Below, piece by piece: positions 1 through 41,069 of a stretch of 41,069 nucleotides of DNA. Position 1 is the first letter of the stretch. Every line of letters starts with the position of its first letter. The stretch covers positions 16,150 to 57,218 of the forward strand of contig MFAE01000008.1 in NCBI GenBank assembly GCA_001774495.1. Reading direction: 5' to 3'. The position numbers and the translations under genes are program-made. This DNA comes from Candidatus Campbellbacteria bacterium RIFOXYC2_FULL_35_25 (GTDB lineage: Bacteria; Patescibacteriota; Minisyncoccia; Phycocordibacterales; UBA12079). The notes beneath the pieces were generated by a model. It ran no database searches, was not told where the DNA came from, and saw only the letters and a list, made by a program, of their open reading frames with translations.

Positions 1-61
1 TGAATCGCCTTTTAAGTTCCTTAAAAGCCATTCGAAGCTTCAACGCTTCTCATCTCCACAG

Positions 62-77
62 ACTGAGCTACGAGCGG
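62..77 (-). pseudogene. 5' end of a tRNA-like gene (acceptor strand plus D-stem), interrupted by hairpin sequence that runs off the window start
   Basis: Minus strand reads CCGCTCG-TA-GCTC-AGT (tRNA positions 1-16 pattern), then diverges into TGTGGAGATGAG and hairpins. It lies about 60 nt downstream of a good promoter. Anticodon not visible. Confidence 0.45.
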
Positions 78-136
78 ATATTTTATTTAATTTTCAATAC
101 CGGCTAACCTATAGACGGATGAAATCAATGTAAAAG

Positions 137-165
137 ACTATACCAAAAAATAGAAAAAAGTCCAA
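137..165 (-). promoter_or_regulatory. sigma70-type promoter TTGGAC-N17-TATAGT with extended -10 TG
   Basis: Reverse complement of 137-165; points toward the tRNA-like 5' end at 77. Confidence 0.55.
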
Positions 166-170
166 CAAAT

Positions 171-209
171 CTACTCACTACAAACTACAAACTATCAACT
201 ATCAACTAT
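171..209. repeat. Degenerate heptamer tandem repeat (CTACTCA/CTACAAA/CTATCAA)
   Basis: ctactcactacaaactacaaactatcaactatcaactat, overlapping the DoxX stop. Confidence 0.85.
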
Positions 210-610
210 AAAGGTAAATCAAAAGCAAAAATTCCTGGCCCAGAGAAAATAAGGGATAAAAATACTACAAAAAATAAAACATAAAAATCTAGGCTATTGG
301 GGAGAGCTTTTGGTACTTTTATTTTTATAAAAATAGAAATGAGCATTATTATTGAAGCAATTATTGATGCTATTTGAGTTAGAAATCCCACCGTAATCAT
401 CGTTCCGGTAATAATTTCTGTTGAGGCCACTAGCCATAAAAAGATAATAGCTGGCTTTAATCCAATAATATTAAAAAAATTCATTTTACTTTCTCTGTCT
501 TTGGTTAGTTTTAACCATCCAAAATAGAAAAAAATTAAACCAACGGTTATTCGTAGAATCGTAGGGGCTAGTAGCCCGAAGGTTAATAATGCTGGGAATG
601 TAGATAACAT
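206..610 (-). CDS. DoxX family membrane protein
   Basis: Four hydrophobic segments; LRITVGLIFFYFGWLKL, TEIITG, GPGIFAFD motifs. Start moved to ATG 610 (TATACT 7 nt upstream). Confidence 0.8.
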   Translation of the reverse strand: MLSTFPALLTFGLLAPTILRITVGLIFFYFGWLKLTKDRESKMNFFNIIGLKPAIIFLWLVASTEIITGTMITVGFLTQIASIIASIIMLISIFIKIKVPKALPNSLDFYVLFFVVFLSLIFSGPGIFAFDLPL

Positions 611-625
611 ATATAAATAAGTATA

Positions 626-700
626 TGGTATCAAGTATCAAGTATCAAGCCTGCCCGTCAATTGCCTGACGGCTCAAGCCGGATGGTAGGCAGGTATCAA
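626..700. repeat. AAGTATC heptamer array containing a 45-bp CCTGCC...GGCAGG palindromic insert (650-694)
   Basis: ggtatc aagtatc aagtatc aag[cctgcccgtcaattgcctgacggctcaagccggatggtaggcagg]tatcaag. Confidence 0.8.
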
Positions 701-710
701 GTGCTAATTT

Positions 711-752
711 AAAATAAAAAGATGGCGTAGCGCGAGATATCCGCGCTACGCC
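711..752 (-). terminator. Intrinsic terminator of 771..1253
   Basis: 11-bp stem GGCGTAGCGCG/CGCGCTACGCC followed by a T-rich tract on the minus strand. Confidence 0.8.
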
Positions 753-770
753 TCATTGTTCAAGAACCGG

Positions 771-1253
771 TTAGGGGTAAATTCTTCTTCTCCCCGCCAG
801 TCTTTTTTTCTGCCTTAATTTGATGATATCAATCACTTGTTCTGCTGTTTTTTCTAGCGGAACATCGACTCCTCCATCCATTAAGACGTCAATTTGTTCC
901 GCGTAGTTTTGGTCAGGGTTGATAACCGCACGGATACTTACTTCGATGCTGTCAAAGATTATCCTTGCACTAGCCCCTGTGGAAGAATACAAAGGCGTTC
1001 CCATCAATGTAAAAATTTCAATCACTGTTGAATCGACCCCGAGCATTCTGGCAATAAGTTGTTGAAGTTCCTTTGCTAGAGTAGTTTTGGGCCTCCTTGG
1101 GTCCCATGGCTGTCGGCACCTTATGTCGATTTCTCTTCCTGAAAAATGCTCTGTGCATTTAGTGCATTCTCCAAAAACCTGAACCCCCATAGTCCGATCA
1201 TTGTATAGAGGCCCTCTTCTGAAGTCTTTTAGCCCGTTTGTTCTTCTTCCCAT
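771..1253 (-). CDS. Hypothetical protein (160 aa), GC-richer orphan with SD
   Basis: Intact ORF; GGAGG 6 nt before ATG; own promoter and terminator. Confidence 0.75.
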   Translation of the reverse strand: MGRRTNGLKDFRRGPLYNDRTMGVQVFGECTKCTEHFSGREIDIRCRQPWDPRRPKTTLAKELQQLIARMLGVDSTVIEIFTLMGTPLYSSTGASARIIFDSIEVSIRAVINPDQNYAEQIDVLMDGGVDVPLEKTAEQVIDIIKLRQKKRLAGRRRIYP

Positions 1254-1259
1254 CGTTAT

Positions 1260-1333
1260 CCTCCACCCCCGTTGAGGTTAAACAATTTTGAACATCCTGA
1301 TACTCATAATATAAAAAAAATATTTTTTGTCAA
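1260..1333 (-). promoter_or_regulatory. TTGACA-N16-TATTAT promoter plus GGAGG Shine-Dalgarno
   Basis: Read directly from the reverse complement of 1260-1333. Confidence 0.7.
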
Positions 1334-1393
1334 TGGTTTTGGGTTTTAAGAAATAAAATTTATTTTTTAAATTTTTAATGTATCATGTTAGAT

Positions 1394-1873
1394 ATGGATA
1401 ATAACAAAGAAATTTTTTTAATTTTGCACAACATCAGAAGTGTTTATAATGTTGGGGCTATTTTTCGAACAGCTGATGCTTGTGGGGTTTCAAAAATATT
1501 TTTAACTGGATATACCCCTTCTCCGACAGACAGATTTGGACGAGCCAGGAAAGATATTAGCAAATCAGCTTTGGGCGCAGAGAAAAATATTCCATGGGAA
1601 CATCTTCCCAAAGTATCAGAATTATTAAGAGAATTAAAAGAACAAAAAATTCAAATAGTTGCTGTTGAACAATCAAAAGATTCCATTGATTATAAAAAAT
1701 TAAAAATAAATAAATCCACAGCTTTTATTTTCGGGAACGAGGTTGATGGAGTAGATAAAAGTATCCTCGGAGATGTAGACAAAATTATTGAAATTTCTAT
1801 GCTCGGCAAAAAAGAATCTCTCAACGTTTCCGTTTCAGCAGGGGTTGTTTTGTTTCGGGTTCTTAATGTTTAA
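1394..1873 (+). CDS. TrmH/SpoU family RNA methyltransferase
   Basis: ILHNIRSVYNVGAIFRTADA, GNEVDG, KESLNVSVSAG SPOUT motifs. Start taken at the second ATG (7 nt after TATCAT); 1385 is the alternative. Confidence 0.9.
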   Translation: MDNNKEIFLILHNIRSVYNVGAIFRTADACGVSKIFLTGYTPSPTDRFGRARKDISKSALGAEKNIPWEHLPKVSELLRELKEQKIQIVAVEQSKDSIDYKKLKINKSTAFIFGNEVDGVDKSILGDVDKIIEISMLGKKESLNVSVSAGVVLFRVLNV

Positions 1874-1937
1874 AATTAAATGTTGATAATAAACACATAG
1901 AAAGAATAATTAAATTAGAGTATTATATAAGGAGTAT

Positions 1938-3686
1938 ATGCGAATAGACAAAAAAAAGCTCGAAGAATTTATTAAAGACTCAGGTCTTGTTTCTAAATCT
2001 GATTTAGAAATGGCAATAGTAGAGGCAGAAAAAAGTGATTCCGATGTTGCTAATATTTTGGTTGGGATGGGGAAGCTCACCGAAGATGAAGTAAGAAGGA
2101 TTAAAGCCTATATTTTAGGGATTCCTTTTATAAATCTCGTTGGGAAAAAAATTGATTTTGATGTTTTGTCTATTATTCCAGAGCCTATTGCGAGAAACCA
2201 TAATATTATTGCATTTAAGAAAACAGACACAGAACTTGAAGTTGCTATGTTGAATGTAGACGACTTGGAAGCAATAAACTTTATAAAAAAGAAAGTAGAC
2301 CTAAAGATTCTCCCTCGTTTAACTGGAGAAGACTCCATCAAGAACACACTCCTTCAATATCAAAAAACTTTGAAGGCAGAGTTCGGTGACATAATTCAAA
2401 AACAATCTCAATCACTTGAAACCATTCCGGTGGAGAATATGGACAATATCTCTAAAGAAGATTTAAAAAAAATAGCAGAAGATTTGCCTGTTATTCGTAT
2501 AGTAGATACATTATTAAAACACGCGATAATACAAGACGCTTCAGATATTCATATTGAACCAATGGAGGACAAACTTCTCGTCCGCTATAGAATAGATGGA
2601 ATGCTTCACGACGCCATGATTTTACCAAAAAATGCGGCAGCTAGTATCACTGCGAGAATAAAGGTTTTGTCCAACCTAAAACTTGATGAAAAGAGGTTGC
2701 CCCAGGACGGCCGTTTTAAGGTAAAAGCAGAAGACCAAGAAGTTTCTTTTAGAGTTTCTATTCTTCCTGTTTATCACGGTGAGAAAGCCGTTTTGAGACT
2801 TTTGAAGGAAAGCGTTTCGGGCCTTACCCTAGAAGTTCTTGGTTTCCATGGCGATGGTTTGGAGAGAATTTATTCTGCTATGAAACGAAAAACTGGTATG
2901 ATTTTAACAACTGGTCCGACTGGGTCAGGTAAAACTACCACTCTTTATACACTTTTAGATAACTTGAATGAACCCAGTGTAAATATTTCTACAATAGAAG
3001 ACCCGATAGAATATCAAATGCCCAGAATAAATCAAACTCAAGTTAAGCCAGATATTGGTTTTACTTTTTCAAGCGGATTAAGGTCCCTTGTTCGTCAGGA
3101 CCCCGATATTATCATGGTGGGTGAGATTAGAGATAATGAAACTGCCTCTTTGGCAGTCAATGCAGCCCTAACAGGACACTTAGTTTTATCGACACTCCAC
3201 ACAAACTCAGCCGCAGGAGCGATGCCTAGATTTATTGATATGAAAATAGACCCGTTTTTACTCGTGTCGACTTTGGGGGTAATTATTGGGCAGAGACTTG
3301 TTCGTCGCTTGAATGATGATGGGGAAAAATATTTCTTATCGAAATCAGAAATTACTTCTCTGGGCAAGCTTGTTGATTTGGACAGGATGTTATTTTTTTT
3401 GAGGAAAGAAAAAATTATTGGGCAAACTGAGACTTGGGCCAATATCCCTTTTTATAAACCAAAAGTAAAAGAAGGTTCCGATGGATATGCAGGAAGAGTT
3501 GGTATTCATGAGATTTTGCCGGTTTCTAGCACGATAAAAGATTTGATCATTAAAAATGCGACATCAGAGAAGATAGAGGAACAAGCGAAAGACGAAGGGA
3601 TGATGACGATGATTGAAGATGGTATTTTTAAAGCTAGTCAGGGGATTACGACTATTGAGGAAGTTTTGCGAGTTATTTCCGAGTAA
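1938..3686 (+). CDS. pilB: Type IV pilus assembly ATPase, GspE/PilB family
   Basis: ASDIHIEP, RYRIDG, PQDGR, Walker A GPTGSGKTT, EDPIEY, RQDPDIIMVGEIRD, TGHLVLSTLH. Confidence 0.93.
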   Translation: MRIDKKKLEEFIKDSGLVSKSDLEMAIVEAEKSDSDVANILVGMGKLTEDEVRRIKAYILGIPFINLVGKKIDFDVLSIIPEPIARNHNIIAFKKTDTELEVAMLNVDDLEAINFIKKKVDLKILPRLTGEDSIKNTLLQYQKTLKAEFGDIIQKQSQSLETIPVENMDNISKEDLKKIAEDLPVIRIVDTLLKHAIIQDASDIHIEPMEDKLLVRYRIDGMLHDAMILPKNAAASITARIKVLSNLKLDEKRLPQDGRFKVKAEDQEVSFRVSILPVYHGEKAVLRLLKESVSGLTLEVLGFHGDGLERIYSAMKRKTGMILTTGPTGSGKTTTLYTLLDNLNEPSVNISTIEDPIEYQMPRINQTQVKPDIGFTFSSGLRSLVRQDPDIIMVGEIRDNETASLAVNAALTGHLVLSTLHTNSAAGAMPRFIDMKIDPFLLVSTLGVIIGQRLVRRLNDDGEKYFLSKSEITSLGKLVDLDRMLFFLRKEKIIGQTETWANIPFYKPKVKEGSDGYAGRVGIHEILPVSSTIKDLIIKNATSEKIEEQAKDEGMMTMIEDGIFKASQGITTIEEVLRVISE

Positions 3687-3810
3687 ATAATTTCAAAATA
3701 GGATTAAATTATTTTAAAGCGATGGAAAAATATAAATACAAAGAAACTAAAAACAAAATAAAACAAAAAAAGGCTGTCCGACAGCCTAATTTTTTGTTGT
3801 GAATTTTTTT

Positions 3811-3840
3811 CTACTCACTACCAACTACAAACTACTCACT
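3811..3840. repeat. Heptamer repeat (CTACTCA family) upstream of pilC
   Basis: ctactcactaccaactacaaactactcact. Confidence 0.8.
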
Positions 3841-3894
3841 AAACCAATCTATTCACTTTTAACTTTATGCTTTCTACCTTATACTTATGAATAT

Positions 3895-5106
3895 ATGCCC
3901 GTATTTAAATATAAAGCAATAAAAGAAACAGGGGAGGTTTACAATAGCTCAACCGGTGCAAAAGACGAGGAGGAGCTGAAAAAGATAATAAGAGATCAAG
4001 GAGGGTCACTTATTAGTTGTGAGAAGGGGATGGGAGGATGGGGTTCCCTTAAAAATATTTCTTTTGGGGGTTCTGTAAAAATGCAGGACAAAATTATATT
4101 TGCGAAAAATTTAGCGGCTATGATTAGTGCGGGGCTTTCTGTTTCAAAATCATTAACTACTTTAGAAAAACAATTTAAAAATCCATTATTTAAAAAAGTC
4201 ATAGGCGAGATAAATGTAAAGATTAAAGGGGGGCAAACTATAGGTGCTTCAATGAAAGATCATCCAAAAGTTTTTTCTCCACTATTTGTTTCTATGGTAA
4301 GGGCGGGAGAGGAAAGCGGAAATATTTCAAATTCTTTAATGATTGTTTGCGAACAAATGGAAAATTCTTATGCTTTAAAAAAAAGAGTGAAGGGGGCATT
4401 AATTTATCCAACAATAATCTTCATTGTTATGATGATTATTGGAGTGTTGATGCTTATTTTTATAGTACCAACTCTTCAGGCTACTTTTGCTGATTTAGGG
4501 ACCGATTTACCGTTTAGTACTCAGATTATAATTTCTACTAGTGATCTTTTAAAGAATCATTCGATTCTTTTTATTGCTATTGTTTTTGCTATTGTTTTTC
4601 TTATTATTCTTGCTTTTAAAACCAAAAAAGGTCAGAGAATTATTGATATCATATCTTTGAAAACTCCCATGATTTCTTCTATTACCAAAGAGATAAATTC
4701 TGCTTATACCGCGAGGACATTATCTTCCCTTCTTTCTTCGGGGGTTGATGTTTTAAGTGCTTTTGAGATTACTGAAGATGTTTTGCAGAATTCATTTTAT
4801 AAAGAGGTTCTCGGAAAAGCGAGGGAGGGAATTCAAAAAGGAGATCCTGTGGCGGATGTTTTTCTTAAGAATGAAGACTTGTTTCCTCCGATTGTTAGTG
4901 CCATGGTTGAGGTTGGAGAAGAAACTGGAAAATTACCAACCATGCTTCTAAGTGTGGCAGATTTTTACGAAAAAGAAGTTGCCCAAAAAACAAAAAACAT
5001 GTCAGTAATCATTGAACCTGTTTTAATGGTGTTTATTGGTTTGGCTGTTGGCTTTTTTGCGGTTTCTATGATTACCCCAATGTATTCGGTAATGGCGAAT
5101 ATATAA
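3895..5106 (+). CDS. pilC: Type IV pilus platform protein, GspF/PilC family
   Basis: MPVFKYKA start, AGEESG, ALIYP, GEETGKL, IEP motifs; two T2SSF repeats with TM segments. Confidence 0.93.
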   Translation: MPVFKYKAIKETGEVYNSSTGAKDEEELKKIIRDQGGSLISCEKGMGGWGSLKNISFGGSVKMQDKIIFAKNLAAMISAGLSVSKSLTTLEKQFKNPLFKKVIGEINVKIKGGQTIGASMKDHPKVFSPLFVSMVRAGEESGNISNSLMIVCEQMENSYALKKRVKGALIYPTIIFIVMMIIGVLMLIFIVPTLQATFADLGTDLPFSTQIIISTSDLLKNHSILFIAIVFAIVFLIILAFKTKKGQRIIDIISLKTPMISSITKEINSAYTARTLSSLLSSGVDVLSAFEITEDVLQNSFYKEVLGKAREGIQKGDPVADVFLKNEDLFPPIVSAMVEVGEETGKLPTMLLSVADFYEKEVAQKTKNMSVIIEPVLMVFIGLAVGFFAVSMITPMYSVMANI

Positions 5107-5112
5107 TTTAGG

Positions 5113-5216
5113 ACAAAGAAACAAAGAAACAAAGAAACAAAGAAACAAAGAAACAAAGAAACAAAAAAACAAAGAAACAAAGAAACAAAGAAACAAAGAA
5201 ACAAAGAAACAAAAAA
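5113..5216. repeat. Octamer tandem repeat (ACAAAGAA)6 ACAAAAAA (ACAAAGAA)5 ACAAAAAA, 13 units
   Basis: Counted directly; fills the pilC-pilin intergenic region. Confidence 0.97.
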
Positions 5217-5227
5217 TAATAAATATT

Positions 5228-5725
5228 ATGATGAGAAAAAACTTAAATCTACTCACTACTCACTACTCACTACAAACTAAATCCGGATTTAGCTTGTTAG
5301 AAATGTTGTTTGTGATTGGAATTATGGCAATTCTTTTTTTGATAGGAACAAAAATTTTTTCAAATTCGAGTCCAAAGTATAAAGTTGATAATGCCGTCGT
5401 TATTGTTTTAAATTTATTAAATGAAGCAAAATCAATGACATCCTCGGCTGTAGGTTCTTCTCAGTATGGAGTTCATTTTGAAACAACAACCCTAACCCTA
5501 TTTAAGGGAGAAACTTTTTCTGCAGTTGATCCAAATAACAGAGAAATAATTTTAAATGAAAATGTTAATCTTTCAAATATAAGCCTTGCTGGAGGAGGGG
5601 CTGATGTCGTCTTCAATAAATTAATAGGGACAACTGATCATCATGGGACGGTAACTATTTCTCTCGTCTCTGATTTATCTGTGAATGAAATAGTTACAAT
5701 TTTATCAACAGGAATCTCTTACTAA
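5228..5725 (+). CDS. Minor type IV pilin (prepilin N-methylation domain)
   Basis: Class III signal G|FSLLEMLFVIGIMAIL. Confidence 0.88.
   Translation: MMRKNLNLLTTHYSLQTKSGFSLLEMLFVIGIMAILFLIGTKIFSNSSPKYKVDNAVVIVLNLLNEAKSMTSSAVGSSQYGVHFETTTLTLFKGETFSAVDPNNREIILNENVNLSNISLAGGGADVVFNKLIGTTDHHGTVTISLVSDLSVNEIVTILSTGISY
5249..5278. repeat. (CTACTCA)3-CTACAAA-CT heptamer repeat inside the prepilin leader coding region
   Basis: Encodes LLTTHYSLQT upstream of the G|F cleavage site. Confidence 0.85.
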
Positions 5726-5728
5726 ATC

Positions 5729-6211
5729 ATGCTTAAAAATATAGATAAAACAAAAGGTTCAGGATTTGTAGAGTTGATAATCGGCTTATCAATAATTTTT
5801 GTGGCCCTCACTTCCGTTGTTTCTTCTTATAATTTTTTCTTTAAGGTTGCTAAAAATAACACGAAAGTAATAAAAGCTGAGTTTTTGTTAGAAGAGGGGG
5901 TTGAGGTTTTAAAATTTGTAAGAGATTCTGATTGGACTAATATCTCAAGTCTTTCCTCTGGTTCTGATTATTATTTGTCGTTTGACGGCAGTCTCTGGAG
6001 TGTTTCAAACACTAATGTTTACATTGACGATACTTATGAGAGAAAGTTTGTCATTTCTGATGTCTATCGAGATGTTGATGATAATATTGCCGGTATGGGG
6101 GCTCTCGATATAGGGACAAAGGATATCGAGGTTTTTGTTTCTTGGTTGAGTTCAGGGGCCACATCGACGAGATCAATCAATATAATTTTAACGGATTTAT
6201 TCAGTGAATAA
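5729..6211 (+). CDS. Minor type IV pilin (PilV-like), atypical KG|SGFVE cleavage site
   Basis: Basic leader, E at +5, hydrophobic helix; position in the operon. Confidence 0.8.
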   Translation: MLKNIDKTKGSGFVELIIGLSIIFVALTSVVSSYNFFFKVAKNNTKVIKAEFLLEEGVEVLKFVRDSDWTNISSLSSGSDYYLSFDGSLWSVSNTNVYIDDTYERKFVISDVYRDVDDNIAGMGALDIGTKDIEVFVSWLSSGATSTRSINIILTDLFSE

Positions 6212-6213
6212 AT

Positions 6214-6723
6214 ATGTCATATAAAAAAGGATTTTCATTAATAGAGGTTTTGGTTTATATAGCGGTTATGGTTATCGTTCTGCTTATTGTTGTTAATACC
6301 GCGTTACTCATGACTAAAGCTTATCAGGAAATGAGGTTGTCAGTAAACATGAATAATTCCGCCGTAAGTATTTTAGAAAGAATGAGTCGTGAGGCGCGGT
6401 GGTCTTCTAGTGTTAATACCACGGATAGTATTTTGAATAATAATTCTGGCCTCTTAGTTTTGAATAGAATTGATGAGTCGGAAGTGACAACTGAAATTAG
6501 GTTTTATATTGAAAATGGTAGTTTGGTGATAAAAGAAGGGTTGTCTGATGCTGTGGCTTTGAACGCGCCAGGTAAGGTTTTTGTTGATAAATTTTTTGTA
6601 ACAAGGATTGATAGCGGGATATCAGAAATGGTAAAGATTGAAATTGAATTAAGAGGGATGTTGAAGGACAGAATAAAAATGGAAACATTCTATGACTCGA
6701 TTATTTTAAGAGAGTCCTATTGA
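6214..6723 (+). CDS. Minor type IV pilin (PilW-like)
   Basis: KKG|FSLIEVLVYIAVM. Confidence 0.88.
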   Translation: MSYKKGFSLIEVLVYIAVMVIVLLIVVNTALLMTKAYQEMRLSVNMNNSAVSILERMSREARWSSSVNTTDSILNNNSGLLVLNRIDESEVTTEIRFYIENGSLVIKEGLSDAVALNAPGKVFVDKFFVTRIDSGISEMVKIEIELRGMLKDRIKMETFYDSIILRESY

Positions 6724-6729
6724 ATGTTG

Positions 6730-6758
6730 GTGAGTAGTTTGTAGTGAGTCGTGAGTAG
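6730..6758. repeat. Heptamer repeat in reverse orientation (GTGAGTA family)
   Basis: gtgagtagtttgtagtgagtcgtgagtag, approximately the reverse complement of 5249-5278. Confidence 0.8.
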
Positions 6759-6794
6759 AAAAAGTTTAAAAATTATTAAATTAAAGAAAAAGAT

Positions 6795-6848
6795 ATGAAA
6801 GTTATTTTATTATAAGATGTTCCAAAGATCGGTAAAAAGTTAAAAGTA
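6795..6848 (+). pseudogene. rplI: 5' remnant of ribosomal protein bL9 gene with an in-frame stop
   Basis: Translates MKVILL*DVPKIGKKLKV, matching the bL9 N-terminus pattern MKVILLxDVxxxGKK; not in the ORF track. Confidence 0.6.
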
Positions 6849-6885
6849 GGAATGAAAATGAATTTTCGCGAAGCAAAAATTCATT

Positions 6886-6915
6886 CTACTCACTACTCAC
6901 CACAAACTACAAACT
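6886..6915. repeat. Heptamer repeat (CTACTCA family) upstream of the PilX-like gene
   Basis: ctactcactactcaccacaaactacaaact. Confidence 0.8.
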
Positions 6916-6923
6916 AAAACATT

Positions 6924-8807
6924 ATGAAAGATTTTAAAAAAACAAAAACAAATGAAGGGCAGGTGATAATAATTGCAGCTCTTTTTTCTCTTTTTATTTT
7001 TTCCGCGATTTTTTCTATAATCTCGTCCCACACAGTAAGTCAATTAAAAATATCTCGTGATTTATCAAAATCTAAACACAGTTTTTTTTCCGCCGAAAAT
7101 GGAAACGAGGATGTTGCCTATCGATTGAAAAATGGAATGGATACCTTGAGTATCAGCGGAATTAATACAAACAATTCTATTGTTTCAACAACAATTACTG
7201 ATGTCGGAACCGGTTTGAAAGAAATTATTAGTTCTGCTAATACTGATGGGAGGATCAGAAAATTAAAAAATAGGATAAGAATTTCTACAGGAGCGAGTTT
7301 TAATTATGGTCTTTATTCTGGGCAAGGGGGGATAAAGCTTGATAATAACACAAGAATAAATGGCTCCATCTACTCTAACGGTAGCATCATTGGGGGATCT
7401 GGTGTCTACATCGCAGGAGATGTTTACGTTGCTAATGAATTACCAGAAAACCCTAATGCAGAATGGCTTGTTTATAATGCTGATTTTCTTTTTGGTCGCA
7501 AAGTTGGAAGTGAAGATCACACAGATGCTGTCCAGAGTTTTCGCCCAACTGCCTCTGGTGGTTTTTTGAGTAAAATGGATTTATATTTAAAAAGGGTTGG
7601 TTCACCGGCTAATCTGAGTATTAAAGTTGTTTCTGACAAGAGTGGTAAGCCAGATAAAAATGGAGTTCTTGCTTCAGGGTCTATTTCTTCCAGTTTGGTT
7701 GGAACCAGCTACTCTTTTATAGGAGTTAGTTTTGATGATAACCCAAATCTTGTGTCGGGGAATTTATATTGGTTGGTGGCTGACATGTCGAGGGATGATA
7801 GCAACTATTATGTTTGGGGTATGGATAGTCTCGGAGGATTTTCAAACGGAGAAGGTAAGTATAGTAGTAATTGGACAACCAGTAGCTTCATAAATATTGG
7901 GGGAGATTTTGATTTCAAGTTGTGGCTTAGTGAGGGTAATGGAGTGTTAGACAGTGTTCACATTGACGATGGTTTGGGTGGAATTTTTTCCGCGCATGCT
8001 AATTCTATAAATAATACAAATGTGACAGGGGATGTTTACGCTAGCTCTTTTTCAAACGGAAGTGTGGGAGGTAATATAATTGCTGATAGTATTTCTAATT
8101 GTGTAATAACAGGAAATGCTAGTTATAATTCTTCGACAAGTTGTTCGGTTGGGGGAACACAAACTTCTCCAACAACACCACCCAGCGACCCTCCCTTCAT
8201 TGTTACACCAATCTCTGATGCCAATATAGATAGTTGGAAAGGTGATGCGCAAGATGGCGGAACTATTAGTGCGGGTAATTTTACGCCTGTAGATGGTCAG
8301 ACCCTTGGCCCCGGGGTTATTGAAGGGAATTTAGTAATAACCCCAAGTATTAGTGTTAATTTATCAGGAGTGGTGTATGTCAAAGGAAATGTTCAGATCG
8401 GTAATGGAGCAGAAATTAATATAAGTAATCCAGCTAATTCGGCGATGATATTAACTGATAAGTGGTTTTCTATAAGTAATGGAGTCAGTATTAATAGCCC
8501 TAGGGTAGGGGTCGGGCATATAATGATGTTAGCTCTGGCTGCCTGTGACGGCACAGTTTATGAGCCTCAATGCAATGGTGAAGGAGCCACAATTACTGTT
8601 TTCAACGGGACTGATGCTGATGTTTTAGTCGCCCCTAATGGATTAATCAGAGTGAATCAGAATGTTTTTGTTGTAGATTTGGTTGCGGACAAATTAAAGA
8701 TAGAAGAAAATGTTATTTTAGAATATGAGATGGGGTTAACCAATGTTAATTTTTCTTCAGGTCCCAGTGGTTCTTGGGCGATTGATTCATGGAGGGAGAT
8801 AGAGTAG
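6924..8807 (+). CDS. Large PilX/GspK-like minor pilin with beta-rich C-terminal domains
   Basis: G|QVIIIAALF leader lacking E5, AENGNEDVAYRL PilX-N-like motif, Gly/Ser/Asn-rich body; last gene of the pilus cluster. Confidence 0.7.
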   Translation: MKDFKKTKTNEGQVIIIAALFSLFIFSAIFSIISSHTVSQLKISRDLSKSKHSFFSAENGNEDVAYRLKNGMDTLSISGINTNNSIVSTTITDVGTGLKEIISSANTDGRIRKLKNRIRISTGASFNYGLYSGQGGIKLDNNTRINGSIYSNGSIIGGSGVYIAGDVYVANELPENPNAEWLVYNADFLFGRKVGSEDHTDAVQSFRPTASGGFLSKMDLYLKRVGSPANLSIKVVSDKSGKPDKNGVLASGSISSSLVGTSYSFIGVSFDDNPNLVSGNLYWLVADMSRDDSNYYVWGMDSLGGFSNGEGKYSSNWTTSSFINIGGDFDFKLWLSEGNGVLDSVHIDDGLGGIFSAHANSINNTNVTGDVYASSFSNGSVGGNIIADSISNCVITGNASYNSSTSCSVGGTQTSPTTPPSDPPFIVTPISDANIDSWKGDAQDGGTISAGNFTPVDGQTLGPGVIEGNLVITPSISVNLSGVVYVKGNVQIGNGAEINISNPANSAMILTDKWFSISNGVSINSPRVGVGHIMMLALAACDGTVYEPQCNGEGATITVFNGTDADVLVAPNGLIRVNQNVFVVDLVADKLKIEENVILEYEMGLTNVNFSSGPSGSWAIDSWREIE

Positions 8808-8833
8808 AAATCACTTTTTAAAAAGTGATTTCT
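8806..8833. repeat. Perfect 28-bp palindrome starting in the stop codon
   Basis: agaaatcacttttt|aaaaagtgatttct. Confidence 0.85.
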
Positions 8834-9030
8834 CGCGAAAGGCTGCATAACGAACATCTTTGTTCGTACCCACCTACATGGATTTCTTCTCGCAATGTCG
8901 GGTAGGTTTCGTTGTAGTATATAGGCACAGAATTATTTAAAAAACAAATTTTGCCTTTGGTAAAATTTGTCCATTTTTTCTAAAAACTAAAAACTATCAA
9001 CTAAAAACTGAAATATGATATTATATTAAT

Positions 9031-9798
9031 ATGCAAAAAGATAAAAAAATAATTATTGCTAATTGGAAAATGAATCCAGATAGTGAAAAAGAAGTCCAAG
9101 TAATTTTTTCTGGAATCAAAAAAATTGCCAGTAAGTTGTTAAATGTGCAAACGATTGTTTGTCCCCCTTTTATCTACATAGCTAAGTTAGTCGATTCACA
9201 TAAAGGGCATCGAATAGCTTTTGGGTCTCAAAATGTATTTTCGGAAAACAAAGGTGCTTTCACAGGGATGATTTCTCCTAATATGTTAAAAAATAAAGGA
9301 GTCGAGTATGTAATAATTGGCCACTCGGAAAGAAGAGCTTTGTGTGAGGATAATATTCTTGTAAATAAAAAAATAAAAAGCGCTATTAAGTCAGGCTTAA
9401 AGGTAATTTTATGTATTGGTGAAAAGGAAAGGGATGACCACGGACATTATTTTAATTTCCTAAAAAAACAGCTCCTAGACTCTTTGGAGGGAGTTCCCAA
9501 AAATTCTTTGCACAATCTCTTTATCGCTTATGAACCTATCTGGGCGCTGAGTGGGAATAGCGGAAATAAATCCATGTCATCAGCGGATGTTCATGAAATA
9601 ACAATTTTTATTAAAAAGATTTTACACGATCAATATAGAGTGAAAGTAATGCCTAAAATATTATACGGAGGCTCTGCTAATCCTAAAAATGCGGAAGATT
9701 TAATCTTGAATGGGAATGTAGACGGTTTACTTGTCGGCAAGGCAAGTTTAGATGCCAAAAAATTTGGAGAGATTTTGAGCATAGTTAATAAATTATAG
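9031..9798 (+). CDS. tpiA: Triosephosphate isomerase
   Basis: NWKMN, GHSERR, AYEPIWA, YGGS motifs. Confidence 0.97.
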   Translation: MQKDKKIIIANWKMNPDSEKEVQVIFSGIKKIASKLLNVQTIVCPPFIYIAKLVDSHKGHRIAFGSQNVFSENKGAFTGMISPNMLKNKGVEYVIIGHSERRALCEDNILVNKKIKSAIKSGLKVILCIGEKERDDHGHYFNFLKKQLLDSLEGVPKNSLHNLFIAYEPIWALSGNSGNKSMSSADVHEITIFIKKILHDQYRVKVMPKILYGGSANPKNAEDLILNGNVDGLLVGKASLDAKKFGEILSIVNKL

Positions 9799-9804
9799 TC
9801 TTTT

Positions 9805-10938
9805 ATGAAAAATATATTAGAAGTTGAAAATTTGAAAGGAAAGAAAGTTTTACTAAGACTTGATTTAAATGTACCAATAGAAAATGGGGCTATAAAAAGT
9901 GACTTTCGAATAAGAAAAATATTACCCACGATTGATTTTTTGCAGAAACAAGGGGCAAAGATTATAATTTTAAGCCATATTGGTAGGGAAAAAACAAATA
10001 CGTTAGAGCCAGTTTTTAATTATTTAAAAAATAAGATAAATCTGACTTTCGTTGAAGATATTTTGTGTGACGAAACGAAGAAGATTGTTGAAAAGATGAA
10101 TAATGGTGACATCATACTGTTCGAGAACCTAAGAAAATATGATGGTGAGGACAAAAATGATGATAGTTTCACGAAGACGTTGGCAGCATTCGGAGACGTC
10201 TATATTAATGAAGCCTTTGCTTTCTCTCACAGGGAAGCTTCCTCTGTCGTTGGTTTGCCACAATATCTTCCTAGTTATTCTGGCATTTTGTTTAAAAAAG
10301 AAGTTGAAATGTTGTCACAAAGTTTTAATTCTCCCCACCCATCTATTTTTATCTTAGGTGGGAACAAGTTTAATACAAAATTACCATTGATAGAAAAGTT
10401 CTTAAATCGTGCCGATTTTGTTTTTGTAGGAGGAGCGCTGGTAAATAATTTACTAATAAGCAAAGGTCTTGAAGTCGGTATGTCTTTGGTGGCAGAAGGG
10501 AAGTTTGATTTAAGCGGTCTATTGAGTAATAAAAAATTAGTTTTGCCGGTAGATTTAGTTGTTAACAAGAACGGAAGCGTCGTTGTAAAGCCGGTTAATG
10601 AAATTGCTAGTGACGAAATTATTTTAGATATTGGACATGAGACAATTTTAAAATTGAAAAAAATAATTGAGGGTGCAAAGTTTATTTTGTTTAACGGACC
10701 TTTAGGTGATTACACCAAGGGCTTTGATAGAGCTACTTCTAGTTTAGTAGAAATCATTGCTAACTCTGGGGCAGAATCTGTTATTGGCGGAGGAGACACT
10801 GTTGCTTGTATTTCGGAGCTAGGCCTTGAAGATAAAATTGGTTTTGTTTCAACTGGCGGAGGAGCTATGCTAGAGTTTTTGTTAAATGAAGACCTCCCAG
10901 GAATAAAAGCTTTAAATAATTCCAAAATTAAGGCCTAA
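9805..10938 (+). CDS. pgk: Phosphoglycerate kinase
   Basis: RLDLNVP, SHIGR, FENLR, GGGDT, STGGGAMLEFL. Confidence 0.97.
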   Translation: MKNILEVENLKGKKVLLRLDLNVPIENGAIKSDFRIRKILPTIDFLQKQGAKIIILSHIGREKTNTLEPVFNYLKNKINLTFVEDILCDETKKIVEKMNNGDIILFENLRKYDGEDKNDDSFTKTLAAFGDVYINEAFAFSHREASSVVGLPQYLPSYSGILFKKEVEMLSQSFNSPHPSIFILGGNKFNTKLPLIEKFLNRADFVFVGGALVNNLLISKGLEVGMSLVAEGKFDLSGLLSNKKLVLPVDLVVNKNGSVVVKPVNEIASDEIILDIGHETILKLKKIIEGAKFILFNGPLGDYTKGFDRATSSLVEIIANSGAESVIGGGDTVACISELGLEDKIGFVSTGGGAMLEFLLNEDLPGIKALNNSKIKA

Positions 10939-11039
10939 CTTCGTCGTTTCAGAAAAAATTTCCACTCACCGTATGTTTAATACGGCTCAGAAAATTTTTT
11001 CTGGAATTCCTCGTTACGCATTCAATTTTTGAATTATTT
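10914..11039. repeat. Nested hairpin element after pgk (AGAAAATTTTC...GCTC-AAAATTTTCT family)
   Basis: Outer arms 10914-10929/11024-11039 (15/16 complementary); core shared with 13524 and 14937. Confidence 0.7.
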
Positions 11040-11060
11040 GACTTTCTATAGAAAATTAAA

Positions 11061-11102
11061 AGAAAAGTGGCCCTGTAGGAAACCCACATGGCCACTTTTT
11101 CT
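11061..11102 (-). terminator. Intrinsic, probably bidirectional terminator
   Basis: AAAAGTGGCC/GGCCACTTTT stem with A/T tracts on both sides. Confidence 0.75.
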
Positions 11103-11104
11103 GT

Positions 11105-11188
11105 TCATAGACATTTTCTCATCGCCTTTTGGAAGGAATCCCAGTCTGTAATCAGAAAAATTGTTATCTTACAAAATGTTTGCTCCAT
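11105..11188 (-). CDS. 27-aa small ORF MEQTFCKITIFLITDWDSFQKAMRKCL
   Basis: GAGGT 8 nt before ATG; TGnTAAACT overlapping the HIT stop; terminator right after the stop; below the ORF-track cutoff. Confidence 0.45.
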   Translation of the reverse strand: MEQTFCKITIFLITDWDSFQKAMRKCL

Positions 11189-11246
11189 CTTTTTTTACCT
11201 CAGTTTTGTTTTTGAAAGACAAGAAGAACGGTTTCAATAAAGTTTA

Positions 11247-11663
11247 TCACATATTCAGGTCATTCTGAATTTTTAGAGCCGTTTCCTCGGCTTCTCCGTC
11301 TTCATACCCCCTTTTTCCTTTCCAGTGTCTGAAGCCATCATTTTCTAATCGCGGAACGATATGAATGTGAGTATGAAAAACTAGTTGACCTGCCGCAGAC
11401 TCGTTGTTTGAAATTATATTTACCCCGTCTACTCCAAGGCTATTTTTTATTGCTTGGGCGATTCTCTGGCTAGTATTATATACAGACTCAAGGTCTTCTT
11501 TTTTGATATCAAAAATATTTCTTGAGTGGTTTTTTGGTATTACTAAGGTGTGGCCAATGTTGGTTGGGTTAATATCTAGGAAAGCCAAAGTTTTTTCATC
11601 CTCGTAAACTTTTGTGCAAGGAATTTCACCTTTTATTATTTTGCAAAATAAACAATCTTTCAT
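11247..11663 (-). CDS. HIT family hydrolase
   Basis: CLFCKII, GHTLVIPK, histidine triad HTHIHIVPR. Confidence 0.95.
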   Translation of the reverse strand: MKDCLFCKIIKGEIPCTKVYEDEKTLAFLDINPTNIGHTLVIPKNHSRNIFDIKKEDLESVYNTSQRIAQAIKNSLGVDGVNIISNNESAAGQLVFHTHIHIVPRLENDGFRHWKGKRGYEDGEAEETALKIQNDLNM

Positions 11664-11711
11664 AGTTTTGTATAGTTAATTATACAGTTAATTATATGTT
11701 AAAATGCACAA

Positions 11712-13487
11712 ATGCAAAAGAAAGACATTAAATTTACCTTAAGAGATAGTAATTTACCAGAAGAGGTAAAGAAGGAATTTAACGTTTACTCTGAGTTGCT
11801 TGGTTTACTTCTCTATTATCGTGGAATAGAAACAAGAGAAAAAGCAGAAAAATTTCTTAAACCAGATTATTATCGGGATACGCACGATCCTTTTTTGATG
11901 AAAGATATGGGCAAGGCAGTTGAAAGAATTTTAAAAGCGATTGAGCAAAAAGAAAAAATAATTATTTATAGTGATTATGATGCTGACGGAATTCCCGGTG
12001 CAGTAGTTTTGCACGATTTTTTTAAAAAAATTAACTATGAAAATTTTGAAAATTATATTCCTCACAGACATGACGAGGGGTATGGTTTGAATAAAGAAGC
12101 TATAAAAAAATTTTCAAAAAATGGAGCTAGCTTGATTATCACTATTGATTGCGGAATCTCAGATAGTAAAGAGGTTAAAGAGGCCCAAAAAATGGGGGTA
12201 GATGTTATCGTCACTGACCATCATATTGTAGGGGAAAATCTCCCTCCTGCTTTTGCTGTTTTAAATCCAAAACAGAAAGATTGTAATTACCCAGATGATG
12301 TTCTAGCTGGGGCCGGGGTTGCCTTTAAGCTGGTGCAAGCTCTTATAACGAAAGGTTCGGAAGGAGGCCTTTCCTCGGGGAGCGAAGCGGACAGAGGTGA
12401 GGCCTCGGGGAGAACCTTTTTAATAAAAAAAGGCTGGGAAAAATGGCTTCTTGATATGGTTGGCTTAGCGACCATTTCTGACATGGTTCCTCTAACCGAC
12501 GAAAATAGGGTCTTTTCTTATTTTGGGATGCAGGTATTAAGAAAATCTCCTCGTTATGGCCTAATGCATTTATTGAGTCATCTAAAAATTGACCAAAAAA
12601 CTCTAACAGAGGATGATTTGAGTTTTATGATTACTCCAAGAATAAATGTGGCTTCTAGGATTGATAATCCTGATAAAGCCTTTAGACTTTTGTCTACGGA
12701 TGATGAAGTTGAAGCCAGAGAGATGTCTCTATATTTAGATACCATAAATGCAAAAAGAAAAACGATGGTGGCAGTTATGGTGAAAGAGGCGATTAAAAAA
12801 TTAAAAGAAAGAGAGGAGAAGGATCTTATTGTTGTTGGGAACCCACAATGGAATCCAGGGTTGTTGGGGTTGATTGCTAATTCTTTGGCTGAAAAATATA
12901 AAAAAACAGCTTTTGTTTGGGGCCGGGGAGGGGACGGAAGTATAAAGGGGTCTTGTCGTTCTTGCGGTATCGTGGATGTTTTTGAGTTAATGAGTAGCGT
13001 TGAAAAAGGAGTTTTTTCTGATATTGGTGGGCATAAAATGGCTGGGGGATTCAGTGTCTCAAAAGAAGGAATTCACATCCTTGAGGAAAAACTTTTAGAA
13101 GTGTATAAAAAAGATGATAATTTAAATGTAGATGTTAACTTGGTTGCAGACAAAAAAATTTTTATGGATGATGTTAGTTGGGATACTTATAAAATCGTTG
13201 ACCAACTCGCTCCTTTTGGGACGGGAAATGAAAAGCCCCTGTTTTTTCTTGAAGGAGTGAAAATTTTTAATGTAAAAATTTTTGGTAAACAGAATAATCA
13301 TCTAGGTTTGGACTTTAGAAAAAAAAGTGGGCAAATAATTTCTGCAATAAAATTTTTTGCGGATGAAATATCCGCAGGGGAAACAAGCTTCAAAAAAGGT
13401 GATAAAATAAATATTCTTGTAAACTTAGAAAAATCTACTTTTAGAAATGTGAATGAGTTACGCTTGAGAATAGTTGACTTTGTTTAA
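11712..13487 (+). CDS. recJ: Single-stranded DNA exonuclease RecJ
   Basis: DYDADG, ITIDCG, TDHH (DHH), SDMVPL, PRINVASR, GSCRS, GGHKMAGG. Confidence 0.95.
   Translation: MQKKDIKFTLRDSNLPEEVKKEFNVYSELLGLLLYYRGIETREKAEKFLKPDYYRDTHDPFLMKDMGKAVERILKAIEQKEKIIIYSDYDADGIPGAVVLHDFFKKINYENFENYIPHRHDEGYGLNKEAIKKFSKNGASLIITIDCGISDSKEVKEAQKMGVDVIVTDHHIVGENLPPAFAVLNPKQKDCNYPDDVLAGAGVAFKLVQALITKGSEGGLSSGSEADRGEASGRTFLIKKGWEKWLLDMVGLATISDMVPLTDENRVFSYFGMQVLRKSPRYGLMHLLSHLKIDQKTLTEDDLSFMITPRINVASRIDNPDKAFRLLSTDDEVEAREMSLYLDTINAKRKTMVAVMVKEAIKKLKEREEKDLIVVGNPQWNPGLLGLIANSLAEKYKKTAFVWGRGGDGSIKGSCRSCGIVDVFELMSSVEKGVFSDIGGHKMAGGFSVSKEGIHILEEKLLEVYKKDDNLNVDVNLVADKKIFMDDVSWDTYKIVDQLAPFGTGNEKPLFFLEGVKIFNVKIFGKQNNHLGLDFRKKSGQIISAIKFFADEISAGETSFKKGDKINILVNLEKSTFRNVNELRLRIVDFV
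12351..12419. repeat. 69-bp palindromic element in frame within recJ
   Basis: AAAGGTTC...GAGGCCT...CCTC-[GGGGAGCGAAGCGGACA]-GAGG...AGGCCTC...GAACCTTT; 23 codons. Confidence 0.75.
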
Positions 13488-13608
13488 ATAATCGCAAATT
13501 TGACGCTGGACTTTGTCGGTTTCAGAAAAATTTTCTTCGCACTATTTTTATAGGGCTCAAAAAATTTTTCTTTACCTCCTCGTCCCGCATTCAAATTTAC
13601 GATTATTT
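13486..13608. repeat. Nested hairpin element after recJ
   Basis: AAATAATCG/CGATTATTT outer arms, AAATTTGA/TCAAATTT, core AGAAAAATTTTC-TTCGC...GGCTC-AAAAAATTTTTCT. Confidence 0.75.
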
Positions 13609-13697
13609 ATCTATGAGTTTGACTTTATCTGGGGATTTTGGTTAAATCGTTGTTAGAAACGTTTCAGAAACTAATTTTTAATAAGGAGGGGGAACCA

Positions 13698-13886
13698 ATG
13701 GCTCAGGAAAGTGTAAGGAACGCTGTTATAGGAGTTTTTGGTGAAGTGATTTGTGGTTCTGGGCATCGGAGGAAAGTTTCTGATATGACGGATAGCGAGC
13801 TCGGGGATTTTTTGGCCGAGACTCTCAAATCAACGCAGTACATTAATTCTCAGCAAAGGAAGAGGCTCGAGAAGACCCTTCAATAA
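13698..13886 (+). CDS. Hypothetical protein (62 aa), orphan with SD
   Basis: AAGGAGGGGG before ATG 13698; TTGACT upstream; hairpin ATACCCCGC/GCGGGGTAT at 13907-13939. Confidence 0.65.
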   Translation: MAQESVRNAVIGVFGEVICGSGHRRKVSDMTDSELGDFLAETLKSTQYINSQQRKRLEKTLQ

Positions 13887-13987
13887 CAACTCTGTCTCGT
13901 TGTTAAATACCCCGCCCAGATTTTTTCGGTGCGGGGTATAAATGTCTCTATGATATAATACTAGTATTAATTTAAGTAAAAAAATCT

Positions 13988-14218
13988 ATGCAAGAAGTTA
14001 AATTAGGAAAATATAAACATTTTAAAGGGATGATTGTTGAGGTGATAGGGATTGCACTAGACAGCGAGACTATGGAAAAAATGGTTGTTTATAATCACCC
14101 TGATCCAGTAAAAGGGAAAGGGGCAAATACAATGTGGGTGAGACCTGTAGTTATGTTTTTGGAAACAATTGAAAGAGATGGGAAGAAAATTAAAAGATTT
14201 GAATATATATTAGTTTAG
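13988..14218 (+). CDS. DUF1653 family small protein
   Basis: GKYKHFKG...DSET.E.MVVY...WVRP..MF pattern. Confidence 0.85.
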   Translation: MQEVKLGKYKHFKGMIVEVIGIALDSETMEKMVVYNHPDPVKGKGANTMWVRPVVMFLETIERDGKKIKRFEYILV

Positions 14219-14336
14219 TGAGTAGTTGATAGTGAGTAGTGAGTAGAAAAAAGTTTATAGTTTATAGCCCAAAACGACGAAACCCGAAGGGTTTCGTCGT
14301 TTCTTTGCTGTTAGCTGTCAGCTGTTGGCAGTTAGC
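14219..14336. repeat. Heptamer repeats (GTGAGTA, GCTGTYA) flanking the hairpin AAACGACGAAACCC-GAA-GGGTTTCGTCGTTT
   Basis: Read directly; the hairpin is at 14272-14302. Confidence 0.75.
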
Positions 14337-14363
14337 TTATTTAGGTATGTTATAATCATTGTC

Positions 14364-14780
14364 ATGAAAAAGATCATAATCTACACTGATGGTGGTTCTC
14401 GTAATAACCCAGGGATTGCTGGGGCGGGAGTTTTTATTTCTGATGAAAAAGGAAATGAATTAAAGAAAGCAAAAAAATTTTTAGGGATACAAACAAACAA
14501 TTGGGCAGAATACGAAGCTCTTATAATAGGTTTAGAGAAAGCAAAAGGTTTGCTCGGCTCAGAGATAGGGAATACAGAAGTTGAAGTTCGAATGGATAGT
14601 CAGTTGATTGTTCGCCAAATAAATGGAGAGTATCGGGTGAAAGAACCTTCTCTTTTTCAGCAGTTTGTAAAAGTGAATAATTTGAAAGTAAATTTTCCGC
14701 ATATTCAATTTGTGCATATTCCTCGTGCAGAAAATAAAGAAGCAGACCGACTCGCAAACGAAGCAATGGACGCTAAGTAA
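14364..14780 (+). CDS. rnhA: Ribonuclease HI
   Basis: YTDGGSRNNPG, TNNWAEY, MDSQL, NKEADRLAN catalytic motifs; start 7 nt after TGnTATAAT. Confidence 0.92.
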   Translation: MKKIIIYTDGGSRNNPGIAGAGVFISDEKGNELKKAKKFLGIQTNNWAEYEALIIGLEKAKGLLGSEIGNTEVEVRMDSQLIVRQINGEYRVKEPSLFQQFVKVNNLKVNFPHIQFVHIPRAENKEADRLANEAMDAK

Positions 14781-15108
14781 TTTAAATTTAATCCATTTCT
14801 TTGTCGCAATTCACAAAATATCAGTCGCTGTATTAGAAATACACCTTCTTCTATTTTGTTCTTGCTCCTCGAACTGAATTTAAATTTAGATTACTTGATA
14901 ATAAATTAAATTTAGCGAATTTCTTCGTCAACTTCAAGAAAATTTTCCTCACCTTATCTGAAATAAAAGCATTTCATCTTATATAAACTCCTCGGCTCGT
15001 TAATTTAAAAACTATACTTCGTTTCGTTTTTTAATTAACCTCACTCTACGTCGTTTATAAGGCTCAAAAAATTTTCTTTCGTCTTCTCAAACTCCGTCTA
15101 AATTTAGA
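14775..15108. repeat. Two adjacent nested hairpin elements after rnhA
   Basis: AAGTAAT...ATTACTT arms (14775-14896), then a second element with core AGAAAATTTTC-CTCAC (14937)...GCTC-AAAAAATTTTCT (15077). Confidence 0.7.
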
Positions 15109-15164
15109 GAACTCCACAACCCATCGGGGTTCACCCCAAGGATTCTTTATTGTATAATTACCAT

Positions 15165-15548
15165 ATGATTTTTACATTGATGTTTGATTATATCGGTTGG
15201 CATTATACGAAGGCCTATAAAGATATTGTTTCTGTGTGGAAAAATTTTCTGCAATTTTTTTATAATTTCTTTTCCATAAAAGTTCTTCTTGCCACACTCT
15301 TTTCTCCTCTTAAAAAAATGCACGAAGAACGCAAGCCAGGGCTTAATTTTGAAGACCTCTTTTCTGTCCTTCTTGTGAATACTATCATGCGGTTAGTAGG
15401 CCTTTTGGTTAAATCCATAATAATTATTATAGGTACATTTGTTATTTTGTTAGTATTTATTTTAGGCTTGGCTGTTTTAATTGCCTGGGCTTTTTTACCG
15501 ATTCTTTTAATCGTTTCTATTATTACAGGGGTGCAATTTATTATATGA
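15165..15548 (+). CDS. Small membrane protein (127 aa) translationally coupled to the Clp-like ATPase
   Basis: Hydrophobic C-terminal half; ATGA overlap with the next gene; TATAAT 6 nt before ATG. Confidence 0.8.
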   Translation: MIFTLMFDYIGWHYTKAYKDIVSVWKNFLQFFYNFFSIKVLLATLFSPLKKMHEERKPGLNFEDLFSVLLVNTIMRLVGLLVKSIIIIIGTFVILLVFILGLAVLIAWAFLPILLIVSIITGVQFII

Positions 15549-17974
15549 TTTTAGATTTATGCAAAACAGTTAAAGAAAGTGATTTATACTCAGTTTTGAT
15601 TCTGGAGAAAATTTTTGTGCACAAATGGCGTCACAGAATTAATAATCTTCTTTCCTTTTTAATTTTTGTTGCCATCGCGCTCCTGATCGCCCCTTTCGTT
15701 TTAGAAAAATTTAATTCGGTTAATCTTGATTTTCTAGTTTATGAAACATTAAAAATCATAGGAATTCTCCTTATTCTTCTGCCTCTTTGGCTTGCTGTTT
15801 ACTTATCCGAGTTATTTTTCAGGTCATTATATTTCAAGGAAAAAGAGGAAAGCCTAATTGGTTTTGAGGTTTTAAAGATTTTTAGAGATACAAGAAATAA
15901 CGATCTCGTCGAAAGCTTCTTATTTTCAAAAGCGGGAGGGAAAATTATGTCTCGTTGCGGTATCTATGGTGATAAGGTTCAAAATTTTCTTGCAGAGAGA
16001 AAAAACAAAATTATTGATAAAGAAATCTCTTTTGATCCTCAAAATATATTTACAGTAAAGGATCTTGTCTTATTTTTATATGAAAATAATCAGGAATTTG
16101 AAGATTTCTTATTTCGAAATGGCATTAGAGAAAAACAATTAGTCGGTTCTGCTGAATGGATAATAAGAGAAACAGAATTAAAAAAGAAAAAAGAACAGTG
16201 GTGGTCTCGTGAGAGTTTAGAAAGAGTTCCTTGTATTGGTATTGGTTTGGCCCAGGGCGTTACTTATACCCTTGGCCAGTTTAGCGTTACTATTTCTGGT
16301 TACGGGGGTTCCATCGACAAGGTCTCTACCGCTAAAACAAAAGAAATTGTTAATAATATTGAGACCGTACTATCCAGAGCCCGTGAAGCCAACGTTATAT
16401 TAGTTGGAGAAGAGGGAGTTGGGAAGATTGAGGTGCTGCAAGATTTTGCCAAAATTATCACACAAAGAACAACTGTCCCACAGCTGGAACACAAGATTAT
16501 CGTACTTTTTGATTCAGGATTGTTCATCTCTTCTGTTAAAGAAAAACAGGAATTTGAACAAACTTTTCTTAAAATCTTAAAAGAGTCCGTTGACGCAGGG
16601 AATATTATTTTGGCTATTGATAAATTTGCAGACTTTTTATTAAATGCCAGAAAACTTGGTGTTGAGGTCCTTACTCTTATTGATTCTTATCTCGCCTCAG
16701 ACAGACTACAGTTAATTGTTTTAAGTGACATCGACAAGTTCCATCAATTTTTAGAGCAAGACCCAATTGTTGTTCGCCGGTTCGAAAAAATTATTATGGA
16801 ACAGCCAGCTTTGGAAGAAGCAATGATTGTGTTACAGGAAGCTGCTCGTGATTTAGAACACAGCTACCCAGTATTTTTTACGTATTTGGCCCTAGAAGAA
16901 GTGATTACAAGTGCTGACAGGTATTTCACCGATGGGGTTATACCAGATAAAGCTATTGATCTAGCGGTTGAGCTTGTTTCGGTTCTTGTTAAAAATGATA
17001 AATATTTGGTTGAAAAAGAAGATGTTTTTAATTTGGTTCGTGCCAAAACAAATATTCCTGTGGGAGAAATAAAAGAAGAAGAGCGCGCCGGGTTAGTTGA
17101 TATGGAAGATATTTTGCACAAAAGAGTGATTGGGCAGGATGAGGCTATCAAGGTGGTGAGCGATGCTGTTCGCCGTGCCAGGTCAGGGATACAAAATTCT
17201 AAGCGACCAATGGGAACTTTCCTTTTTATTGGTTCTACAGGAGTGGGAAAAACAGAAACAGCCAAGGCTCTGGCCGAAATATTCTTTAAGAATGAAGAGG
17301 CTATCTCAAGGCTTGATATGTCTGAATACCAAGGAGAGGACGCCGTAGATAAACTTATTGGGTCTTTTGAAAACGGTCGATCTGGTTTACTTGCAAATAT
17401 TTTAAGAGAAAAACCTTACGGAGTTTTGTTGTTAGATGAGCTCGAGAAGGCCAGTAAGGGTGTCCACGATTTATTTTTACAAATTATTGATGAGGGGGTC
17501 TTTTCTGATATGAAAGGAAAAAAGGTAAATGCCCGAAATGTTGTCTTGATAGCTACATCAAATGCAGGGAGTGATTTGATATGGAAAATGTCACAGAACA
17601 ATGTTCCCTACGAAAATTTTAAAAAGGAATTAGTCGACACTATTATAGATAGGGGTATTTTTAAACCAGAGTTTCTTAACAGGTTTGATGCTGTTGTTAC
17701 CTTTCAACCTCTTAAGAGTGATGAATTAAGACAAATTGCCGTTCTTATGCTTGGAGGACTAAGAAAACGCTTAAAAAACCAAGGGATTGATTTGTTAATA
17801 AATGAAGTCCTTGTTGATTACCTTATGAAGCAGGGTTCAGACCCTAAATTTGGCGCTCGTCCCATGAACCGGGCTATTCAAGACAAGGTTGAAATAAAAA
17901 TTGCTAAGATGTTGATTTCAGGAAAAATAAAAAATGGGTCTACCGTTGAATTTAAGGAAGAAGACTTCACTTAA
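15545..17974 (+). CDS. ClpA/ClpB-family (Hsp100) AAA+ protein with N-terminal transmembrane helices
   Basis: Two NBDs (GEEGVGKIE; GSTGVGKTE / LLLDELEKA), RVIGQDEA, RLDMSEY, PEFLNRFD, FGARP; two hydrophobic segments near residues 35-95. Confidence 0.88.
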   Translation: MILDLCKTVKESDLYSVLILEKIFVHKWRHRINNLLSFLIFVAIALLIAPFVLEKFNSVNLDFLVYETLKIIGILLILLPLWLAVYLSELFFRSLYFKEKEESLIGFEVLKIFRDTRNNDLVESFLFSKAGGKIMSRCGIYGDKVQNFLAERKNKIIDKEISFDPQNIFTVKDLVLFLYENNQEFEDFLFRNGIREKQLVGSAEWIIRETELKKKKEQWWSRESLERVPCIGIGLAQGVTYTLGQFSVTISGYGGSIDKVSTAKTKEIVNNIETVLSRAREANVILVGEEGVGKIEVLQDFAKIITQRTTVPQLEHKIIVLFDSGLFISSVKEKQEFEQTFLKILKESVDAGNIILAIDKFADFLLNARKLGVEVLTLIDSYLASDRLQLIVLSDIDKFHQFLEQDPIVVRRFEKIIMEQPALEEAMIVLQEAARDLEHSYPVFFTYLALEEVITSADRYFTDGVIPDKAIDLAVELVSVLVKNDKYLVEKEDVFNLVRAKTNIPVGEIKEEERAGLVDMEDILHKRVIGQDEAIKVVSDAVRRARSGIQNSKRPMGTFLFIGSTGVGKTETAKALAEIFFKNEEAISRLDMSEYQGEDAVDKLIGSFENGRSGLLANILREKPYGVLLLDELEKASKGVHDLFLQIIDEGVFSDMKGKKVNARNVVLIATSNAGSDLIWKMSQNNVPYENFKKELVDTIIDRGIFKPEFLNRFDAVVTFQPLKSDELRQIAVLMLGGLRKRLKNQGIDLLINEVLVDYLMKQGSDPKFGARPMNRAIQDKVEIKIAKMLISGKIKNGSTVEFKEEDFT

Positions 17975-17996
17975 AAAATTTTAAAGATGGGTAGCT

Positions 17997-19532
17997 ATGC
18001 AAAAAGATTTTTTCTACATCGTCCTATTGGGTTTTGCGGGCGGAATATTTCTTCGCTCGTTTTTTAATTTTGGAATACCATTTTCATTGTTGTTTTTATT
18101 TGTGGGAAGTACAATTTTTGTATTCTGGTATTTTAAAAAGGGAGGTGATAAAAAACATGAGCAAGAAAAAATTTTGATAACCGGGTTATTGTTGTTTTTT
18201 ATGGGAATGGGGATGTTACGTTTTGATATAGATGATTTTGGTAAAAATAATTCAATCTTAGGTAATTTAGTTGGTGAAAAAATTGTTGCTACGGCTTTGG
18301 TCGTAGATGAACCAGATGTAAGAGAAACCAATACTCGTTTAACAATAAAATTTGAAGACATGCCCTCTATTTGGGGGTTCAACCCCCAAATAGAGGGGGG
18401 TGTTGGCGGGAAGGTGATTATTACAGTTAATCATTATCCTCAATTTAGCTATGGTGATGAAATTAATATAACTGGGATTTTGCAAAAACCAAAAAATTTT
18501 AATACAGACGATGATGGAGGAATGGAATTTGACTATGTTTCTTATTTAGCTAAAGATGGAATTTATTATCAAATGCTTAATCCCACCGTCACATTTATTT
18601 CAGACGGAAATGGAAATTTTATAAAAGAAAAACTGTTTGCTCTTAAAAATTCTTTTATACAACAAGTTAGAAAGTTAGTTCCAGAACCCCACTCAGCTCT
18701 TTTGGGTGGTTTGGTCGTTGGGGCAAAAGAATCCTTAGGTAAAGGCTTGCAGGAAGATTTTAGAAAGGTTGGTTTAATCCACATCGTTGTTTTATCGGGT
18801 TACAATTTAACCATTGTAGCTGATTCTATAATGAAAATTCTAGTTTTTTTGCCGAGCAGTTTTGCTATGATTTTTGGTGCCCTAGGTATAATTTTATTTA
18901 CTTTGATGACAGGAGCTTCGGCAACTATTGTTAGAGCTTCGATAATGGCCCTGCTAGTTATGCTAGCAAGGCTAACAGGGCGAACTAATCAAGTTACCCG
19001 AACTCTTTTCTTGGCGGGTTTTTTGATGCTTTTACATAATCCTAAAATTTTAGTTTTTGACCCGTCTTTCCAACTTTCTTTCATGGCAACCTTGGGGCTT
19101 ATCATCCTTTCCCCAAAAATTGAAAAATATTTCCATTTTTTACCAACCAAATTTCAGTTACGCGAATTAGCCGTGGCTACAATTTCCACCCAAATTTTTG
19201 TTTTGCCACTCATTTTATATATGATGGGGGATTTTTCTATTATTGCTATTGTGGTTAATCTTTTGGTTTTGATGTTTATACCAATCACAATGTTATTTGG
19301 TTTTTTTACAGGGGTGCTGGCCTTTTTGAGCACAGCCGTCGCCCTACCTTTTGCTTATATTTCTTACTTTCTTCTCTCTTATGAGTTGAAGGTAGTTGAT
19401 ATTTTTTCTTCATTACCTTTTGCCTCAATCCATATTCCTTATTTCCCGTTCTGGTTGATGGTATTTGTTTATGCCAGTTATTTTATTTTCCTGGGCTTTT
19501 TAAGTAAGAAAGAAAAGAAACCTTGTTTTTAA
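17997..19532 (+). CDS. comEC: DNA uptake channel ComEC/Rec2 (no C-terminal metallo-beta-lactamase domain)
   Basis: N-terminal OB/DUF4131-like region, GLIHIVVLSGYN, RASIMA, SFQLSF..T motifs, many TM segments. Confidence 0.92.
   Translation: MQKDFFYIVLLGFAGGIFLRSFFNFGIPFSLLFLFVGSTIFVFWYFKKGGDKKHEQEKILITGLLLFFMGMGMLRFDIDDFGKNNSILGNLVGEKIVATALVVDEPDVRETNTRLTIKFEDMPSIWGFNPQIEGGVGGKVIITVNHYPQFSYGDEINITGILQKPKNFNTDDDGGMEFDYVSYLAKDGIYYQMLNPTVTFISDGNGNFIKEKLFALKNSFIQQVRKLVPEPHSALLGGLVVGAKESLGKGLQEDFRKVGLIHIVVLSGYNLTIVADSIMKILVFLPSSFAMIFGALGIILFTLMTGASATIVRASIMALLVMLARLTGRTNQVTRTLFLAGFLMLLHNPKILVFDPSFQLSFMATLGLIILSPKIEKYFHFLPTKFQLRELAVATISTQIFVLPLILYMMGDFSIIAIVVNLLVLMFIPITMLFGFFTGVLAFLSTAVALPFAYISYFLLSYELKVVDIFSSLPFASIHIPYFPFWLMVFVYASYFIFLGFLSKKEKKPCF
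18363..18397. repeat. Perfect 15-bp-stem inverted repeat inside comEC
   Basis: ccctctatttggggg-ttcaa-cccccaaatagaggg. Confidence 0.85.
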
Positions 19533-19563
19533 TTTTTTTTAAAAAATCATGTATAATTAAGAA

Positions 19564-21000
19564 ATGGAAAATTTTGAGCAGAGAAAATTTAATAATCCAG
19601 AAGAAGAATTACAATATTTAAGAAAAGAGTTGTCGGACAGACAACAAGCTGAACGTTTGTCAGGAAATCAGGAAAATTTTGAGCCAAAGAGAGAAGAGCG
19701 AAGTATCATGGAAACAATTCAACAGTATAAAGAGGCAAAGCCGGAGGAAGTTATTACTGAAGAATTTAGGTTAGGGGCAGGTGAGATTGAAAAAATAGTA
19801 TTGAACCTTCCTCCCGAAGAGCATGACGAAACCATGACGAAGCTATTGGGGTTGTTGGAGGAAAAAGGAATTAAAAATGCATTAATGGCTGTCGAGGAAT
19901 TAAATAATCCGCATATAGAGGATGATTTTCACCGAGTTTTAATTCAATATGTGAAAAATGGTTATATTGAAAAGTCTGGGTCGAAAGAAAAGCACAAAGA
20001 ATTAAGAATGACTCTTTTTGAGATTGTATTGCCTGAGTTCTCAAGAGGGGGGGAAAGACCTGATATTCAGTCTTTAATTGCTCCAATGGAACAATTTTAT
20101 GCAGGAATGTTATCAATTGCTGATCAAGAAAATCTTGGATACTTTTCGTTGGAAATTGCCGCTTCTAATAATAGTGATGATTTGGTTGTTTATTGCACCG
20201 TCCCTGACAATAAAATTGGATTATTTGAAAAACAAATCTCGGCTGTTTTCCCTGGAGCAAAAATAAAAGAAAAAAAGGATGACTTTAATATTTTTAGAAA
20301 AGATTATTCTATAAAAGGAGCTAACGTGCTTTTGCATAAAAGACCTTTTTGGGGTCTAAAAACATACGAGAATTTTTCTAACGATCCTATAAATGTGGTT
20401 CTAAGTTCTTTTTCCAGGCTAACCAGAGACGAAGGGGCAGCGATTCAATTTGTTGTAGACACAAGGAAAAATAATTTTAATTCTAAATTTCAAAATGGCA
20501 TTAGAGAACTTCAGGCCGGAAAGTCTGTCACGGAAGCTTTTGGTGAATATCATCTTGTTTTAAATCTTACTAATAAGTTATTGAATTCTTTTTTTTCTAG
20601 TCCTAAAAAAGTTGAGGCCCCAAAAGATTTAAAAGAGGCAGAAAAAAATAAAGTTAAGTCTGTTGACCAAGATGCGATTAATAATATTCAAGAGAAAATT
20701 TCTCACCCGATATTACCAGTAAACATTAGAGTGGTTGTTTCAGCTAAAGGTGAAGTACGAGCAGATATGATTTTGAATGAAATAGAGTCCTCATTTAACC
20801 AATTTACCAAACCATACGGAAATAATATAATTTTTGTCGAATCTCTCGATAAAAAACTGAAAAATTTTTTATATAATTTTTCTTTTAGAATATTTGATAA
20901 CAATACTCGAGTTTTACTGAACACAAAAGAGTTATCAACGATTTTTCATTTTCCTTCTGTCAAGATTAAACAGACAAATATAATCGAATCTGTGGAGTAA
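19564..21000 (+). CDS. Hypothetical protein resembling the N-terminal, non-ATPase part of CPR TraG/VirD4-like proteins
   Basis: MEQFYAGM, FEKQI, DPINVVL, FNQF, ELSTIFHFP motifs recalled from that family; no Walker A in the ORF. Confidence 0.55.
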   Translation: MENFEQRKFNNPEEELQYLRKELSDRQQAERLSGNQENFEPKREERSIMETIQQYKEAKPEEVITEEFRLGAGEIEKIVLNLPPEEHDETMTKLLGLLEEKGIKNALMAVEELNNPHIEDDFHRVLIQYVKNGYIEKSGSKEKHKELRMTLFEIVLPEFSRGGERPDIQSLIAPMEQFYAGMLSIADQENLGYFSLEIAASNNSDDLVVYCTVPDNKIGLFEKQISAVFPGAKIKEKKDDFNIFRKDYSIKGANVLLHKRPFWGLKTYENFSNDPINVVLSSFSRLTRDEGAAIQFVVDTRKNNFNSKFQNGIRELQAGKSVTEAFGEYHLVLNLTNKLLNSFFSSPKKVEAPKDLKEAEKNKVKSVDQDAINNIQEKISHPILPVNIRVVVSAKGEVRADMILNEIESSFNQFTKPYGNNIIFVESLDKKLKNFLYNFSFRIFDNNTRVLLNTKELSTIFHFPSVKIKQTNIIESVE

Positions 21001-21011
21001 AAAAGGGGTAA

Positions 21012-22289
21012 TTAATTATTTAATTTTTCGCCTACATCAGAGCCAGCTACCCAACCAGTTGTCCAACAAAGTTGGAGAGAGAATCCTCCTGACGGACGAT
21101 TAATGTTTAGAATATCCCCAAGTAGATATAAGTTTGGGTAAATTTTTGAAGTCATATTCTTGAAATTTACTTCTTCTAAGGCAATTCCTCCGTCAGCAAT
21201 AATCGATTTCTCCAATCCAAGGGTTCCTGAAATATCAAAACTTAAGCCCTTCATTTTTTTAACCAAGGCCTTTCTTTCTTCTTTAGTTATGGAATTAACC
21301 TCTCTTTCAAGTAGGTTAATATCGGGTAGCTGTAATATTTCTTGAGCTACTTTTTTTGGTAGTATTTCAGGGAGAATATTTTTAATAACTTTATTTTTAT
21401 TTTTTTCAAAGAGTTTTAGTACTCGTTGGTCCAACAGATTTTCTTCGGTATCGGGGAACATATCGATTGATGCGGTTACATGACCCTTTTTCATAAGCTC
21501 TTTTACTTCGAAAGAAGAATTGATAATTAAAGGACCAGAAACTCCGAAGTGAGTAAAAAGAATTTTCCCAGTTTTTTTCAGTTTAGTTTTCCCATTTTGG
21601 ATAAAACGAATCGTCATAAAAGAGAGGGTTATTCCCGACAGTTTGTGAACCCATCTATCATTTGTTGTTAAAGGAACAAGGTTGGCAGTGGGCTCCTTCA
21701 CTGTGTGCCCTAGTTTGTTTAACCATTTAAAACCGTCCCCAGTTGAGCCTGTCCATGAGGCGGACGCTCCTCCTGTTGCTAGGGCAAAATTATGAGCAAA
21801 ATATTTTTCTCCCTTTTTAGTTTCTACGGAAACAATTTTGTTGTTTTCTTTGTTGATTTTTGTTACTTGTGAGTCTGTTTTTATTTCTCCTCCACCTGAA
21901 CGTACATATCTTTCCAGTGTTTTAAAAACGTCATTAGCTTTCTGACTTTCTGGGAAAACTCTTTTTCTGGCTTCAACAACAAGAGGGAGCCTCTTTTTTT
22001 CAAAAAAAGTGAAAGTATTTTCTGAAGAAAATTTTGAGAAAGGAGAAAAGAGGAATTGTTTTGATTGAGGAAAATTAGCTAGAAATTTTTGTATATCAAA
22101 CTCCGCATTAGTAAGATTGCAACGGCCACCCCCTGTTATTTGGAGTTTTGTCCCTAATCCTTTGTTTTTTTCCAAAATTAAAACCCTAGCCCCCATTTCT
22201 CCAGCTCTCCCAGCCATCATCATACCGCTCGGTCCTCCGCCGATTACGATTAAGTCATATTCCTTTTGGTTTCCCTTAAGCTTTGTCAT
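21012..22289 (-). CDS. HI0933/BaiN (RdsA/YhiN-like) NAD(P)/FAD-dependent oxidoreductase
   Basis: GGGPSG Rossmann motif, GGGRCNLTN, ATGG, GGFSLQLCWTTG. Start chosen 7 nt after CATAAT; 22298 is the alternative. Confidence 0.9.
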   Translation of the reverse strand: MTKLKGNQKEYDLIVIGGGPSGMMMAGRAGEMGARVLILEKNKGLGTKLQITGGGRCNLTNAEFDIQKFLANFPQSKQFLFSPFSKFSSENTFTFFEKKRLPLVVEARKRVFPESQKANDVFKTLERYVRSGGGEIKTDSQVTKINKENNKIVSVETKKGEKYFAHNFALATGGASASWTGSTGDGFKWLNKLGHTVKEPTANLVPLTTNDRWVHKLSGITLSFMTIRFIQNGKTKLKKTGKILFTHFGVSGPLIINSSFEVKELMKKGHVTASIDMFPDTEENLLDQRVLKLFEKNKNKVIKNILPEILPKKVAQEILQLPDINLLEREVNSITKEERKALVKKMKGLSFDISGTLGLEKSIIADGGIALEEVNFKNMTSKIYPNLYLLGDILNINRPSGGFSLQLCWTTGWVAGSDVGEKLNN

Positions 22290-22377
22290 TAGAGACATTA
22301 TGACTTTGCGGGGGTAAAAAAGCAATGATAAACATATTCAATGGTAATTTTACCTAGCTACTGATATCATTATTCAG

Positions 22378-23373
22378 ATGGTATATGATAAAAAATTAAA
22401 AATAGGGGTGCACGATTTTAAGCCAGTAGTTTTTCAAAAAGATGGGAAATGGACGGGATTTGAAATTGAGGTTTGGGAGAAAATAGCTCAAACATTAAAT
22501 CTACAATATGAGTTTGTTGAAGATAAAAGTTTTCCTGATTTACTCACCAAAACATCTGAGGGGGAATACGATTTAGCTATTGCTGGAATCACTAGGACGC
22601 TTGAAAGAACCAAGAAACTTGATATGTCGTTTTTTACTCTTGATACTGGGCTCGGAATTGCCACGATACCAACCCAATCATTTTCTGCTAAAGACTTATT
22701 TAGGGGACTTTTTTCTAAACAAACAGCAATTTTATTATTTATACTTATTCTTTTTTCCTTAATAAGCGCTAACATCTATTGGTTTATTGAGTCAGGGTTA
22801 TCTGTATCTGCTAAATATTCTCAAGGCGTGTTTGAATCTCTGTGGTGGAGTATTGTAACCTTTAGCACGATTGGTTACGGGGATGTAATTCCTGCTTCTT
22901 TTGGTGGTAAAGTTTTTGGTATGTTTTCAATATTATCTGGCCTTGCCATTTTTGGTTTATATATTGGGCAGTTAAGTTCTTCTCTGACGCTGACAAAAAT
23001 GAAATCAAAAATTTCTTCAGCAGGAGATCTCGCTAATAAAAAAATTGGTGTTAAAAAAGGAACAACAGCAAAAGATGTTGTTAAGGCAAAGCATGGTCAC
23101 GTTATTGAGTTCGAGAGTCTCAGCGAAGCATATGACGCTTTAGAATCTCAGTCTATAGATGCTGTGGTAGCCGATTTGCCTGTTTTACAAGATCAAATGC
23201 GAGAAAGGGATTTTGTTTTAGTTGGAGGAGCCTTTGCCAGACAAACTTATGCTTTTGCTTCACCAAGAAAGAAAGACAATGAAGAATTGTTAGAGCAAAT
23301 TGACCAAGCAATTATTGGTTTGCAAGAAAGTGGGGAGTACGAAAATATTTATGAAGCATATTTTACAAATTAA
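22378..23373 (+). CDS. GluR0-like ligand-gated K+ channel (split substrate-binding domain around a 2-TM pore)
   Basis: S1 (DLAIAGITRTLER), M1, pore SLWWSIVTFSTIGYGD, M2, S2 (KKGTTA, DAVVAD). Confidence 0.85.
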   Translation: MVYDKKLKIGVHDFKPVVFQKDGKWTGFEIEVWEKIAQTLNLQYEFVEDKSFPDLLTKTSEGEYDLAIAGITRTLERTKKLDMSFFTLDTGLGIATIPTQSFSAKDLFRGLFSKQTAILLFILILFSLISANIYWFIESGLSVSAKYSQGVFESLWWSIVTFSTIGYGDVIPASFGGKVFGMFSILSGLAIFGLYIGQLSSSLTLTKMKSKISSAGDLANKKIGVKKGTTAKDVVKAKHGHVIEFESLSEAYDALESQSIDAVVADLPVLQDQMRERDFVLVGGAFARQTYAFASPRKKDNEELLEQIDQAIIGLQESGEYENIYEAYFTN

Positions 23374-23388
23374 TCATTTATTTTTTAT

Positions 23389-24123
23389 ATGAAGAAAGAA
23401 AAAGCATTATTTGTTGTTCCTATATTATTTTTATTTTTTTTGCCTGTGTATTACATAGCACCAGTTTATTTAGCAGAACTTGATACAATCTTTATTTCAA
23501 TAACTATTTTCTTATTTGCTATACTTGTGGGGTTTTTTATTTCAAGACAAGCCACACGTTACGGGCAAATTATTTTAAAGGTAACTGACTTTGATGGCAC
23601 TATGTCATTTATATATAGGTCTATTGGTGTTTTTGGAGAAAAAGCCCAAGGTGAGTTTGCTGAAATTTTGAGAAAACATTATTCAGCAATTATAGAGCAT
23701 GGGGATTGGAATTTCTATTTTTTACAAAAAACAATAACACTCACAGATACAAATGCTTTGATTGTAAAATATGCTGAGCCCGGAAGTTTAAATCCAGCTC
23801 AAAACTATTTTGTATCAAGAGCCTTTGTTGGGTTAGGGGAAATGCAAAAAATAAGGAAAAATCTTATAGCATTGTATCAAGAAAAAATTCCACGTTTTCA
23901 GTGGGTGCTTGTTATATTTTTGACCCTTATATTAATAACTACCGTTTCGTCGATTCCTTCTTCAGGAGCTTTCTTGGGTTCAATAGTAAAAGCTGCTTTC
24001 TCTACCTCTATAATTTCCGTAGTTATAATGCTCTGGAAACTAAATCACTTAACTTTTTACGAAGAAATGGTTGGTCGCTCATCAGCACAAGACGTTTTGG
24101 ATATAATTGTTGGAGATAAATAA
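23389..24123 (+). CDS. Four-TM membrane protein, DUF4239/bestrophin-like architecture
   Basis: Two TM pairs separated by a helical soluble region; family call is tentative. Confidence 0.5.
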   Translation: MKKEKALFVVPILFLFFLPVYYIAPVYLAELDTIFISITIFLFAILVGFFISRQATRYGQIILKVTDFDGTMSFIYRSIGVFGEKAQGEFAEILRKHYSAIIEHGDWNFYFLQKTITLTDTNALIVKYAEPGSLNPAQNYFVSRAFVGLGEMQKIRKNLIALYQEKIPRFQWVLVIFLTLILITTVSSIPSSGAFLGSIVKAAFSTSIISVVIMLWKLNHLTFYEEMVGRSSAQDVLDIIVGDK

Positions 24124-24149
24124 TTTTTAAAAAAATTATTTAATATTTA

Positions 24150-24752
24150 TTATCTTTGGAGATTCAATAAAATCTCCGCTATATTCTCTGTGGGCCACGA
24201 AAGAGTTGCTCGTTCTATTACCCCAGTTACTTTGAAAGCCGATGGACCAGGTAGCGGTGGATTAACTGGGTCAGAAAGAAGAGCTCCAAATCCATATTCT
24301 TCAAAATATGCTTTTAATTCAGTTTCCATTTTTGTACTTTCTGCAGAAAAAACTGGAAAAGTGATAATTTCACGAATTAAAAATACTCTGAGGAAGTTTA
24401 AAAATGGAAATATTATAATGATTACCAACAAAAATGATATTATAGTTTTTTTCCAGTTGGTTGAAAGAATTTTTTTCATTACAAAATGAAAAATAAAAAA
24501 TAAGATAACCCCTAAAATTAATAAATTTAAAAGTTCGGAATTATTATTGTGTAAAATTTTGGGTAATAGTGATGCTGGATATATTAAGTAGATAACAAGA
24601 CTTATTAATTCGTACAAAGCAATAGCTTTAATTGCTGTTGAAAATTTAGTTTCTCGCCCTTTTTTTATTAAAAAATAAAAAATGATTGTTCCTATAGCTA
24701 ATGTTAAGAATAAAGTAATAATTTCTAGTAATGTAAGATATGGATATTGCAT
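24150..24752 (-). CDS. Hypothetical membrane protein
   Basis: Four hydrophobic segments; 200-aa ORF. Confidence 0.7.
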   Translation of the reverse strand: MQYPYLTLLEIITLFLTLAIGTIIFYFLIKKGRETKFSTAIKAIALYELISLVIYLIYPASLLPKILHNNNSELLNLLILGVILFFIFHFVMKKILSTNWKKTIISFLLVIIIIFPFLNFLRVFLIREIITFPVFSAESTKMETELKAYFEEYGFGALLSDPVNPPLPGPSAFKVTGVIERATLSWPTENIAEILLNLQR

Positions 24753-24925
24753 ATTTTTGTTATTATGGCAGATTTCTTTGCCTTTGGGATAATTTTTTGA
24801 GATTACGTATGGGAAAAACTACCCAAACTATATTTAGTGTAGAATACATTTTATGAAATATCAATCGAGAAAATCCCCCGTTACCCTTGTTTCTTCATCG
24901 GGTTAATAAAGGCCGGACCTTTTTG

Positions 24926-24982
24926 TTGTATAAAAAAAAGCCCCACGAAGTGAAGCGGGGGGCTTCTTTCGTGGGACTGGGT
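24926..24982 (-). terminator. Repeated terminator element, copy A
   Basis: Near-identical to 25818-25876; directly follows the stop of 24982..25215. Confidence 0.8.
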
Positions 24983-25215
24983 TAGTAGCAGGAATTAATC
25001 CATGTGGCTATTGATAGTATCTGGCTGGTTTCTTCGGTGGGTTCATTCATGAGAGGAAAGATTCTTCTTCTTAGGAATTTCTCCTGTTTGGTGTTCAGCA
25101 CAGTTTCCTTGTTTACTGCCAAGGTTAGCTCGTCGACGAATCTGTGGTAAGAGGTACTGTCTTTATGGGTTGGGTTGTTTTTGATGTCACGCAAAATAAG
25201 TAGGATATTTTTCAT
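24982..25215 (-). CDS. Hypothetical protein (77 aa), orphan with SD
   Basis: AAGGAG before ATG, overlapping the upstream stop. Confidence 0.65.
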   Translation of the reverse strand: MKNILLILRDIKNNPTHKDSTSYHRFVDELTLAVNKETVLNTKQEKFLRRRIFPLMNEPTEETSQILSIATWINSCY

Positions 25216-25227
25216 AACCCTGTCTCC

Positions 25228-25710
25228 TTAGCGATGATTTTGGGCATCACCAACAGTTTGTTGTTCCATTTTTTCTGGTTTGAAAGATCTGGGGACATTT
25301 CTCAAAGGAACTCTAGAGAGATAAAGTTTAGCGTCTAGAATTCCTTCGGGGAAACGACCTATTTTTTTTACATTTTTTCTCGATGGGTCCAAGATACTCC
25401 CTCTTTCTCTTTGCTCTTTTAAACCATGATAAAAATCAATCGTGCATCTTACTGCTGTGTTGTACATGAAGCAAAATTCTTCCCAAGGAATTTGCTCGCG
25501 CTCTCCTTCTTTTTTAATTTTAAAAATTTCTCTTAAGTAAGCTCCTTGCATCTCTGATTCTTCATAATTTAATTGAGAAATATGAAAAAGAAAATCGAGA
25601 GTAAAGCTTTCGCTAAATTTTTTTTCGTAGACCCTTAGTATTATTTTGTAACTTTTGCCCTCAACAATTTCTTGGACAGTTATTTGGATACAAACAGTTT
25701 TATTATCCAT
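25228..25710 (-). CDS. Hypothetical protein (160 aa), orphan with SD
   Basis: AAGGGGGGG before ATG; TTGCTC and TGnTAGATT promoter boxes upstream. Confidence 0.7.
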   Translation of the reverse strand: MDNKTVCIQITVQEIVEGKSYKIILRVYEKKFSESFTLDFLFHISQLNYEESEMQGAYLREIFKIKKEGEREQIPWEEFCFMYNTAVRCTIDFYHGLKEQRERGSILDPSRKNVKKIGRFPEGILDAKLYLSRVPLRNVPRSFKPEKMEQQTVGDAQNHR

Positions 25711-25817
25711 GATTGACCCCCCCTTGTTCTTTTTTTGATAGGACTTCCTTTATTTAATCTAGCATATATCCTGGTGTAGGAGCAAGGGAAGTGGTTTAAA
25801 TAAAGAAAATAGAAAAT

Positions 25818-25876
25818 TTGTATAAAAAAAGAAGCCCCACGAAGTGAAGCGCGGGGCTTCTTTCGTGGGGCTGGGT
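25818..25876 (-). terminator. Repeated terminator element, copy B
   Basis: AAGAAGCCCC/GGGGCTTCTT stem; 7 nt after the purC stop. Confidence 0.8.
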
Positions 25877-25883
25877 CGTTAGG

Positions 25884-26912
25884 TTAGATGATGATACCCA
25901 TGTTGAATTTTTGATACTCGGGAAGAGACTTCCCAGTGAGGCGTTCAAAAATCTCAAGATACCGTCGGGTTGTTTCTGCGATAATCTCTTCAGGGAGCTT
26001 CAATTGGTGAACCCATTCGACATGCTCTTTATTTTCGGGGTCGAGCCCTTTGAGGCCAATAATGTTTTCACCCTCCTTTGTAAAAGGAGTGATTATTTTT
26101 TCTCCCCATTGCCGAACAACTTGCTTGTCTAAAAAGTTCGGCTCACGGCCATCTCTCATGGCTTGTTCCCAATCTTTTTCGTCGCAGAAGCGGGAAGAGT
26201 CTGGAGTGAAGACTTCATCGGCAATTATGCCGAAATCAGCCTCAAGCTTTGTATCAAGAACGAGGATACCTCGTTCTTTGGCAAAGGCATAAACTCTTTC
26301 GTAAGCTCTTTGGAGCATCCCCACAAGCTCACGGCCTTCTTCACCATGATTATCCAGAAAGCTCGAGGCATTAATGTTTTCATCGTGCCCAGATTCTTCT
26401 TTGGTTGAGGGTGTAAAAAGAGGAACCATGAGGCGTGACCATTTTGGGAGATTCGGGGGAAGTTTTTGTCCGCCCGCCGTTCCTGTTCGTTGGTATCCTT
26501 TGAAGACTGACCCTCCGAGATGATGCCTAAAAATGAATTCATAGGGCAAAATATCTACAGCCTTTACGACTAGAGATCTTTTCAGATCAAGTGAAGGGAA
26601 TTGCGACAAAAGATCCATCGCAGCATTCTGGCTAGGGTACTTGTTCGAAAATACCAGATGGTTGGGGAAATCTTTCAACACCGTATTTAGCCAGAAATGT
26701 ACCATGGCGGTGAGAACTTCTCCCTTGTAAGGAATCAGTGCGTTTAGGACGAAGTCAAAAATGCTGATTCTGTCCGTGGCAACAATGAGGAAATTTTTCA
26801 AGAGAGCGTACATATCCCTTGTTTTTCCTCGGTAAGTTAACATCATCATTTTCCTGAGCAGATAAAGACTGAGCTCTGTTTCTTTGACCGCGATTGGAAT
26901 TTTCGCTCCCAT
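25884..26912 (-). CDS. purC: SAICAR synthetase
   Basis: GKTRDMY, ATDRISIFD, IPYKGEVLT, FTPSTK, GHDENI, DTKLE, DEVFTPDSSRF, DKQVVRQW. Confidence 0.88.
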   Translation of the reverse strand: MGAKIPIAVKETELSLYLLRKMMMLTYRGKTRDMYALLKNFLIVATDRISIFDFVLNALIPYKGEVLTAMVHFWLNTVLKDFPNHLVFSNKYPSQNAAMDLLSQFPSLDLKRSLVVKAVDILPYEFIFRHHLGGSVFKGYQRTGTAGGQKLPPNLPKWSRLMVPLFTPSTKEESGHDENINASSFLDNHGEEGRELVGMLQRAYERVYAFAKERGILVLDTKLEADFGIIADEVFTPDSSRFCDEKDWEQAMRDGREPNFLDKQVVRQWGEKIITPFTKEGENIIGLKGLDPENKEHVEWVHQLKLPEEIIAETTRRYLEIFERLTGKSLPEYQKFNMGIII

Positions 26913-27077
26913 GAGTGATTCTCCTTGTTGAATGTACAGTTTTTTAATACCTCGAGTTATTCGAGAATACTCTATTTCCGAGAGTAACCTTACTACGAGA
27001 AGGGTGTTTGAGTCAATGATTTTGGTAGCTTAAATAAAATATTTTGGTTATCATGAATAGCATATAATTAAATTGAT

Positions 27078-27557
27078 ATGGAATATAAAATAAGAAAAGC
27101 AGTAATAGAAGATTTAGAAAAAATTCAAGAATTGAATACGAAACTTTGTGTGAAAGAGTTTGAAGAATTTGATGACACAATTAACCCTAATTACCCGATG
27201 ACTCAAAAAGGGAAAGACTATTTCAAGTATCGAATCGAAAATAGTGAAGAAAGTTTTTCTTACGTGGCTACTGATAATGATAAAATTATTGGTTATTTTA
27301 TTGGCGGGGTAAGCGGTGTCGAAGATTATAGAACCCCAACAAAGATTGGAGAAGGGGAAACTGCTTTTGTAGAAAAAGAATATAGGGGAAAAGGAATTGG
27401 TACCCAGTTTATGAAACTATTTGAAGAGTGGGCAAGAGAAAAGGGGATTAAAAGATTAAGATATGTGGCTTCTTCTAGAAACAAAGAAGCAATTAAGCTT
27501 TATAAAAAATTAGGTTGTGATGAGTACGACGTTGTTTTAGAAAAGGTTCTAGAATAA
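27078..27557 (+). CDS. GNAT family N-acetyltransferase
   Basis: IRKA start, FVEKEYRGKGIGT acetyl-CoA motif, NKEAIKLYKKLG. Confidence 0.9.
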   Translation: MEYKIRKAVIEDLEKIQELNTKLCVKEFEEFDDTINPNYPMTQKGKDYFKYRIENSEESFSYVATDNDKIIGYFIGGVSGVEDYRTPTKIGEGETAFVEKEYRGKGIGTQFMKLFEEWAREKGIKRLRYVASSRNKEAIKLYKKLGCDEYDVVLEKVLE

Positions 27558-27561
27558 ATTT

Positions 27562-28008
27562 TTATCTAATCCCAGTATCACAAGATAGATTTATTTGTAG
27601 TATTACACTTGGTTTTATTGTGATTTCTTTTGTCGCGCACCAAGGGAGAGGGTTTCCTCCTATTGCTTGCAAACCATATTTACCCGGAGGGAGCATTAGT
27701 GTGTATTCTCCATCTTTGTTTGTTTTTACAGTCGCGAAAGGTGAGCTTTTTGGGCTACCTACAGAGATAACTTGTACTGTTGTTTCATAAGGCCTGTCGT
27801 CACAAGCTGGGTCTGGAGGATATTGCATAACTGGACAAACTGGTCCGAGTAAAACTTTTCCAGTGACTCCTGAATCAAAAGGTAAAATACCGAGGGGGTC
27901 TTCAGGGGTATCTTGAATTACCTGCTGTGTTGGACGCAGGGTAGATACGATACGCAAAATTGTGGCTAGGGCTAGAACGATTAATATGATTATGAGAGAC
28001 TTTTTCAT
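27562..28008 (-). CDS. Exported protein with a small beta-sandwich (carboxypeptidase-regulatory-like) domain
   Basis: N-terminal signal/TM; GVTGKVLLGPVCPV, TNKDGEYTLMLPPGKY, Cys pairs. Confidence 0.7.
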   Translation of the reverse strand: MKKSLIIILIVLALATILRIVSTLRPTQQVIQDTPEDPLGILPFDSGVTGKVLLGPVCPVMQYPPDPACDDRPYETTVQVISVGSPKSSPFATVKTNKDGEYTLMLPPGKYGLQAIGGNPLPWCATKEITIKPSVILQINLSCDTGIR

Positions 28009-28166
28009 ACTCATTATAATAACATGTTTTTGGGGGAGGGGGGAAATTGGGAATTTATATCTCTGACACGTATAAGTTGTTGAAGGGGAAATACAGAAAG
28101 AAAGCAGTTAATCAACAGTTTATATGGTAGTAATAGAACATAAAGTAAGATAATATTAAATTTAAT

Positions 28167-28898
28167 ATGAAAAATAAAGATTTTAGATTAATAGGTATAT
28201 TAATAACAGCGGGGATACTCCTTGTCGTAGCGGGCAGTGGTTATTACTATACTCAAGTAAAACCTGAGAATATAATTTCTGGGTACCATGAATATGATTT
28301 AAATAAGGAAACTGAGGAAGAAGCCAAAGATATGGTTGATGAAAAAAGGGTTGTATTTAAAGGAAAAGAATCTTTTGTAAAAATAGAAGGTCCAAATAGT
28401 TATGTGATTCTGGACGAGAATAGTAAAGAAATAGTTGTTGACGAAAGAAATACATTCGGAGGAAACATTGTATCACGAGGCACTTTTAATAAACTAAACT
28501 TTTCTCCCAAAGGAAGCTATTTAACTTACTCAAGTACAGGTTGGGAGTATGAAGGTAAGAATATTTATGATATTGAAAAAAAAGAGAAAGTAGCAACTTT
28601 CCCTATGTCTAATTTTTTAGAATTTACTTCAGATGAAAAGTTTTTGATAACTTGTGCTTCTAGCCCAATGGCGGGGGATTATTATGGAAAGGTCTTAACC
28701 CTCCCTGATTTTAGAGAGATTTATGATATTTTTAAAAATGGAGAGACTCTTGAATATATGACATTGGATTGTGAAATTGATAAAGAAAATAAAATCGTTA
28801 AATATAACCTCTCGGATTATTATGGAGATGAAGATTCCTCTGATAATCAAGAAAAAATAATCGAATACAGTCTTGAATTAAGAGACGTTATCAGGTAA
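28167..28898 (+). CDS. Hypothetical exported/membrane-anchored protein (possible partial beta-propeller)
   Basis: Single N-terminal TM; FSPKGSYL and FTSDEKFL WD40/TolB-like turns. Confidence 0.7.
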   Translation: MKNKDFRLIGILITAGILLVVAGSGYYYTQVKPENIISGYHEYDLNKETEEEAKDMVDEKRVVFKGKESFVKIEGPNSYVILDENSKEIVVDERNTFGGNIVSRGTFNKLNFSPKGSYLTYSSTGWEYEGKNIYDIEKKEKVATFPMSNFLEFTSDEKFLITCASSPMAGDYYGKVLTLPDFREIYDIFKNGETLEYMTLDCEIDKENKIVKYNLSDYYGDEDSSDNQEKIIEYSLELRDVIR

Positions 28899-28902
28899 AA
28901 GC

Positions 28903-29124
28903 TGTGGAGATGGGGAGAATTGGTCACGAGTCACTAAGCATATTTTTCGTGCTTCGCACTCAAATCTGCTAAGTGCTCTCGACCCCGCCTCACTGTTGCT
29001 CCTGCGTCGCAACATGTTCCGGCTTTCGATTCTCGCTCGCAAAGTACGCAGGTACTTTGCTCATCTCCACATAATATAAAAACCGCCAGCTTATTGCTGG
29101 CGGTTTTTATATTATGTGGAGATG
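28903..29124. repeat. Direct and inverted degenerate copies of the tmRNA 3' end interleaved with hairpins
   Basis: tgtggagatggggagaat at 28903; ttcgattctcgc...catctccaca at 29028-29071; 29-bp perfect inverted repeat 29062-29090/29096-29124. Confidence 0.8.
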
Positions 29125-29489
29125 GCGAGAATCGAACTCGCGTGTAAACAAGGCTTTTTAATAATTCTACATTGTTATTTTATTTTTTGTGTTTAGAGGA
29201 AATAGGTATGAAACAAACAAAACCCTACAACCTCGATCTCTTTAGTTTCGGAATTGAGTCAGAGAAAGCTTATTTCCTAGTCTGAAATTTATAGCAAACA
29301 ATCTATCTATCAAACATCAACAGATTGCCCGCCAGCTTAAGCTAAAGCTAATGCTGGAGCATAAGGAGATAAAATCGCCTTTGCTTTTTGTGACAAGTTT
29401 GCACTTATCTTTGTGAATCAGTTTTAAAAGTTAACTCAGCTTTCAATGCATATAAAAAAGTGACTTATTTATCTAAGCCGATCATCCCC
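29117..29489 (-). ncRNA. ssrA: tmRNA
   Basis: 5' GGGGATG pairs with 3' CATCTCC-A (G3:U70); T-arm GCGAG-TTCGATT-CTCGC; internal tag ORF; directly downstream of smpB. Confidence 0.93.
29337..29402 (-). other. tmRNA tag reading frame ANLSQKAKAILSPYAPALALA*
   Basis: GATAAGT-GCA resume context; hydrophobic ALALA C-terminus. Confidence 0.75.
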
Positions 29490-29577
29490 CTAAAGAATTT
29501 TATTTATTTTAATAAAATGCTTAAAATGAATGACCGATTTTTTATTTCAATGAACATTTTCTACTTACTACCAACTG

Positions 29578-30024
29578 CTAACCAATTTTTACCTCTCTTT
29601 GAATATCCCGCTCAGTGTCACGTTTCTTGATGTCCTCTCTTTTATCAAATTTCTTTTTTCCACGGACAACGGCGATTTCAACCTTGATTTTGTTGCCTTT
29701 AGTATACATCGAAATAGGTACTATTGTCAATCCTCTCTTCTCCTCAAAACTTTGCAGTTCCTTCAGTTCTTTCTTTGTTAAAAGTAGGCGTCTATTCCTC
29801 TCTCTATCGTAACTAGCGGGTGTATTTACTGGTTGGTAGGGGGGAATATTAGAGTTCAGTAAAAAAGCCTCTCCTCCTCGGATAGTTATATGAGAACCCT
29901 CAATATTTCCGTGCTTTGATTTTATGGATTTTACTTCAAAGCCGAAGAGTTCAATTCCAGCTTCAAATTTTTCCATAACCTCATAATTAAAGGTTGCTTT
30001 TTTGTTTCTTATTAATGTTGCCAT
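29578..30024 (-). CDS. smpB: SsrA-binding protein
   Basis: NKKATFNY, EAGIELFGFEVKSI, RNRRLLL, GKKKFDKR. Confidence 0.97.
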   Translation of the reverse strand: MATLIRNKKATFNYEVMEKFEAGIELFGFEVKSIKSKHGNIEGSHITIRGGEAFLLNSNIPPYQPVNTPASYDRERNRRLLLTKKELKELQSFEEKRGLTIVPISMYTKGNKIKVEIAVVRGKKKFDKREDIKKRDTERDIQREVKIG

Positions 30025-30053
30025 TAGCCCTATAATAGCAGTAGAAACCTAAC

Positions 30054-30082
30054 TTGACAAGCACTTGTGCTTGTGCTATCCT
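30054..30082 (+). promoter_or_regulatory. TTGACA-N17-TATCCT promoter with extended -10
   Basis: Read directly; divergent from smpB. Confidence 0.75.
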
Positions 30083-30140
30083 TTGCGCAGAGATTTAGGG
30101 TTTGTTATTCTTTATTAATTTCTTATTGAAGGAGATCGGT

Positions 30141-30545
30141 ATGGCACTGCGCGACATTTTCAGAGATGGATTGGAGCAGGCAAGGGTTTCTTTTCCTCAG
30201 CACGGTTTTTCTAGCCTGCTGGAAAAGAAGGAGTGGGCGACCAAGGTCGTCGAAGATTGGGCTCGCTCTCAGTATGGGCAGGTTATTATGGCAATGAGGT
30301 CTCCCAGCCACCACTCGGTGACGGGGACGACTGCCGAGTTCTTCATCCCTGGCAAAAAATTGGTCGTTCTCTTTGTTGTCGAACCTCGGCACAACCTGAA
30401 CAAGGAAATTATTTTGACGGCTGCCGAGTACGATGACAACGAGGCGGGTGTCTTGGAGCAGATTGACCAAACATTGGTCAAAGCCTCTCCTAAAGACCGA
30501 CTTACACATCAGCCTTTCGCCGGCTTGGGCCAAATGGTTATTTAA
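30141..30545 (+). CDS. Hypothetical protein (134 aa), GC-richer orphan with SD
   Basis: GAAGGAG before ATG 30141; terminator-like hairpin near 30565-30605. Confidence 0.7.
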   Translation: MALRDIFRDGLEQARVSFPQHGFSSLLEKKEWATKVVEDWARSQYGQVIMAMRSPSHHSVTGTTAEFFIPGKKLVVLFVVEPRHNLNKEIILTAAEYDDNEAGVLEQIDQTLVKASPKDRLTHQPFAGLGQMVI

Positions 30546-30664
30546 ATGATAAGCTCTTTATTTAAAAAAAGCCCCACGGTTTCATCGCCATGGGGTTTTT
30601 CTTTTTTTTAAAAAAATTAAAGTTTTCTTTATTTGTCTATTGGCTTTGTGTATAATAGTTTTAT

Positions 30665-32575
30665 ATGAAAGATATTTTTAACAACAAAGAAACAGACAAA
30701 AAGAAGGGGGGTAAGAAGTTGCCCAAAAAATCTGTACCAATGCAGTTTTTTGGCAATTTTTTGAGCACCCTGTTAATTTTTATGATTATCTTGACGGTCT
30801 ATCTTTCGGTTTCTGAAGAGAATAAAGACATTGAAGAAATATCAATCTCTGACCTTGTGACATCTATAAAGGCCGATGAAGTAGAATCTATTGTTGTTGA
30901 AGGAGAAAAATTAAATATTGCATATACAGATGGACAGGAAAAATTTACAAAGAAAGAAGTGGAATCTTCTCTTTTAGAAACTTTGGTAAATTATGGGGTG
31001 ACTACAGAAGAGTTGAGTCAAATTAATATAGATGTAAAACGCCCAACAGGTTTTTCTTTTTGGCTATCAGCACTTGCTCCTTTTCTTATTCCAATTCTTT
31101 TCATCGCCGTTCTTATTTGGTATATGTCTCGGCAAGTCAAAGGAGCAGGGATGCAAGCTTTTAATTTTGGACAGTCAAAAGCTCGTTTCATAGATCCAAA
31201 TGACAAAAAACAAAGAGTTACTTTTAAGGATGTGGCTGGAGTAAAAGAAGCCAAACAAGAATTGCTAGAAATTGTTGATTTCTTAAAAAACCCTAAAAAG
31301 TTTTTGAGTATTGGGGCTGAAATACCAAAGGGGGTTATCTTAATGGGTGCTCCTGGAACAGGAAAAACTCTTTTAGCGAGAGCTGTAGCTGGTGAAGCCG
31401 GTGTCCCATTTTTCTCAATCTCTGGTTCAGAATTTGTTGAGATGTTTGTGGGGGTGGGAGCTTCGCGAGTTCGTGACTTGTTTAAGATGGCTAAAAAGAC
31501 AGCTCCTTCTATTGTTTTTATCGATGAAATTGATGCTGTTGGACGTGTGAGAGGAACTGGTGTCGGAGGAGGAAATGACGAAAGGGAACAAACTTTAAAT
31601 CAGATATTAGTTGAGATGGATGGTTTTGAGCCGAATGAAAAAGTTATCGTAGTAGCGGCAACCAACAGACCTGACGTTTTGGACCCCGCACTTTTAAGAA
31701 CAGGAAGATTTGACAGAAGGGTGGTGGTTGATTTGCCTGATCGTGAGGATAGAGAAGCAATTTTAAAAATTCACGCTCGTAAAAAACCATTAGCAGAAGA
31801 TGTAAACTTGGAGGTTATTGCACAAAGAACCCCTGGATTTTCTGGTGCAGATTTGTATTCCTTAATGAACGAGGGCGCCATATTGGCGGCAAGAGAAGAC
31901 AGAACTAAGGTTTCCCAATTTGATTTTATCCGAGCCATCGAAAAAGTGATGCTCGGTCCAGAAAGAAAAAGCCACATTCTTTCTGTAAAAGAAAAAGAAA
32001 TTACAGCTTATCACGAAGTTGGGCATGCTTTGATTTCTTCTGTTTTAAAACATGCGGACCCTGTGCACAAAGTTTCTATTATTTCCAGGGGACGAGCTGC
32101 CGGCTACACTTTGCATCTTCCTTTGATTGAGAAAAGATTACATTCCAAAAAAGATTTCCTTGATGATATTGTCGTTTCTTTGGGGGGATACACAGCAGAA
32201 AAAATGATTTTTGATGATGTTACGACCGGTTCTTCCAATGACTTGCAAGTAGCGACTGCTGTAGCCCGTGACATGGTTACAAAGTATGGGATGTCAGACG
32301 AAATTGGACCTATTGCTCTCGAGGAACAAGGAGGAAGAATCATGATGGGTGGTGCTGGGGTTTCTAGTAAAGACCATTCAGAAAAAACTACTTATTTGAT
32401 AGACACCGAGGTTTCAAAAATTATGAATCATGCCCTAGAAAGAGCCAAACAAACTTTAATTGAAAACAAAAAAGCTCTTGATAATATAACTAAGCGGCTC
32501 GTAGAGGTGGAAACTCTTGAAAGAGAAGAGTTTGAAAATCTTTTGATTGCAAACGGAATAACACCGAAGAAATAA
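30665..32575 (+). CDS. ftsH: ATP-dependent zinc metalloprotease FtsH
   Basis: Two TMs, [29 protein letters not shown] zinc site. Confidence 0.97.
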
Positions 32576-32595
32576 GAGGCATCTTATTTCTTCGG
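32564..32595 (+). terminator. Hairpin formed from the last ftsH codons and their inverted copy
   Basis: ccgaagaaataag-aggcat-cttatttcttcgg (13-bp perfect stem). Confidence 0.65.
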
Positions 32596-32759
32596 AATTT
32601 CTAATTTCTAATTTCTAAAAAAATTCAATAATACTAAAATACCAAAATTTTCGCGGTCGCGAAAATTTTGGTATCCTTGAATTTTTTTATTCAGGATTCA
32701 TAATTCTTTATTCATAATTCCATTTAATTCTGATAGAATTAAATATAAGGTATCAAATT

Positions 32760-33206
32760 ATGAAAAAAAGACTAATACTTATTTTAATTGTAACGGCACT
32801 GATTGTTTGGGATCAAGCCTATATTCCTGATAATTTAGGTTCTTTCCAAAAACAAGCAGAGGAGATTTATAAAGATAGAGTATTGCCAACAAAAAAATTT
32901 ACAACGGACGGTTGTTCAATGTGGCCGAACTCAACGGCTGGTTATTCTTGGGAAGAATTATGTATAGAACATGACATTGCTTATTGGATGGGAGGGACAG
33001 AACAAGAAAGACTTGAGGCTGACCAAAAATTCAGAGATGGCGTAAATAAAATTTCACCATTTGTTGGAGACGTTATGTATTATGCTGTTCGTTTGGGTGG
33101 AAATAAATGGGTCCCAGCTCCTTGGCGTTGGGGTTATGGCTGGGCTTATCCTTACGACGAACAAGAGGTAATTGTTTGGGATGAATTGCATAATAATAAG
33201 CTCTAA
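32760..33206 (+). CDS. Exported protein with a prokaryotic phospholipase A2-like motif
   Basis: Signal/TM anchor; TDGCS, CIEHDIAY (His-Asp), ERLEADQKF. Confidence 0.6.
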   Translation: MKKRLILILIVTALIVWDQAYIPDNLGSFQKQAEEIYKDRVLPTKKFTTDGCSMWPNSTAGYSWEELCIEHDIAYWMGGTEQERLEADQKFRDGVNKISPFVGDVMYYAVRLGGNKWVPAPWRWGYGWAYPYDEQEVIVWDELHNNKL

Positions 33207-33318
33207 TTATTTTTAATGAAAAAGTTAGTTGGGTTGATTAAATAATGATTTTTAGGTAAAGTTTGATATACTTTTAGTTGTTTGGTCGTATTTATACATA
33301 AATTTTTGAAAATTTTGT

Positions 33319-33391
33319 GCGCGTGTAGCTCAGTTGGTAGAGCGCAGAGCTTATACCTCTGTGGTCCCAGGTTCGAGTCCTGGCGCGCGCA
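33319..33391 (+). tRNA. tRNA-Ile(UAU)
   Basis: GCGCGTG/CGCGCGC acceptor, GCTC/GAGC D-stem, CAGAG-CT[TAT]AC-CTCTG anticodon arm, CCAGG-TTCGAGT-CCTGG T-arm; 73 nt; CCA not encoded. Confidence 0.93.
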
Positions 33392-33404
33392 CAAAGTTTT
33401 TAAA

Positions 33405-33709
33405 ATGTGTGGTAGCTCAGTTGGACAAAAAGCAAATTTCTTTGCTTTTTGTCCGGTTTTTGTTGAAAGCAAAAAATTTTCGTTATCGAGCGAAGCGAGA
33501 TAGGAAATAGGAGGAAGAGTGCAGAGCTTATAATTTCAAGCGAGGACGACATAAAAATAAATAAAATAATTTTTTTGTTATTTTATTTATTTTTGTATTG
33601 TCCGAGTGATGGAATTATATCGAAGATATATCTCTGTGGTTTGCCGTTGCTTTAAATTGTTTTTAAATTAAAACAATTTAAAGAGGTTCGAGTCCTGGCG
33701 CGCGCACCA
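33405..33709 (+). pseudogene. Second tRNA-Ile(UAU) copy split by three hairpin insertions
   Basis: Segments tagctcagttgg (to 33424), gagtgcagagcttata (33517-33532), ctctgtggt (33632-33640), aggttcgagtcctggcgcgcgcacca (33684-33709). Confidence 0.85.
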
Positions 33710-33817
33710 AGTTTTTAAAATTATACTTTAAGTTGTATTATTTTCTATATCATGGTTCAATTAAGTTAGAAGTATTGGGGTATTAAATAGTATTCAACCA
33801 AAAGAGGAGGATCGATT

Positions 33818-34024
33818 ATGCGACATTTTGTCAGAATCAACCCGTCTTTGGTAGAAGCTGTTATCTTACACACGCCAGGCAAAAAGAGACCCGCTGTTAT
33901 TTTTGTTGGACTCGGGACAAGGAATGATCCTGTTGAAATCATTGAAAGATACTCGTCTCAAAATGTATGTGACATTTCGGAGTTGGATGGGACCGTCCAT
34001 GTCTTCTCAACAGGAAATTGTTAA
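33818..34024 (+). CDS. Hypothetical protein (68 aa), orphan with SD
   Basis: GAGGAGG before ATG; terminator-like hairpin 34044-34078. Confidence 0.6.
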   Translation: MRHFVRINPSLVEAVILHTPGKKRPAVIFVGLGTRNDPVEIIERYSSQNVCDISELDGTVHVFSTGNC

Positions 34025-34098
34025 TGGTCCAGAACAGAGCCCACCCCTTTCTCGCGAGAGAAGGGGCATTTTTTTATTTAATTTCTTGTGATTTAGAG

Positions 34099-34124
34099 AA
34101 GGCCACCGTACGGGCGGTGGCCTT
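34099..34124. terminator. Hairpin between convergent orphan genes
   Basis: AAGGCCACCG-tacggg-CGGTGGCCTT. Confidence 0.7.
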
Positions 34125-34159
34125 GGTCCCATTTTGGGAAAATATTTTCGCAAAGATTT

Positions 34160-34357
34160 TTATTTTTTCTCTTCGCGACAAAACTCACACTCACACCCCA
34201 GGGGGTGTTCTCCTCTTCCACCGACAACTACAGCTGGGGCATTTGTTCCCTTTGAGATTCTGGTTCCTCCTGGTAATGTATGCATGTTTCCGCAGGACCT
34301 CGCTTTGTGGGAGCTGCCCCTAGCACTTCTTCCCCAACCGCCTCTGCCTTTTGCCAT
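34160..34357 (-). CDS. Small basic Gly/Arg-rich protein (65 aa) with a C-terminal CxCxxC
   Basis: AAAGGA before ATG 34357; TAGACA-N17-TATTAT promoter upstream. Confidence 0.55.
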   Translation of the reverse strand: MAKGRGGWGRSARGSSHKARSCGNMHTLPGGTRISKGTNAPAVVVGGRGEHPLGCECEFCREEKK

Positions 34358-34467
34358 GGTTTGTTTTCCTTTGTTGAGATTATTGCCGACCAACTTGTCT
34401 AAATTTCTGCGCTAAATAATATATTATTGTATAGATTCTGTCTATTTTTTGTTTCTATTTTGTATTT

Positions 34468-36609
34468 TTATTCAAAATGTACCTCAATTTTTTTTAGCTT
34501 TTCTTTTACCACTGGGTAATTTTTTAAATTAGCATCTTCTTTAATTATTTCTTGAGCTTCGGTGCGGGCGGCTTCTACCATTTTTATATTTTTTATTGCT
34601 TCCATCCCGATATCAGAAATACCCCATTGTTTTTTGCCCGACAATTCGCCTGACCCTCTGAGAAGTAAATCTTTTTCTGCTAATTCAAAACCATTTTTAG
34701 CAGACTGTAGAGCTTTTAATCTATCTAATGTTTGTTCTGCTTTTGTGTCGCTAAATACATAGCAAAAAGCTTGATGGTTACTTCGAATCACCCGACCCCT
34801 TAATTGATGGAGTTGAGCTAGCCCAAATCTTTCCGCCCCTTCAATAATTATTATTGTAGCATTGGGGACATTTACTCCAACTTCTACAACAGAGGTGGCG
34901 ACAAGAATATCGATTTCTTTATTTTCAAATTGAGACATAGTAGCTTCTTTGTCAGCTGGAGTCATCTTGCTGTGTAAGATATCAATTTCGTATTCTGGAA
35001 AAACCTCTTCCTTTAATCGTTGGGCTTCCGCTCTTACGGACTTAACTCGAAGAGCCTGAGCTTTTTCTGGGTCGGGCTCTTCTATCCTCGGGCAAATAAC
35101 ATACATTTGTCGTCCCTCTTTTAATTCTTCCCGAATAGTTTCATAAGTTTTTTCTCTCTTGGCTGGAGTAACAATTTCTGTGATAACAGACTTTCTTCCT
35201 GTTGGCATTTGGTCCAGCAAGGTTAAATCTAGGTCACCATAAATAGTCAAAGCTAATGTTCGGGGTATTGGTGTTGCTGTCATAGATAGCAGGTGGGGGA
35301 TTACTTCGCTCTTTTTTGTAATTTTCATTCTCTGGTTTGTTCCAAACTTGTGTTGCTCATCGATGATTACACAGGCGAGGTCTTTGAATACAACACCTTT
35401 TTGTATAAGAGAATGAGTCCCTATTAAGATGGGGATTTCTCCATTGGCAACCCATTTCAATAGTTGAGGGCGAGAAATACCAGTCCAGTTATTTGGGTTA
35501 GTTTTTGAGGGAAATTTTCTGCACCCACTTGAGGTTATCAATCCGATACTTATATTTTTTTCAGAAAAATATTGTATGAATGATTCAAAAAGTTGTTTAG
35601 ACAAAACTTCTGTTGGTGACATATAAGCAATTTGAAGATTTCCAAAGCTCTGTTCATTTGGCCTGGTCGTAACAACAGCATTAGAAACAGCGGCCGCCAC
35701 GGCTGTTTTTCCTGAACCAACATCACCTTCAAGTAATCGAGACATTGGATGGTTACCTCCAATATCTTTTAAGATTTGCTCGATTGATTTTTCTTGGGCC
35801 TTGGTAAGCTTGAAAGGGAAACTGTCTAATATTTTTTTAATCTCTTCTTTTGTCTTTTTTATTTTAAATGAGGGCTGTTGTTGAAATTTTTTCTTTTGAC
35901 TTTGGCGGGATAACTGAATAAAGAAAATTTCTTCGAAAGCAAATCTTTTACGAGCGGAAACAGCATCAGATTTTTTTTGCGGAGTGTGAATCCAAATCAG
36001 GGCGGTTTTCAGGGAAGGGAGGTTATATTTTTTTAAAATTTCTTGAGGGATAGGGTCAGCAATTTCATCTAAAAGGCCCGAGTTAAAAATTTTTTTGATA
36101 CTGTGGTGAATCCATTGAGAACTCACACCTCTGCTTTCTGGATAAATAGGAGAGAAAAAATGATTGTCTGATTCTTCTTTGAATATTCCCGTAGGGATAG
36201 ACTCTGTTATTTCGTATGCAGGATTGGCTAAATAGGGCTTACCTTTTCTGTCGCTGATAGTTCCGCTAAATTTAGCAAAAGTTCCTTCGGGCAACATTTT
36301 AGATATATAGGGTTGGCGAAACCAAACAGCTGGGATGGTACCCTCGCTATCTTCGAGAACCGCCTCTGTCATTGTAATCTTTTTGTAATAAGCTTTACTG
36401 GCTTTTATTTTTTTTACCTTAGCGTAGATAATGATTTTGTCTCCTATCTTTAAATCTTTTGTGTTTTTTGTTTCGTCTGTATCTCCGTGGCGAGGAGGGA
36501 AATAGTAAAGCAAATCCTCAATAGTTTTTAAACCAATTTTTTTGAGGGCTTTTTTTCGGCTATCTGCGAGGCGAGGAAAAATCTCTTCAATTTTTGAGTT
36601 TAGTTGCAT
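34468..36609 (-). CDS. recG: ATP-dependent DNA helicase RecG
   Basis: N-terminal wedge/OB region, GDVGSGKT, IIDEQH, MTATPIPRT, QLHQLRGRV. Confidence 0.96.
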   Translation of the reverse strand: MQLNSKIEEIFPRLADSRKKALKKIGLKTIEDLLYYFPPRHGDTDETKNTKDLKIGDKIIIYAKVKKIKASKAYYKKITMTEAVLEDSEGTIPAVWFRQPYISKMLPEGTFAKFSGTISDRKGKPYLANPAYEITESIPTGIFKEESDNHFFSPIYPESRGVSSQWIHHSIKKIFNSGLLDEIADPIPQEILKKYNLPSLKTALIWIHTPQKKSDAVSARKRFAFEEIFFIQLSRQSQKKKFQQQPSFKIKKTKEEIKKILDSFPFKLTKAQEKSIEQILKDIGGNHPMSRLLEGDVGSGKTAVAAAVSNAVVTTRPNEQSFGNLQIAYMSPTEVLSKQLFESFIQYFSEKNISIGLITSSGCRKFPSKTNPNNWTGISRPQLLKWVANGEIPILIGTHSLIQKGVVFKDLACVIIDEQHKFGTNQRMKITKKSEVIPHLLSMTATPIPRTLALTIYGDLDLTLLDQMPTGRKSVITEIVTPAKREKTYETIREELKEGRQMYVICPRIEEPDPEKAQALRVKSVRAEAQRLKEEVFPEYEIDILHSKMTPADKEATMSQFENKEIDILVATSVVEVGVNVPNATIIIIEGAERFGLAQLHQLRGRVIRSNHQAFCYVFSDTKAEQTLDRLKALQSAKNGFELAEKDLLLRGSGELSGKKQWGISDIGMEAIKNIKMVEAARTEAQEIIKEDANLKNYPVVKEKLKKIEVHFE

Positions 36610-36782
36610 ATAGAGAAGTATAAAGTCTCTAAAGTTGAAAGTCTATAATTTGATAAGATTAAATAAGTTTGTGTCCGAATATTCAAGTATGTTATATTAT
36701 AGAGATAATAAACAGGATGAGAAGATTTGTTGTCGGAAATTTTCTTGATGGTTTAATTTTAAAATTTAATTTACATATAAAT

Positions 36783-37463
36783 ATGCAACAAAAAACATTA
36801 ATACCAATAGTTATAGGAGTTCTTATAATTTTTGCCGGAACTTGGTTTTATTTATCTGGTGGAGATAATAAAGAGTCAAAAACCGCTTCAGATTCAATCG
36901 ATATTTTAGCTCAAGTAAATGGTGAGGAGATAAACAAAGAAGCTTTCGAGACAGCCAAGGCTCAATTTATTACCACCCAAAACATTGAAGTGGCGTCTCT
37001 TGACGAAGAAACCCTTAACCAACTAAATACACAAGTTCTTGATTCTCTTATCAATAATTCTCTAGTTCAGCAAGCTACTAAAGAAAGTAAGGTGAAGGTA
37101 TCAGATGAAGATGTCGACGCACAGATAGATCTTATAAAGAGTCAATTTGAAGATGAGGCAGCTTTTCTGAAAGTTCTTTCAGAACAAGGTATTTCAGAAA
37201 CAGAATTGCGTTCTCAGGTTGTTTTGGACATTGCCGCACAAACATATTTGGAGTCAGTACTTGATCTCGATTCAATCACCGTAACTGAAGAAGAAGTTGA
37301 TGCTTTGTATAAACAAGAAGCTTCTGTTGATAAAGATTTGCCGGCTCTTTCCGAAATCAAAGGTCAAATAGAAGCATTTATTGTTCAACAAAAACAACAA
37401 GAATTATTTTCCCTGCATATTCAAAAGTTACGAGAGGATGCTGATATAGAAATCTTAAATTAA
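36783..37463 (+). CDS. SurA N-terminal-domain chaperone, membrane anchored
   Basis: N-terminal TM; LAQVNGEEI, LDSLINNSLV.Q, VSDEDVDAQI SurA_N-type pattern. Confidence 0.8.
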   Translation: MQQKTLIPIVIGVLIIFAGTWFYLSGGDNKESKTASDSIDILAQVNGEEINKEAFETAKAQFITTQNIEVASLDEETLNQLNTQVLDSLINNSLVQQATKESKVKVSDEDVDAQIDLIKSQFEDEAAFLKVLSEQGISETELRSQVVLDIAAQTYLESVLDLDSITVTEEEVDALYKQEASVDKDLPALSEIKGQIEAFIVQQKQQELFSLHIQKLREDADIEILN

Positions 37464-37473
37464 GAAAAGATTA

Positions 37474-37509
37474 AATAAAAAATACCAACGCAAGTTGGTA
37501 TTTTTTATT
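37474..37509. terminator. Bidirectional terminator
   Basis: AATAAAAAATACCAAC-GCAA-GTTGGTATTTTTTATT. Confidence 0.8.
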
Positions 37510-38070
37510 GTGCGGAGAGGGAGGGATTTGACCTCCCAGTTCTAAGTTCGGACTTCGCCTTTCGGATTGCAAAGTTTGGAGGGATTTGGTCACAAAGTTT
37601 AGGTTTCGATGGGGAGGGATTTGACCTCCCAGTTCTAATTTCAGACTTCGCCCCTTCGGGACTCGTCTTCACTAAGAACTCGTAGGCTCGTCGCTCAAAT
37701 TTTTCTTTCGCTTCGCTACAGAAAAATATATTCGCTCTTGTTCAAATCCCTCCCTCACTTTAACAGCGACACAAAATAAAAACACTGCTTTGGCAGTGTT
37801 TTTATTTTGGTCGTGCGGAGAGATTGTCCACTTCGCTCGAACCTATTTTGAAAAGCAATCGCGAAGCGATTGAAGTTTAAATCTTACGCTCCGAGCAAAA
37901 GATAATTTCAAACCATAACTTACGCTCGACTAAATCGGAAGTTTGAAACAAACGAAACGACTTGTCGTTTCCACTTCGTTCCAACGACAACCAACTCCAA
38001 AAAAAATTCTTTTCCTTTTCTCTAAAAAATTTTGGGGGGCGAAAAAAGAAAGGAAAAAACGCAAAGAAAT

Positions 38071-38252
38071 TTTTTTGGGTTGGTTTCTGCTCATACTTCA
38101 CAGAAAGTCGTTTCTTAGTCGGATGTTTTAGATTCATTTTGTTTTCGTCGCTCGCTCTGTTGTAAAAAACACATTGCCTTTGGCAATGTGTTTTTTACAA
38201 CTCGCTCTCTCACGAAAACAAAACGAAACTAAAACGCTATTTATCTTGTGTT
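38071..38252. repeat. 182-bp direct repeat, copy 1 (nested hairpin)
   Basis: Identical to 39501-39681 except for one deleted C. Confidence 0.95.
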
Positions 38253-38378
38253 GTCTTTATTGAAATATAAAAATTTTTATTGAAAAAACAAGAAGATTAT
38301 GGAATAATAACAAAACTGAGTGGTGGTCACTCAGTAGTATTTTTTTAAAGTTCTTTTAAAACATTATGAGGTGGTAAC

Positions 38379-38954
38379 ATGCAAGTAGCTCAAGCTCAAA
38401 ATTTTGTTCCTCAAGTAAAAACCGTTCAGTTGTTTGATACCAAACAACAACCAACTCTCGGTCGAGAAATCATCCCAGCGGTTCATGGCGAGTATTATGG
38501 CTATTCTTCTGTATTTACAAGAGAAAGGCCCCTTTATGCACTAATGAAGTGTAAATCCAACAAAGATCGACCTGTAAGCGAGATTGTTGATTTAGGTTTA
38601 GAAGCTAATGCCTTCTTCCGGTTTAATGAGACGGATCAAAAGATCATCTCGATAAAAACAGCAAATAATCTCGGCTTACTACAGAGAGGAAAGACAAAAA
38701 TCGATTTTGATGACATCTGGTTCGCCCCAACTAACCTTACAGCCAAGCAATTTATGAAATTGCAGGCTAATAAAAACGAAAAAGAGTTGGTAAACTTATG
38801 CCAAAAAATACTTATCAACGGTCGTGATGCCGTTGAACTTCGCAAAGGATTGGTTGTGACGATGATGACCAGTAGTGAAAAATACGGCATGTTTTTGGTG
38901 AGCAAAATTACACCATTCTCAATTCAAATTGAGGCATGTCACATTTTGCTTTGA
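38379..38954 (+). CDS. Hypothetical protein (191 aa), cassette gene with SD
   Basis: GAGGTG before ATG; terminator ACACCACAGGA/TCCTGTGGTGT at 38976-39002. Confidence 0.75.
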   Translation: MQVAQAQNFVPQVKTVQLFDTKQQPTLGREIIPAVHGEYYGYSSVFTRERPLYALMKCKSNKDRPVSEIVDLGLEANAFFRFNETDQKIISIKTANNLGLLQRGKTKIDFDDIWFAPTNLTAKQFMKLQANKNEKELVNLCQKILINGRDAVELRKGLVVTMMTSSEKYGMFLVSKITPFSIQIEACHILL

Positions 38955-39038
38955 TACCTCAAACCTCAACCCGACACACCACAGGAACGAATCCTGTGGT
39001 GTTTTTTATTGTTTTATGTCATTATCTTTATTATCAAT

Positions 39039-39491
39039 ATGGAAATAAGAAATTATAATAAAAAAGATAAAGTTGCTGTGCAACATATTTTTGCTAAATA
39101 TTGGACAGATAGAGAATTTTTAGATGAGCTTGAGAAAAATTTGGACGGGGGCGAAGTTTATTTTTACGTTGCTGAAAAATACGACGAAATAATCGGTGTT
39201 GCAGGTTTTAGAAAAGCTCCAAAATATCTTCGTGATTATGCAGAAACAGAAAATCCTGTGGAGTTGTATATAATAGCTTCTAAAGAGAAAAACAAAGGTT
39301 TTGGAAACACTCTTGCACAAAAAATTATTGAAAAAGCAAAAAAAATGAATTTTACAGAAATAGAGTGTTATAGCCCCGAGACTCACAATAGTTCGTGGAA
39401 ATTTTATGAGAAGCTTGGATTTAAAAAGCACGGAATTATTAACGATCCAGATGATGGATACCCCGGAATGCTTTGGAGGAAAGTTTTGTAA
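39039..39491 (+). CDS. GNAT family N-acetyltransferase
   Basis: IRNY start, IIGVAG, KNKGFGNTL, KFYEKLGF. Confidence 0.88.
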   Translation: MEIRNYNKKDKVAVQHIFAKYWTDREFLDELEKNLDGGEVYFYVAEKYDEIIGVAGFRKAPKYLRDYAETENPVELYIIASKEKNKGFGNTLAQKIIEKAKKMNFTEIECYSPETHNSSWKFYEKLGFKKHGIINDPDDGYPGMLWRKVL

Positions 39492-39500
39492 GGAAAAGAA

Positions 39501-39681
39501 TTTTTTGGGTTGGTTTCTGCTCATACTTCACAGAAAGTCGTTTCTTAGTCGGATGTTTTAGATTCATTTTGTTTTCGTCGCTCGCTCTGTTGTAAAAAAC
39601 ACATTGCCTTTGGCAATGTGTTTTTTACAACTCGCTCTCTCACGAAAACAAAAGAAACTAAAACGCTATTTATCTTGTGTT
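39501..39681. repeat. 181-bp direct repeat, copy 2
   Basis: Begins 10 nt after the GNAT stop. Confidence 0.95.
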
Positions 39682-39810
39682 TGCCCCAACCCTCCCAGCG
39701 CACACAAAAAAGCTCCCAAACAGACAAAAACCACACTTCGTGTGGTTTTGTATGATAAAAGGGACAAATGGTGTATTTGTCCCTTTTAGCTTTGTGGAGA
39801 TTTGATATTT

Positions 39811-39963
39811 TTATGGTTTTTTGATGTATTTTACACCCCTACCAGCATTTCCAACTTGAATTATCTTTTGCTCTTTTTCAAGAATATTTAAGTATCTTGT
39901 TGCACTTCTTTTAGTAGTTCGTAGCAATTCTTGAACATCCGAGTTTGAAATATTTGGATTTGA
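39811..39963 (-). pseudogene. 3' fragment of a gene ending in a DeoR-like winged HTH
   Basis: SNPNISNSDVQELLRTTKRSATRYLNILEKEQKIIQVGNAGRGVKYIKKP*; no start codon; begins at TCAAATCC. Confidence 0.65.
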
Positions 39964-40140
39964 CCTCCCAGTTCTAAGTTCGGACTTCGCCCTACAGGCT
40001 CGCCCTCATTAAGAACTCGTAGGCTCGGCGTTCGTATTTTTCTTTCAGAAAAATATACTCACCCTTGTTCAAATCCCGACCTCTCTACCGTCAAGACATC
40101 AATATTCAAATACCTTAATCGGTATTTGAAATTGCTGTTG

Positions 40141-40227
40141 CGGAGAGGGAGGGATTTGAACCCTCGGAGGCTTTTACACCTCGGCACGTTAGCAGTGTGC
40201 TGGTTTAAACCACTCACCCACCTCTCC
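40141..40227 (-). tRNA. tRNA-Ser(GCU)
   Basis: GGAGAGG/CCTCTCC acceptor, CT[GCT]AA loop, long variable arm GAGG/CCTC, GAGGG-TTCAAAT-CCCTC T-arm; 87 nt; A31.C39 mismatch; CCA not encoded. Confidence 0.92.
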
Positions 40228-40252
40228 GTGTGTTCGTCAAATTATATTTTTA

Positions 40253-40476
40253 GGGAGGGATTTGGTCACAAATAATTTTTCTTTGAAAAATTTTCGCGAC
40301 CCCGACTCGTCTGTCTCGCTTCGCTCGACATAACTCCGTCCCTTGATTTCAGACAGAAAACAAAGCAGTTTGCTTTCTTTTCTGATAAATATTTTTTATA
40401 AAAGATAAAAAATATTTATCAGAACTTAAATCAAGCCTCGGCACGTTAGCAGTGTGCTGGTTTCACCCACCTCTCC
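40253..40476 (-). pseudogene. Upstream tRNA-Ser(GCU) copy with a D-loop deletion and hairpin insertions
   Basis: ggagaggtgggtga[delta gtggttta]aaccagcacactgctaacgtgccgagg retained; then inserts; aaatccctccc at 40253-40263. Confidence 0.85.
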
Positions 40477-40656
40477 GTATATTTATATTATACTCTCAAT
40501 CTGCCCCTTCATATTTATTTGACCTCCCATAAAATAACATATTTTACTATTAAAATCCATAAGTTTTAGACAAAAAACACATAAACAGAGAAACAAAAAC
40601 AACGAACGGCTCCGCCGTTCGTTGTTTTTGCTGTTAGCTGTCAGCTGTAGGCTTTT

Positions 40657-41069
40657 TCAATGCGCCACCGTTATTACAAATATCTTTTTTGCACCATACC
40701 TCTTGAGGGTTTTGCTCGCTTCTTTAATTGTTGCTCCTGTGGTTGTAACATCATCAAGTAAAATTATATTTCTTTTTCTGATTTCGTGCGGATTTCTTAC
40801 TGTAAAGCAATTCTTCAAATTGTTTAATCTTTCTTTTTTATTTTTCGAGCGGGATTGAGGTGGAGTATTTTTTATTTTTATTAAAATATTTTTTTTAAAA
40901 ATAAAAGAAGAATTATTATCTAGCAAACTCATTTCTTCAGCAATTAATTCAGATTGGTTAAACCCTCTTTCCCTGAGGCGGGACTTTGAAAGGGGAATGG
41001 GGATAAGGATTGGGTCTGCGAAGTTTGAGAAGGTTTGTAAATCCGACATTTTTTCCAACAGGCGGTCGT
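40657..41069 (-). CDS. comF: ComF family phosphoribosyltransferase-like protein, 5' partial
   Basis: PIPLSKSRLRERGFNQSELIA, ILLDDVTTTGAT; frame is open to the window edge. Confidence 0.88.
   Translation of the reverse strand, partial: DRLLEKMSDLQTFSNFADPILIPIPLSKSRLRERGFNQSELIAEEMSLLDNNSSFIFKKNILIKIKNTPPQSRSKNKKERLNNLKNCFTVRNPHEIRKRNIILLDDVTTTGATIKEASKTLKRYGAKKIFVITVAH

Follow-up and report, generated by a model that had tools for sequence, protein, structure and literature searches.

Islands and prophages with tyrosine integrases that reside in tRNA or tmRNA genes target the anticodon loop or the T-loop, restore the gene with their own 3′ part and leave the displaced 3′ copy downstream. Rickettsia palindromic elements (RPEs) and bacterial MITEs are short palindromic insertions that are tolerated in frame in proteins and in RNA genes. 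SegB of phage T4 is a free-standing homing endonuclease of the GIY-YIG type, encoded in a tRNA gene cluster, that drives the inheritance of itself and of neighbouring tRNA genes (PMC2330249). Single-domain GIY-YIG proteins of the Ssn family cut single-stranded DNA beside hairpin repeats (NTS/SRM) that flank their own genes (PMC11893778). Disrupted tRNA genes of archaea include multiple-intron, split and permuted forms, and their introns behave as mobile elements (PMC4390854, PMC10714607).

We analysed a stretch of 41,069 nucleotides from a Candidatus Campbellbacteria genome (the window), in which partial, hairpin-interrupted copies were located beside tRNA-Ile, tRNA-Ser and tmRNA, its three stable RNA genes. 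As in the archaeal genes, the interruptions fall at D-loop, anticodon-loop and variable/T-loop positions. However, the archaeal genes are functional and matured by a splicing endonuclease, whereas the copies here look dead, the host is a bacterium with tmRNA and SmpB, and an intact copy always stands alongside the interrupted one. Short palindromes tolerated in RNA genes and in frame (here in RecJ) are shared with RPEs and MITEs, which leave the replacement tRNA, the nesting and the nuclease linkage unaccounted for. Unlike tyrosine-integrase islands, the units have no integrase, measure 150-400 nt, carry a whole tRNA, displace 5′ halves upstream and possess antisense arms and a conserved folded core. 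As the original prediction held, no named system was found for the pattern.

Shadow copies in the window

The tandem tRNA-Ile copy, predicted to be broken by hairpins, was recovered as a collinear split copy with inserts in three loops:

33319-33392, plus strand: intact tRNA-Ile(UAU), functional copy (ARAGORN; Rfam, 72.7 bits)
33408-33709, plus strand: split older tRNA-Ile copy (collinear blastn-short matches; exact in independent assemblies)
33412-33424, plus strand: split piece, tRNA positions 7-19
33425-33515, plus strand: insert 1, D-loop
33516-33533, plus strand: split piece, tRNA positions 21-38
33534-33626, plus strand: insert 2, anticodon loop
33627-33640, plus strand: split piece, tRNA positions 34-47
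33641-33683, plus strand: insert 3, variable loop, simple AT-rich hairpin in place of CCC
33684-33709, plus strand: split piece, tRNA positions 51-74 plus CCA

The intact gene is flanked by a complementary leader, ttgaaaattttgt, and trailer, aaagtttttaaaat, and the split copy has lost the initial ~6 nt of its 5′ acceptor strand. Insert 1 contains two hairpins (33425-33452 and 33457-33476) and the mini-hairpin CGAGCGAAGCGAG (33487-33499), a motif that is evidently multicopy, since read depth in run X1 rose from 30 to 198 at 33486-33507. Insert 2 consists of a GA-loop hairpin, 'H' (33534-33619; TTTCA-AGCGA-GGAC...GTCC-GAGTGA-TGGAATTATA), and a 7-nt spacer (33620-33626), and the anticodon stem is predicted to close around it still. 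Both inserts have homologues in L130 (L-numbers denote loci of related Paceibacteria, CPR): that of insert 1 interrupts the D-loop of the outermost layer, and that of insert 2 is a hairpin bearing an inner tRNA at its tip, the tip being empty in the window. The tandem layout was unique among 113 tRNA-Ile genes, and because its two copies are of the same allele type, the pair at this single locus may have originated by local duplication.

Direct and inverted copies of the tmRNA 3′ end had also been claimed, and both were found:

29114-29489, minus strand: tmRNA (ARAGORN; Rfam)
29025-29124, minus strand: tmRNA 3′ end, terminator and antisense arm (repeat search pair I12)
28922-29024, minus strand: conserved core of the 3′-flank unit (orthologous core in L002)
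28902-28922, minus strand: distal sense copy of the tmRNA end, T-loop C56 to 3′ end (CAATTCTCCCCATCTCCACAG)

The direct copy (28902-28922) differs from the functional end at 2 sites, and the inverted copies are the two pieces of the antisense arm (29061-29070 and 29025-29036), separated by an inserted hairpin (29039-29060). The terminator is a perfect palindrome (29062-29124) with 29-bp arms that takes in the acceptor 3′ strand. The core comprises hairpin 1 (28983-29024) and a second element, module B (28922-28984), composed of GGTCGAG...hairpin, GCGAAGC tip...CGTGACC. The SmpB gene (29578-30024) is immediately upstream of the tmRNA.

Likewise, tRNA-Ser has a broken upstream copy and several 3′-end copies in both orientations, as predicted (the last row is a separate composite):

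40140-40227, minus strand: intact tRNA-Ser(GCU) (ARAGORN; Rfam)
40252-40476, minus strand: older tRNA-Ser unit, upstream of the gene
40463-40476, minus strand: older unit, positions 1-14
40436-40463, minus strand: older unit, positions 22-49
40342-40435, minus strand: older unit, three-way hairpin insert
40300-40341, minus strand: older unit, GA hairpin with CGAGCGAAGCGAG
40264-40301, minus strand: older unit, module B
40252-40264, minus strand: older unit, T-loop-to-T-stem copy
39956-40130, minus strand: 3′-flank unit C (repeat families D8, D18)
37512-37822, minus strand: orphan array of tRNA-Ser-type units without a tRNA
37815-37822, minus strand: array, 8-nt tRNA 3′-end remnant
37773-37808, minus strand: array, terminator
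37740-37756, minus strand: array, antisense arm
37612-37630 and 37519-37537, minus strand: array, sense arms
37578-37594, minus strand: array, module-B end piece
37512-37531, minus strand: array, full 20-nt tRNA-Ser 3′-end copy
34-77, minus strand: composite cut by the window edge, weak taken alone

Unit C contains a trailer hairpin (40105-40130), an antisense arm (40067-40085), a core and a partial sense arm (39956-39969), and core B of the orphan array is 85-95% identical to it. RNA contigs of 31 nt match tRNA-Ser at 40140-40167, with three additional unaligned letters that are putatively CCA. The upstream unit is orthologous to, and ~90% identical with, its counterpart in L002, a sister genus, with compensatory changes, while the neighbouring non-coding DNA is unalignable between the two; its tRNA-derived part carries each genome's own variants at 3/3 sites. 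It is also collinear with the 'tRNA-Ser plus flank unit' of L084, L080 and L019. Because of the ~90% conservation, simple decay fits poorly and some modules may be under selection; the comparison points to purifying selection or gene conversion.

The edge composite joins a 17-nt tRNA-like 5′ fragment, CCGCTCGTAGCTCAGTC (61-77), to an antisense arm of tmRNA type (12 nt, 49-60) and a hairpin at 34-49. The interrupted tRNA 5′ end predicted at 62-77 is thus present, but weaker than claimed, being cut by the edge and with a 10-mer match that by itself is at chance level (E = 2).

The inserts reuse the same motifs: GCGAAGC occurred 9 times against 1.8 expected, a count reached in 0 of 100 shuffles. 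Shadow regions fold strongly (z = -6.5 to -12; coding controls +0.4 and +0.7). Inserts do lie in loops rather than stems in the tRNA-Ile copy, and the breakpoint modes (positions 35/38 and the T-loop) agree with this, but the hairpin in the tmRNA antisense arm is located at the T-stem/acceptor junction. The shadow copies are not assembly artefacts, because independent assemblies match exactly: contigs of four runs from different samples were identical, one 429-nt contig covering 33388-33816 with 0 differences. The original prediction was right in describing the inserts as structured and homologous non-autonomous elements linked to tRNA and tmRNA genes, and, as it stated, the window lacks an enzyme for the pattern: Pfam scans detected neither a recombinase nor a nuclease for it. 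Overall, its observation was partly confirmed and its interpretation partly supported.

Recurrence in related Paceibacteria

Across 161 Paceibacteria loci we found 154 partial-copy segments, against 8-13 with shuffled RNAs. The claim that every stable RNA gene has such a copy was correct for the window (3/3) but not for relatives, in which a minority to half of the genes have one; exact partial copies of at least 11 nt accompanied only 31% of tRNA-Ile, 51% of tRNA-Ser(GCU) and 32% of tmRNA genes. Two layouts recurred. In the first, a 3′-flank unit, an antisense arm is followed by a conserved core with a strand-specific fold and then by a copy of the RNA from the T-loop to the 3′ end. In the second, an intact tRNA-Ile is nested inside the anticodon loop of an older copy, with at most three layers (three in L042 and L130). 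Among the 113 tRNA-Ile genes, 15 had upstream 5′-half copies, 25 had downstream 3′-half copies and 12 had both; the swapped-side controls gave 1 and 0.

The module B family had 25 copies, of which 24 were co-oriented with the nearest RNA gene and 23 folded more stably on the sense strand (p = 9e-10), a strand-specific fold that matches tRNA polarity. Its base is invariant, with G-T wobbles, and every one of 23 distinct inner stems is paired; the invariant base and strand-specific fold would also suit a functional RNA. At 10/10 informative sites the antisense arm agreed with the functional 3′ end, and at none did it follow the distal copy, a count that is subject to ascertainment. A 69-nt GA-loop palindrome was located in frame inside RecJ, at a gap in the alignment to solved RecJ structures; the hairpins therefore behave as DNA insertions.

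Displaced alleles and a candidate nuclease

Pairing between the outer halves is 7/7 in both L130 and L042, with compensatory differences from the inner gene; judged from sequence, the halves were formerly one gene. The outer halves of L111 also pair 7/7 (read by eye). L130 belongs to one clade with the window, L002 and L001; its functional tRNA-Ile has the acceptor GGGCGTA, while its displaced halves are of the clade type, GCGTGTG. Inner alleles of nested tRNA-Ile conflict with the host tree, and 23 acceptor-class switches were counted in an 86-taxon tree. In genome pairs with RecG 80-90% identical, tRNA-Ile differed at at least 3 of 7 acceptor positions in 44%, compared with 13% for tRNA-Ser. 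Close relatives show both an empty and a filled site. The empty site was found in L068 and L065, which have a plain CCGTCCT gene; in the filled site of L124, that gene is retained from position 9 onward, with a D-loop hairpin, and its 5′ end has given way to ~390 nt that hold a GIY-YIG gene and a tRNA-Ile of type GGGCGTG, an arrangement that is the tRNA-Ile layout of the window plus the ORF. Because of the outer-half pairing, the discordant inner alleles and the filled and empty sites, nested copies in relatives look like relics of former resident genes that were displaced, rather than the landing pads originally proposed; judged by its layout, the split tRNA-Ile copy of the window looks like such a relic as well.

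The L124 ORF matches PF01541 (E = 5.9e-15). Of 17 single-domain GIY-YIG genes in relatives, 15 adjoin tRNA-Ile, tRNA-Ser or tmRNA: 12 are at most 190 nt from a called gene of these types (P = 1.3e-8), and three precede tmRNAs missed by ARAGORN. In complete cassettes, these proteins have 77-95 aa and a single domain, and in L073 the order is displaced 5′ piece, ORF, tRNA-Ser, second ORF, core end and displaced 3′ piece. Since Pfam scans found no GIY-YIG gene in the window, which has protein-less forms only, the link rests on relatives, where the GIY-YIG protein is the enzyme candidate.

The cassettes have in common with SegB a GIY-YIG nuclease gene among or next to tRNA genes. However, SegB is a multi-domain protein acting in phage crosses, whereas the cassette proteins are predicted nucleases of bacterial chromosomes, known from the genes of relatives, and the cassette sits inside its target gene, leaves both halves and carries a replacement with the same anticodon. 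With Ssn they share small single-domain GIY-YIG proteins, abundant short hairpin repeats and a link to natural transformation, and their strand-specific hairpins would suit a single-strand enzyme of this kind. The likeness drawn here is one of size and hairpin association. No Ssn repeat is reported within or beside a tRNA gene, and neither tRNA nor, unlike in the cassettes, a cargo gene or nesting is described in PMC11893778.

Origin of the shadow copies

The shadows, or at any rate most of them, are probably what remains of older gene copies that selfish, homing-type replacement cassettes displaced and that were later riddled by RPE-like hairpin insertions. Another reading, which we consider unlikely, makes the structured units functional for the host, as cis elements or small RNAs that serve, for instance, the processing, termination or regulation of tRNA and tmRNA operons, with arms that are selected rather than relics. 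The upstream tRNA-Ser unit would suit this, as it is conserved across genera with compensatory stems, has a tRNA part evolving alongside the functional gene and is preceded by a TATAAT box; so would the co-orientation of module B, its paired inner stems and its polarity. However, metatranscriptome contigs of the tmRNA region span 29116-29480 only and end exactly at the mature 3′ end, none covers the tmRNA or tRNA-Ser flank units despite a tmRNA depth of 9-79, and a canonical terminator separates the tmRNA from its unit. Moreover, only 1/3 to 1/2 of orthologous genes have units, hairpins of the same type insert within RecJ, and the onion layers, foreign inner alleles, filled and empty sites and nuclease genes would be left unexplained.

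It is improbable that the copies are att-site scars of decayed tyrosine-integrase islands or prophages. The tRNA-Ser 3′ end does recur as a 20-nt direct repeat (37512-37531 and 40140-40159) that bounds 2.6 kb of accessory-looking genes, and the T-loop and anticodon-loop limits of the copies coincide with integrase sublocations within tRNA genes, which Williams reportedly described in 2002 as including both. Yet the window has no integrase, 5′ halves upstream of 15 genes (0-1 in the control) are not produced by attP/attB exchange, nested inserts of just ~150 nt are below integrase-element size, and att sites feature neither antisense arms nor a conserved core.

Little probability is likewise left to replication errors without any dedicated element (fold-back priming, template switching, quasi-palindrome correction) at structured, highly transcribed RNA genes. 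These would account for the perfect palindrome that takes in the tmRNA acceptor strand, the numerous AT-rich perfect hairpins in former loops and the strong folding of both strands in shadow regions. But core motifs are conserved across genera and different RNA genes, inner alleles are unlike the outer ones and the clade type, nuclease genes occupy the same places, and the module B fold is strand-specific; pure fold-back or template-switch duplication, as originally suggested, thus leaves the foreign alleles, the nuclease linkage and the cross-genus core unexplained. Finally, a new kind of spliced bacterial tRNA intron is very improbable: insert 2 lies in the canonical 37/38 region with a 3′ part that pairs with the anticodon, and certain outer copies in relatives (L018, L046) are otherwise intact, but the inserts match no Rfam intron or ribozyme, the window copy has three inserts and no 5′ acceptor strand, an intact gene is invariably adjacent, and outer copies show layered decay.

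Under the replacement-cassette reading, what a cassette supplies is either an entire tRNA whose leader and trailer pair with each other or, for cassettes of T-loop type, a fresh 3′ end together with a folded core. Pieces of the previous gene remain on both sides of the invading cassette as shadow copies, and the dead pieces gather more palindromic, RPE-like insertions, chiefly in former loops. In relatives, complete cassettes carry a GIY-YIG nuclease gene beside the cargo RNA gene. The window has protein-less products only: a new tRNA-Ile directly next to the D-arm of an old hairpin-riddled copy, an older tRNA-Ser unit ahead of the current gene, and flank units 3′ of tRNA-Ser and tmRNA. We infer that the nuclease would cut within a loop region of the resident gene, perhaps when its DNA is single-stranded or extruded, that the break would be repaired from a cassette-bearing template acquired by DNA uptake, and that the cargo allele would escape cutting; genes for type IV pilus proteins, ComEC and a ComF-like protein are present in the window. 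The hairpin modules, conserved and strand-specific, would belong to the cassettes as cis-acting parts. A plain homing model does not account for what the antisense arm does.

We found no published description of this pattern in the literature, and replacement cassettes with a mini GIY-YIG nuclease seem undescribed in bacteria. On the replacement-cassette reading, small DNA cassettes repeatedly invade stable-RNA genes of Paceibacteria, and each breaks the resident gene and supplies its own replacement.

Partial copies beside the stable-RNA genes of the window

Three stable-RNA genes were identified in the window with ARAGORN and Rfam. Short-word comparison of each gene against the window, direct reading and pattern mapping established hairpin-interrupted partial copies beside all three, as the original prediction had claimed for every such gene.

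Stable-RNA genes (called by ARAGORN and Rfam) and partial copies in the window
29114-29489, minus strand, tmRNA
33319-33392, plus strand, tRNA-Ile(UAU)
33408-33709, collinear copy of tRNA-Ile downstream of the gene, lacking the first ~6 nt of the acceptor strand
33425-33515, insert 1, in the D-loop of that copy
33534-33626, insert 2, in its anticodon loop
33641-33683, insert 3, in its variable loop
37512-37822, orphan array of tRNA-Ser-type units without an adjoining tRNA
39956-40130, tRNA-Ser downstream unit (antisense arm, core and partial sense arm)
40140-40227, minus strand, tRNA-Ser(GCU)
40252-40476, tRNA-Ser upstream unit, with tRNA positions 1-14 and 22-49

In the tRNA-Ser upstream unit, the tRNA pieces are followed by a three-way hairpin insert, a GA hairpin, a conserved hairpin termed module B and a copy of the T-loop and T-stem. 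The tmRNA gene runs into a perfect terminator palindrome with 29-bp arms that includes the acceptor strand, and beyond it lie a hairpin-split antisense arm, a core that contains module B and, at 28902-28922, the 3' end copied in sense orientation. The regions bearing copies fold far more stably than their shuffles (z = -6.5 to -12), whereas coding controls gave +0.4 and +0.7. GCGAAGC occurs five times as often in the window as expected; d(GCGAAGC) is known to fold into a DNA mini-hairpin of exceptional stability. Apart from the three RNA genes, an Rfam scan of 28800-41069 at permissive settings yielded nothing but microRNA-like hairpins that match by chance. The interrupted tRNA 5' end proposed at 62-77 was borne out in part, as a 17-nt tRNA-like 5' fragment (61-77) beside a tmRNA-type arm, truncated by the window edge and weak when taken alone.

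The tRNA-Ile locus was matched exactly by Logan contigs from four runs of different samples, and a single contig covered 33388-33816 with zero differences. Contigs at this locus broke only at 33487-33510, where depth rose from 30 to 198, which indicates a multicopy motif. Exact matches in four independent runs rule out an assembly chimera, the artefact against which the original prediction had advised checking, and the copies at the tRNA-Ile locus were reproduced exactly.

Metatranscriptome contigs on the tmRNA began exactly at 29116, the mature 3' end. At low coverage and with contigs only, none extended downstream of 29116 into the tmRNA flank unit and none covered the tRNA-Ser units, for which only 31-mers on the gene 3' end (40140-40167) were found. 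The tRNA-Ile locus was absent from the RNA runs searched. The tmRNA and tRNA-Ser results argue weakly against abundant RNA from the flank units.

Other repeats in the window

Two 160-nt direct repeats (38064-38223 and 39494-39653), 98% identical and each containing a 43-nt palindrome, surround a 1.43-kb block carrying an orphan 191-aa ORF and a GNAT acetyltransferase, within a 2.6-kb segment bounded by tRNA-Ser sequences; the block has the look of a cassette or of a recently duplicated segment. The spacer that separates the tRNA-Ile locus from recG contains ~450 nt of non-coding DNA rich in pyrimidines (34025-34470; AT skew -0.2), which had no Rfam match, folded modestly (z about -3) and may be a decayed gene. 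In spacers of the pilus operon we observed an 8-nt tandem array (ACAAAGAA, ~14 times, 5113-5224) and CTACTCACTAC-type repeats in both orientations (160-203, 3800-3843, 5238-5281, 6875-6918 and 14205-14263). Two 54-nt GC-rich hairpins, 93% identical (AAGCCCCACGAAGTGAAGCG.GGGGCTTCTTTCGTGGG), lie at 24929-24982 and 25823-25876 on either side of a 160-aa ORF (25228-25710).

Partial copies and structured modules in related loci

We compared the window with 160 loci of relatives, taking FtsH and RecG as anchors (designated by L-numbers), the nearest being Campbellbacteria-like Parcubacteria. Genome and metagenome scans recovered no relative closer than 78% FtsH or 73% RecG identity, so the window itself has no strain-level pair of filled and empty sites. 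Exact partial copies of at least 11 nt within 1.2 kb of an RNA gene numbered 154 for 253 RNA genes, versus 8-13 for shuffled queries, and occurred at 35 of 113 tRNA-Ile, 30 of 59 tRNA-Ser(GCU) and 19 of 59 tmRNA genes. Their boundaries were non-random: downstream, inverted copies that begin in the T-loop lie at +35 to +90, direct copies spanning T-loop to 3' end come next at +107 to +185, and tRNA-Ile genes have an extra class comprising direct copies of positions 1-38 upstream and copies from position 35 downstream. The antisense arm was found through its match to the functional end, which biases any comparison of whether the arm follows that end.

Module B (GGTCGNG, a hairpin, then YGTGACC) was found in 25 copies, 24 of them co-oriented with the nearest RNA gene, and is usually followed immediately by a copy of that RNA from C56 on. 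All copies share a common fold, with 23 distinct inner stems among them, and in 23/25 (p = 9e-10) G-T wobbles make the strand of tRNA sense the more stable. This strand-specific stability indicates that module B works in single-stranded form, as RNA or DNA with the polarity of the tRNA.

A hairpin with the same loop was observed within a protein-coding gene: RecJ contains an in-frame 69-nt GA-loop palindrome (12351-12419) with a GGGGAGCGAAGCGGAC tip, which adds ~27 residues. It falls precisely where the alignment to solved RecJ structures is gapped (query 213/248, chain 211/219), and this in-frame position at a gap indicates that the hairpins behave as DNA insertions. As short multicopy palindromes tolerated in coding sequence, the hairpin inserts, not the whole system, resemble RPE/MITE-type elements.

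Nested tRNA-Ile genes and displaced alleles

Smith-Waterman comparisons of the 113 tRNA-Ile genes showed a 5' half upstream in 15, a 3' half downstream in 25 and both in 12, compared with 1 (the window itself) and 0 in swapped-side controls. The nested loci share a modular design. A hairpin with a GA-rich internal loop, H, directly follows CTTATAA (positions 32-38) and ends in TTATA and a 7-8-nt spacer, after which the split copy resumes with TATAY (positions 34-38). The intact leader-tRNA-trailer is located at the tip of H in L026, L027, L042, L054 and L130, in the spacer after H in L018/L104, L114 and L046, and upstream of the entire split copy in the window; L042 and L130 have three nested layers. 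Insert 2 of the window is homologous to the L130 hairpin that bears the inner tRNA, and insert 1 to the D-loop insert of the outermost L130 layer. About 440 nt downstream of tRNA-Ile in L002, we also observed a tRNA 5' fragment in inverted orientation that carries a D-loop hairpin (GTAGCTCAGTTGG-ATAAAAAGCG...); its similarity to the 5' part of the window's split copy marks it as a rearranged relative of that copy in a sister genome.

The outer halves appear to be older, different genes, judging from their acceptor stems. The outer 5' half pairs 7/7 with the outer 3' half in both L130 and L042, and where the two depart from the inner gene the changes are compensatory; the same pairing was read by eye in L111. 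In the RecG tree, the window groups with L002, L001 and L130 in a supported clade whose acceptor stems are GCGCGTG/GCGCACG; the functional gene of L130 has GGGCGTA and its displaced halves GCGTGTG. The inner allele of L124 is likewise discordant, within a CCGTCCT clade. Changes of acceptor class numbered 23 on 86 taxa (shuffled mean 31). Among genome pairs with 80-90% identical RecG, at least 3 of the 7 acceptor positions differed in 44% for tRNA-Ile and in 13% for tRNA-Ser, and the acceptor difference between pairs did not rise with divergence.

A filled and an empty state of one site could be compared cleanly among relatives with 86-89% identical RecG. L068 and L065 carry a plain CCGTCCT tRNA-Ile gene. 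In L124 the resident CCGTCCT allele is disrupted: a block of ~390 nt stands in place of its 5' end, and the remainder, from position 9 on, carries a hairpin in the D-loop. The tRNA-Ile locus of the window has the L124 layout without the ORF.

Mini GIY-YIG nuclease genes beside the RNA genes of relatives

The ORF in L124 encodes 79 aa, ends 3 nt before the foreign-type tRNA-Ile and matches PF01541 (E = 5.9e-15). GIY-YIG nuclease genes were found in L124, L033, L030 and L073, and tblastn of the related loci gave 17 significant mini-ORFs. For 12 of these, a called tRNA-Ile, tRNA-Ser or tmRNA gene is no more than 190 nt away (P = 1.3e-8). Three further mini-ORFs lie between smpB and a tmRNA uncalled by ARAGORN; in L065, L053 and L111, where ARAGORN missed the tmRNA, its 5' end (TTTAGGGGGATG...) is plain after the GIY-YIG gene. 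L124 and L073 show the full order of displaced 5' piece, nuclease gene, intact tRNA and displaced 3' piece. L073 has a second nuclease gene between the tRNA and the core end GGGGTACTG..CTGTAAG, which also terminates protein-less units in L030 and L043. The mini-nucleases are single-domain, with UPF0213 proteins as the closest solved structures, and an NCBIfam search gave nothing above cut-offs and no curated family name.

Between smpB and tmRNA in L047, L077 and L111, beside the GIY-YIG gene, are modules of the form GGCTAAA - hairpin - TTCGCCCGAACA - hairpin - TTTTA. They are tandem in L047, form a 5'-side counterpart of the 3'-flank units and do not occur in the window.

Neither tblastn (E<=10) nor Pfam scans detected a GIY-YIG gene or remnant in the window, which therefore has at most non-autonomous derivatives. 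Pfam scans of the window ORFs likewise gave no integrase, transposase, HUH or recombinase gene, in agreement with the earlier statement that no enzyme for the inserts is encoded there. These ORFs comprise housekeeping genes and a competence set, with PilB (T2SSE), PilC (T2SSF), pilin-like proteins, ComEC and a ComF-like phosphoribosyltransferase at 1938-8807, 17997-19532 and 40657-41067. The competence genes are relevant if cassettes spread by DNA uptake.

Possible origins of the copies

The partial copies in the window probably stem from a system of replacement cassettes, in which the autonomous forms carry the mini GIY-YIG nuclease; how the nuclease would cut, how the break would be repaired and what the modules do are inferred. 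A bolder version, less likely than not, is a natural 'cleave-and-rescue' gene drive on essential RNA genes. In it, a single-domain GIY-YIG nuclease of 77-95 aa would recognise the DNA of tRNA and tmRNA genes by its folded single-stranded shape and cut it in the D, anticodon or T loop, and the cassette encoding it would bring an uncuttable replacement allele. The strand-specific hairpins (module B, GA-loop hairpins and antisense arms) would be cis signals guiding cutting or repair. Cassettes would pass between cells by DNA uptake, such that CPR bacteria would continually exchange essential tRNA alleles. That inner and outer alleles differ is at most an indirect hint at site-specific cleavage of the element-free allele and immunity of the cassette allele.

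The main alternative is that the structured units are functional modules, and the tRNA-Ser upstream unit speaks for it. This unit has an ortholog in L002 that is ~90% identical over ~190 nt with compensatory changes, and its tRNA-derived part has each genome's own variants at 3/3 sites, shared with its own gene; the DNA downstream of tRNA-Ser cannot be aligned between the two genomes. The entire unit is collinear with the 'tRNA-Ser plus flank unit' of other genomes. A pure relic model does not account for it, and selection or concerted evolution is needed.

Among the closest published systems, SegB-like free-standing GIY-YIG homing elements are comparable in that the nuclease occurs next to the RNA genes of relatives and in that L124 is filled, with its resident allele disrupted, where L068 and L065 are empty; they differ from the window, which has no nuclease. 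Ssn proteins, also GIY-YIG nucleases with a single domain, cut single-stranded DNA, and hairpin repeats flank them; the Ssn paper does not mention tRNA (PMC11893778). The relatives' mini-nucleases resemble Ssn proteins, which have about 90 aa, in length and in having one domain. The L124 ORF has hairpins on either side and the tmRNA-linked ORFs have repeated modules, possibly in the manner of the hairpin repeats of the Ssn/SRM system. Integrase islands, RPE/MITE elements and the disrupted tRNA genes of archaea each share some features, and none accounts for the whole pattern; the organism, with tmRNA and SmpB, is a bacterium, as compared with the archaeal-type spliced or split tRNA. Literature searches gave no account of bacterial tRNA genes that are nested or have flank units.

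A tyrosine-integrase island predicts an integrase by an att repeat and only downstream 3' repeats, while no Phage_integrase or recombinase family occurs in the scanned window ORFs, 15/113 genes have upstream 5' halves, and inverted arms and a conserved core are present. A group I intron (RF00028) in the anticodon loop is rejected, with no Rfam match at E<=1, an insert of 93 nt and a copy that lacks the 5' acceptor strand.

Implications

For annotation, tRNA finders detect the inner gene alone, and the debris around it may pass for introns, pseudogenes or att sites. For enzymology, very small nucleases with matching DNA hairpins have a specificity that is directly assayable and may provide structure- or single-strand-directed tools. 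The finding also bears on an old problem, the disruption of tRNA genes in archaea. If the replacement-cassette reading is true, it would represent a new route of tRNA gene turnover in bacteria, in which essential single-copy tRNA and tmRNA genes are repeatedly overwritten by selfish cassettes bearing their own replacements, which would explain why acceptor stems flip between near-identical genomes.

Follow-up and report, generated by a model that had tools for sequence, protein, structure and literature searches.

A GC-richer class of accessory genes led by Shine-Dalgarno motifs in a Campbellbacteria-like genome whose 16S rRNA lacks the anti-Shine-Dalgarno sequence

The Shine-Dalgarno (SD) sequence is rarely used in Bacteroidetes such as Flavobacteriia, in which strong SDs are retained by a few genes, rpsU among them, and the anti-SD is still encoded and is sequestered on the ribosome. 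For E. coli, the contested proposal of a MazF 'stress ribosome' holds that ribosomes devoid of the anti-SD prefer leaderless mRNAs. Among Parcubacteria, the anti-SD has been lost in about half of the members, and the rRNAs of CPR bacteria often contain insertions (Tsurumaki et al., 2022, RNA 28:1041; PMC9297842). The passages of that paper concerned with the loss treat it as a feature of the ribosome, with SD helices inferred not to form, and make no mention of co-resident genes with strong, conserved SDs. In the genome described here, in contrast, such genes are scattered among core genes of a different kind.

The window analyzed (the whole stretch of DNA, 41,069 nucleotides) comes from a 782-kb Campbellbacteria-like genome (Parcubacteria/CPR), that of a tiny bacterium of groundwater. 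Its AT-rich core genes carry no SD, and between positions -13 and -4 G makes up just 9-10%. In 110 of the 613 core genes (18%), a TANMMT motif peaks at -14 to -12; such a -10 box abutting the ATG indicates leaderless mRNAs, and the description of the core genes as leaderless or SD-less is supported. The 16S rRNA tail reads GGAUUAUUUCAAAU and lacks CCUCC after helix 45, and the same tail type was found in ~20 relatives (all those sampled from the order) and in a Wolfebacteria genome, a likeness to the loss reported for Parcubacteria. An earlier note on this DNA had suggested checking the 16S rRNA and did not anticipate that the anti-SD would be absent altogether. An SD is thus unable to act here by textbook 16S pairing. 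As in Bacteroidetes, most genes initiate without an SD and a minority has strong, conserved ones, but here the anti-SD sequence itself is missing and the genes led by an SD are accessory ones instead of ribosomal or regulatory ones. Core genes whose -10 box lies 6-8 nt off the ATG, together with an anti-SD-less ribosome, form the combination proposed in the MazF model to favor leaderless over leadered SD-bearing mRNAs, although in this organism it is a constitutive feature of the genome and not a response to stress.

It could be argued that CCUCC is after all part of the mature small-subunit rRNA, either through a removed intervening sequence after helix 45 or on a separately encoded RNA piece, so that the SD would work in the ordinary way and be abandoned by the core genes only. 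The insertions common in CPR rRNAs (PMC9297842) are consistent with this, and candidates exist: CGCCTCCTTCTC lies 383 nt downstream and could be joined to GGAT, and ACACCTCC occurs in three relatives at +257, +286 and +696 nt. However, most of the relatives have no CCTCC within 1.5 kb, among them both congeners whose 16S is complete, and the CCTCC of this genome falls outside the genus-conserved blocks. Rfam revealed no group I intron at the downstream CCTCC region, neither this genome nor the closed one of a congener (G005) contains a second 16S 3' end, and the search of the 16S region yielded no hidden anti-SD. The tail GGAWUAUUUCAAAUUGAAC is moreover kept across the order, as if functional. 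We therefore consider a concealed anti-SD improbable.

Seven genes of the window have a strict SD motif 4-10 nt upstream of their ATG (GGAGG, AGGAG, GGAG or GAGG; Table 1) and carry the canonical (A)AGGAGG 6-9 nt ahead of the ATG. These seven stand from the SD-led list of the earlier note, while 34160-34357 (AAGGA only), 25228-25710 and 11105-11188 proved weak or doubtful. The claim that such genes are GC-richer was borne out, GC3 being 0.37-0.60 in the seven and 0.19-0.35 in the 33 other genes (Mann-Whitney p = 6e-5), with the doubtful ORF 34160-34357 as the lone exception among the latter. The promoters that had been proposed were located (TTGACA at 1333 and 30054, TAGACA upstream of 34357), and a strong hairpin lies downstream of every listed unit, in agreement with the claim of own terminators. 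The label 'orphan' fits in part: a Pfam family was assigned to 1/7 SD genes vs. 23/33 others (p = 0.011), and searches of the window orphans against PHROGs and NCBIfam gave no match, but the class includes purC and other named genes, and two of the window 'orphans' belong to Parcubacteria families.

Table 1. Positions and signals of SD-led genes and neighboring features in the window (strict SD as defined in the text).
Feature	Positions	Strand	Signals and remarks	Strict SD
SD-led gene, 160 aa, GC3 0.41	771..1253	-	GGAGG 6 nt ahead of ATG	yes
Upstream region of 771-1253	1254..1338	-	TTGACA 1328-1333; leader ~45 nt; GGAGG ~1260-1264	
Terminator of 771-1253	705..770	-	14-bp GC hairpin then T run; fold energy -24.5 kcal/mol	
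Doubtful 27-codon ORF, left out of gene count	11105..11188	-	GAGGT upstream; between HIT gene and 125-nt repeat element	
SD-led gene 13698-13886, 62 aa, GC3 0.47	13619..13886	+	TTGACT 13619-13624; AAGGAGG ~13683-13689	yes
Two-gene insert	24925..25732	-	25228-25710 first, then 24982-25215; end is a copy of purC terminator	
First gene of insert, 160 aa, native-like GC3 0.27	25228..25710	-	AAGGGGGGG upstream	
Second gene of insert, 77 aa, GC3 0.52	24982..25215	-	AAGGAG 8 nt upstream	yes
purC unit, gene 25884-26912 (SAICAR synthetase), GC3 0.46	25809..27016	-	TTGACT ~27011-27016; AAGGAG 8 nt ahead of ATG; hairpin terminator	yes
ORFan cassette, ORF 30141-30545, 134 aa, GC3 0.60	30054..30610	+	TTGACA 30054-30059; TATCCT 30077-30082; AAGGAG ~30129-30134; terminator ~30567-30610	yes
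SD-led gene 33818-34024, 68 aa, GC3 0.40	33790..34075	+	GAGGAGG 8 nt upstream; hairpin and T-run terminator	yes
Weak member, putative ORF 34160-34357, 65 aa, GC3 0.43	34095..34450	-	AAGGA only upstream; TAGACA boxes; hairpin without T run; product rich in G/R/C	
SD-led gene 38379-38954 (X), 191 aa, GC3 0.37	38315..39005	+	Upstream hairpin ~38315-38335; GAGGT 38368-38372; terminator	yes

Genome-wide, the association was examined outside the compositionally native gene set with an ORF cut-off of at least 50 aa. An ATG with an SD opens such an ORF in 44.7% of cases, vs. 15.0% for an ATG without one (Fisher p = 6e-28), and the reverse-complement motif, used as a null control, had no effect on ORF opening. 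The resulting 121 SD-led ORFs carry mostly AGGAG or GGAGG, with a spacer peak at 6-8 nt, and the closed genome of the congener (752,630 bp) shows the same split (127 SD-led ORFs, p = 3.5e-36). Since the native set is defined by composition, GC contrasts resting on it are partly circular; when ORFs of at least 120 aa were picked by length alone, 56% of those with GC3 >= 0.36 were SD-led vs. 9% of the rest (p = 5.5e-18). Bimodality, for which the earlier note had suggested a test, did not appear: the GC3 values form one main mode that tails off far to the right and not two clean modes, and some AT-rich genes likewise score SD-positive.

The SD-led units share a layout of sigma-70-type promoter, leader of ~40-90 nt, (A)AGGAGG 6-8 nt ahead of the ATG, GC-richer ORF and strong intrinsic terminator. 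They are dispersed as single units among the AT-rich core genes, with about one per 6.5 kb. A downstream hairpin of at least -15 kcal/mol strength follows 76% of them vs. 29% of native genes, an upstream -35/N16-18/-10 promoter was detected for 25% vs. 5%, and the leaderless-type -10 box for 0% vs. 18%. The products are short (median 91 aa), slightly basic and Cys-rich (2.1% vs. 0.5% cysteine in native genes); members with a recognizable identity include purC, thyA, a dCMP deaminase, an M23 peptidase, a radical-SAM enzyme and an MFS transporter. A distinct class with a different expression grammar from that of the leaderless or SD-less core, as originally claimed, is thus upheld. In metatranscriptome contigs, the tmRNA of this organism was present and none of its mRNAs.

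Could these ORFs be chance products of GC-rich non-coding DNA, or of chimeric or contaminated contigs? GC-rich DNA yields long ORFs more easily, the SD-led ORFs score poorly under the native coding model, and two of the listed members (11105-11188 and 34160-34357) are doubtful genes. On the other hand, the SD-ORF association passed its null control, the closed genome repeats the pattern, cassettes interleave with core genes every few kb, and the 4-kb stretch 29500-33500 is complete in one public DNA run. In addition, there is conservation at the protein level, with families that show invariant residues and a confident fold: 38379-38954 (X) has 65 homologues in a family that is conserved in Parcubacteria and whose function is unknown, and its AlphaFold2 model reaches a pLDDT of 85.6, with a weak DUF4466 match only. 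For the class as a whole an artefact is largely refuted and has hardly any credibility; it stands for individual tiny ORFs only.

As to origin, a homologue in the congener was found for 10/121 SD-led ORFs (8%) vs. 465/615 native genes (76%), and the five clear SD-led reciprocal-best pairs are all non-syntenic (5/5) inside a collinear backbone. The SD-led genes are missing at the syntenic sites of close relatives. For example, the SmpB-FtsH spacer that houses the ORFan cassette measures 640 nt with 44% GC here vs. 229 nt with 22% GC in the congener (an empty site), and the cassette's ORF has a single match among 5.8e9 proteins, a 99% identical copy. 33818-34024 gave no tblastn match in two syntenic loci (L002 and L003), 13698-13886 has no family in Pfam, PHROGs or NCBIfam, and the two-gene insert is flanked by a 59-nt direct repeat of the purC terminator (93% identical). 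The absence from syntenic sites, the scarcity of homologues in the congener and the non-synteny of shared members agree with the suggestion of horizontal acquisition, and the class is best read as accessory cassettes that are exchanged horizontally and follow an expression grammar of their own. It probably represents the flexible complement of this Campbellbacteria-like Parcubacterium, packaged as stand-alone expression cassettes. Cassettes would be gained and lost by exchange within a Patescibacteria gene pool, with the competence machinery as a plausible means of uptake (the window contains genes for ComEC and a type IV pilus), and would be transcribed by the housekeeping RNA polymerase into leadered monocistronic mRNAs.

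Such a class recalls the genomic islets that bacteria gain by horizontal transfer and the accessory ORFans peculiar to single strains. As in these, the GC content is atypical, the distribution is patchy with empty sites in relatives, the function of many genes is unknown, and the transcription units are self-contained. Unlike islets, however, the cassettes are single scattered genes without integrases, tRNA-site islands or repeated recombination sites, GC3 is still high in both partners where homologues have diverged, and their translation signal has no known partner in the recipient. No donor (a host included), integrase or recombination site was identified for them. The earlier note had also speculated that the class suits a host's translation machinery, i.e., that cassettes are built for the SD-dependent ribosomes of a host bacterium or archaeon after DNA or RNA transfer. 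The circumstantial points are the universal signals (consensus sigma-70 promoter, SD, intrinsic terminator), the small, Cys-rich products and the cell's own anti-SD-less ribosome. However, named homologues, as for the purC and X families, all come from Patescibacteria, enzymes such as purC, thyA and dCMP deaminase are of housekeeping type and of use to the symbiont itself, and no route of nucleic-acid export is evident, the type IV pilus and ComEC pointing to uptake. The speculation is thus unsupported, and we regard it as far-fetched.

A further question is whether the SD of the cassettes is still used. A less likely view is that they were imported recently, from Patescibacteria that use the SD or from other bacteria, with SD and high GC as unameliorated donor features without function, and that their mRNAs are translated independently of the SD, as in internal genes of native operons. 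This accords with a 16S rRNA lacking the anti-SD and with a very high turnover in which shared members are non-syntenic. It also accords with purC, whose best homologues are all from Patescibacteria and at most 70% identical: those at 70% and 61% identity (L165 and L166) are SD-led and GC-richer, while that at 53% in an AT-rich relative (L167) has no SD and a GC content matching its surroundings. Such a series has the look of a foreign gene undergoing simple amelioration, which fits a relic SD.

However, the X family argues otherwise. Besides the window, seven orthologous loci (two of them, L110 and L111, near-identical copies), 31-68% identical in protein, all show GGAG or GAGG at 7-8 nt while the leaders are otherwise scrambled, and three of the genomes (this one, G008 and G032) have a 16S verified to lack CCUCC. 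The X-GNAT neighborhood is conserved and the neighbors co-diverge (GNAT 72/65/48%). At L112 and L113 X has an SD and the adjoining core genes have none; indeed, the core genes around X are SD-less in every X-holding genome examined, and therefore no SD-using 'home' lineage is seen. Similarly, a search of 1.8e9 representative proteins gave 11 homologues of 771-1253, a small conserved family whose function is unknown and in which GGAGG at constant spacing and the promoter are retained in 3/3 syntenic orthologues with unalignable leaders; two syntenic orthologues (SpoU-X-DoxX, where X is the 771-type gene) each have GGAGG and their own TTGACx-N17-TATAxT promoter, and the neighbors again co-diverge (SpoU ~70%; DoxX 69-74%). 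The SD consensus of the class is sharp, with little sign of decay under strong AT pressure.

Retention of the motif in orthologues without an anti-SD, amid scrambled leaders, tips our judgment slightly towards an SD that is still under selection in anti-SD-less genomes, as far as sequence comparison can tell. Since shared SD-led genes are non-syntenic, this 'conservation' may partly reflect origin from a common pool and not selection in place, and a donor-derived relic is a serious contender. If selected, the SD would be read by a putative partner and would serve either to initiate translation or to regulate; our searches found no such reader. That the cell's own ribosomes read it through this partner we suggest only tentatively, and what remains of the functional reading falls to an SD acting as a regulatory site or to a hidden 16S anti-SD. 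Either something reads the SD docking site, or the cassettes keep a signal that is unusable in their cell.

The window corresponds to C8:16150-57218, C8 being one of the 15 contigs of a 782 kb genome with 35% GC, and the source organism is a Parcubacteria (CPR) bacterium from groundwater, whose FtsH is 77-78% identical to the counterparts in Candidatus Campbellbacteria GW2011_OD1_34_28 (CP011215) and in a Patescibacteria MAG. Recognisable families in the window include type IV pilus genes, TIM, PGK, RecJ, a ClpB-like ATPase, ComEC, SmpB, tmRNA, FtsH and RecG. The flanks of each unit that the earlier note had assigned to a class of SD-led, GC-richer orphan genes were read and 40 genes were tabulated, with a strict SD defined as a motif 4-10 nt before the ATG. 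Seven of the listed genes carry a strict SD, while three turned out to be weak members (see table). The promoters cited for these units are indeed present in their flanks, and a strong hairpin lies at the end of every unit. GC3 was found to be 0.37-0.60 in 7/7 SD genes vs 0.19-0.35 in the 33 SD-less genes of the window (p = 6e-5), the doubtful ORF 34160-34357 (0.43) being the exception among the latter. A Pfam family could be assigned to 1/7 SD genes vs 23/33 of the other window genes (p = 0.011), and PHROGs and NCBIfam added no family for the window orphans. The terminator hairpin of purC recurs as a 59-nt direct repeat with 93% identity, at 25809-25883 and 24925-24981; the two copies bracket the two-gene insert 24982-25710, which looks as if it had duplicated or carried along the purC terminator.

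Window coordinates of the genes listed as SD-led, with the signal found upstream
Gene	Position	Strand	Observation
SD-led gene	771-1253	-	strict SD motif upstream
SD-led gene	13698-13886	+	strict SD motif upstream
SD-led gene	24982-25215	-	strict SD motif; second gene of unit with 25228-25710
purC, SD-led	25884-26912	-	strict SD motif upstream
SD-led gene	30141-30545	+	strict SD motif upstream
SD-led gene	33818-34024	+	strict SD motif upstream
SD-led gene	38379-38954	+	strict SD motif upstream
Weak member	11105-11188		27-codon ORF
Weak member	34160-34357		upstream AAGGA only
Weak member	25228-25710		native composition; G-run in place of SD; paired in two-gene unit with 24982-25215

The existence of a distinct gene class was confirmed genome-wide. 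A self-trained gene caller provided 615 compositionally 'native' genes, and outside this set an ORF of at least 50 aa was opened by 44.7% of the SD-preceded ATGs vs 15.0% of the SD-less ones (Fisher p = 6e-28); the reverse-complement motif, used as a control, showed no ORF association. In the 121 SD-led ORFs, whose GC averages 0.42, the consensus is AAGGAGG, mostly present as (A)AGGAG(G), and the spacer distribution has its peak at 6-8 nt. Since essentially all of these ORFs are unique and unrelated to one another, descent from paralogues or repeats was rejected. Compared to native genes they are shorter (median 91 vs 248 aa), contain more cysteine (2.1% vs 0.5%) and are more often accompanied by a strong downstream hairpin (76% vs 29%) and by a complete -35/-10 promoter some 86 nt upstream (25% vs 5%), while the leaderless-type -10 box occurs in 0% of them vs 18% of native genes. 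Given that the native set is defined by composition, the test was rerun on ORFs of at least 120 aa picked by length alone, where 56% of the ORFs with a GC3 of at least 0.36 were SD-led vs 9% of the rest (p = 5.5e-18) and the control motif had no effect. The bimodality for which the earlier note proposed a test was not observed, the GC3 distribution consisting of a main mode with a long tail. Not all SD-led ORFs are orphans. Among the ten longest are an M23 peptidase, an MFS transporter, a radical-SAM/SPASM enzyme, ThyA, a dCMP deaminase and an RlpA-like protein, as well as purC, which was family-scanned separately.

Upstream of native starts G is depleted (9-10% across positions -13 to -4) and GGAGG is not enriched, while 110/613 native genes have a TANMMT hexamer whose start falls in a peak at -14 to -12. 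Judged from the sequence, this putative -10 geometry is that of leaderless mRNAs. The same organization was found in a closed congener (G005; 752,630 bp, fetched whole), where core genes are SD-less with a -10 box at -13 and 127 SD-led ORFs are present (p = 3.5e-36), with a GC of 0.40 vs 0.34 in native genes.

In the textbook account, bacterial translation is initiated by pairing of the SD with the anti-SD. The earlier note had pointed to the 16S rRNA as the place to look for an anti-SD, and CCUCC is absent there: in the sole 16S gene the tail after helix 45 is GGAUUAUUUCAAAU, while E. coli has GGAUCACCUCCUUA at this position. This tail type recurs in about 20 16S genes of relatives, ranging from members of the genus to other members of the order, and in a Wolfebacteria genome. 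A previous study already reported that about half of the Parcubacteria lack the anti-SD motif (Tsurumaki et al., 2022; PMC9297842). It is quite improbable that an anti-SD is merely hidden in this organism. An insertion before the anti-SD, with GGAT joined to a downstream CGCCTCCTTCTC, was rejected, as this CCTCC lies outside the 175-nt trailer conserved in the genus; CCTCC is absent within 1.5 kb downstream of the 16S gene in most relatives, and Rfam revealed no group I intron in the 16S downstream region. Searches of this genome and of G005 yielded neither a second 16S gene nor a separate 16S 3' end; in a GC-rich relative (G031) the 16S 3' end was not recognisable. Searches for a trans-acting RNA that would pair with the 16S tail and bear CCUCC gave only AT-rich noise and copies of a palindromic repeat (R-element). 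A 'new SD' complementary to the new tail was also considered and rejected, since core starts show no meaningful upstream enrichment of GAAAT, TGAAA or GAAATA. If the SD is still used without a 16S anti-SD, its reader would have to be something other than the 16S 3' tail, e.g., a protein or a further RNA. The GGA-binding CsrA was rejected for this role, as the genome has no CsrA gene.

Additional repeats and rRNA features were recorded. The R-element is an imperfect palindrome of about 125 nt with at least 16 copies in the genome (C10:33506-33674 and C14:14936-15106 among them), and those at window positions 10879-11051 and 13451-13620 lie in sense orientation directly behind the PGK and RecJ stops. 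It has a conserved CACCUCCUCG; YRCYTCCTCG is conserved in the 3' arm (often as CACCTCCTCG, resembling an anti-SD) and faces CTTYGTCRK of the 5' arm, and about 12 nt beyond the 3'-arm motif AAATTTGAAAT resembles or complements the near-palindromic 16S tail. Another conserved multi-copy element (33413-33519), located behind tRNA-Ile(UAU) (33319-33392), has matches at several sites of the congener genome. Downstream of the 16S gene (C2, ~87,900-88,400, outside the window), tRNA-Ile(GAT) is accompanied by duplicated 5' and 3' tRNA fragments, and in G005 the 16S and 23S genes are unlinked.

Horizontal acquisition, one of the options put forward in the earlier note, is supported by the deviant GC3 and by the turnover of these genes. 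A homologue in G005 was detected for 10/121 SD-led ORFs vs 465/615 native genes (42% vs 76% with the length-only gene set), and all five convincing SD-led reciprocal-best pairs lie hundreds of kb from the mapped place of their collinear native neighbours. In the two closest relatives the syntenic loci lack the window orphans, and the SmpB-FtsH spacer measures 640 nt with 44% GC here vs 229 nt with 22% GC in the congener, where the site is empty. Accessory families were found in 4/31 and 1/31 of the sampled genomes, this genome included, and gene 30141-30545 has no relative among 5.8e9 proteins apart from a 99% identical copy. The nearest homologues of purC all belong to Patescibacteria and are at most 70% identical; those at 70% and 61% identity are SD-led and GC-richer, while the one at 53%, from an AT-rich relative, has no SD and no elevated GC. 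No donor lineage outside the recipient clade was found: for purC as well as for the 38379 family (after its window gene), every named homologue is from Patescibacteria. Taken together, turnover, non-synteny, empty sites and the restriction of homologues to Patescibacteria indicate a flexible gene pool exchanged within this group. The speculation that the genes are meant for the translation machinery of a host, to which the SD would be suited, deserves hardly any credence.

Integron cassettes are promoterless ORFs with a shared attC-type repeat, arrayed beside an integrase. In contrast, the SD-led cassettes are dispersed, have their own promoters (a full -35/-10 in 25%) and end in mutually unrelated hairpins. 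A shared terminator or attC-like family was rejected, since the downstream hairpins do not form a repeat family and only three pairs are alike; no integrase or transposase family was found within the window. PilB, PilC, several pilins and ComEC are grouped at 1938-6723 and 17997-19532, and the accessory cassettes could have entered through this machinery for DNA uptake. The most fitting description of the class is that of accessory cassettes, exchanged horizontally and having a leadered, SD-bearing grammar of their own, next to a putatively leaderless core and a ribosome without an anti-SD.

Concerning the role of the SD itself, two families are informative. Homologues of the 38379 family number 65 and come from Campbell-, Yonath- and Wolfebacteria, and GGAG or GAGG is located at 7-8 nt in 7/7 readable orthologous loci (two of them near-identical) as well as in the window copy; an upstream hairpin is common to all loci, while the remaining leader differs. 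In three carriers (this genome, G008 and G032) the 16S was verified to lack CCUCC. At two relatives' loci (L112 and L113) the neighbouring family-bearing genes are SD-less while the 38379-family gene is SD-led, and at L113 other small hypothetical genes are SD-led too. A downstream GNAT gene is kept and co-diverges (72/65/48% identity vs 62/59/49% for the family protein), in which C58 and C187-H188 are invariant. The AlphaFold2 model shows a confident alpha/beta fold (pLDDT 85.6), with a single significant but weak PDB match, a DUF4466 protein (4ei0, query-normalised TM-score 0.55). The 771 family, also named after its window gene, comprises 11 homologues, two of which share the same SpoU-X-DoxX context (X being the family protein); in each syntenic homologue TTGACx-N17-TATAxT is followed by a leader that cannot be aligned and by GGAGG at about 5-6 nt, and the flanking genes are 69-74% identical vs 50-59% for X. 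Its structure model is poor (pLDDT 51). GC3 is high in both members of diverged pairs (e.g., 0.49 and 0.51).

Such retention of SD and GC3 is difficult to square with a relic that evolves neutrally under AT pressure, and we are inclined to believe that the SD motif is still under selection in these genomes. That the SD is a pure relic, not read in these genomes, is possible but rather doubtful; the retention can be partly explained if one shared pool has supplied the homologues time and again.

A tmRNA identical to that of this organism (29116-29489; 0 mismatches over 356-365 nt) was detected in four groundwater/aquifer metatranscriptomes, indicating that the organism was transcriptionally active in situ. 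In the Logan metatranscriptome contigs neither its 16S 3' end nor any of its mRNAs was resolved.

The loss of the anti-SD in part of the CPR is already known and was read as 'no SD helices form' (PMC9297842). Many genes with sharp, orthologue-conserved SDs in genomes without an anti-SD now make the question of SD use testable. As a tentative proposal from sequence comparison, Parcubacteria without an anti-SD may still use the SD for dedicated leadered accessory mRNAs; if true, translation would run through two channels, one for leaderless core genes and one for SD-gated flexible genes. Either some factor reads the SD, or about 15% of the genes carry a signal that the cells cannot use, and the latter case would bear on how foreign genes are expressed or silenced in ultra-small symbionts. 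In practical terms, a gene caller that has learned only one start model will misjudge one of the two gene classes in these genomes, and the SD flag marks the flexible genome of Parcubacteria at little cost.

What the first reader, a model, noticed from the sequence alone, without database searches (positions are those of the whole stretch)
28921..40303. The same TGGTCAC...CGACCCC insert occupies the T-loop of two different RNA-gene copies
Seen: tmRNA copy gagaat|TGGTCAC...(28921-28986)...CGACCCC and tRNA-Ser copy gggatt|TGGTCAC...(40263-40303)...CGACCCC, with a third start at 37587. The ends are shared, the interiors are different hairpins, and the position is equivalent in the T-loop. Inference: site specificity for the TTCRA T-loop, which points to a targeted mechanism rather than random decay.
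Basis: partly seen in the sequence, partly recalled or inferred. Interest (0 to 1): 0.65.

Follow-up and report, generated by a model that had tools for sequence, protein, structure and literature searches.

The report
Hairpin elements behind CPR tRNA genes
The shared "insert" is the last hairpin of a roughly 170-210-base, protein-less folded DNA element that ultra-small (CPR) bacteria carry behind tRNA and tmRNA genes; each copy holds a reverse and a forward copy of that gene's own 3' end, and I found no published description of it.

Summary
GTGACC followed by the T-loop 3' half occurs three times in the window, all on the minus strand (0.01 expected). Two of these sites close a GGGGTCG...GTGACC hairpin.

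It is not an insert inside an otherwise intact T-loop. On the far side of the hairpin, GGGGTCG is conserved element sequence whatever the tRNA, not a T-stem. The hairpin (P3) is the last arm of a module laid out as: gene, terminator, X' (inverted copy of the gene's 3' end, split by a small hairpin), junction/P2, P3, then X (a direct copy from C56 to about C74).

A covariance model of this core hits 165 of 201 genomes of the order. An exact motif scan returned CPR-type genome titles in all but one of the 80 listed, and 82% of its hits lie 140-364 nt behind a same-strand tRNA or tmRNA gene.

The helices covary strongly. Modules come and go between two species of the same genus. In stacks, the modules further from the gene are more decayed. 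The direct repeat ends at the tRNA 3' end, as integration-site (att) repeats do.

Best reading (about 0.5): a tiny non-autonomous element that integrates at the T-loop as a folded single strand and brings a replacement 3' end. The enzyme is unknown. RNA data are uninformative. Other agents of this scan described the same family elsewhere in this genome.

The parts
29114..29489 (-). Functional tmRNA gene. Its T-loop-to-3'-end segment is the sequence copied in X' and X.
   Evidence: ARAGORN and Rfam RF00023, 88.7 bits. RNA contigs cover exactly 29116-29480.
29062..29124 (-). T1: a perfect 29+29-nt palindrome. It consists of the tmRNA 3' end plus trailer, a terminator stem-loop, and X'a (the inverted copy of the acceptor 3' strand, 29062-29071).
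   Evidence: Inverted repeat I5, 100% complementary; coordinates.
29039..29061 (-). h1: a small hairpin (AGCAAAGTACCTGCGTACTTTGC) that splits X' between its acceptor part and its T-stem part.
   Evidence: The h1-type motif AAGCAAA-N-TTTGCTT has 12 of 12 genome hits within 600 nt of tRNA genes.
29023..29038 (-). X'b: the inverted copy of the T-loop and T-stem 3' strand of the tmRNA (GAGCGAGAATCGAAAG).
   Evidence: It matches the reverse complement of TTCGATTCTCGC and not the direct T-arm 5' half.
28986..29022 (-). Junction and P2 of the type-B core (CCGGAACATGT...ACAGTGAGGCG).
   Evidence: Model R1 hit 28916-29027, 98.2 bits. Helices 1 and 2 covary.
28922..28985 (-). P3 hairpin, GGGTCG...GTGACC.
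   Evidence: Of its 12 pairs, 10 show compensatory changes in 71 sequences.
28903..28921 (-). X: a direct copy of tmRNA positions 57 to the 3' end (AATTCTCCCCATCTCCACA), with 2 mismatches to the resident gene.
40435..40476 (-). Degenerate copy of the tRNA-Ser(GCU) 5' part (positions 1 to about 47, with 8 nt of the D-loop missing), lying upstream of the real gene.
   Evidence: Direct repeat D10, 94%.
40341..40434 (-). A long A+T-rich branched hairpin that includes an h1-like hairpin (GAAAGCAAACTGCTTTGTTTTC). It occupies the place of T1 and X', but no clear X' can be recognised.
   Evidence: Inverted repeat I7.
40264..40340 (-).
   Evidence: Model R1 hit 40258-40344, 76.1 bits.
40253..40263 (-). 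Truncated X (AAATCCCTCCC, tRNA-Ser positions 57-67).
40140..40227 (-). Functional tRNA-Ser(GCU) gene.
39956..40089 (-). Type-C module behind tRNA-Ser. X' lies at 40067-40089, the core at 39963-40066 and a truncated X at 39956-39962. It abuts a truncated winged-helix gene fragment.
   Evidence: Repeats D3, D4, D7.
37611..37758 (-). A second type-C module with tRNA-Ser arms, 2.4 kb from the gene. X' lies at 37740-37758, the core at 37624-37739 and X at 37611-37623.
37578..37596 (-).
37477..37565 (-). A type-C core fragment (37531-37565), a full-length X identical to the tRNA-Ser 3' end (37511-37530) and an intrinsic terminator (37477-37506). This is probably the displaced original 3' end of the gene together with its terminator.
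   Evidence: 21-nt perfect repeat with 40139-40159 (family D2).

Best explanation
**What it is.** The TGGTCAC...CGACCCC 'insert' is hairpin P3 of a family of small (about 170-210 nt), protein-less, strand-specific elements that sit behind tRNA and tmRNA genes of one CPR (Patescibacteria/Paceibacteria-type) order.

**Proposed mechanism (inferred, not shown).**
- The mobile unit runs from T-loop C56 of the working gene to the end of P3. It consists of [positions 56 to about 74 of the tRNA + terminator T1 + X' + junction/P2 + P3].
- As a single DNA strand of tRNA sense it folds so that X' pairs with the tRNA 3' segment. The resulting stem copies the duplex of the target gene. T1 caps one end and the P2/P3 junction caps the other.
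- A host enzyme exchanges strands at position 55/56 of the T-loop. Candidates are the single Xer-like tyrosine recombinase or one of the Y1/HUH RAYT-like proteins.
- The element-borne 3' end then completes the gene. The old 3' end is pushed downstream and remains as X.
- Repeated events stack modules. Older modules lie further from the gene and decay into pieces such as the remnant at 37578-37596.

**The tRNA-Ser pseudo-copy** at 40253-40476 is a rearranged, decayed gene-plus-module.
For: **Anatomy (shown).**
- The layout is stereotyped behind about 25 of the 40 RNA genes of this genome. X' lies about 40-80 nt after the gene and X about 160-200 nt after it.
- X' is a reverse-complement copy. 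It carries the Watson-Crick partner at wobble positions (tRNA-Trp U6.G67 gives C; tmRNA G3.U70 gives A) and the reverse complement of non-palindromic T-loops.

**Targeting (shown).**

**Spread.** The core model hits 165 of 201 genomes and 129 of 156 genera of the order, but only 6 of 151 genomes drawn across the phylum.

**Single-strand fold.**
- 96.8% of cells are paired, 16 of 18 pairs show compensatory changes, and 0 of 500 shuffles reach the observed values.
- On the tRNA-sense strand G.T pairs outnumber A.C pairs 83 to 9.
- The tmRNA module folds with z = -7.1 as RNA and z = -8.1 as DNA.

**Turnover.**
- At the tmRNA site the module is present in G000 and G005 but absent in the same-genus genomes G002 and G003.
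- The His, Lys(CUU), Gln(CUG), Ile(GAU) and Leu(UAA) modules occur only in G000, and the Arg(CCU) module only in G005.

**Direct repeat behaves like an integration-site (att) identity block.** It starts at C56 and ends within 0-3 nt of the gene's last base in 53 of 79 cases.

**Stacks.** The module nearer the gene is less decayed than the one further away (X'b 22 against 7; X 17 against 3).

**Element-borne stem.** The tRNA end, trailer, terminator and X'a form perfect palindromes of 25-29 nt.

**Displaced original end.** At tRNA-Ser the most distal X (37511-37530) is full length and is followed by a terminator, as expected for the displaced original 3' end.

**Movement between loci.** One unit of about 195 nt is about 96% identical by eye behind tRNA-Gln(CUG) and tRNA-Gln(UUG), and it keeps the CUG-type arm in both places.

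**Possible enzymes.** The genome has one tyrosine recombinase and six Y1_Tnp (RAYT-like) genes.
Against: - No excised form, free circle or empty allele was seen. All strain-level contigs carry the modules.
- No enzyme is linked to the modules.
  - Y1_Tnp is present in 15 of 20 module-rich genomes and in 10 of 20 genomes the model does not hit.
  - Five module-rich genomes, one of them complete, have no Y1_Tnp at all.
  - The Xer-like recombinase is universal, so it cannot discriminate.
- X' is no better conserved than X, so the idea that X' travels with the working 3' end has no direct support.
- In the one filled/empty pair that can be aligned (tRNA-Lys(CUU), G000 against G005), both trailers resemble the empty-site trailer. 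That pair therefore does not separate the replacement model from a duplication model.
- Arms matched to at least 17 tRNA kinds require a retargeting step or arm exchange that is not explained.
- Wide conservation in genomes of 0.6-1 Mb could mean the modules have a function rather than being parasitic.
- P3 is homogenised within a genome, while the 5' half of the core is orthologous between species. Gene conversion could therefore explain part of the apparent mobility.
- The upstream position of the tRNA-Ser pseudo-copy does not follow from the model without an additional duplication or deletion.
Confidence: 0.5

Rival explanations
1. The module is a functional structured RNA. It would be a tRNA-like 'minihelix' whose closing stem reproduces the acceptor and T arms of the neighbouring tRNA, with h1 in place of the tRNA body and P2/P3 emerging from the T-loop. 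It could be made by read-through or from its own promoter, and could serve in tRNA processing, as a decoy, or as a sensor for enzymes that recognise tRNA 3' ends.
For: - Covariation is strong and G.U pairs lie on the tRNA-sense strand.
- The fold is stable.
- The module is conserved in most genera of an order of very small genomes.
- Geometrically it is an acceptor/T-stem mimic with the correct discriminator base.
Against: - The module lies behind an intrinsic terminator, and no promoter-like site was found on the sense strand.
- In four metatranscriptomes the tmRNA contig stops exactly at the mature 3' end, and no RNA run holds words from the module. This is weak evidence, because the organism's mRNAs are not seen in those runs either.
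- Presence varies from one tRNA to another between two species of the same genus.
- Tandem stacks with decaying distal copies and truncated remnants are typical of insertions and not of a required RNA.
- No Rfam family matches.
Confidence: 0.2
2. The modules are not mobile as units. They would grow in place by replication template-switching at terminator hairpins, which extends the palindrome into the tRNA 3' end. Unequal exchange between short repeats and gene conversion among hairpin-rich spacers would do the rest, possibly with the hairpins serving as REP-like sites for the six RAYT-like proteins.
For: - Perfect palindromes run through the A+T-rich trailer.
- An 'empty' tmRNA site in G002 already shows a 5-nt extension of the palindrome into the gene.
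- P3 is homogenised within genomes while the 5' half of the core is orthologous.
- The tandem Leu(UAA) units look like an in-place duplication.
- RAYT-like genes, each flanked by its own hairpins, are present.
Against: - This does not explain why the same conserved junction/P2/P3 core lies behind at least 17 different tRNA kinds in 129 genera.
- It does not explain why the core always ends exactly at C56.
- It does not explain why different core types (B, then C) stack behind one gene.
Confidence: 0.15
3. The copies are ordinary leftovers of conventional genomic islands or prophages that used tyrosine integrases at tRNA-Ser and tmRNA. They would be attL/attR repeats plus decayed island DNA, with no special element involved.
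For: - tmRNA and tRNA-Ser are classical island integration sites (established knowledge, Williams 2002).
- A 21-nt perfect repeat of the tRNA-Ser 3' end brackets 2.6 kb that carry a GNAT gene, small ORFs and a truncated winged-helix gene.
- The direct repeat ends at the tRNA 3' end.
Against: - No integrase lies in or near these segments, and the genome has only one tyrosine recombinase.
- Most modules are about 200 nt long and carry no coding DNA.
- The inverted copy X' and the conserved, covarying core are not features of attL/attR scars.
- No match was found in viral contigs.
Confidence: 0.1
4. The inserts are true intervening sequences (introns) in the T-loop of functional extra tmRNA and tRNA-Ser genes, removed at the RNA level.
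For: The junction lies at a fixed T-loop position, and the hairpin base is conserved.
Against: - The tmRNA 'copy' has no body at all.
- The far side of the hairpin is not a T-stem.
- The Ser copy lacks the last 7 nt of the acceptor strand and part of the D-loop.
- Rfam's tRNA and tmRNA models do not match these copies.
Confidence: 0.02

Closest known systems
Genomic islands and prophages that integrate in the T-loop sublocation of tRNA/tmRNA genes through tyrosine integrases (Williams 2002 classification; from my own knowledge)
   Same: - The target is the T-loop of tRNA and tmRNA genes.
- The element restores the gene's 3' part.
- The direct repeat runs from the T-loop to the exact 3' end.
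- Insertions can stack in series.
   Different: - The element is about 200 nt and has no integrase or any other gene.
- It carries an inverted copy of the identity block and a conserved, covarying three-way junction.
- It is present behind most tRNA genes of a genome rather than one or two.
CTXphi and other IMEX elements, which integrate as a folded single-stranded hairpin attP using the host XerCD (from my own knowledge)
   Same: - No recombinase of its own.
- Inverted arms could fold a single strand into a stem that imitates the chromosomal target.
- Strand specificity.
- The predicted integrated layout (hybrid site, element, inverted arm, loop, arm joined to the old target half) matches gene-T1-X'-core-X.
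   Different: - The target is a tRNA T-loop and not dif.
- The element is about 200 nt against several kb and has no replication or packaging genes.
- Arms differ for each tRNA.
- No test of Xer involvement was possible.
REPINs/REP sequences with RAYT, and IS200/IS605-derived palindrome-associated elements (Y1 HUH single-strand transposition; from my own knowledge)
   Same: - Short non-coding hairpin elements in intergenic DNA.
- Strand-specific single-strand folds.
- A cleavage or junction point at the foot of a hairpin.
- Six Y1_Tnp/RAYT-like genes in this genome.
   Different: - REPINs are not tied to tRNA genes and carry no target-matched arms.
- Five module-rich genomes lack any Y1_Tnp match.
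- The RAYT-like genes here are flanked by other hairpins, not by P3.
Integron attC sites (from my own knowledge)
   Same: Imperfect palindromes that are recognised as folded single strands. Structure is conserved while the interior sequence varies.
   Different: There is no integron integrase, no cassette array and no R-box consensus. The arms here are copies of the neighbouring tRNA.
Transposed non-canonical tRNA introns of Thermoproteales archaea and split tRNA genes (Fujishima and colleagues; from my own knowledge)
   Same: Related insert sequences occur at equivalent positions, including the T-loop, of different tRNA genes.
   Different: Those introns lie inside functional genes and are excised at bulge-helix-bulge motifs by the splicing endonuclease. 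Here the working genes are uninterrupted, and the 'insert' lies in a partial 3' copy behind the gene.

Membership tests
tRNA/tmRNA T-loop-class integrative elements (tyrosine integrase islands) | A direct repeat of the gene's 3' part, from the crossover in the T-loop to the gene's 3' end, flanks the inserted DNA. | tested here: met
   The repeat starts at C56 and ends 0-3 nt beyond the gene's last base in 53 of 79 exact-seed cases. For tmRNA, X lies at 28903-21. For tRNA-Ser, the 21-nt repeat lies at 37511-31 and 40139-59.
tRNA/tmRNA T-loop-class integrative elements (tyrosine integrase islands) | The element encodes its own integrase next to attP/attL. | tested here: not met
   No integrase domain was found in any ORF between 26 kb and 41 kb. 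The whole genome has one tyrosine recombinase, on another contig.
IMEX (Xer-exploiting, hairpin-attP integration as in CTXphi) | Inverted arms fold a single strand into a stem that mimics the chromosomal target site. | tested here: met
   X' pairs with X (and equally with the gene's 3' segment) to form P1a and P1b. The fold has z = -8.1 as DNA. The G.T against A.C bias points to the sense strand.
IMEX (Xer-exploiting, hairpin-attP integration as in CTXphi) | Integration is catalysed by the host Xer recombinase at a dif-like site. | not testable with these tools
   A single Xer-like gene is present in all 40 genomes checked, so presence cannot discriminate. The target is not dif.
REPIN/RAYT or IS200/IS605-derived hairpin elements | Co-occurrence with a cognate Y1 HUH transposase. 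| tested here: inconclusive
   Y1_Tnp is present in 15 of 20 module-rich genomes and 10 of 20 model-negative genomes. Five module-rich genomes have none. G000 has six RAYT-like genes.
REPIN/RAYT or IS200/IS605-derived hairpin elements | Copies are dispersed in intergenic DNA with one conserved hairpin sequence, independent of the neighbouring gene. | tested here: not met
   Module motifs are confined to tRNA flanks (12 of 12, 6 of 6 and 5 of 5 hits within 600 nt), and the arms differ for each tRNA.
tRNA introns (bacterial group I or archaeal bulge-helix-bulge) | The insert interrupts an otherwise complete, foldable tRNA/tmRNA gene. | tested here: not met
   - There is no gene body before the tmRNA copy.
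- GGGGTCG is core sequence and not a T-stem.
- The Ser copy is truncated at both the D-loop and the acceptor 3' strand.
- No Rfam intron, tRNA or tmRNA match was found.
Known RNA families (Rfam 15) | A match at or near a family's gathering score. | tested here: not met
   Only hairpin-type chance matches were found, far below threshold.

The most novel reading that the evidence does not exclude
The modules may be a previously unrecognised class of protein-less, nucleic-acid-guided integrating elements. A folded single strand of about 200 nt (DNA, perhaps taken up by natural transformation, or RNA) would use its own X' arm to read the 3' end of a tRNA gene and direct a host enzyme to exchange strands at the universal T-loop. 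The arms would be re-copied from each new target. This would make it a naturally reprogrammable insertion device that needs no dedicated gene.
Probability: 0.2. Interest if true: 0.95.

Novelty: new variant of a known kind. Interest (0 to 1): 0.78.

Why it matters
- **A very small integrating element.** If the modules integrate as proposed, they would be among the smallest site-specific integrating elements known. They would parasitise, or serve, the most conserved hairpin in biology without any gene of their own.
- **Unexplained spacer DNA.** They account for much of the unexplained intergenic DNA around tRNA genes in one large CPR order.
- **Annotation errors.** They create false or puzzling tRNA calls. 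ARAGORN calls one tRNA-Phe from a disrupted copy.
- **Markers of integration history.** They mark where DNA has entered these tiny genomes.
- **Possible retargeting.** If the arms are re-copied from each target, the system would be of direct interest as a guide-bearing DNA insertion scaffold.

Tried and rejected
**Ideas rejected**
- **T-loop intron.** Rejected. The sequence on the far side of the hairpin is conserved core, and the copies are not complete genes.
- **X'b as a direct copy of the T-arm 5' half** (which would make the module a true tRNA copy). Rejected. Non-palindromic T-loops and wobble positions show a reverse-complement copy.
- **X' better conserved than X.** Not found: 2.01 against 1.94 mismatches over positions 57-65. 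My first stack analysis was biased by best-match scanning and was redone.

**Searches that found nothing or decided nothing**
- **Phage carriage.** No match in IMG/VR for the exact motif.
- **RNA evidence.**
  - Four metatranscriptomes hold the tmRNA, but nothing of the module and nothing of this organism's mRNAs. The result is therefore uninformative beyond 'much rarer than tmRNA'.
  - A simple scan found no promoter on the module's sense strand. It also failed to call the obvious terminator, probably because the A/T extension of the stem absorbs the T run.
- **Empty alleles.** DNA runs and 15 strain-level contigs with identical neighbouring proteins all carry the modules. L222 differs only beyond the module.
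- **Partner protein by association.**
  - Y1_Tnp gave an inconclusive result.
  - The tyrosine recombinase is universal.
  - The ORFs in the 2.6-kb tRNA-Ser segment have no informative Pfam or NCBIfam match other than a GNAT domain.
- **Literature.** Four full-text searches found no description.

Full report
**1. What is in the window**

ARAGORN and Rfam find three real RNA genes:
- tmRNA at 29114-29489 (-)
- tRNA-Ile(UAU) at 33319-33392 (+)
- tRNA-Ser(GCU) at 40140-40227 (-)

The window is C8:16150-57218 of a 782-kb, 15-contig genome of about 35% G+C. Titles of related records place the family among Patescibacteria/CPR (Paceibacterota, Yonath-, Kaiser-, Nomura-, Wolfebacteria and others). The neighbouring genes are housekeeping genes: SmpB, FtsH, RecG and a SurA-like protein.

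**2. Check of the observation**

- At 28985->28903 the sequence is GGGTCGAG[...]CTCGTGACC|AATTCTCCCCATCTCCACA.
- At 40302->40253 it is GGGTCGCG[...]TTTGTGACC|AAATCCCTCCC.
- The third site (37596->37578) has only TTTGTGACC|AAATCCCTCC. It is an exact 19-nt copy of the junction at 40254-40272 and therefore a remnant.

GTGACCRAWTC occurs three times in the window, all on the minus strand, against 0.01 expected. In both full cases the last C of GTGACC aligns with T-loop C56 of the neighbouring gene, and what follows is that gene from position 57.

**3. What the 'insert' really is**

The side of the hairpin away from the tRNA sequence is not a T-stem. GAGnCGGGGTCG is invariant behind tmRNA, tRNA-Ala, -Phe, -Tyr and the Ser copy, although their T-stems differ.

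The hairpin is the last arm (P3) of a module with a fixed order behind the gene:
- **T1:** a terminator.
- **X'a:** the inverted copy of the acceptor 3' strand.
- **h1:** a small hairpin.
- **X'b:** the inverted copy of the T-stem 3' strand plus the T-loop.
- **Junction and P2.**
- **P3.**
- **X:** a direct copy from C56 to the 3' end.

For the tmRNA the parts are T1 with X'a at 29062-29124, h1 at 29039-61, X'b at 29023-38, junction/P2 at 28986-29022, P3 at 28922-85 and X at 28903-21.

The module folds into P1a (10 bp, X'a with the acceptor part of X), h1, P1b, P2 and P3.
- Sense strand as RNA: -74.1 kcal/mol, z = -7.1.
- Sense strand as DNA: z = -8.1.
- Opposite strand as RNA: -69.4 kcal/mol.

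X' is a reverse-complement copy and not a copy of the tRNA 5' strands. It carries the Watson-Crick partner at wobble pairs (Trp U6.G67, tmRNA G3.U70) and the reverse complement of non-palindromic T-loops.

By construction the module is therefore an acceptor/T-arm 'minihelix'. A small hairpin takes the place of the tRNA body, and P2/P3 emerge where the T-loop would be.

**4. A genome-wide family tied to tRNA genes**

- Short-word BLAST of the window's elements against the genome hits almost only the flanks of other tRNA genes.
- About 25 of the 40 RNA genes have X' 40-80 nt behind the gene and/or X 160-260 nt behind it.
- Several core types exist. Type A ends in ...CGCGGGAC. Type C is the 37624-37739 and 39963-40066 kind. 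Type D lies behind Leu and Thr genes.
- Module motifs are confined to the 5.1% of the genome that lies within 600 nt of tRNA genes: h1 12 of 12, type A 6 of 6, GCGAAGC 28 of 86.
- GGTCG-N15-110-GTGACC occurs six times in the genome. Four of these are behind tRNA or tmRNA genes on the same strand.

**5.

A covariance model of the type-B core (A1, R1) hits 165 of 201 genomes and 129 of 156 genera of the order. It hits only 6 of 151 genomes drawn evenly from the phylum. This core is therefore essentially specific to the order.

In 27 of the 30 best loci a tRNA or tmRNA gene lies upstream on the same strand. The bases after GTGACC repeat that gene from position 57, at 12 or more of 14 positions in 12 of these loci.

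- All but one of the 80 listed titles are CPR or unclassified 'bacterium' MAGs. The exception is labelled Patiriisocius.
- Of 83 matches, 68 (82%) lie 140-364 nt behind a same-strand tRNA or tmRNA gene. Seventeen anticodon classes are represented among the well-matched cases.
- The same pattern gives no match in viral contigs.

**6. Structure is under constraint, on the tRNA-sense strand**

- On 71 aligned cores, 96.8% of cells pair, 16 of 18 pairs show compensatory changes, and no shuffle or slid register comes close.
- G.T/T.G pairs outnumber A.C/C.A pairs 83 to 9. Most come from two pairs at the base of P3: G.T in 53 of 71 sequences at one, and GC 30, GT 18, AT 7 at the other.
- The sense strand is therefore the one that folds, as RNA or as single-stranded DNA.
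- The alignment was fitted to the model, so this is supportive and not decisive.

**7. RNA or DNA?**

- Four aquifer metatranscriptomes assemble this tmRNA (29116-29480) and stop at its mature 3' end. No RNA run holds module words.
- The same runs show none of the organism's mRNAs. This only says that the module is far rarer than tmRNA.
- No promoter-like site lies on the module's sense strand.

**8. Signs of insertion**

- **Presence/absence.** The tmRNA module is present in G000 and its congener G005, and in several other genera. It is absent from the same-genus genomes G002 and G003. I fetched the complete G005 genome. Five tRNA loci carry modules only in G000 and one only in G005.
- **Stacks.** The module nearer the gene is less decayed than the distal one (X'b 22 against 7, X 17 against 3).
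- **Repeat boundaries.** The direct repeat starts at C56 and ends within 0-3 nt of the gene's last base in 53 of 79 cases. This is the mark of an element-borne replacement 3' end, as in att sites, rather than of a fixed-length target duplication.
- **Palindromes.** The gene end, trailer, terminator and X'a form perfect palindromes of 25-29 nt.
- **The tRNA-Ser locus.** The most distal X (37511-37530) is full length and is followed by a terminator (37477-37506). Between it and the gene lie 2.6 kb of modules, fragments and ORFs. This is as expected if serial insertions at the T-loop pushed the original 3' end away.
- **Copying between loci.** One unit of about 195 nt is shared at about 96% identity, judged by eye, between the tRNA-Gln(CUG) and tRNA-Gln(UUG) loci. 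It keeps the CUG-type arm at both.

**9. Mosaic evolution**

Cores at different tRNAs within one genome share P3. In G005 the Ala, tmRNA and Gly(GCC) cores are 79-88% identical. In G000 the Trp and Lys(UUU) P3 hairpins are identical. The 5' half of the core, by contrast, is orthologous between species: the Ala cores of G000 and G005 differ at 1 of 57 positions. The apex of P3 is therefore exchanged or homogenised within genomes, which explains 'same ends, different interiors'.

**10. Mechanism**

The layout gene(1-55) | [56 to about 74, T1, X', core] | X is what a CTXphi-like reaction would leave.
- A small single-stranded unit folds so that X' pairs with its own tRNA 3' segment. The stem imitates the target duplex.
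- One strand exchange at position 55/56, followed by replication, integrates the unit.
- The element-borne segment completes the gene, and the old end becomes X.

The steps that are shown are the anatomy, the targeting, the sense-strand fold, the turnover and the att-like repeat. The steps that are inferred are the single-stranded intermediate, the replacement itself and the enzyme.

Candidate enzymes:
- The genome has one Xer-like tyrosine recombinase, which is universal in the 40 genomes checked.
- It has six RAYT-like Y1/HUH genes of 220-251 aa, each flanked by its own hairpins.
- Y1_Tnp is not required for the presence of modules: five module-rich genomes lack it.

Weak points:
- No excised form or empty allele was found at strain level.
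- X' is not better kept than X.
- The one alignable filled/empty pair, tRNA-Lys(CUU), is ambiguous.
- The origin of arms matched to at least 17 tRNAs is unexplained.
- The upstream tRNA-Ser pseudo-copy (40253-40476) needs an additional rearrangement.

I put this explanation at about 0.5. The rivals are a functional tRNA-like RNA (0.2), in-place growth by template switching and gene conversion (0.15), ordinary island scars (0.1) and introns (0.02).

**11. Comparison with what is known**

The nearest systems are:
- T-loop-class tRNA-integrating islands: same target and same repeat, but those carry an integrase.
- IMEX/CTXphi: a folded single-stranded attP and a host recombinase, but the target there is dif.
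- REPIN/RAYT and IS200/IS605-derived hairpin elements.
- Integron attC sites.
- Archaeal transposed tRNA introns.

No Rfam family matches, and four full-text searches found no description.

Other agents of this scan reported the same family on other contigs of this genome. I treated those notes as leads and re-derived the anatomy and distribution here.

- the repeat-boundary statistics;
- the gradient of decay from proximal to distal modules;
- the within-genome homogenisation of P3;
- the restriction of the core to one order;
- the census of Y1 and Xer genes.

**12. Verdict**

- The feature is a member of an apparently undescribed family of tRNA-anchored elements. I class it as a new variant of site-specific integrating or hairpin elements, with a real chance of being something more unusual.

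Noticed in passing
window 33393-33730 (+): Sixteen nt after tRNA-Ile(UAU) lies a second, broken copy of the gene.
- It runs TAGCTCAGTTGG | about 93-nt insert | GAGTGCAGAGCTTATAA | about 95-nt insert | TCTCTGTGGT | about 43-nt insert | AGGTTCGAGTCCTGGCGCGCGCACCA.
- Its 5' acceptor strand is lost.
- A 38-nt direct repeat (33369-33406 and 33684-33721, 97%) covers the T-arm, the 3' end and 14 nt of trailer.
- The copy is absent from the congener G005.
- The result is three hairpin inserts in one 74-nt pseudogene, at the D-loop, the anticodon loop and the variable region.
   Followed up: partly
G000 C2:87840-88066, C5:51752-51871, C13, C14:9725-9900, and window 33420-33512: A second element family is present.
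- It is a structured insert of about 95 nt placed right after D-loop G18G19 of degenerate tRNA copies. The sequence runs ATAAAAAGCGTTTAAGCTTTTTATCCGGTTTCTGCC...CGCCGAAGYGAGTCCC...GGCGATAGGAGG.
- The copies lie next to intact Ile, Phe, Thr, Ser(GGA), Glu and Leu genes.
- All 5 hits of its core motif are within 600 nt of tRNA genes.
- Its junction (G19) and the 3' module junction (C56) are the two nucleotides that pair at the tRNA elbow.
   Followed up: partly
G000 C5:51677-51751: ARAGORN's second 'tRNA-Phe' is a false fold. The real unit is a tRNA-Phe copy with the D-loop insert and a broken 5' acceptor strand. Its last 54 nt are identical to the intact gene 120 nt upstream.
   Followed up: partly
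window 38064-38223 and 39494-39653: Two 160-nt direct repeats (98% identical), each containing a 43-nt perfect hairpin, bracket a 191-aa ORF without any family match and a GNAT acetyltransferase. Together they look like a separate 1.4-kb cassette inside the tRNA-Ser insertion zone.
   Followed up: no
window 39826-39960 (-): The C-terminal 45 codons of a winged-helix (HTH_24/HTH_69-like) gene are cut off exactly at the truncated X of the type-C module. A module insertion or a deletion therefore destroyed a gene.
   Followed up: no
G000 C13:11-685, C6:114905-115582, C6:20018-20773, C6:2462-3154, C10:24050-24736, C7:5858-6520: Six paralogous Y1_Tnp (RAYT-like, HUH plus YxxxNP motif) genes of 220-251 aa occur in a 0.78-Mb genome. 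Several are flanked on both sides by their own G+C-rich hairpins; at C7, for example, AAAAGGGCTGTCGGACAGCCCTTTTTT lies on both sides.
   Followed up: partly
window 28903-28921, compared with L012 (G039 tmRNA): The displaced tmRNA copy X (CAATTCTCCCCATCTCCAC) differs at 2 positions from the resident tmRNA. It is identical to the 3' end of the tmRNA of a genome from another family of the order, G039 (GGGAGTTCAATTCTCCCCATCTCCAC). It could be the ancestral end, a foreign end, or a coincidence.
   Followed up: no
L015 (G002 tmRNA locus): This 'empty' tmRNA site of a same-genus genome already has its terminator palindrome extended by 5 nt into the gene end (TCCAC...GTGGA). Palindrome extension at terminators may therefore happen without a module.
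   Followed up: no

Follow-up and report, generated by a model that had tools for sequence, protein, structure and literature searches.

A hairpin-interrupted and probably superseded copy of tRNA-Ile(UAU) beside a stalked live gene in a CPR bacterium

The stretch 33405-33722 of the 41,069 nucleotides analysed here (the window) is probably a superseded, dead copy of the tRNA-Ile(UAU) gene, in which three loops have been split by hairpin modules that encode no protein, next to a stalked cassette that carries the live gene. The host of the window is an ultra-small groundwater bacterium. A stalked tRNA cassette accompanied by a broken copy with the same anticodon, as defined from the loci compared here, is an undescribed arrangement; the full-text literature searched yielded no account of tRNA genes in CPR bacteria that are nested or riddled with hairpins, and a meeting report on CPR mentions rRNA introns only.

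A single intact tRNA-Ile(UAU) gene is called in this region by ARAGORN and Rfam (Table 1), with no call at 33405-33722, and this gene does not encode CCA. It differs at seven positions from the tRNA of the related locus L203, with stem pairing preserved in all of them: six are paired changes (3-70, 5-68, and 28-42) and the seventh turns U6.G67 into C6-G67. Leader and trailer of the gene form a stalk of ~15 bp through an inverted repeat of 20 nt (90% complementary), and the predicted duplex reaches -11.2 kcal/mol (z = -3.2 to -3.6 vs. shuffles). The resulting stalked tRNA cassette measures 105 bp and is 92% identical to that of L203. The whole complex is flanked by two copies of a 15-nt direct repeat, a match of modest significance; the upstream copy belongs to a 5' flank motif that is conserved in relatives (GATATA..TTTTAGT, present also in L201, L203, and L204).

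Table 1. Positions of the live tRNA-Ile(UAU) gene, the broken copy, its inserts and flanking repeats in the window.
Feature	Position	Strand	Remarks
15-nt direct repeat, upstream copy TATACTTTTAGTTGT	33267-33281	+	Repeat family D4, 14/15 identical
Stalk leader arm ATTTTTGAAAATTTTGT	33302-33318	+	Pairs with trailer 33391-33406; inverted repeat I3
Intact live tRNA-Ile(UAU)	33319-33392	+	ARAGORN; Rfam tRNA model, 72.7 bits
Stalk trailer arm AAAGTTTTTAAAAT	33393-33406	+	Repeat search (D1, I3); second copy after broken tRNA, 33708-33721
Broken copy, piece 1 GTAGCTCAGTTGG	33405-33424	+	Leader remnant ATGTGTG and tRNA positions 7-19
Insert 1 (88 nt)	33425-33512	+	D-loop, after G19; three hairpins
Insert 1, hairpins 1 to 3	about 33421-33456, 33457-33475, 33476-33508		
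Broken copy, piece 2 GGAAGAGTGCAGAGCTTATA	33513-33532	+	tRNA positions 18-37; ends with anticodon TAT and A37
Insert 2 (94 nt)	33533-33626	+	Anticodon loop, 37/38; double hairpin; inverted repeats I1, I13
Insert 2, H1 base helix	33529-33538 with 33610-33619		
Insert 2, H1 GA-rich internal loop	33539-33543 vs. 33604-33609		AGCGA vs. GAGTGA
Insert 2, H1 apical hairpin	33544-33603		
Insert 2, H2	33616-33630		TATATC-GAA-GATATA
Broken copy, piece 3 TCTCTGTGGT	33631-33640	+	tRNA positions 38-47; repeat D6, 13/14 including the preceding TATA
Insert 3 (43 nt)	33641-33683	+	Variable-loop/T-stem boundary; single hairpin; inverted repeat I5
Broken copy, piece 4	33684-33721	+	3' part of T-arm, acceptor 3' strand, A73, CCA (33707-33709), trailer
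15-nt direct repeat, downstream copy TATACTTTAAGTTGT	33722-33736	+	D4; directly 3' of the whole complex

The initial annotation had described the region as a tandem copy lying 14 nt 3' of the intact gene, and this is borne out by a formal alignment and a repeat search: in 33405-33722 the sequence of tRNA-Ile(UAU) recurs in collinear order, with interruptions of 88, 94, and 43 nt. Four blocks make up the match, namely 33412-33424 (tRNA positions 7-19, 13/13 identical), the second piece of Table 1 (18/20), 33627-33640 (positions 34-47, 13/14), and the last piece, which covers positions 51-76 and the trailer (37/38). Their chain score is 118.3 (z = 16), as compared with 44.3 ± 4.6 in shuffles of the region (maximum 61 in 500) and with a maximum of 64 among 228 other real stretches of the window. 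The annotation had given the inserts as 92, 99, and 43 nt of hairpin-rich sequence; the third length stands, the first two are corrected here, and perfect or near-perfect hairpins are present in each. The third insert, placed earlier in the variable loop, lies at the boundary between variable loop and T-stem, where it replaces CCC. The 5' acceptor strand is not degenerate, as had been thought: ATGTGTG is the leader of the old copy, and since the outer copy of L206 (TTTGTGT-GGGCGAA-TAGC) aligns with the window (ATGTGTGG-TAGC) across a 5-nt gap, 5 nt of the acceptor strand have been deleted. In its second piece the broken copy carries GGAAGAG, a variant of the GGTAGAG of the live gene that is common to the outer copies of L203 and L206.

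At the 3' end, identity with the live gene runs for 24 nt (23 in the annotation) up to an A>C change at 33708, the sole difference within a 38-nt direct repeat (33369-33406 and 33684-33721, 37/38) that encloses 277 bp made up only of tRNA pieces and hairpins. The repeat includes the trailer, which is thus the same after both genes, and CCA is encoded by the broken copy only, both as noted in the annotation. This CCA arises from that one A>C change in the trailer ACAAAG and is probably coincidental, because the live tRNA-Ile genes at nine other loci all end in AC followed by a non-CCA trailer. The whole stretch is predicted to fold at -103.4 kcal/mol (z = -8.85). The region is carried without differences by contigs of other public DNA runs (independent metagenomes), and a 429-nt contig from another study covers 33388-33816, again without differences; therefore, the broken copy is not an assembly artefact. 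Metatranscriptome runs were also examined, which gave no coverage of the region, the live tRNA included, and are uninformative on expression.

The three inserts differ in their junctions and have homologues at the corresponding sites of other genomes. Insert 1 leaves only an ambiguous GG as possible junction duplication, and its third hairpin carries a tandem-GA motif (TCGAGCGAAGCGAGA). Its homologue in L206 is identical at 67 of 82 aligned positions (82%, BLAST E = 2e-13) and keeps 38/38 predicted pairs, five of them through changes on both sides. A copy of 33441-33515 with ~89% identity is present on other contigs of runs X1, X2, and X4. According to a terminator scan, the first hairpin of insert 1 and the T-run that follows it form the only terminator-like site of the region, 27 nt after the live tRNA, so that transcripts from the promoter of the live gene may not extend through most of the old copy. 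Insert 2, whose ends are inverted repeats, is bounded by a duplicated TATA (33529-33532 and 33627-33630), and its architecture has been found also in L015, L041, L076, L005, and L205 (49/63 identical to the latter). In the family formed by five sequences, 87.5% of the cells are paired and 9 of 16 pairs change on both sides, a level of covariation reached by 0/500 shuffles; in the same five sequences the purines of the internal loop are invariant between covarying helices. At least six genomes harbor this invariant-loop family, and H1-type units are multiplied in tandem in L018. Kink-turn and hammerhead assignments for the GA-rich loop were tried by hand and rejected, since the registers do not fit. 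Insert 3 contains perfect 14-bp arms (33650-33663 and 33670-33683) and shows no target duplication; with its first TTGCC assigned to the exon, the break would fall inside the T-stem, at 50/51. It has homologues at the same site in L203 (22/30) and L205 (28/33), and the stem differs from that of L203 by a compensatory A-T to G-C change.

Related modules are not restricted to tRNA-Ile. The 15-mer TCGAGCGAAGCGAGA recurs in a broken copy of tRNA-Ser (40314-40328), this being the only trace of the inserts elsewhere in the 41-kb window, where no further copy was found. Another example is a T-loop module (CGGGGTCG..GTGACC) that occurs in the tRNA-Ser and tmRNA copies of the window and has relatives in 14 other loci, in nine of them clearly between the halves of a T-loop. 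A metagenome scan with a 16-mer common to the window and L015 (GAGTGATGGAATTATA) returned 120 stretches, two of which lay near a match to the tRNA-Ile model; both of these are >340 nt away from it, on the opposite strand, and look like chance, the pattern being too short.

Overall, the inserts share 73-85% identity with their positional homologues at aligned positions (22/30 to 28/33), as compared with 38-41% at four-fold degenerate recG sites, which are saturated in the same comparisons. For the window and L206, the values are 82% for insert 1, 77% for the live tRNA, and 38% for neutral sites. Conservation above saturated neutral sites, together with the compensatory changes in the stems, indicates that selection acts on the inserts. 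To judge from these comparisons, they are structure-constrained modules, either selfish or functional, and the constrained structure may act as RNA or as single-stranded DNA.

The arrangement can be followed in tRNA-Ile(UAU) genes that adjoin recG, 9 of 62 of which have a stalk (z <= -3). Since ARAGORN in intron mode called no outer copy in the related loci, partial tRNA-Ile copies were searched for with an nhmmer profile built from 57 tRNA-Ile genes. Such copies were found within 700 nt of 7/9 stalked and 0/53 unstalked genes (Fisher p = 7e-8), and partial copies were seen by eye at the other two stalked genes, the link between stalk and fragments being exclusive in this set. The cassette is nested in the broken copy in L203, L205, L206, L076, L005, L015, and L041, in the order 5' half, cassette, and 3' half. 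In L203, L205, and L206 it is the stalked cassette that lies inside the anticodon loop of the matching broken copy, whereas in the window the two are in tandem, with the cassette bordering the old copy on its 5' side. In L076, L005, L015, L041, and L205 the anticodon TATA marks the point where the 3' half resumes, and only remnants of the anticodon loop are left in L203 and L206. The old copies of the window and its relatives have insert sites in common; their losses differ and affect 5 nt of the acceptor strand in the window, the anticodon loop in L203, and the T-arm in L206. The window shares with the stalked-cassette family the stalk, the partial copy of the same tRNA and the positional homologues of the modules; nesting is absent, and because its cassette is in tandem the window represents a variant state of the family. 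Finally, a plain tRNA-Ile with neither stalk nor fragments is present in L207 and in L201, which the RecG tree places as sister to the window.

Could the broken copy still be read as a tRNA? A functional tRNA-Ile(UAU) with three introns, removed by some unknown bacterial splicing route such as an endonuclease plus an RtcB-type ligase, would account for the positions of the breaks (D-loop, 37/38, and near the T-stem), which resemble those of archaeal and red-algal multi-intron tRNAs, and for the pairing of the anticodon with the insert in the predicted fold, as in pre-tRNA introns. In fact, removal of the inserts in silico restores a UAU cloverleaf that ends in the encoded CCA, which speaks against a dead copy, yet this is the call of ARAGORN run at a relaxed threshold, and in the joined exons one additional base follows the acceptor stem and the variable loop has 7 nt. 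The truncated acceptor stem is left with an A1.C72 mismatch and four G.U pairs (three of them extra), and the CCA is owed to a single change in a trailer that begins with AC in every relative's live tRNA-Ile shown. A script that listed all 2+4+2-bp arrangements resembling the bulge-helix-bulge (BHB) motif (3-nt bulge, 4-bp helix, 3-nt bulge) in 33380-33740 found 181 (~117 in shuffles), none of them with bulges <=5 nt from both junctions of any insert. No match to Intron_gpI was obtained from Rfam in 33250-33800 at E <= 10, nor any other Rfam match in the broken copy at E <= 0.1, and neither an EndA-type splicing endonuclease nor an RNA ligase occurs among the Pfam-scanned ORFs of the window. 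Moreover, the orthologous copies of L203 and L206 cannot yield any tRNA, a terminator-like hairpin stands inside insert 1, and an intact gene with the identical anticodon lies just upstream. Splicing of this copy is thus scarcely credible, and the view of the annotation that it is not a spliced tRNA holds. It is also highly improbable that the gene was simply duplicated in tandem and that the copy then decayed and took up insertions at random, with no special elements involved. The 38-nt repeat does bound a period of 315 bp, as expected from such a duplication, and no second copy of any insert turns up in the window. This explanation is nevertheless strongly disfavoured by the positional homologues that all three inserts have in other genomes, the membership of insert 2 in a family present in at least six of them, the stems kept through compensatory change, the strict tie between stalk and fragments, and the nested, not tandem, arrangements of the relatives.

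A more serious alternative, still unlikely, is that selection keeps the region, or its insert modules, as a structured RNA with a function of its own or as a part of the tRNA-Ile precursor that acts in cis, for instance as terminator, processing scaffold, or protein-binding platform on a tRNA-like frame. It draws on the retention of all predicted pairs of insert 1 at an identity above that of the live tRNA, on the invariant purines of insert 2, on the low folding energy of the region, and on the resemblance of hairpin 1 to a terminator of the live gene; carriers are also spread over the whole RecG clade of eight genomes, the basal member included, which fits ancestry with retention. However, the arrangement is absent from the sister genome L201 and from L207, and since each genome has lost other parts of its broken copy, they do not retain any overall structure in common. 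The terminator-like hairpin of L206 precedes the live tRNA, a position from which it would block the transcript, not end it. Related modules reside in broken copies of other RNA genes (tRNA-Ser and tmRNA), and H1-type units have multiplied in L018. The suggestion of a new structured RNA made in the annotation suits the insert modules and not the whole 318 nt. Its other proposal, a non-functional landing pad, is right insofar as this tRNA gene copy is dead and inserted modules are present in it; positional homologues and compensatory stems exclude random junk.

Several known systems resemble parts of this arrangement. In Archaea (Thermoproteales) and in the red alga Cyanidioschyzon merolae, tRNAs with multiple introns at non-canonical positions are spliced through BHB motifs (PMC4390854, PMC4090602, PMC3728597), and some of these introns are transposable between tRNAs (Fujishima 2010, as cited in PMC10714607). 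As in those introns, several short hairpin-rich breaks occur at the D-loop, at 37/38 and near the T-arm, and related inserts recur in different tRNA genes; but the host of the window is bacterial (tmRNA and SmpB are encoded in the window), there is no BHB at the junctions, the exons are damaged, an intact paralogue adjoins, TATA is duplicated at a junction, and the relatives carry a complete tRNA gene inside the insert. In cyanobacteria the anticodon loop of tRNA-Leu(UAA) carries a group I intron, the smallest known introns of this group having roughly 200 nt. The pre-tRNA-Ile of Azoarcus also contains a group I intron in its anticodon loop (PMC13168695). Here, too, a folded insert is found in the anticodon loop of a tRNA-Ile in a bacterial host; unlike group I introns, insert 2 has only 94 nt and no P1-P9 core, and two further inserts are located elsewhere. 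Integrative elements recombine in the anticodon loop or T-loop of a tRNA or tmRNA gene, which is made whole again while part of it remains as a displaced copy. Sublocation classes of such elements in tRNA/tmRNA genes (anticodon loop and T-loop) were reportedly distinguished by Williams in 2002. Those of actinomycetes have been reviewed (PMC2440964). The likeness lies in the partial tRNA copies beside an intact gene, with breaks in the anticodon loop and T-loop, in the direct repeat of a tRNA 3' end (38 nt) that bounds the extra DNA, and in the similar copies shown by tRNA-Ser and tmRNA in the same window. Unlike integrative elements, the locus has no integrase gene or cargo, the units measure ~100-300 bp, both 5' and 3' halves are found in the family (nested or in full-length tandem), and the extra DNA consists of conserved hairpin modules. 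Small palindromic non-autonomous elements include MITEs, REP/BIME (mobilised by RAYT transposases), integron attC sites, and the double-hairpin elements and GC clusters of fungal mitochondria. With MITE/REP-type elements the inserts share the lack of genes, the formation of hairpins, conservation in structure rather than in sequence, a possible target duplication (TATA) at insert 2, and entry into loop-coding or palindromic sites. In contrast to them, no dispersed copies of the inserts were found in the window, the targets are loops of tRNA genes, one type of family member carries a complete tRNA at the tip of its hairpin, and a matching transposase was found neither among the scanned ORFs of the window nor next to the nested units in five relatives.

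To return to the superseded copy, which is the preferred explanation, the following course of events, probably at the DNA level, would be consistent with the loci compared. In this clade of Paceibacteria (a CPR lineage), cassettes would repeatedly end up inside or beside the resident tRNA-Ile gene, usually at the palindromic TATA formed by the anticodon and A37, and the host would tolerate the break of the resident gene, as a working copy comes with the cassette. Both halves of the old gene would persist as flanks and gain further hairpin modules specific for each loop, parts of them probably being kept similar to the live copy by gene conversion, and would eventually be lost via recombination between direct repeats. 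In the window, the live cassette and the old copy are in tandem, the cassette being on the 5' side, and the anticodon-loop insert consists of two hairpins only, where some relatives carry the tRNA. The tandem state is not derivable from the nested one by a single deletion, and an extra insertion or rearrangement is therefore needed. Also against this explanation, the inserts are better conserved than neutral debris would be, and no direct sign of mobility was seen: four DNA runs contain no joint that skips an insert, although contigs drop rare variants and are weak evidence in this respect.

A bolder and more tentative proposal, possible but held with some doubt, is that the cassette and the loop-specific hairpin modules are undescribed gene-less mobile elements of CPR bacteria, which would enter folded single-stranded loops of tRNA genes, would be selected for their structure, and would preserve a working tRNA. 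Such a class would take in the 88-nt three-hairpin module of the D-loop, the TATA-bounded double hairpin with its invariant GA loop, and the T-loop module. The scanned ORFs of the window, including the small ORFs after the locus, revealed no gene for a transposase, integrase, or nuclease, and no nuclease (including GIY-YIG) or recombinase domain beside the nested units of L076, L015, L041, L071, and L204. If these gene-less elements exist, what appears as debris would remain ~80% identical despite saturated neutral sites because selection maintains the hairpin structure.

Loci of this kind are overlooked or mis-called by tRNA finders, and assemblers break at them: in the related L013 metagenome-assembled genome (MAG), the 5' half of tRNA-Ile, possibly of a sole and interrupted gene, gives way to a run of N (gap or masked stretch) exactly after CTTATA, and in the related L007 MAG the N run begins just after the 3' end of the tRNA. 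Therefore, tRNA counts in CPR may be biased. Two candidates for a novel motif of RNA or single-stranded DNA, with a putative protein partner, are the GA-rich loop, which is invariant, and the D-loop module with its three hairpins. If the proposed interpretation is true, tRNA genes in reduced genomes would be sites of repeated replacement and not static single-copy genes, and small folded modules, no less conserved than the tRNA, would accumulate in the loops of each predecessor. Selfish or regulatory DNA would thereby have a novel means of living on essential RNA genes while the host survives.

Within the window, ARAGORN and Rfam make a single tRNA-Ile(UAU) call, the intact gene at 33319-33392, and report nothing inside 33405-33722. 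In that stretch, gapped alignment and a repeat finder recover a second copy of the gene as four collinear blocks separated by three inserts (see table), located in the D-loop, the anticodon loop (37/38) and at the variable-loop/T-stem boundary. The chain of blocks scores 118.3, against 44.3 +/- 4.6 for shuffles and at most 64 for 228 other stretches of the window, in agreement with the collinear duplicate proposed by the initial annotation. Of the insert lengths given there (about 92, 99 and 43 nt) the third stands, and alignment replaces the first two with 88 and 94 nt. The inserts are indeed hairpin-rich: the repeat finder detects perfect or near-perfect hairpins in all three, and folding of the whole stretch gives z = -8.85. 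The sequence ATGTGTG, previously taken for a degenerate 5' acceptor strand, is instead the leader of the old copy, which lacks 5 nt of that strand by deletion, as seen in alignment with the related locus L206. The region is not an assembly artefact, because it recurs with zero differences in contigs from other public DNA runs; one 429-nt contig from a different study spans 33388-33816 unchanged. The repeat TATACTTT(T/A)AGTTGT brackets the live tRNA and the broken copy, possibly by chance (rough p about 0.05), and its first occurrence belongs to the conserved 5' flank.

Features of the window and of related recG loci (L-numbered; locus coordinates)
Feature	Position	Strand	Description
Block 1	33412-33424		tRNA positions 7-19; 13/13 identical
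Block 2	33513-33532		tRNA positions 18-37; 18/20 identical
Block 3	33627-33640		tRNA positions 34-47; 13/14 identical
Block 4	33684-33721		tRNA positions 51-76 plus trailer; 37/38 identical
Insert 1	33425-33512		88 nt
Insert 2	33533-33626		94 nt; flanked on both sides by TATA (anticodon plus A37)
Insert 3	33641-33683		43 nt
Direct repeat, 15 nt	33267-33281 and 33722-33736		TATACTTT(T/A)AGTTGT; 14/15 identical
Broken tRNA-Ser(GCU) copy	40262-40474	-	upstream of intact gene
T-arm/acceptor (3') copy of tmRNA	28903-29040	-	downstream of tmRNA
Small overlapping ORFs	33818-34415		68/101/93 aa; between tRNA complex and recG
Type IV pilus/secretion ATPase, platform protein, pseudopilin genes and ComEC	1938-6723 and 17997-19532
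L076 nested tRNA-Ile	9643-11085		with two extra 3' fragments (tRNA positions 44-70), 446 and 1026 nt downstream
L013 run of N	4558-4637		begins exactly after CTTATA of tRNA-Ile 5' half
L007 run of N	5027-5126		just past tRNA 3' end; a copy of that end on either side

The host is a CPR bacterium of the Paceibacteria/Nomurabacteria type, and the window carries genes for tmRNA, smpB, ftsH, recG, comEC and type IV pili; the three small ORFs between the tRNA complex and recG match nothing in Pfam at a threshold as loose as E <= 5. The window's RecG shares 54-64% identity with those of species-representative MAGs and up to 81% with those of metagenomic relatives. Downstream of recG, 57 of 80 loci from Paceibacteria-type MAGs have tRNA-Ile(UAU); this synteny is old, and decoding of AUA by a UAU anticodon, a rare mode, is the rule in the group. 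In a minority of the 80 loci the intact gene is flanked by its own pieces. For example, in L076, L005, L015 and L041 a 5' half ending at the anticodon region (CTTATA; CTTTTA in L015) is followed by an insert, a complete tRNA-Ile and a 3' half restarting at TATA; the anticodon loop of the broken gene thus encloses a complete one. The nested gene always stands on a stalk of paired leader and trailer. A stalk of this kind (z <= -3 relative to shuffled trailers) occurs in 9 of 62 tRNA-Ile(UAU) genes, of which seven have partial tRNA-Ile copies within 700 nt (nhmmer) and two (L206 and L071) have copies recognised by eye, against none of 53 unstalked genes (Fisher p = 7e-8 for 7/9 against 0/53). The live gene of the window is stalked as well, 33302-33318 pairing with 33391-33406 as an inverted repeat. 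In L076 the extra 3' fragments alternate with ORFs of 160 and 133 aa, neither with a Pfam match, in a layout resembling a stack of small cassettes terminated by tRNA 3' ends.

Closer relatives link the interrupted copy of the window to the nested arrangements. In the RecG tree, eight genomes group in a well-supported clade. L203 (RecG 79% identical to the window's) has a 105-bp stalk-tRNA-stalk cassette inside the anticodon loop of an outer copy; the cassette matches window 33302-33410 at 92% identity, the outer copy has inserts at the D-loop and variable/T sites of the window copy, and both old copies share the D-arm variant GGAAGAG. In the window the live cassette is not inside the old copy but in tandem with it, at its 5' edge. 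The tRNA-Ile of the basal L206 (74%) is nested, and insert 1 has a full-length homologue in the D-loop there (67/82 aligned positions identical, BLAST E = 2e-13). In L205 (74%) nesting reaches two levels on the 3' side, and homologues of inserts 2 (49/63) and 3 (28/33) are present. L204 (77%) and L208 (72%) have other module types at the locus, and the window's sister L201 (81%) and L207 (73%) have a plain tRNA-Ile with neither stalk nor fragments. On the ftsH side of the gene, L203-L207 carry an ASCH-domain gene and the window a PLA2-like gene.

Could the interrupted copy be a spliced tRNA? Exons joined in silico do form a UAU cloverleaf, called by ARAGORN run at a relaxed threshold; it has an A1.C72 mismatch, three extra acceptor-stem G.U pairs, one additional base and a variable loop of 7 nt. 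No insert has a bulge-helix-bulge with bulges within 5 nt of both junctions, and the Rfam scan yields neither a group I intron nor another family at E <= 0.1. In the orthologous outer copies other parts are damaged: L203 lacks the anticodon loop and L206 the T-arm, and these copies are not under selection as tRNA genes. Live tRNA-Ile genes change only in structure-preserving ways (7/7 differences between window and L203 preserve stem pairing). Splicing is rejected on these grounds, as the initial annotation had held. The encoded CCA is a single A>C change in the trailer, which starts with AC in the live genes shown for nine other loci, and is taken to be coincidental. With its T-run, the first hairpin of insert 1 forms the sole terminator-like site in 33100-33900, 27 nt past the live tRNA, so that much of the old copy may escape transcription.

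The copy is dead as a tRNA, as initially suggested, but plain debris does not fit. The inserts are not junk, because they are 73-85% identical at aligned positions in comparisons with L203, L205 and L206 in which four-fold degenerate recG sites are saturated (38-41%); the live tRNA reaches 77-93%. Against L206, insert 1 retains 38/38 predicted pairs, five changed on both sides and five on one. The insert 2 family (window, L015, L041, L076, L005, L205) has a base helix beginning with the anticodon TATA, an internal loop (5'-A-R-Y-G-A-3' opposite 5'-G-A-R-Y-G-A-3') with invariant purines and two middle positions that pair and covary, a variable apical hairpin and a second small hairpin ending in 3' TATA. 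In a hand-trimmed set (n = 5), with the structure derived from the same sequences, 87.5% of cells are paired and 9/16 pairs changed on both sides, a result equalled by none of 500 shuffles. The live tRNA occupies the tip of the first hairpin in L015 and L041, and that of the second in L076, L005 and L205; both are empty in the window. Upstream of the live gene in L018 (9522-9772), a 5' half with a D-loop insert precedes three tandem units of the first-hairpin type, each with the GA-loop motif, which indicates local multiplication of this module.

Copies of other RNA genes contain related modules. The 15-mer TCGAGCGAAGCGAGA of insert 1 is found again at 40314-40328, within the broken tRNA-Ser copy, and a copy of 33441-33515 (about 89% identity) is found on other contigs of the public DNA runs X1, X2 and X4, preceded in X1 by sequence resembling the D-arm of a long-arm (class II) tRNA. 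The T-loop module CGGGGTCG(C/A)G-hairpin-GTGACC is present in both the tRNA-Ser and tmRNA 3' copies of the window, with related copies in 14 other loci; in nine of these, as in the window, it lies between TTCGAA and GAATCC-type halves of a T-loop, and in L007 one such module occupies the D-loop of a broken tRNA-Ile copy.

The anatomy, the strict stalk-fragment link, the differing position of the same cassette with respect to orthologous old copies and the plain loci of sister genomes all point one way, to DNA-level replacement and insertion at the tRNA-Ile gene, with 33405-33722 as the probable superseded copy. Neither the window nor the surroundings of five nested units contain a transposase, integrase or nuclease gene. 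L202 is a second contig with the RecG protein of L201 (81% identical to that of the window); at 345-2057 it has a gene for a 570-aa large serine recombinase (Resolvase + Recombinase + Zn_ribbon_recom) adjoining tRNA-Ser(GCU) and upstream of recG, a candidate trans-acting enzyme for tRNA-gene rearrangements in the clade. A literature search returned no prior description of nested or hairpin-riddled CPR tRNA genes, which is not proof of novelty. Conservation of the modules might reflect selection on structure required for their own propagation, a role in the host, for example in termination, processing or protein binding, or horizontal spread of the whole complex; the pilus and ComEC DNA-uptake machinery encoded in the window could import filled or empty alleles. 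The N runs in L013 and L007 are scaffold gaps or masked stretches; if they are gaps, these repeats interrupt assembly, and MAGs probably under-represent nested tRNA loci.

What the first reader, a model, noticed from the sequence alone, without database searches (positions are those of the whole stretch)
37511..40159. Integrase-less tRNA-Ser island with stacked att-like scars
Seen: a 21-bp direct repeat of the tRNA-Ser 3' end bounds 2.6 kb. Further partial copies lie at 37578, 37612, 37814 and 39956, and inverted ones at 37741 and 40068. A 36-bp block (ggatttgacctcccagttctaagttcggacttcgcc) is identical at 37524 and 39956, and 37612-37750 is homologous to 39956-40077. Established: tRNA 3' ends are common integration sites. 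Inference: repeated gain and loss of small cargo, mobilised in trans.
Basis: partly seen in the sequence, partly recalled or inferred. Interest (0 to 1): 0.65.

Follow-up and report, generated by a model that had tools for sequence, protein, structure and literature searches.

The report
Decayed tRNA-Ser insertion stack, cargo remnant
Behind the only tRNA-Ser(GCT) gene of a tiny groundwater bacterium lies 2.6 kb of piled-up insertions: small folded, protein-free elements that copy the tRNA's own 3' end, the leftover half of a larger mobile island, and a two-gene cassette. This makes it a worked example of an apparently undescribed way in which tRNA genes are colonised in these bacteria.

Summary
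The 21-nt tRNA-Ser 3'-end copy is exact at 37511 and 40139, occurs nowhere else in the 782-kb genome, and is not expected by chance. All partial and inverted copies and the 36-bp block are present as described.

The "scars" are not classical att remnants. They are the arms of about 150-nt structured, protein-free units. About 24 of the genome's 39 tRNA genes, and the tmRNA, carry such copies of their own 3' end. A unit is: hairpin, inverted copy of the tRNA 3' end, covarying three-way-junction core, direct copy starting in the T-loop.

This locus holds two units, two unit fragments, one unit upstream next to a pseudo-tRNA, the distal half of an island, and a duplicated 190-bp repeat around two genes. 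In relatives the island is flanked by 262-nt perfect inverted repeats and abuts a large serine recombinase gene.

Relatives show gain and loss:
- empty tRNA-Ser site (G001, G012)
- one unit (G013)
- a different 1.1-kb insert (G005)
- cassette absent (G001, G002) or present (G004)

The island's recombinase half was deleted at a T-loop-like heptamer. The enzyme that moves the units is unknown.

The parts
37474..37509 (.). Terminator palindrome at the end of the SurA-like gene (36669-37463). It lies directly after the displaced tRNA 3' end and is the likely ancestral terminator shared with tRNA-Ser.
   Evidence: 16-nt perfect arms (I22). Pfam SurA_N_3 for the gene.
37511..37531 (-). Distal direct copy of the last 21 nt of tRNA-Ser (T-loop position about 55 to the 3' end). 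Read as the original 3' end, displaced by the insertions.
   Evidence: Exact; 2 copies in the genome.
37532..37559 (-). Fragment A: the last 28 nt of a type-1 unit core, attached to the 21-nt copy. 37524-37559 is identical to 39956-39991.
   Evidence: D2; nhmmer hit at model positions 100-151.
37578..37596 (-). Fragment of a type-2 unit: core 3' end TTTGTGACC plus 10 nt of direct arm AAATCCCTCC. It is identical to 40254-40272.
   Evidence: D3. The same ...GTGACC|arm junction occurs after tRNA-Ala, Gly, Phe and the tmRNA.
37612..37759 (-). Unit B, a complete type-1 unit: direct arm 37612-37624, core 37625-37739, inverted arm 37740-37759.
   Evidence: nhmmer E = 3e-42. RNA fold of the tRNA-sense strand -55.9 kcal/mol, z = -6.8. 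Member of alignment A1.
37772..37809 (.). Terminator palindrome in front of unit B. It is orthologous to the palindromes in G002c17 and G005, with compensatory changes.
   Evidence: I17.
37814..38087 (-). Module M9, read on the minus (tRNA-sense) strand. Its outer end reads GGTTCGAGCGAAGTGGACAAT-CTCTCCGCA, a tRNA-Ser-like 3' end. In G002c17 the same module is the 262-nt perfect terminal inverted repeat of a 7.6-kb island.
   Evidence: 88% to G002c17 1770-2031 and 92% to G001c25. Inverted repeat 100% complementary. Partial copies at C14:24549-24911 behind tRNA-Ala.
38063..38252 (.). Left copy of the 190-bp direct repeat. It contains a roughly 110-nt palindrome.
   Evidence: 98% to 39494-39681. 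One collapsed contig at 2x depth.
38379..38954 (+). ORF of 191 aa: a conserved hypothetical protein of Parcubacteria, with no Pfam family.
   Evidence: 65 homologues, best 68% identity. No Pfam hit.
39039..39491 (+). GNAT acetyltransferase, 150 aa. It is paired with the 191-aa ORF in other Parcubacteria as well.
   Evidence: Pfam Acetyltransf_1, 1.3e-13. The same gene pair occurs in a Campbellbacteria contig.
39494..39681 (.). Right copy of the 190-bp repeat. This is the copy that continues into the island backbone, as in G001c114, G002c17 and C14.
39682..39803 (-). Backbone segment 'T' with two terminator-like hairpins. It is paralogous to C14:33453-33610.
   Evidence: 94% identity. Colinear in G001c114, G002c17 and G007c32.
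39811..39955 (-). Last 47 codons plus the stop codon of a winged-helix gene, the 3' fragment of a 223-aa gene that is intact at C14:30636-31307 and G002c17:8135-8806. Its truncation joint with unit C lies inside GATTTGA, which is the T-loop heptamer TCAAATC.
   Evidence: 95% to C14:31155-31307. Joint read directly. Full-length genes. Weak HTH_69 hit.
39956..40089 (-). Unit C, type 1, next to the tRNA: inverted arm 40067-40089 (2 mismatches), core 39964-40066, direct arm cut down to 8 nt (39956-39963).
   Evidence: nhmmer E = 3e-39. Fold -43.4 kcal/mol, z = -3.2. The joint is spanned by contigs of runs X2 and X6.
40098..40124 (.). Hairpin between tRNA-Ser and unit C. It is homologous to the hairpin behind tRNA-Ser(GCT) in G011 and G013.
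   Evidence: Read directly; compared.
40140..40227 (-). tRNA-Ser(GCT), the only gene for this anticodon in the genome.
   Evidence: ARAGORN and Rfam, 53.8 bits.
40252..40435 (-). Type-2 unit upstream of the tRNA: palindrome 40370-40434, core, then direct arm AAATCCCTCCCT at 40252-40263.
   Evidence: Matches to the units behind tRNA-Ala, Glu and Arg. Fold -45.2 kcal/mol, z = -4.9. Conserved in G001 and G005.
40436..40478 (-). Pseudo-tRNA-Ser: a 5' half with an 8-nt D-arm deletion, cut off in the variable arm. In G001 and G005 the orthologous copy carries a D-loop insertion and breaks at or before the T-loop.
   Evidence: 84% to 40179-40229.

Best explanation
The 2.6 kb between the two 21-nt copies is a nested and now largely decayed pile of insertions into the 3' end of the single tRNA-Ser(GCT) gene of a Parcubacteria-type (CPR) bacterium.

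The basic building block is a protein-free unit of about 150 nt. On the tRNA-sense strand it folds into a three-way junction. The junction is closed by an inverted copy and a direct copy of the host tRNA's own 3' end.

Each unit lies as if it had entered at T-loop position 55/56. It brings a replacement 3' end plus a hairpin and pushes the previous 3' end downstream. Repeated entry stacks the units, and later deletions leave only 'core 3' end + direct arm' stubs.

At this locus the stack holds unit C (next to the tRNA), unit B, a type-2 stub and a type-1 stub. The stack ends in the original 3' end (37511-37531) and its terminator.

Between units C and B lies the distal half of a larger island: a winged-helix gene 3' end, backbone segment T, the 190-bp repeat and the M9 end. 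In relatives this island is bounded by 262-nt inverted repeats and adjoins a large serine recombinase gene next to a tRNA. Here its recombinase-proximal half was deleted, with the joint in a T-loop-like heptamer.

A two-gene cassette (191-aa ORF and GNAT) later entered the island remnant together with a second copy of the 190-bp repeat, most simply by homologous recombination with a related island.

Shown: the anatomy, the fold with covariation, the genome-wide pattern, and the presence/absence differences among relatives.

Inferred: insertion at the T-loop as the mechanism, the order of events, and a trans-acting enzyme that has not been identified.
For: 1. Genome-wide pattern. About 24 of 39 tRNA genes have a direct copy of their own 3' end, mostly about 160-410 nt downstream, and/or an inverted copy, mostly about 48-60 nt downstream. 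So does the tmRNA in this window.
2. The arms differ from unit to unit and match the neighbouring tRNA (Ser, Gly, His, Gln, Ile), while the core is shared.
3. The structure is real. Of 41 predicted pairs, 25 show compensatory changes. 94.2% of cells are paired, against 34-53% when partners are slid, and 0 of 500 shuffles reach this.
4. The tRNA-sense strand is the structured one. G-T wobbles outnumber A-C 22 to 7 overall and 11 to 2 in core helices. That strand folds 11-13 kcal/mol better than the other for all three units tested.
5. Occupancy differs at the orthologous tRNA-Ser(GCT). G001 and G012 are empty. G013 has one type-2 unit with its direct copy at +164. G005 has a 1.12-kb insert (one ORF plus a type-2 unit) ending in the direct copy. 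After that copy comes the same flank that follows the tRNA in G001, with about 110 nt alignable.
6. In G005 the distal copy reads ...CCGCA|G, like the empty G001 allele, while the proximal copy reads ...CCGCC|A. This is as expected if the insert supplied the proximal 3' end.
7. The island remnant is colinear with G002c17, G001c114 and G007c32. In G002c17 it has 262-nt perfect inverted repeats. The serine recombinase gene lies just outside one repeat in G002 and G007, with a conserved spacer.
8. The deletion joint lies in GATTTGA; the intact paralogue on C14 has GAATTTGATTC at that point.
9. Cassette polymorphism. The gene pair is conserved elsewhere.
10. Independent contigs support the assembly.
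Against: - No excision or insertion intermediate was seen. The one 'empty-site' joint, in run X4, rests on only 23 nt and probably comes from another organism's tRNA-Ser.
- The locus looks fixed in all four runs that hold it.
- The two units and the stubs are partly degenerate, so nothing here need be active now.
- At tRNA-Ser(GCT) the hairpin and inverted arm are homologous in G000, G011 and G013, but the cores are of three types. The same holds for unit B against the G005 unit. This needs either core swapping or differential deletion within old stacks. It is not predicted by simple whole-unit insertion.
- Stub A is 100% identical to unit C over 36 bp, while unit B differs at 2 of 41 positions. 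The simple rule 'most distal is oldest' therefore fails, and a recent recombination event must be assumed.
- No candidate enzyme is found in all unit-bearing genomes. Y1 transposase-like genes are absent from G009, and the serine recombinase is absent from G003, G009, G010 and G011.
Confidence: 0.6

Rival explanations
1. One classical genomic island. The whole of 37511-40159 would be a single integrative element bounded by attL and attR. It would have lost its integrase and would still be mobilised as a unit by an integrase encoded elsewhere. The inner partial copies would be secondary att scars.
For: A perfect 21-nt direct repeat of the tRNA 3' end bounds the region. There is no recombinase inside. 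The genome does encode one large serine recombinase (C13:2080-3726) and one tyrosine recombinase.
Against: The inner copies are paired inverted and direct arms around a conserved, covarying core that recurs at many other tRNAs. They are not random scars.

The interior is a mosaic whose pieces occur separately in relatives.

The tyrosine recombinase is a single Xer-type orthologue, present once in nearly every relative.

Serine recombinases do not produce 21-nt duplications (established knowledge of their 2-bp crossover).

No circle or empty-site joint was seen in the population.
Confidence: 0.12
2. Not mobile at all. The units would be functional RNAs tied to tRNA genes, for example 3'-trailer structures that affect termination, processing or stability of the tRNA transcript. 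Their arms would be kept matched to the tRNA by selection or gene conversion. The locus would then be an intergenic region shaped by local duplication and deletion.
For: The tRNA-sense strand is favoured by wobble pairs and by fold energy. The hairpin behind tRNA-Ser lacks a T-run, so read-through into unit C is likely. The frame (hairpin plus arm) is conserved across genera. The family is widespread in the order.
Against: tRNA-Ser(GCT) does without any unit in G001, G012, G026 and G044.

Units occur as stacks, tandem copies and truncated stubs.

Unit C has lost most of its closing helix, and stubs A and the type-2 fragment cannot fold.

One core type carries arms for many different tRNAs, which needs repeated re-creation of both arms.

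No RNA data exist for this organism.
Confidence: 0.18
3. Assembly artefact. Strain variants or repeats would have been collapsed or chained by the metagenome assembler, creating false nested repeats.
For: The genome is a metagenome-assembled draft with gaps at both window ends. The contig graph breaks at every repeat.
Against: Contigs from four runs of different samples reproduce each unique junction without differences. These include the tRNA/unit C/gene-fragment joint (39900-40732) and the cassette with both repeat ends (38194-39530). Depths are even at 27-29, with the 190-bp repeat at 54.6. Relatives show the same modules in the same order.
Confidence: 0.03

Closest known systems
Genomic islands and prophages that integrate into tRNA/tmRNA genes by tyrosine integrases, T-loop sublocation (Williams 2002, Nucleic Acids Res, recalled from knowledge)
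   Same: The insertion lies at the 3' end of a tRNA gene. The duplicated segment starts in the T-loop and runs to the 3' end. The tRNA stays intact because the insert supplies a new 3' end. Empty and occupied alleles exist among relatives. Tandem stacking occurs at one tRNA.
   Different: The units are about 150 nt and encode no protein. They always carry an extra inverted copy of the tRNA 3' end that pairs with the direct copy around a conserved folded core. One core type is found with arms for many different tRNAs. There is no cognate integrase; the only tyrosine recombinase is Xer-like.
Large-serine-recombinase integrative elements
   Same: In G002, G007 and G001 the homologous island adjoins a 520-550-aa serine recombinase gene, which in G007 lies next to a tRNA. 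In G000's own copy (C13) and in G002 the end of the gene reads through an antisense tRNA-like sequence. Cargo is restriction-modification and regulator genes.
   Different: In the window the recombinase and the proximal half of the island are gone. The 262-nt perfect terminal inverted repeats (M9) are not a usual feature of such elements. The 21-nt duplication cannot come from a serine recombinase.
REP/BIME and RAYT systems, and IS200/IS605-derived palindrome-associated elements
   Same: They are small, non-coding, strongly folded repeats acted on as single strands. Target choice in IS608 uses short base pairing with a guide inside the element. Six Y1 transposase-like ORFs are present in this 0.78-Mb genome.
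   Different: The units are not flanking the Y1 genes. The arms are 13-21 nt and copy the target. Units are present in G009, where no Y1 match was found. There is no conserved tetranucleotide target.
MITEs
   Same: Short, non-coding, with inverted termini, present in many copies.
   Different: The 'terminal repeats' differ in every copy and equal the neighbouring tRNA's 3' end. There is no target-site duplication of fixed length. The location is restricted to tRNA and tmRNA 3' ends.

Membership tests
tRNA-integrating genomic island (tyrosine integrase type) | Direct repeats of the tRNA 3' part at both ends | tested here: met
   21-nt exact copy at 37511 and 40139.
tRNA-integrating genomic island (tyrosine integrase type) | Integrase gene inside the island, next to one att site | tested here: not met
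   No recombinase ORF in 37511-40159. The single PF00589 gene lies at C6:137821-138324 and is Xer-like.
tRNA-integrating genomic island (tyrosine integrase type) | Empty target site in related genomes | tested here: met
   G001 and G012 have tRNA-Ser(GCT) followed directly by flank. The G005 insert ends at the same flank. The inserts differ between genomes, so this shows site use, not mobility of this exact 2.6 kb.
tRNA-integrating genomic island (tyrosine integrase type) | Excised circle or restored site detectable in the population | tested here: inconclusive
   Only assembled contigs were available. One joint with a 23-nt side in run X4 is unreliable.
Large serine recombinase integrative element | Gene for a resolvase-domain recombinase of about 500 aa at one end | tested here: not met
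   Absent from the window locus. Present next to the homologous island in G002c17 and G007c32.
Large serine recombinase integrative element | Backbone homology to recombinase-bearing copies | tested here: met
   M9, the 190-bp repeat, segment T and the winged-helix gene are colinear with G002c17, G007c32 and G001c114 at 75-95% identity.
MITE | Element-specific terminal inverted repeats plus fixed target-site duplication | tested here: not met
   The arms equal the local tRNA 3' end and change with the tRNA. There is no fixed duplication.
REP/RAYT or IS200/IS605-derived element | Cognate Y1 (HUH) transposase present wherever the repeats are | tested here: inconclusive
   There are 6 Y1_Tnp ORFs in G000 and matches in 14 of 19 genomes. 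G009 (98% complete) has units but no Y1 match.
Known RNA families (Rfam 15) | Match to a curated covariance model | tested here: not met
   Only tRNA and tmRNA pass. Nothing credible falls on the units even at E up to 5.
Integron cassette array / CALIN | attC sites bounding single-gene cassettes, with IntI nearby or attC-model matches | not tested
   No attC model was run. The cassette holds two genes and is bounded by a 190-bp duplication, not by attC-like sites. No second tyrosine recombinase is present.

The most novel reading that the evidence does not exclude
The units could be a new kind of protein-free mobile element that finds the T-loop of any tRNA or tmRNA gene through nucleic-acid pairing. 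Both arms would be rewritten from the target at each insertion. The direct arms it leaves behind are spare tRNA 3' ends, and these could then serve as landing pads for recombinase-borne islands, sparing the essential tRNA. Here the island remnant sits exactly where unit C's direct arm should be, and its deletion joint lies in the T-loop heptamer.
Probability: 0.15. Interest if true: 0.85.

Novelty: new variant of a known kind. Interest (0 to 1): 0.62.

Why it matters
tRNA genes are the classic docking sites for mobile DNA, and until now such docking has been tied to element-encoded integrases. Here a 0.78-Mb genome devotes several kilobases to tiny folded elements that behave like integrated DNA at the T-loop but encode nothing.

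This locus shows how they pile up, decay and trap larger cargo: restriction-modification island remnants and an acetyltransferase cassette.

If the arms are templated from the target, this would be a natural, programmable, sequence-guided insertion system.

If the units are instead RNAs linked to tRNA expression, they are an unknown layer of tRNA biology in the candidate phyla radiation.

Either way, the locus gives matched empty, single-unit and stacked alleles in related genomes. These make the question testable.

Tried and rejected
- Rfam at gathering and at permissive thresholds: nothing on the units.
- Two full-text literature searches: no description of such tRNA-flank elements.
- RNA runs: none hold this organism, so transcription is untested.
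- Contig lay-down: no reliable excision joint.
- Idea that the repeats are a genome-wide dispersed family by exact sequence: rejected. The Ser-specific arms are unique to this locus; only the cores recur.
- Idea that a Y1 transposase or the serine recombinase is the universal driver: not supported by co-occurrence.
- The 128-nt repeat that flanks the recombinase gene in G002 and G007 has no copy in G000.
- Group I/II intron, integron and CRISPR readings were considered. They were dropped for lack of any model hit or matching anatomy.
- tRNA-primed reverse transcription was rejected. The arms copy the gene's trailer (…GCA-C/A…), not a CCA end.
Full report
OBSERVATION

The window is contig C8:16150-57218 of a 782-kb, 15-contig, 35% G+C genome. 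Homologues of its proteins are named Campbellbacteria, Yonathbacteria and Wolfebacteria (Parcubacteria/CPR). The runs that hold it are groundwater and soil metagenomes.

tRNA-Ser(GCT) lies at 40140-40227 on the minus strand. It is the only gene for that anticodon. The reverse complement of its last 21 nt is exact at 37511 and at 40139. It occurs nowhere else in the genome and is not expected by chance. Three were not listed: a 190-bp direct repeat around the two ORFs, a copy of the tRNA 5' half at 40436-40478, and a 19-nt exact repeat at 37578/40254.

Contigs from four independent runs tile the region without differences. The 190-bp repeat sits at twice the flank depth. The structure is therefore not an assembly artefact.

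THE REPEATS BELONG TO A GENOME-WIDE SYSTEM

I scanned all 39 tRNA genes of the genome. About 24 have a direct copy of their own 3' end, mostly about 160-410 nt downstream, and/or an inverted copy, mostly about 48-60 nt downstream.

Read on the tRNA strand, the layout is: tRNA, a hairpin or terminator palindrome, an inverted copy of the tRNA 3' end, a core of about 110 nt, and a direct copy that starts at T-loop position 55/56 and runs to the discriminator and trailer. The tmRNA of this window has the same layout.

There are several core types. Type 1 runs AAGAGCGAAG…AGAACTGGGAGG. Type 2 runs …GGCGGAG…GGGGTCGCGA…TTAGTGAYTYGTGACC. A further type enters the D-loop. The arms differ from copy to copy and match the neighbouring tRNA, while the cores are shared.

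I reached this reading before opening the scan's earlier notes. Those notes describe the same family elsewhere in this genome. I treat them as leads only.

THE UNITS ARE FOLDED, ON THE tRNA-SENSE STRAND

Fourteen type-1 units from seven genomes align to a three-way junction of 41 pairs.
- 25 pairs show compensatory changes.
- 94.2% of cells are paired, against 34-53% when the partners are slid.
- No shuffle out of 500 reaches this.

G-T wobbles outnumber A-C mismatches 22 to 7, and 11 to 2 in the core helices. For units B, C and the upstream type-2 unit, the tRNA-sense strand folds 11-13 kcal/mol better than the opposite strand. The structured species is therefore the tRNA-sense strand, as RNA or as single-stranded DNA. 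No RNA data exist for this organism.

ANATOMY OF THE LOCUS, READ FROM THE tRNA DOWNSTREAM

In order:
- tRNA-Ser (40227-40140)
- hairpin (40124-40098)
- unit C, type 1 (40089-39956), whose direct arm is cut to 8 nt
- the last 47 codons of a winged-helix gene (39955-39811)
- backbone segment T (39803-39682)
- the 190-bp repeat (39681-39494)
- a GNAT gene and a 191-aa ORF on the other strand
- the 190-bp repeat again (38252-38063)
- module M9 (38087-37814), ending in a tRNA-Ser-like 3' end …CTCTCCGCA
- CGACC plus a terminator (37809-37772)
- unit B, complete type 1 (37759-37612)
- a 19-nt type-2 stub (37596-37578)
- a type-1 stub of 28 nt joined to the full 21-nt copy (37559-37511)
- the terminator shared with the SurA-like gene

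Upstream of the tRNA lie a type-2 unit (40435-40252) and a pseudo-tRNA-Ser 5' half (40478-40436). Both are conserved in G001 and G005.

COMPARATIVE EVIDENCE FOR GAIN AND LOSS

At the orthologous tRNA-Ser(GCT):
- G001 and G012 have no unit.
- G013 has one type-2 unit, with the direct copy at +164.
- G011 has a unit of another core type.
- G005 has a 1.12-kb insert, one ORF plus a type-2 unit, ending in the direct copy.

After the G005 direct copy comes the very flank that follows the tRNA in G001, with about 110 nt alignable. In G005 the distal copy ends …CCGCA|G, like the empty G001 allele, while the proximal one ends …CCGCC|A. This fits an insert that brings the new 3' end and displaces the old one.

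G001c114 and G002c17 have a single 190-bp repeat running straight into segment T, without the cassette. G004c95 has the cassette at 96% identity. The 191-aa ORF belongs to a conserved Parcubacteria family. It is paired with the same GNAT gene in a Campbellbacteria contig.

WHY THE ISLAND HAS NO INTEGRASE

The stretch winged-helix gene / T / 190-bp repeat / M9 is colinear with G002c17, G007c32 and G001c114.

In G002c17, M9 forms 262-nt, 100% complementary inverted repeats with 7087 nt between them. That interior holds an XRE regulator, restriction-modification genes and the full 223-aa winged-helix gene. A 523-aa serine recombinase gene starts about 200 nt outside one repeat. The spacer and this layout are conserved in G007c32, where the recombinase gene lies next to tRNA-Glu, and in G001c74.

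A paralogous island sits behind tRNA-Ala on contig C14 of this genome.

In the window the proximal half has been deleted: recombinase, one M9, the cargo, and the 5' part of the winged-helix gene. The joint lies in GATTTGA, the T-loop heptamer of unit C's direct arm. The intact paralogue has GAATTTGATTC at that point.

RECOMBINASE INVENTORY

G000 has the following:
- One tyrosine recombinase. It is Xer-like, and 18 of 19 relatives carry a match to the family.
- One large serine recombinase, at C13:2080-3726. Its end reads through an antisense tRNA-like sequence.
- Six Y1 transposase-like ORFs.

Neither the serine recombinase nor the Y1 genes are present in every unit-bearing relative.

MECHANISM

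Shown:
- The duplicated segment always starts in the T-loop.
- The arms match the host tRNA.
- The core is a conserved fold.
- Occupied and empty alleles exist.
- Stubs keep the 'core 3' end + direct arm' junction.

Inferred:
- Units enter at the T-loop with a replacement 3' end.
- Repeated entry stacks them.
- Recombination between arms, which are direct repeats of one another, together with illegitimate deletion, trims the stack.

Unit C and stub A are 100% identical over 36 bp, while unit B differs at 2 of 41 positions. This suggests the block between them arrived recently, by recombination anchored in the tRNA and a resident unit. That step is inference.

The hairpin and inverted arm at tRNA-Ser(GCT) are homologous in G000, G011 and G013, yet the cores are of three types. 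Either cores are exchanged within a fixed frame, or old stacks were trimmed differently. I cannot tell which.

RIVALS

A single trans-mobilised island, a purely functional tRNA-linked RNA, and an assembly artefact are weighed in the Rival explanations section. None explains the whole pattern as well. The RNA reading keeps real weight because of the strand bias.

COMPARISON AND NOVELTY

The locus works like a tRNA T-loop integration site. It fails the membership test for integrase islands (no integrase), for MITEs (no own termini, no fixed duplication) and for Rfam families.

The island remnant is an ordinary decayed member of a serine-recombinase island type.

The units appear undescribed in the literature I could search.

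I rate the locus a new variant of a known kind. Its main value is as a dissectable example with matched alleles in relatives.

Noticed in passing
window 28905-29116 (minus strand): The tmRNA gene (29116-29489) is followed by a terminator palindrome, an inverted copy of its 3' end, a type-2 core and a direct copy AATTCTCCCCATCTCCACA. The tmRNA therefore carries the same kind of unit as the tRNAs.
   Followed up: partly
window 33393-33710: tRNA-Ile(TAT) is followed by a second, broken tRNA-Ile copy. That copy is interrupted in the D-loop by an 'ACAAAAAGC…AATAGGAGG' element and further on by other inserts. It ends in a direct copy of the tRNA 3' end plus trailer near 33685-33710.
   Followed up: partly
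G001c77 (L025) and G005 (L023), upstream of tRNA-Ser(GCT): In both relatives the orthologous pseudo-tRNA-Ser carries a D-loop insertion of about 100-140 nt. In G001 the copy breaks off exactly at the start of the T-loop. In the window the same copy has lost the D-loop element.
   Followed up: partly
G000 contig C13:2080-4300: The genome's only large serine recombinase gene ends in …WLRRQDSNLRPSD…, the translation of an antisense tRNA T-arm. It is followed by sequence resembling the reverse strand of a group I intron with an HNH gene. It probably abuts an intron-bearing tRNA that ARAGORN misses.
   Followed up: no
L040 4200-4880 (Campbellbacteria contig MFAB01000016.1): A tRNA split by an insert of about 600 nt holding an HNH endonuclease ORF (group I intron-like) lies just upstream of the homologous 193-aa ORF and GNAT pair.
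   Followed up: no
G000 contig C14:24645-24843: A roughly 200-bp element with inverted termini (GTCTGTTCAAGATTTCA…TGAAATCTTGAACAAAC) splits the M9 module behind tRNA-Ala. A similar small hairpin element splits M9 in G007c32 (4284-4360).
   Followed up: no
G000 whole genome: There are six ORFs of 228-256 aa with a Y1 (IS200/RAYT-like) transposase domain in a 0.78-Mb genome, and 3-8 per genome in the other genomes of this genus.
   Followed up: partly
window 40584-40653: A terminator-like palindrome (CAAAAACAACGAACGGC…GCCGTTCGTTGTTTTTG) with flanks recurs at C13:21366-21435, C14:775-845, C7:718-788 and C8:30442-30478.
   Followed up: no
window 34468-37463 versus G005 (L023): Gene order around the locus differs within the genus. 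In G005, recG and the SurA-like gene lie upstream of the pseudo-tRNA and run in the tRNA's direction. In the window they lie downstream and the SurA-like gene is inverted. The locus is therefore also a rearrangement breakpoint.
   Followed up: partly

Follow-up and report, generated by a model that had tools for sequence, protein, structure and literature searches.

Tandem accretion of mobile elements, and integrase-less remnants flanked by att sites, are known from the CIME-type cis-mobilizable elements of streptococcal ICEs and from the composite SCC elements of staphylococci. The locus described here resembles both in that its proposed units stand head to tail beside a tRNA gene, element-end repeats bracket a small cargo without a recombinase of its own, partial copies of a tRNA 3′ end are stacked, and cargo is swappable between conserved ends. 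It differs from them in that the repeated piece is not an att core but a 190-bp internal structured module lying ∼250 bp inside the element end, in that the joint between the units would fall in a 12–17-nt homology of a hairpin stem (the A stem), and in its large serine recombinase family and its Patescibacteria hosts. A second point of comparison is provided by the elements of large serine recombinases (phiC31, Bxb1, SPbeta and the SCCmec ccr types), with which the islands of relatives share, in G018 and G001, a ∼520-aa recombinase at the end, tRNA adjacency, and long inverted copies of an arm around variable defence cargo; the copy studied here, unlike such elements, is without a recombinase and most of the cargo. 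Because exchange by serine integrases takes place at a 2-bp core and yields no 190-bp repeats, the duplication of the repeat is a secondary rearrangement and not a product of integration.

The window, meaning the whole stretch of DNA analysed, comprises 41,069 nt of genome G000, that of an ultra-small bacterium from groundwater. Near its right end lie the features listed below, in which R is the repeat and A, B and C are further parts of the island known from relatives.

37511–37531, minus strand: exact 21-nt copy of the 3′ end of tRNA-Ser(GCU), identical to 40139–40159; the outermost att-like scar of the island region.
37814–38087, plus strand: block A, the hairpin-rich outer part of the putative arm, with hairpin arms 37997–38022 and 38053–38078.
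38063–38252, plus strand: R copy 1, inner part of the putative island arm, with outer stem, CT-rich internal loops and inner stem 38159–38201.
38253–39489, plus strand: two-gene module, the cargo of proposed unit 1, with a promoter-like site (38280–38308), a 191-aa gene, a terminator (38976–39002) and a GNAT gene.
39490–39506, plus strand: 17-nt segment, AAGGAAAAGAATTTTTT, that includes part of the stop codon of the GNAT gene and reads as the A left arm (38001–38017) in exact reverse complement.
39494–39681, plus strand: R copy 2, with inner stem 39589–39631 and outer stem 39555–39578/39642–39664; runs into B, as at the empty sites of relatives.
39682–39810, plus strand: block B, a conserved spacer with hairpin terminators 39727–39749 and 39757–39786; abuts R in every empty site.
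39811–39963, minus strand: C′, the truncated regulator gene of the island, which encodes a winged-helix protein and of which ∼50 codons remain at the 3′ end.
39951–40086, no strand assigned: copy of a tRNA-T-arm-like repeat that truncates C′; also found at 37612–37760 and on contigs C5, C2 and C6.
40140–40227, minus strand: tRNA-Ser(GCU), at which the island remnant probably integrated.

BLAST and a repeat search placed the R copies at 38063/4–38252 and 39494/5–39681, with 98.4% identity over 190 aligned columns and a period of 1430. Global alignment of the two revealed no substitutions and three single-base indels: A3 versus A2 and T7 versus T6 at the left edge, and a C at ∼38224 of copy 1 that is absent in copy 2. 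The original prediction for this locus had near-identical repeats of this period enclosing two genes, and both points are borne out (the genes occupy 38379–38954 and 39039–39491), although the repeats had been given as 182 and 181 bp long with one differing base. It had also drawn a larger hairpin to the left of copy 1, starting at 37929, and this hairpin is real, with its arms at the positions listed for block A. The predicted complementarity between the flank of copy 2 and the left arm of that hairpin was found to be 100% (39490–39506 against 38001–38017). It is explained by an A left arm that travels with the cassette and whose reverse complement these 17 nt represent: they form the common cassette 3′ end in all close alleles, with the joint to the next DNA at their T-run end. 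The stretch after the GNAT gene is complementary to the A left arm at each of its 17 positions; native A right arms carry a AACGCAAA bulge.

One explanation for the two copies of R is that assembly collapsed two strains with one R each or joined them into a chimera, and several circumstances invite it: R exceeds the length of short reads, Logan unitigs end where R begins or ends, and assemblies break within R, as in the case of two independently assembled public contigs, L072 and L073, which begin in the centre of the hairpin. We consider an artefact extremely unlikely. Unitigs from four public runs cover each junction, and in run X1 the depths of the left flank, cassette and R were 28.5, 27.3 and 54.6, respectively, so that R is present in two copies. 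A single unitig (38194–39530) leads from the end of R1 that contains the unique C through the whole cassette into R2 at the depth of the flanks, and L072 and L073 (99.9%) read from the centre of the copy 1 hairpin through cassette, copy 2, B and tRNA-Ser to comF. Thus the unitigs of four runs agree with two independent assemblers, and the only loose-end alternative junctions are those of the paralogue on contig C14. A repeat found only here, with long reads showing a mis-assembly or collapse, had been named as the outcome that would overturn the prediction; R is present in relatives, and the assemblies and unitig depths are in agreement.

Relatives carry fuller islands, with the usual order A, R, B, regulator gene C, variable defence genes, XRE, inverted A and recombinase. 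This order is complete in G018 and G001 and is seen as far as inverted A in metagenome contig L035. Block A is found there as inverted pairs around defence cargo, and the cargo differs from island to island: AbiU2, ThsB-TIR, GIY-YIG and LexA-methylase between the inverted A copies of L035, OLD-family ATPase and UvrD-like helicase genes together with methylases in G001, and different genes again on contig C14 of G000. Full-length C (214–223 aa) is present in G000 contig C14, G018 and L035. A Resolvase + Recombinase + Zn_ribbon protein of ∼520 aa is encoded directly beside inverted A in G018:C17 and G001:C32, and in G001 the 3′ end of its gene overlaps tRNA-Glu. Neither island locus of G000 (the window and contig C14) has a recombinase gene, and the sole large serine recombinase gene of this genome is on contig C13. 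Genes for tRNA-Glu, -Arg, -Ala and -Asp lie 0–2 kb from an island or a solitary A in G001, G018, G000 contig C14 and G015. The same tRNA location, with displaced 3′-end copies, is seen in the window: besides the 21 nt at 37511–37531 and the tRNA-Ser gene itself (40140–40227), the outer edge of A, TGCGGAGAG (37816–37824), equals the last 9 nt of tRNA-Ser. The genes neighbouring the island differ among G000, G018 and G001. Identity of the arm between species (83–97%) exceeds that of recG (72–74% within the genus; 66–68% to G001), and the arm is therefore horizontally exchanged; the cassettes of G000 and G015 are 96.9% identical. A and R are best read as a conserved non-coding, hairpin-rich arm at one end of a mobile defence island family in this Paceibacterota genus.

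Comparison with relatives also revealed the empty form of the site, in which A, a single R, B and C are contiguous. It occurs in five related genomes or contigs, namely G014:C114 (identities of 97.5% for A, 94% for R and 93% for B), G018:C17, G001:C32 and the metagenome contigs L035 and L032, and in run X21, where position 38252 is joined to 39747 and the cassette has no depth. The original prediction had called for a search for such a single-repeat allele, and its view of the two genes as a captured cassette holds in the sense that they are an accessory insertion relative to the single-R site of G014, G018, G001, the two metagenome contigs and X21.

The occupied alleles have a constant left junction and a variable right one. 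The former, at which the end of R (CTTGTGTT) meets the cassette (GTCTTTATTG), is the same in G000, L034 (a lineage at 86%), X10, X11 and X14. At the right end, TAAGGAAAAGAATTTTTT is followed by R in G000, G015, L074 and X14, in X10 by TGGAGTTGGTTGTCGTTGGAA, which is the outer part of the A left arm in reverse complement, and by unrelated DNA in X11 and L067/L068; the X10 and X11 alleles are single short-read unitigs from mixed communities, at depths of 3.4 and 12.3, with continuations read over 30 nt. The X11 unitig (2638 nt) comprises the A tail, R and the cassette and goes on for at least 255 nt that do not resemble R, with no second R. Both junctions lie on one contig only in G000 and its re-assemblies L072/L073. 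Because the same R-end/cassette and GNAT/R junctions recur in lineages that are 3–15% diverged (G015, L034, L074, X10, X11, X14), the idea of a very recent capture is not supported. The same is true of the hairpin as the recombination site, since R extends past the palindrome by ∼95 nt on its 5′ side and by ∼50 nt on its 3′ side, and the joint that varies is located in the T-run with which the neighbouring A stem ends at its foot.

We propose that two arm-plus-cargo units were joined by short-homology recombination, an explanation that we regard as the best available and as having about an even chance of being correct. The window would then consist of two head-to-tail units, the first made of A, R1 and the 191-aa and GNAT genes, and the second of the last 17 nt of an A stem, R2, B and the truncated C′, followed by tRNA-Ser. 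The units would be joined across 12–17 nt, (A)AGGAAAAGAA-T6/7, which end the cassette and are also the foot of every A stem. With the joint at this homology, the apparent duplication would be two copies of an element-internal module and not a target duplication cut at the hairpin. Either tandem accretion of two island units with deletion afterwards, or a one-sided, homology-facilitated insertion of an "A-R-cassette" donor, could have produced this arrangement. The single-R empty sites, the allele with R and cassette but no second R, and the constant 5′ and variable 3′ continuations were observed directly; the order of events we infer. The identity of the repeats poses a difficulty for this proposal: over ∼180 bp there is not one substitution between R1 and R2, although R from different island variants is 6–17% diverged and the two island remnants of G000 are 6–7% apart in A and B. 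Independently acquired units should differ and R1 and R2 do not, so the fusion of units requires either that gene conversion followed or that the units were almost identical and joined very recently. Gene conversion would keep R1 equal to R2, and recombination between R1 and R2 could delete the cassette.

Two further points against the fusion of units are that neither G000 locus has a recombinase gene and that a free or re-integrating 1.43-kb circle of R and cassette would give the same k-mer graph and junctions. In this alternative, a small circle carrying one R and the two-gene module would integrate into a resident R by a Campbell-type single crossover, through RecA acting on ∼190 bp, and R × R recombination would excise it again to leave a patchy pattern of occupied and empty sites. 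Such a circle would explain why empty sites have one R and occupied sites two, why both junctions are constant and why R1 equals R2, and the k-mer graph is the same for the integrated form as for a circle plus an empty site; moreover, the cassettes of G000 and G015 are 97% identical whereas the adjoining R is 92.5% identical, as if R had been swapped with the resident copy. However, the X11 allele lacks a second R, and X10 and L067 continue otherwise after the same T-run, which argues that the right joint is not fixed, unlike that of a circle. In addition, the cassette depth of 27.3 against a flank of 28.5 gives no sign of excess circle or empty alleles, and the first circle would need two illegitimate joints. 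The order direct repeat, cargo, direct repeat, convertible with a one-repeat circle, recalls IS26-type translocatable units and Campbell plasmid integration; unlike the IS26-type units, R encodes no transposase, and the alleles with other 3′ continuations speak against a fixed circle. We therefore consider the circle unlikely.

Template switching (FoSTeS/MMBIR) is another alternative, and in our judgement an improbable one. A replication fork stalled at the R palindrome would switch by TTGT microhomology to a foreign gene-pair template and return via GAATTTTTTG, ∼190 bp upstream, such that duplicated target flanks the insert. A palindrome of this length could plausibly block a fork, the two copies of R would start out identical, and both junctions fall in short, A/T-rich microhomologies: the left one shows TTGTG|TTGTC against the native upstream sequence TTATTGTCATTTATTG of the Campbellbacteria pair, and the right one is a GAA-T run. 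Yet X11 has the left junction without a second R, and the perfect 17-nt complement of the A left arm, common to alleles with four continuations, is not what a return into the native right arm would yield. The junctions are also common to lineages that are 3–15% diverged, a distance over which copies of R that began as identical would have drifted apart had conversion not acted on them.

The original prediction had described the fold of R largely correctly. Each copy contains a perfect 20-bp inner stem with a TTT loop, located by inverted-repeat coordinates at 38159–38178/38182–38201 and 39589–39608/39612–39631, and the internal loops described as CGCTC-rich are the CT-rich loops CGCTCGCTCT and CTCGCTCTCTC on either side of the stem. 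The outer stem exists and is longer than the 12 bp proposed, with 24-nt arms in R1 (38125–38148/38212–38235) that are 92% complementary. Fold z-scores were −10.1 for 37920–38260 and −6.5 for R copy 2. The inner stem is preceded by A6 and followed by T6, in the manner of a bidirectional terminator; within it, a G+C-containing core of 10 bp, ACACATTGCC/GGCAATGTGT, leads into T6, and A6 ahead of it serves the opposite strand. The inner stem covaries: in a comparison of 8 sequences, both partners have changed in nine of its pairs. Next to the loop, CGTCGCTCGCTCT is invariant, as are ∼95 nt of 5′ R sequence and the CT-rich internal loops.

These properties liken R to bidirectional Rho-independent terminators, which also place a G+C-containing hairpin between A6 and T6 and keep a covarying stem while its sequence drifts. 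With its G+C-containing stem-loop, the U-run that follows and the compensatory changes in the stem, R is a predicted intrinsic terminator, and the inner stem escaped a simple terminator scan because the scan takes the full 20-bp stem. The same design recurs in the window at 37772–37809 and 40594–40630. R has more than a plain terminator needs, namely the 24-bp outer stem, CT-rich internal loops that do not vary and a 5′ stretch of ∼95 nt that is likewise constant. The R hairpin may act as a two-way transcription insulator at the border between arm and cargo. Counts of G-U and C-A in the R stems are balanced (∼7 cells each), so they carry no strand information and do not separate RNA from DNA. 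Rfam searches of A, R and B, at gathering and permissive thresholds, returned only chance matches to miRNA-like hairpins, and in groundwater metatranscriptome runs the locus was absent except for 28-nt words of tRNA-Ser. Readings of R by shape only, as 6S-RNA-like, a retron, a tracrRNA or omega-RNA, or a single-strand origin, were dropped because there is no reverse transcriptase, Cas, TnpB or Rep partner and no Rfam support. A XerCD/dif module was also rejected, as the sequence of the R stem is not conserved, which makes a fixed protein-binding core unlikely.

Integrons were the model invoked by the original prediction. In an attC site, R″ (RYYYAAC) stands at the 5′ end and R′ (GTTRRRY) at the 3′ end of an imperfect stem with extrahelical bases, and the cassette boundary is inside the R′ core. 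If R were a dedicated folded site of this kind, at which a site-specific recombinase captures cassettes, the locus would be a nascent array. Several traits fit: R is a long imperfect palindrome whose asymmetric, unpaired CT-rich loops would tell one strand from the other, compensatory changes preserve its stem while CGTCGCTCGCTCT is invariant, the cassette is compact and promoter-led, and in G015 R is broken exactly at the hairpin apex. There is also a general likeness to integron cassettes in a compact gene module beside an imperfect palindrome, in conservation of structure over sequence, and in the coexistence of occupied and empty alleles. The architecture of R, however, is not that of attC: its stem ends, GTTGTAA...TTACAAC, have the R″/R′ order reversed and a T at a purine position, and the 20-bp stem is perfect, without extrahelical bases. 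The boundaries lie outside the palindrome, with the variable joint in the A-arm T-run, and in the genomes and metagenomes surveyed R was never seen more than twice, with one cargo type between its copies. Unlike integrons, the locus lacks IntI, an array and any variety of cassettes or attC-like sites, and its hairpin copies are identical; its cassette, unlike an integron cassette, has two transcription units with their own promoters.

The recombinases of G000 give no support to the integron model either. When the complete genome was searched with PF00589, one match was obtained, a Xer-like tyrosine recombinase of ∼310 aa on contig C6, and none on the window's contig, and because a similar gene is near-universal in the family's genomes, it looks like a housekeeping Xer-type enzyme. 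Neither it nor the serine recombinase on contig C13 is near the locus. We consider an attC-like role for R very improbable. An IS200/IS605-type or PATE hairpin element was rejected as well: empty sites keep the full R, and the six Y1_Tnp-like ORFs of G000 are all away from the two island contigs.

The cassette itself is compact and promoter-led, and a strong terminator separates the 191-aa gene (38379–38954, with GAGGTGG upstream) from the GNAT acetyltransferase gene (39039–39491; Pfam PF00583, E=1e-13, 51.7 bits against a cut-off of 20.7; best matches to PDB sequences at E ∼1e-4). The gene pair had been described as an orphan with a Shine-Dalgarno lead next to a GNAT gene, and all of this stands except the orphan, which has at least 65 homologues (35–68% identity) and belongs to a widespread Patescibacteria family that is mostly paired with a GNAT gene. 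The pair of ∼193-aa and GNAT genes recurs in other Patescibacteria (Campbellbacteria, Yonathbacteria) without R and without flanking repeats. We conclude that the gene pair is an independent module. Searches of Pfam, NCBIfam and PADLOC gave no match for the 191-aa protein. Its AlphaFold model (pLDDT 84) is a mixed alpha/beta domain for which comparison with the PDB gave no informative match, the best being a weak one to a DUF4466 structure. In GNAT toxin-antitoxin pairs of the TacT/AtaT type, a small RHH/DUF1778 antitoxin gene overlaps or abuts the toxin gene in one operon; this identity was rejected for the cassette, whose upstream gene encodes 191 aa without a Pfam, NCBIfam or PADLOC match and is split from the GNAT gene by the strong terminator.

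To define the distribution of R and the genes between its copies, as had been suggested, the survey covered 19 genomes of the family, ∼400 genomes of the order, JGI metagenomes, IMG/VR and GTDB representatives. R is confined to two genera, single-copy in relatives and never in arrays; no genome has more than two copies, only G000 has two, and one type of cargo was found between copies. BLAST found R in none of ∼380 other genomes of the order, and a covariance model recovered no further strong or diverged copies in genomes of the family or near distant homologues of the gene pair. A scan of IMG/VR for the R core gave no matches, and one of GTDB gave the known relatives and a single chance match in a Pirellulales genome. 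Literature searches on integrons or such arms in Patescibacteria turned up resistome surveys only. Separately, a second "terminator repeat" pair is present in the window at 24929/25823, where relatives are too diverged to be aligned for empty sites.

These results remove the false lead of an integron-like capture site at this locus, and they leave R, with its invariant loops around a covarying stem, as a candidate functional element. A bolder proposal, which we offer as a long shot, is that A and R form a dedicated cis-acting module, of folded DNA or structured RNA, that marks the borders of cargo units in the serine-recombinase islands of CPR bacteria, with recombination at the foot of the A stem stacking, swapping or inverting "R + cargo" units. 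If so, this would be a cassette system with integron- or SCC-like logic built from different parts, and the CT-rich loops and 95-nt 5′ segment would be surfaces for recognition by protein or RNA and not parts of a terminator. Ultra-small CPR genomes contain few mobile-element enzymes, and in them structured island arms may serve as portable homology by which cargo is joined, lost and exchanged. Such exchange would cross species whose core genes are only ∼73% identical.

The window carries a folded direct repeat, R, whose two copies (R1 and R2) start 1430 nt apart and bracket two genes, as the original prediction had proposed. The features around it are as follows.

37511-37531, 21-nt copy of the 3′ end of tRNA-Ser(GCU)
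37814-38087, block A, hairpin-rich, left of R
~38063-38252, R1
~39494-39681, R2
40140-40227, tRNA-Ser(GCU)

In a global alignment R1 and R2 are free of substitutions and differ by just three indels of one base each: the left edge has A3/A2 and T7/T6, and R1 alone has an additional C. Both contain a perfect 20-bp inner stem with a TTT loop, flanked by CT-rich internal loops and surrounded by an outer stem with 24-nt arms that are 92% complementary, longer than the 12 bp predicted. Relative to shuffled controls, the fold z was −10.1 for R1 with its left-hand hairpin and −6.5 for R2. An assembly artefact could in principle generate such a duplication, and we regard it as extremely improbable here: in sequencing run X1 a single unitig connects the C-containing end of R1 with R2 across the entire cassette at a depth of 27.3 (left flank, 28.5; collapsed R, 54.6), the R/cassette junctions are covered in three more runs, and two public contigs from different assemblers match 38169-41069 at 99.9%. 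We conclude that the assembly of the repeat-cassette-repeat locus is sound.

The window's own genome (782 kb, 15 contigs) has full-length R at R1 and R2 only. Database records label its relatives as Patescibacteria or Paceibacterota. Among 19 family genomes, a single R was found in each of G014, G018 and G001 (the last from a second genus) and a half copy in G015; R was absent from ~380 other genomes of the order, and a covariance model found no additional copies. Block A, one R, the conserved spacer B and the winged-helix regulator gene C are contiguous in G014:C114, G018:C17, G001:C32 and the metagenome contigs L035 and L032, and the single-repeat allele that had been suggested as a check exists in relatives, with another in run X21 at ~100x. 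Because these empty sites have a single R, the two-gene block is an accessory insertion relative to A-R-B; because they retain R, an IS200/IS605-type element was excluded.

The cassette consists of a promoter-like site, a 191-aa ORF with a Shine-Dalgarno sequence, a strong terminator and a 150-aa GNAT acetyltransferase gene. The first gene had been called an orphan, which is incorrect: its product has at least 65 full-length homologues in Patescibacteria (35-68% identity), and in Campbellbacteria, Yonathbacteria and one more contig the 150-aa GNAT gene likewise comes after it. Likeness of those loci to the window extends from the promoter TTTATTGAAAAAA, ~20 bp inside the left junction, to the GNAT stop, and neither R nor flanking repeats were found there. 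The AlphaFold model of the 191-aa protein has a pLDDT of 84, with no informative match in PDB, Pfam, NCBIfam or PADLOC. A GNAT toxin-antitoxin reading of the pair was not supported. In two distant contexts (L039 3-1062 and L044 4271-5389, the latter also with radical-SAM/SPASM genes) the 191-aa family gene adjoins a gene for an ATP-grasp MvdD-like ligase, a neighborhood that hints at a link to peptide modification. In another Campbellbacteria contig (MFAB01000016.1, L037 3200-3880) the gene pair lies immediately downstream of a putative tRNA gene, identified by eye (anticodon loop CTGTGAA, which would make it tRNA-His GUG), that is split after the anticodon loop by a ~600-nt insert with a small Cys/His-rich ORF.

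The left junction of the cassette, ...CTTGTGTT|GTCTTTATTG..., is identical in the window's genome, contig L034 (an 86% lineage) and unitigs of runs X10, X11 and X14. The right end is invariably ...TTTTGTAAGGAAAA(G/T)AATTTTTT, and the sequence beyond its T-run varies.

G000 (the window's genome), G015, L074 and X14: GGGTTGG..., which is R
X10: GGAGTTGGTTGTCGTTGGAA, the reverse complement of the outer part of A
X11 and L067/L068: unrelated DNA

In the X11 unitig (2638 nt) an A-tail, R and the cassette are followed by 255 nt or more that do not resemble R, an allele in which a single R accompanies the cassette. The A left arm is perfectly complementary to the 17 nt that follow the GNAT stop, and native A right arms carry a AACGCAAA bulge; this places the variable joint at the T-run of the A-stem foot and not in the R palindrome. 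The complementarity of this flank to the left arm noted in the original prediction holds exactly over 17 nt, the stretch being an A-arm remnant carried with the cassette; use of the repeat hairpin as the recombination site was not supported. Among the rival accounts, Campbell-type movement of a 1.43-kb circle of R plus cassette appears unlikely, and one-step insertion by template switch somewhat less likely still.

In G018, L035 and G001 a second, inverted copy of A lies 7-9 kb off. Between the copies are gene C, a small membrane winged-helix gene, an XRE gene and defence genes that differ per genome (AbiU2, ThsB-TIR, GIY-YIG, LexA-fused methylases, and OLD-family ATPase and UvrD-like helicase genes). 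Immediately outside the inverted A, G018 and G001 have a ~520-aa gene with Resolvase, Recombinase and Zn-ribbon domains, whose 3′ end overlaps tRNA-Glu in G001. The outer edge of the window's A is TGCGGAGAG, the final 9 nt of tRNA-Ser(GCU). A second, partial island adjoins tRNA-Ala on contig C14 of the window's genome. It comprises A, whose hairpin apex carries a 200-bp insert, together with different defence genes, a full-length C gene and inverted B; the R core is absent from it. Identity of recG between this genome and its genus-mates is 72-74%, compared with 93-97% to G014 and 75-87% to G018 for A-R-B (gene C, 91.5%) and 96.9% to G015 for the cassette, and the island's neighbor genes change from genome to genome. 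A-R-B and the cassette are therefore part of a horizontally exchanged element.

Several further features were noted. In two islands (L035 3521-5932, L022 9875-11266) LexA (DNA-binding plus S24 peptidase) is fused N-terminally to a DNA methyltransferase, which would link the methylase of a restriction-modification system to a self-cleaving switch of the SOS type. Upstream of the intact tRNA-Ser, 40245-40480 holds a broken second tRNA-Ser(GCU) copy, with ~200 nt of nested hairpins in the variable-arm region and a TGGTCAC... insert in the T-loop; its GGAGGGATTTGGTCACAAA string recurs at 37578-37596. A repeat family of ~115-150 bp ends in inverted tRNA T-arm-like motif copies (GGGAGGGATTTGA...TCAAATCCCTCCC), and one copy truncates C′, the window's remnant of gene C.

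window 37604-37760 and 39951-40086, T-arm-like repeat
C5:53074-53188, C2:94793-94884, C2:88231-88305 and C6:80895-81006 of the same genome, T-arm-like repeat

Just past the C14 island end, an intergenic repeat of 120-280 bp occurs in five direct copies at 88-94% (C14: 33997-34120, 40697-40897, 42813-43115, 44381-44650, 47009-47181). It includes ctataaactataaactaaaaactattctttctcc and a TTGACA promoter-like box at its end, with 1.5-6.7 kb gene units between copies; this set resembles a cassette array more closely than the R pair. In the window, a 54-nt G+C-rich terminator hairpin (24929-24982 and 25823-25876, 93%) surrounds an 840-bp minus-strand two-gene unit, a region too diverged in relatives for empty-site comparison.

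The simplest account fitting all alleles, to which we give about an even chance, is that two arm-plus-cargo units were joined at A-stem homology. Islands of the R-bearing family would carry A-R as their end module with cargo behind it; the GNAT pair opens one cargo type and B-C another. An A-R-GNAT pair unit would, in G000, G015, L074 and X14, have fused to a second (A foot)-R-B-C unit by recombination over 12-17 nt of A-stem homology. The route would be either a deletion inside a tandem island pair or homology-facilitated insertion on one side. The chief problem is that R1 equals R2 although island variants are 6-17% apart, so that the fusion account requires gene conversion across the 1.4 kb that separates the repeats, or a very recent event whose two partner units were nearly identical.

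The locus behaves like integrative islands that accrete in tandem and decay (CIME-like or composite-SCC-like). The original prediction had instead favored capture that was integron-like in logic; its accessory two-gene insertion stands, and the integron features tested were not found. Unlike an integron, the locus has no IntI, arrays or diverse cassettes; in contrast to attC, the repeat boundaries lie outside the hairpin, the stem core order is reversed and there are no extrahelical bases. An integron-like origin is very improbable.

Arm hairpin apexes have been struck repeatedly, in separate lineages, by palindromic or TIR-bearing inserts (~50 nt in the R inner-stem loop of L032, 37 nt in a small A hairpin of L033, and G000 C14:24648-24849). 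In L024 (G015:C95, 2575-2600) a deletion directly connects the R inner stem (5′ arm) with the second B hairpin (3′ arm), loop to loop (...GTTGCC|ATTTGTCCC...), the outcome expected if hairpin tips are cleaved or undergo slippage; on this contig a 237-aa ORF substitutes for the 5′ half of the 191-aa gene. The window's genome has six Y1_Tnp (PF01797)-like ORFs of 228-256 aa in 782 kb (C13:308-661, C6:115085, C6:20240, C6:2681, C10:24284, C7:6062), and all other family genomes except one have 1-8. These are possibly REP-associated (RAYT-like) and could be linked to the plentiful hairpin inserts.

The R inner stem drifts by compensatory substitutions (CACA/TGTG to GAAG/CTTC, GATG/CATC or ATC/GAT), with double changes at nine stem pairs and, in L032, an entirely different stem. 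Across lineages the A-run and T-run are retained, and CGTCGCTCGCTCT, CTCGCTC.CTC and ~95 nt on the 5′ side are near-invariant. Judged by its sequence, the stem core with T6 (A6 on the opposite strand) is built like a two-way intrinsic terminator, as are others in the window; an Rfam search gave no match for R. The reason for the strict conservation of the R loops and 5′ segment is the point that we consider worth testing.
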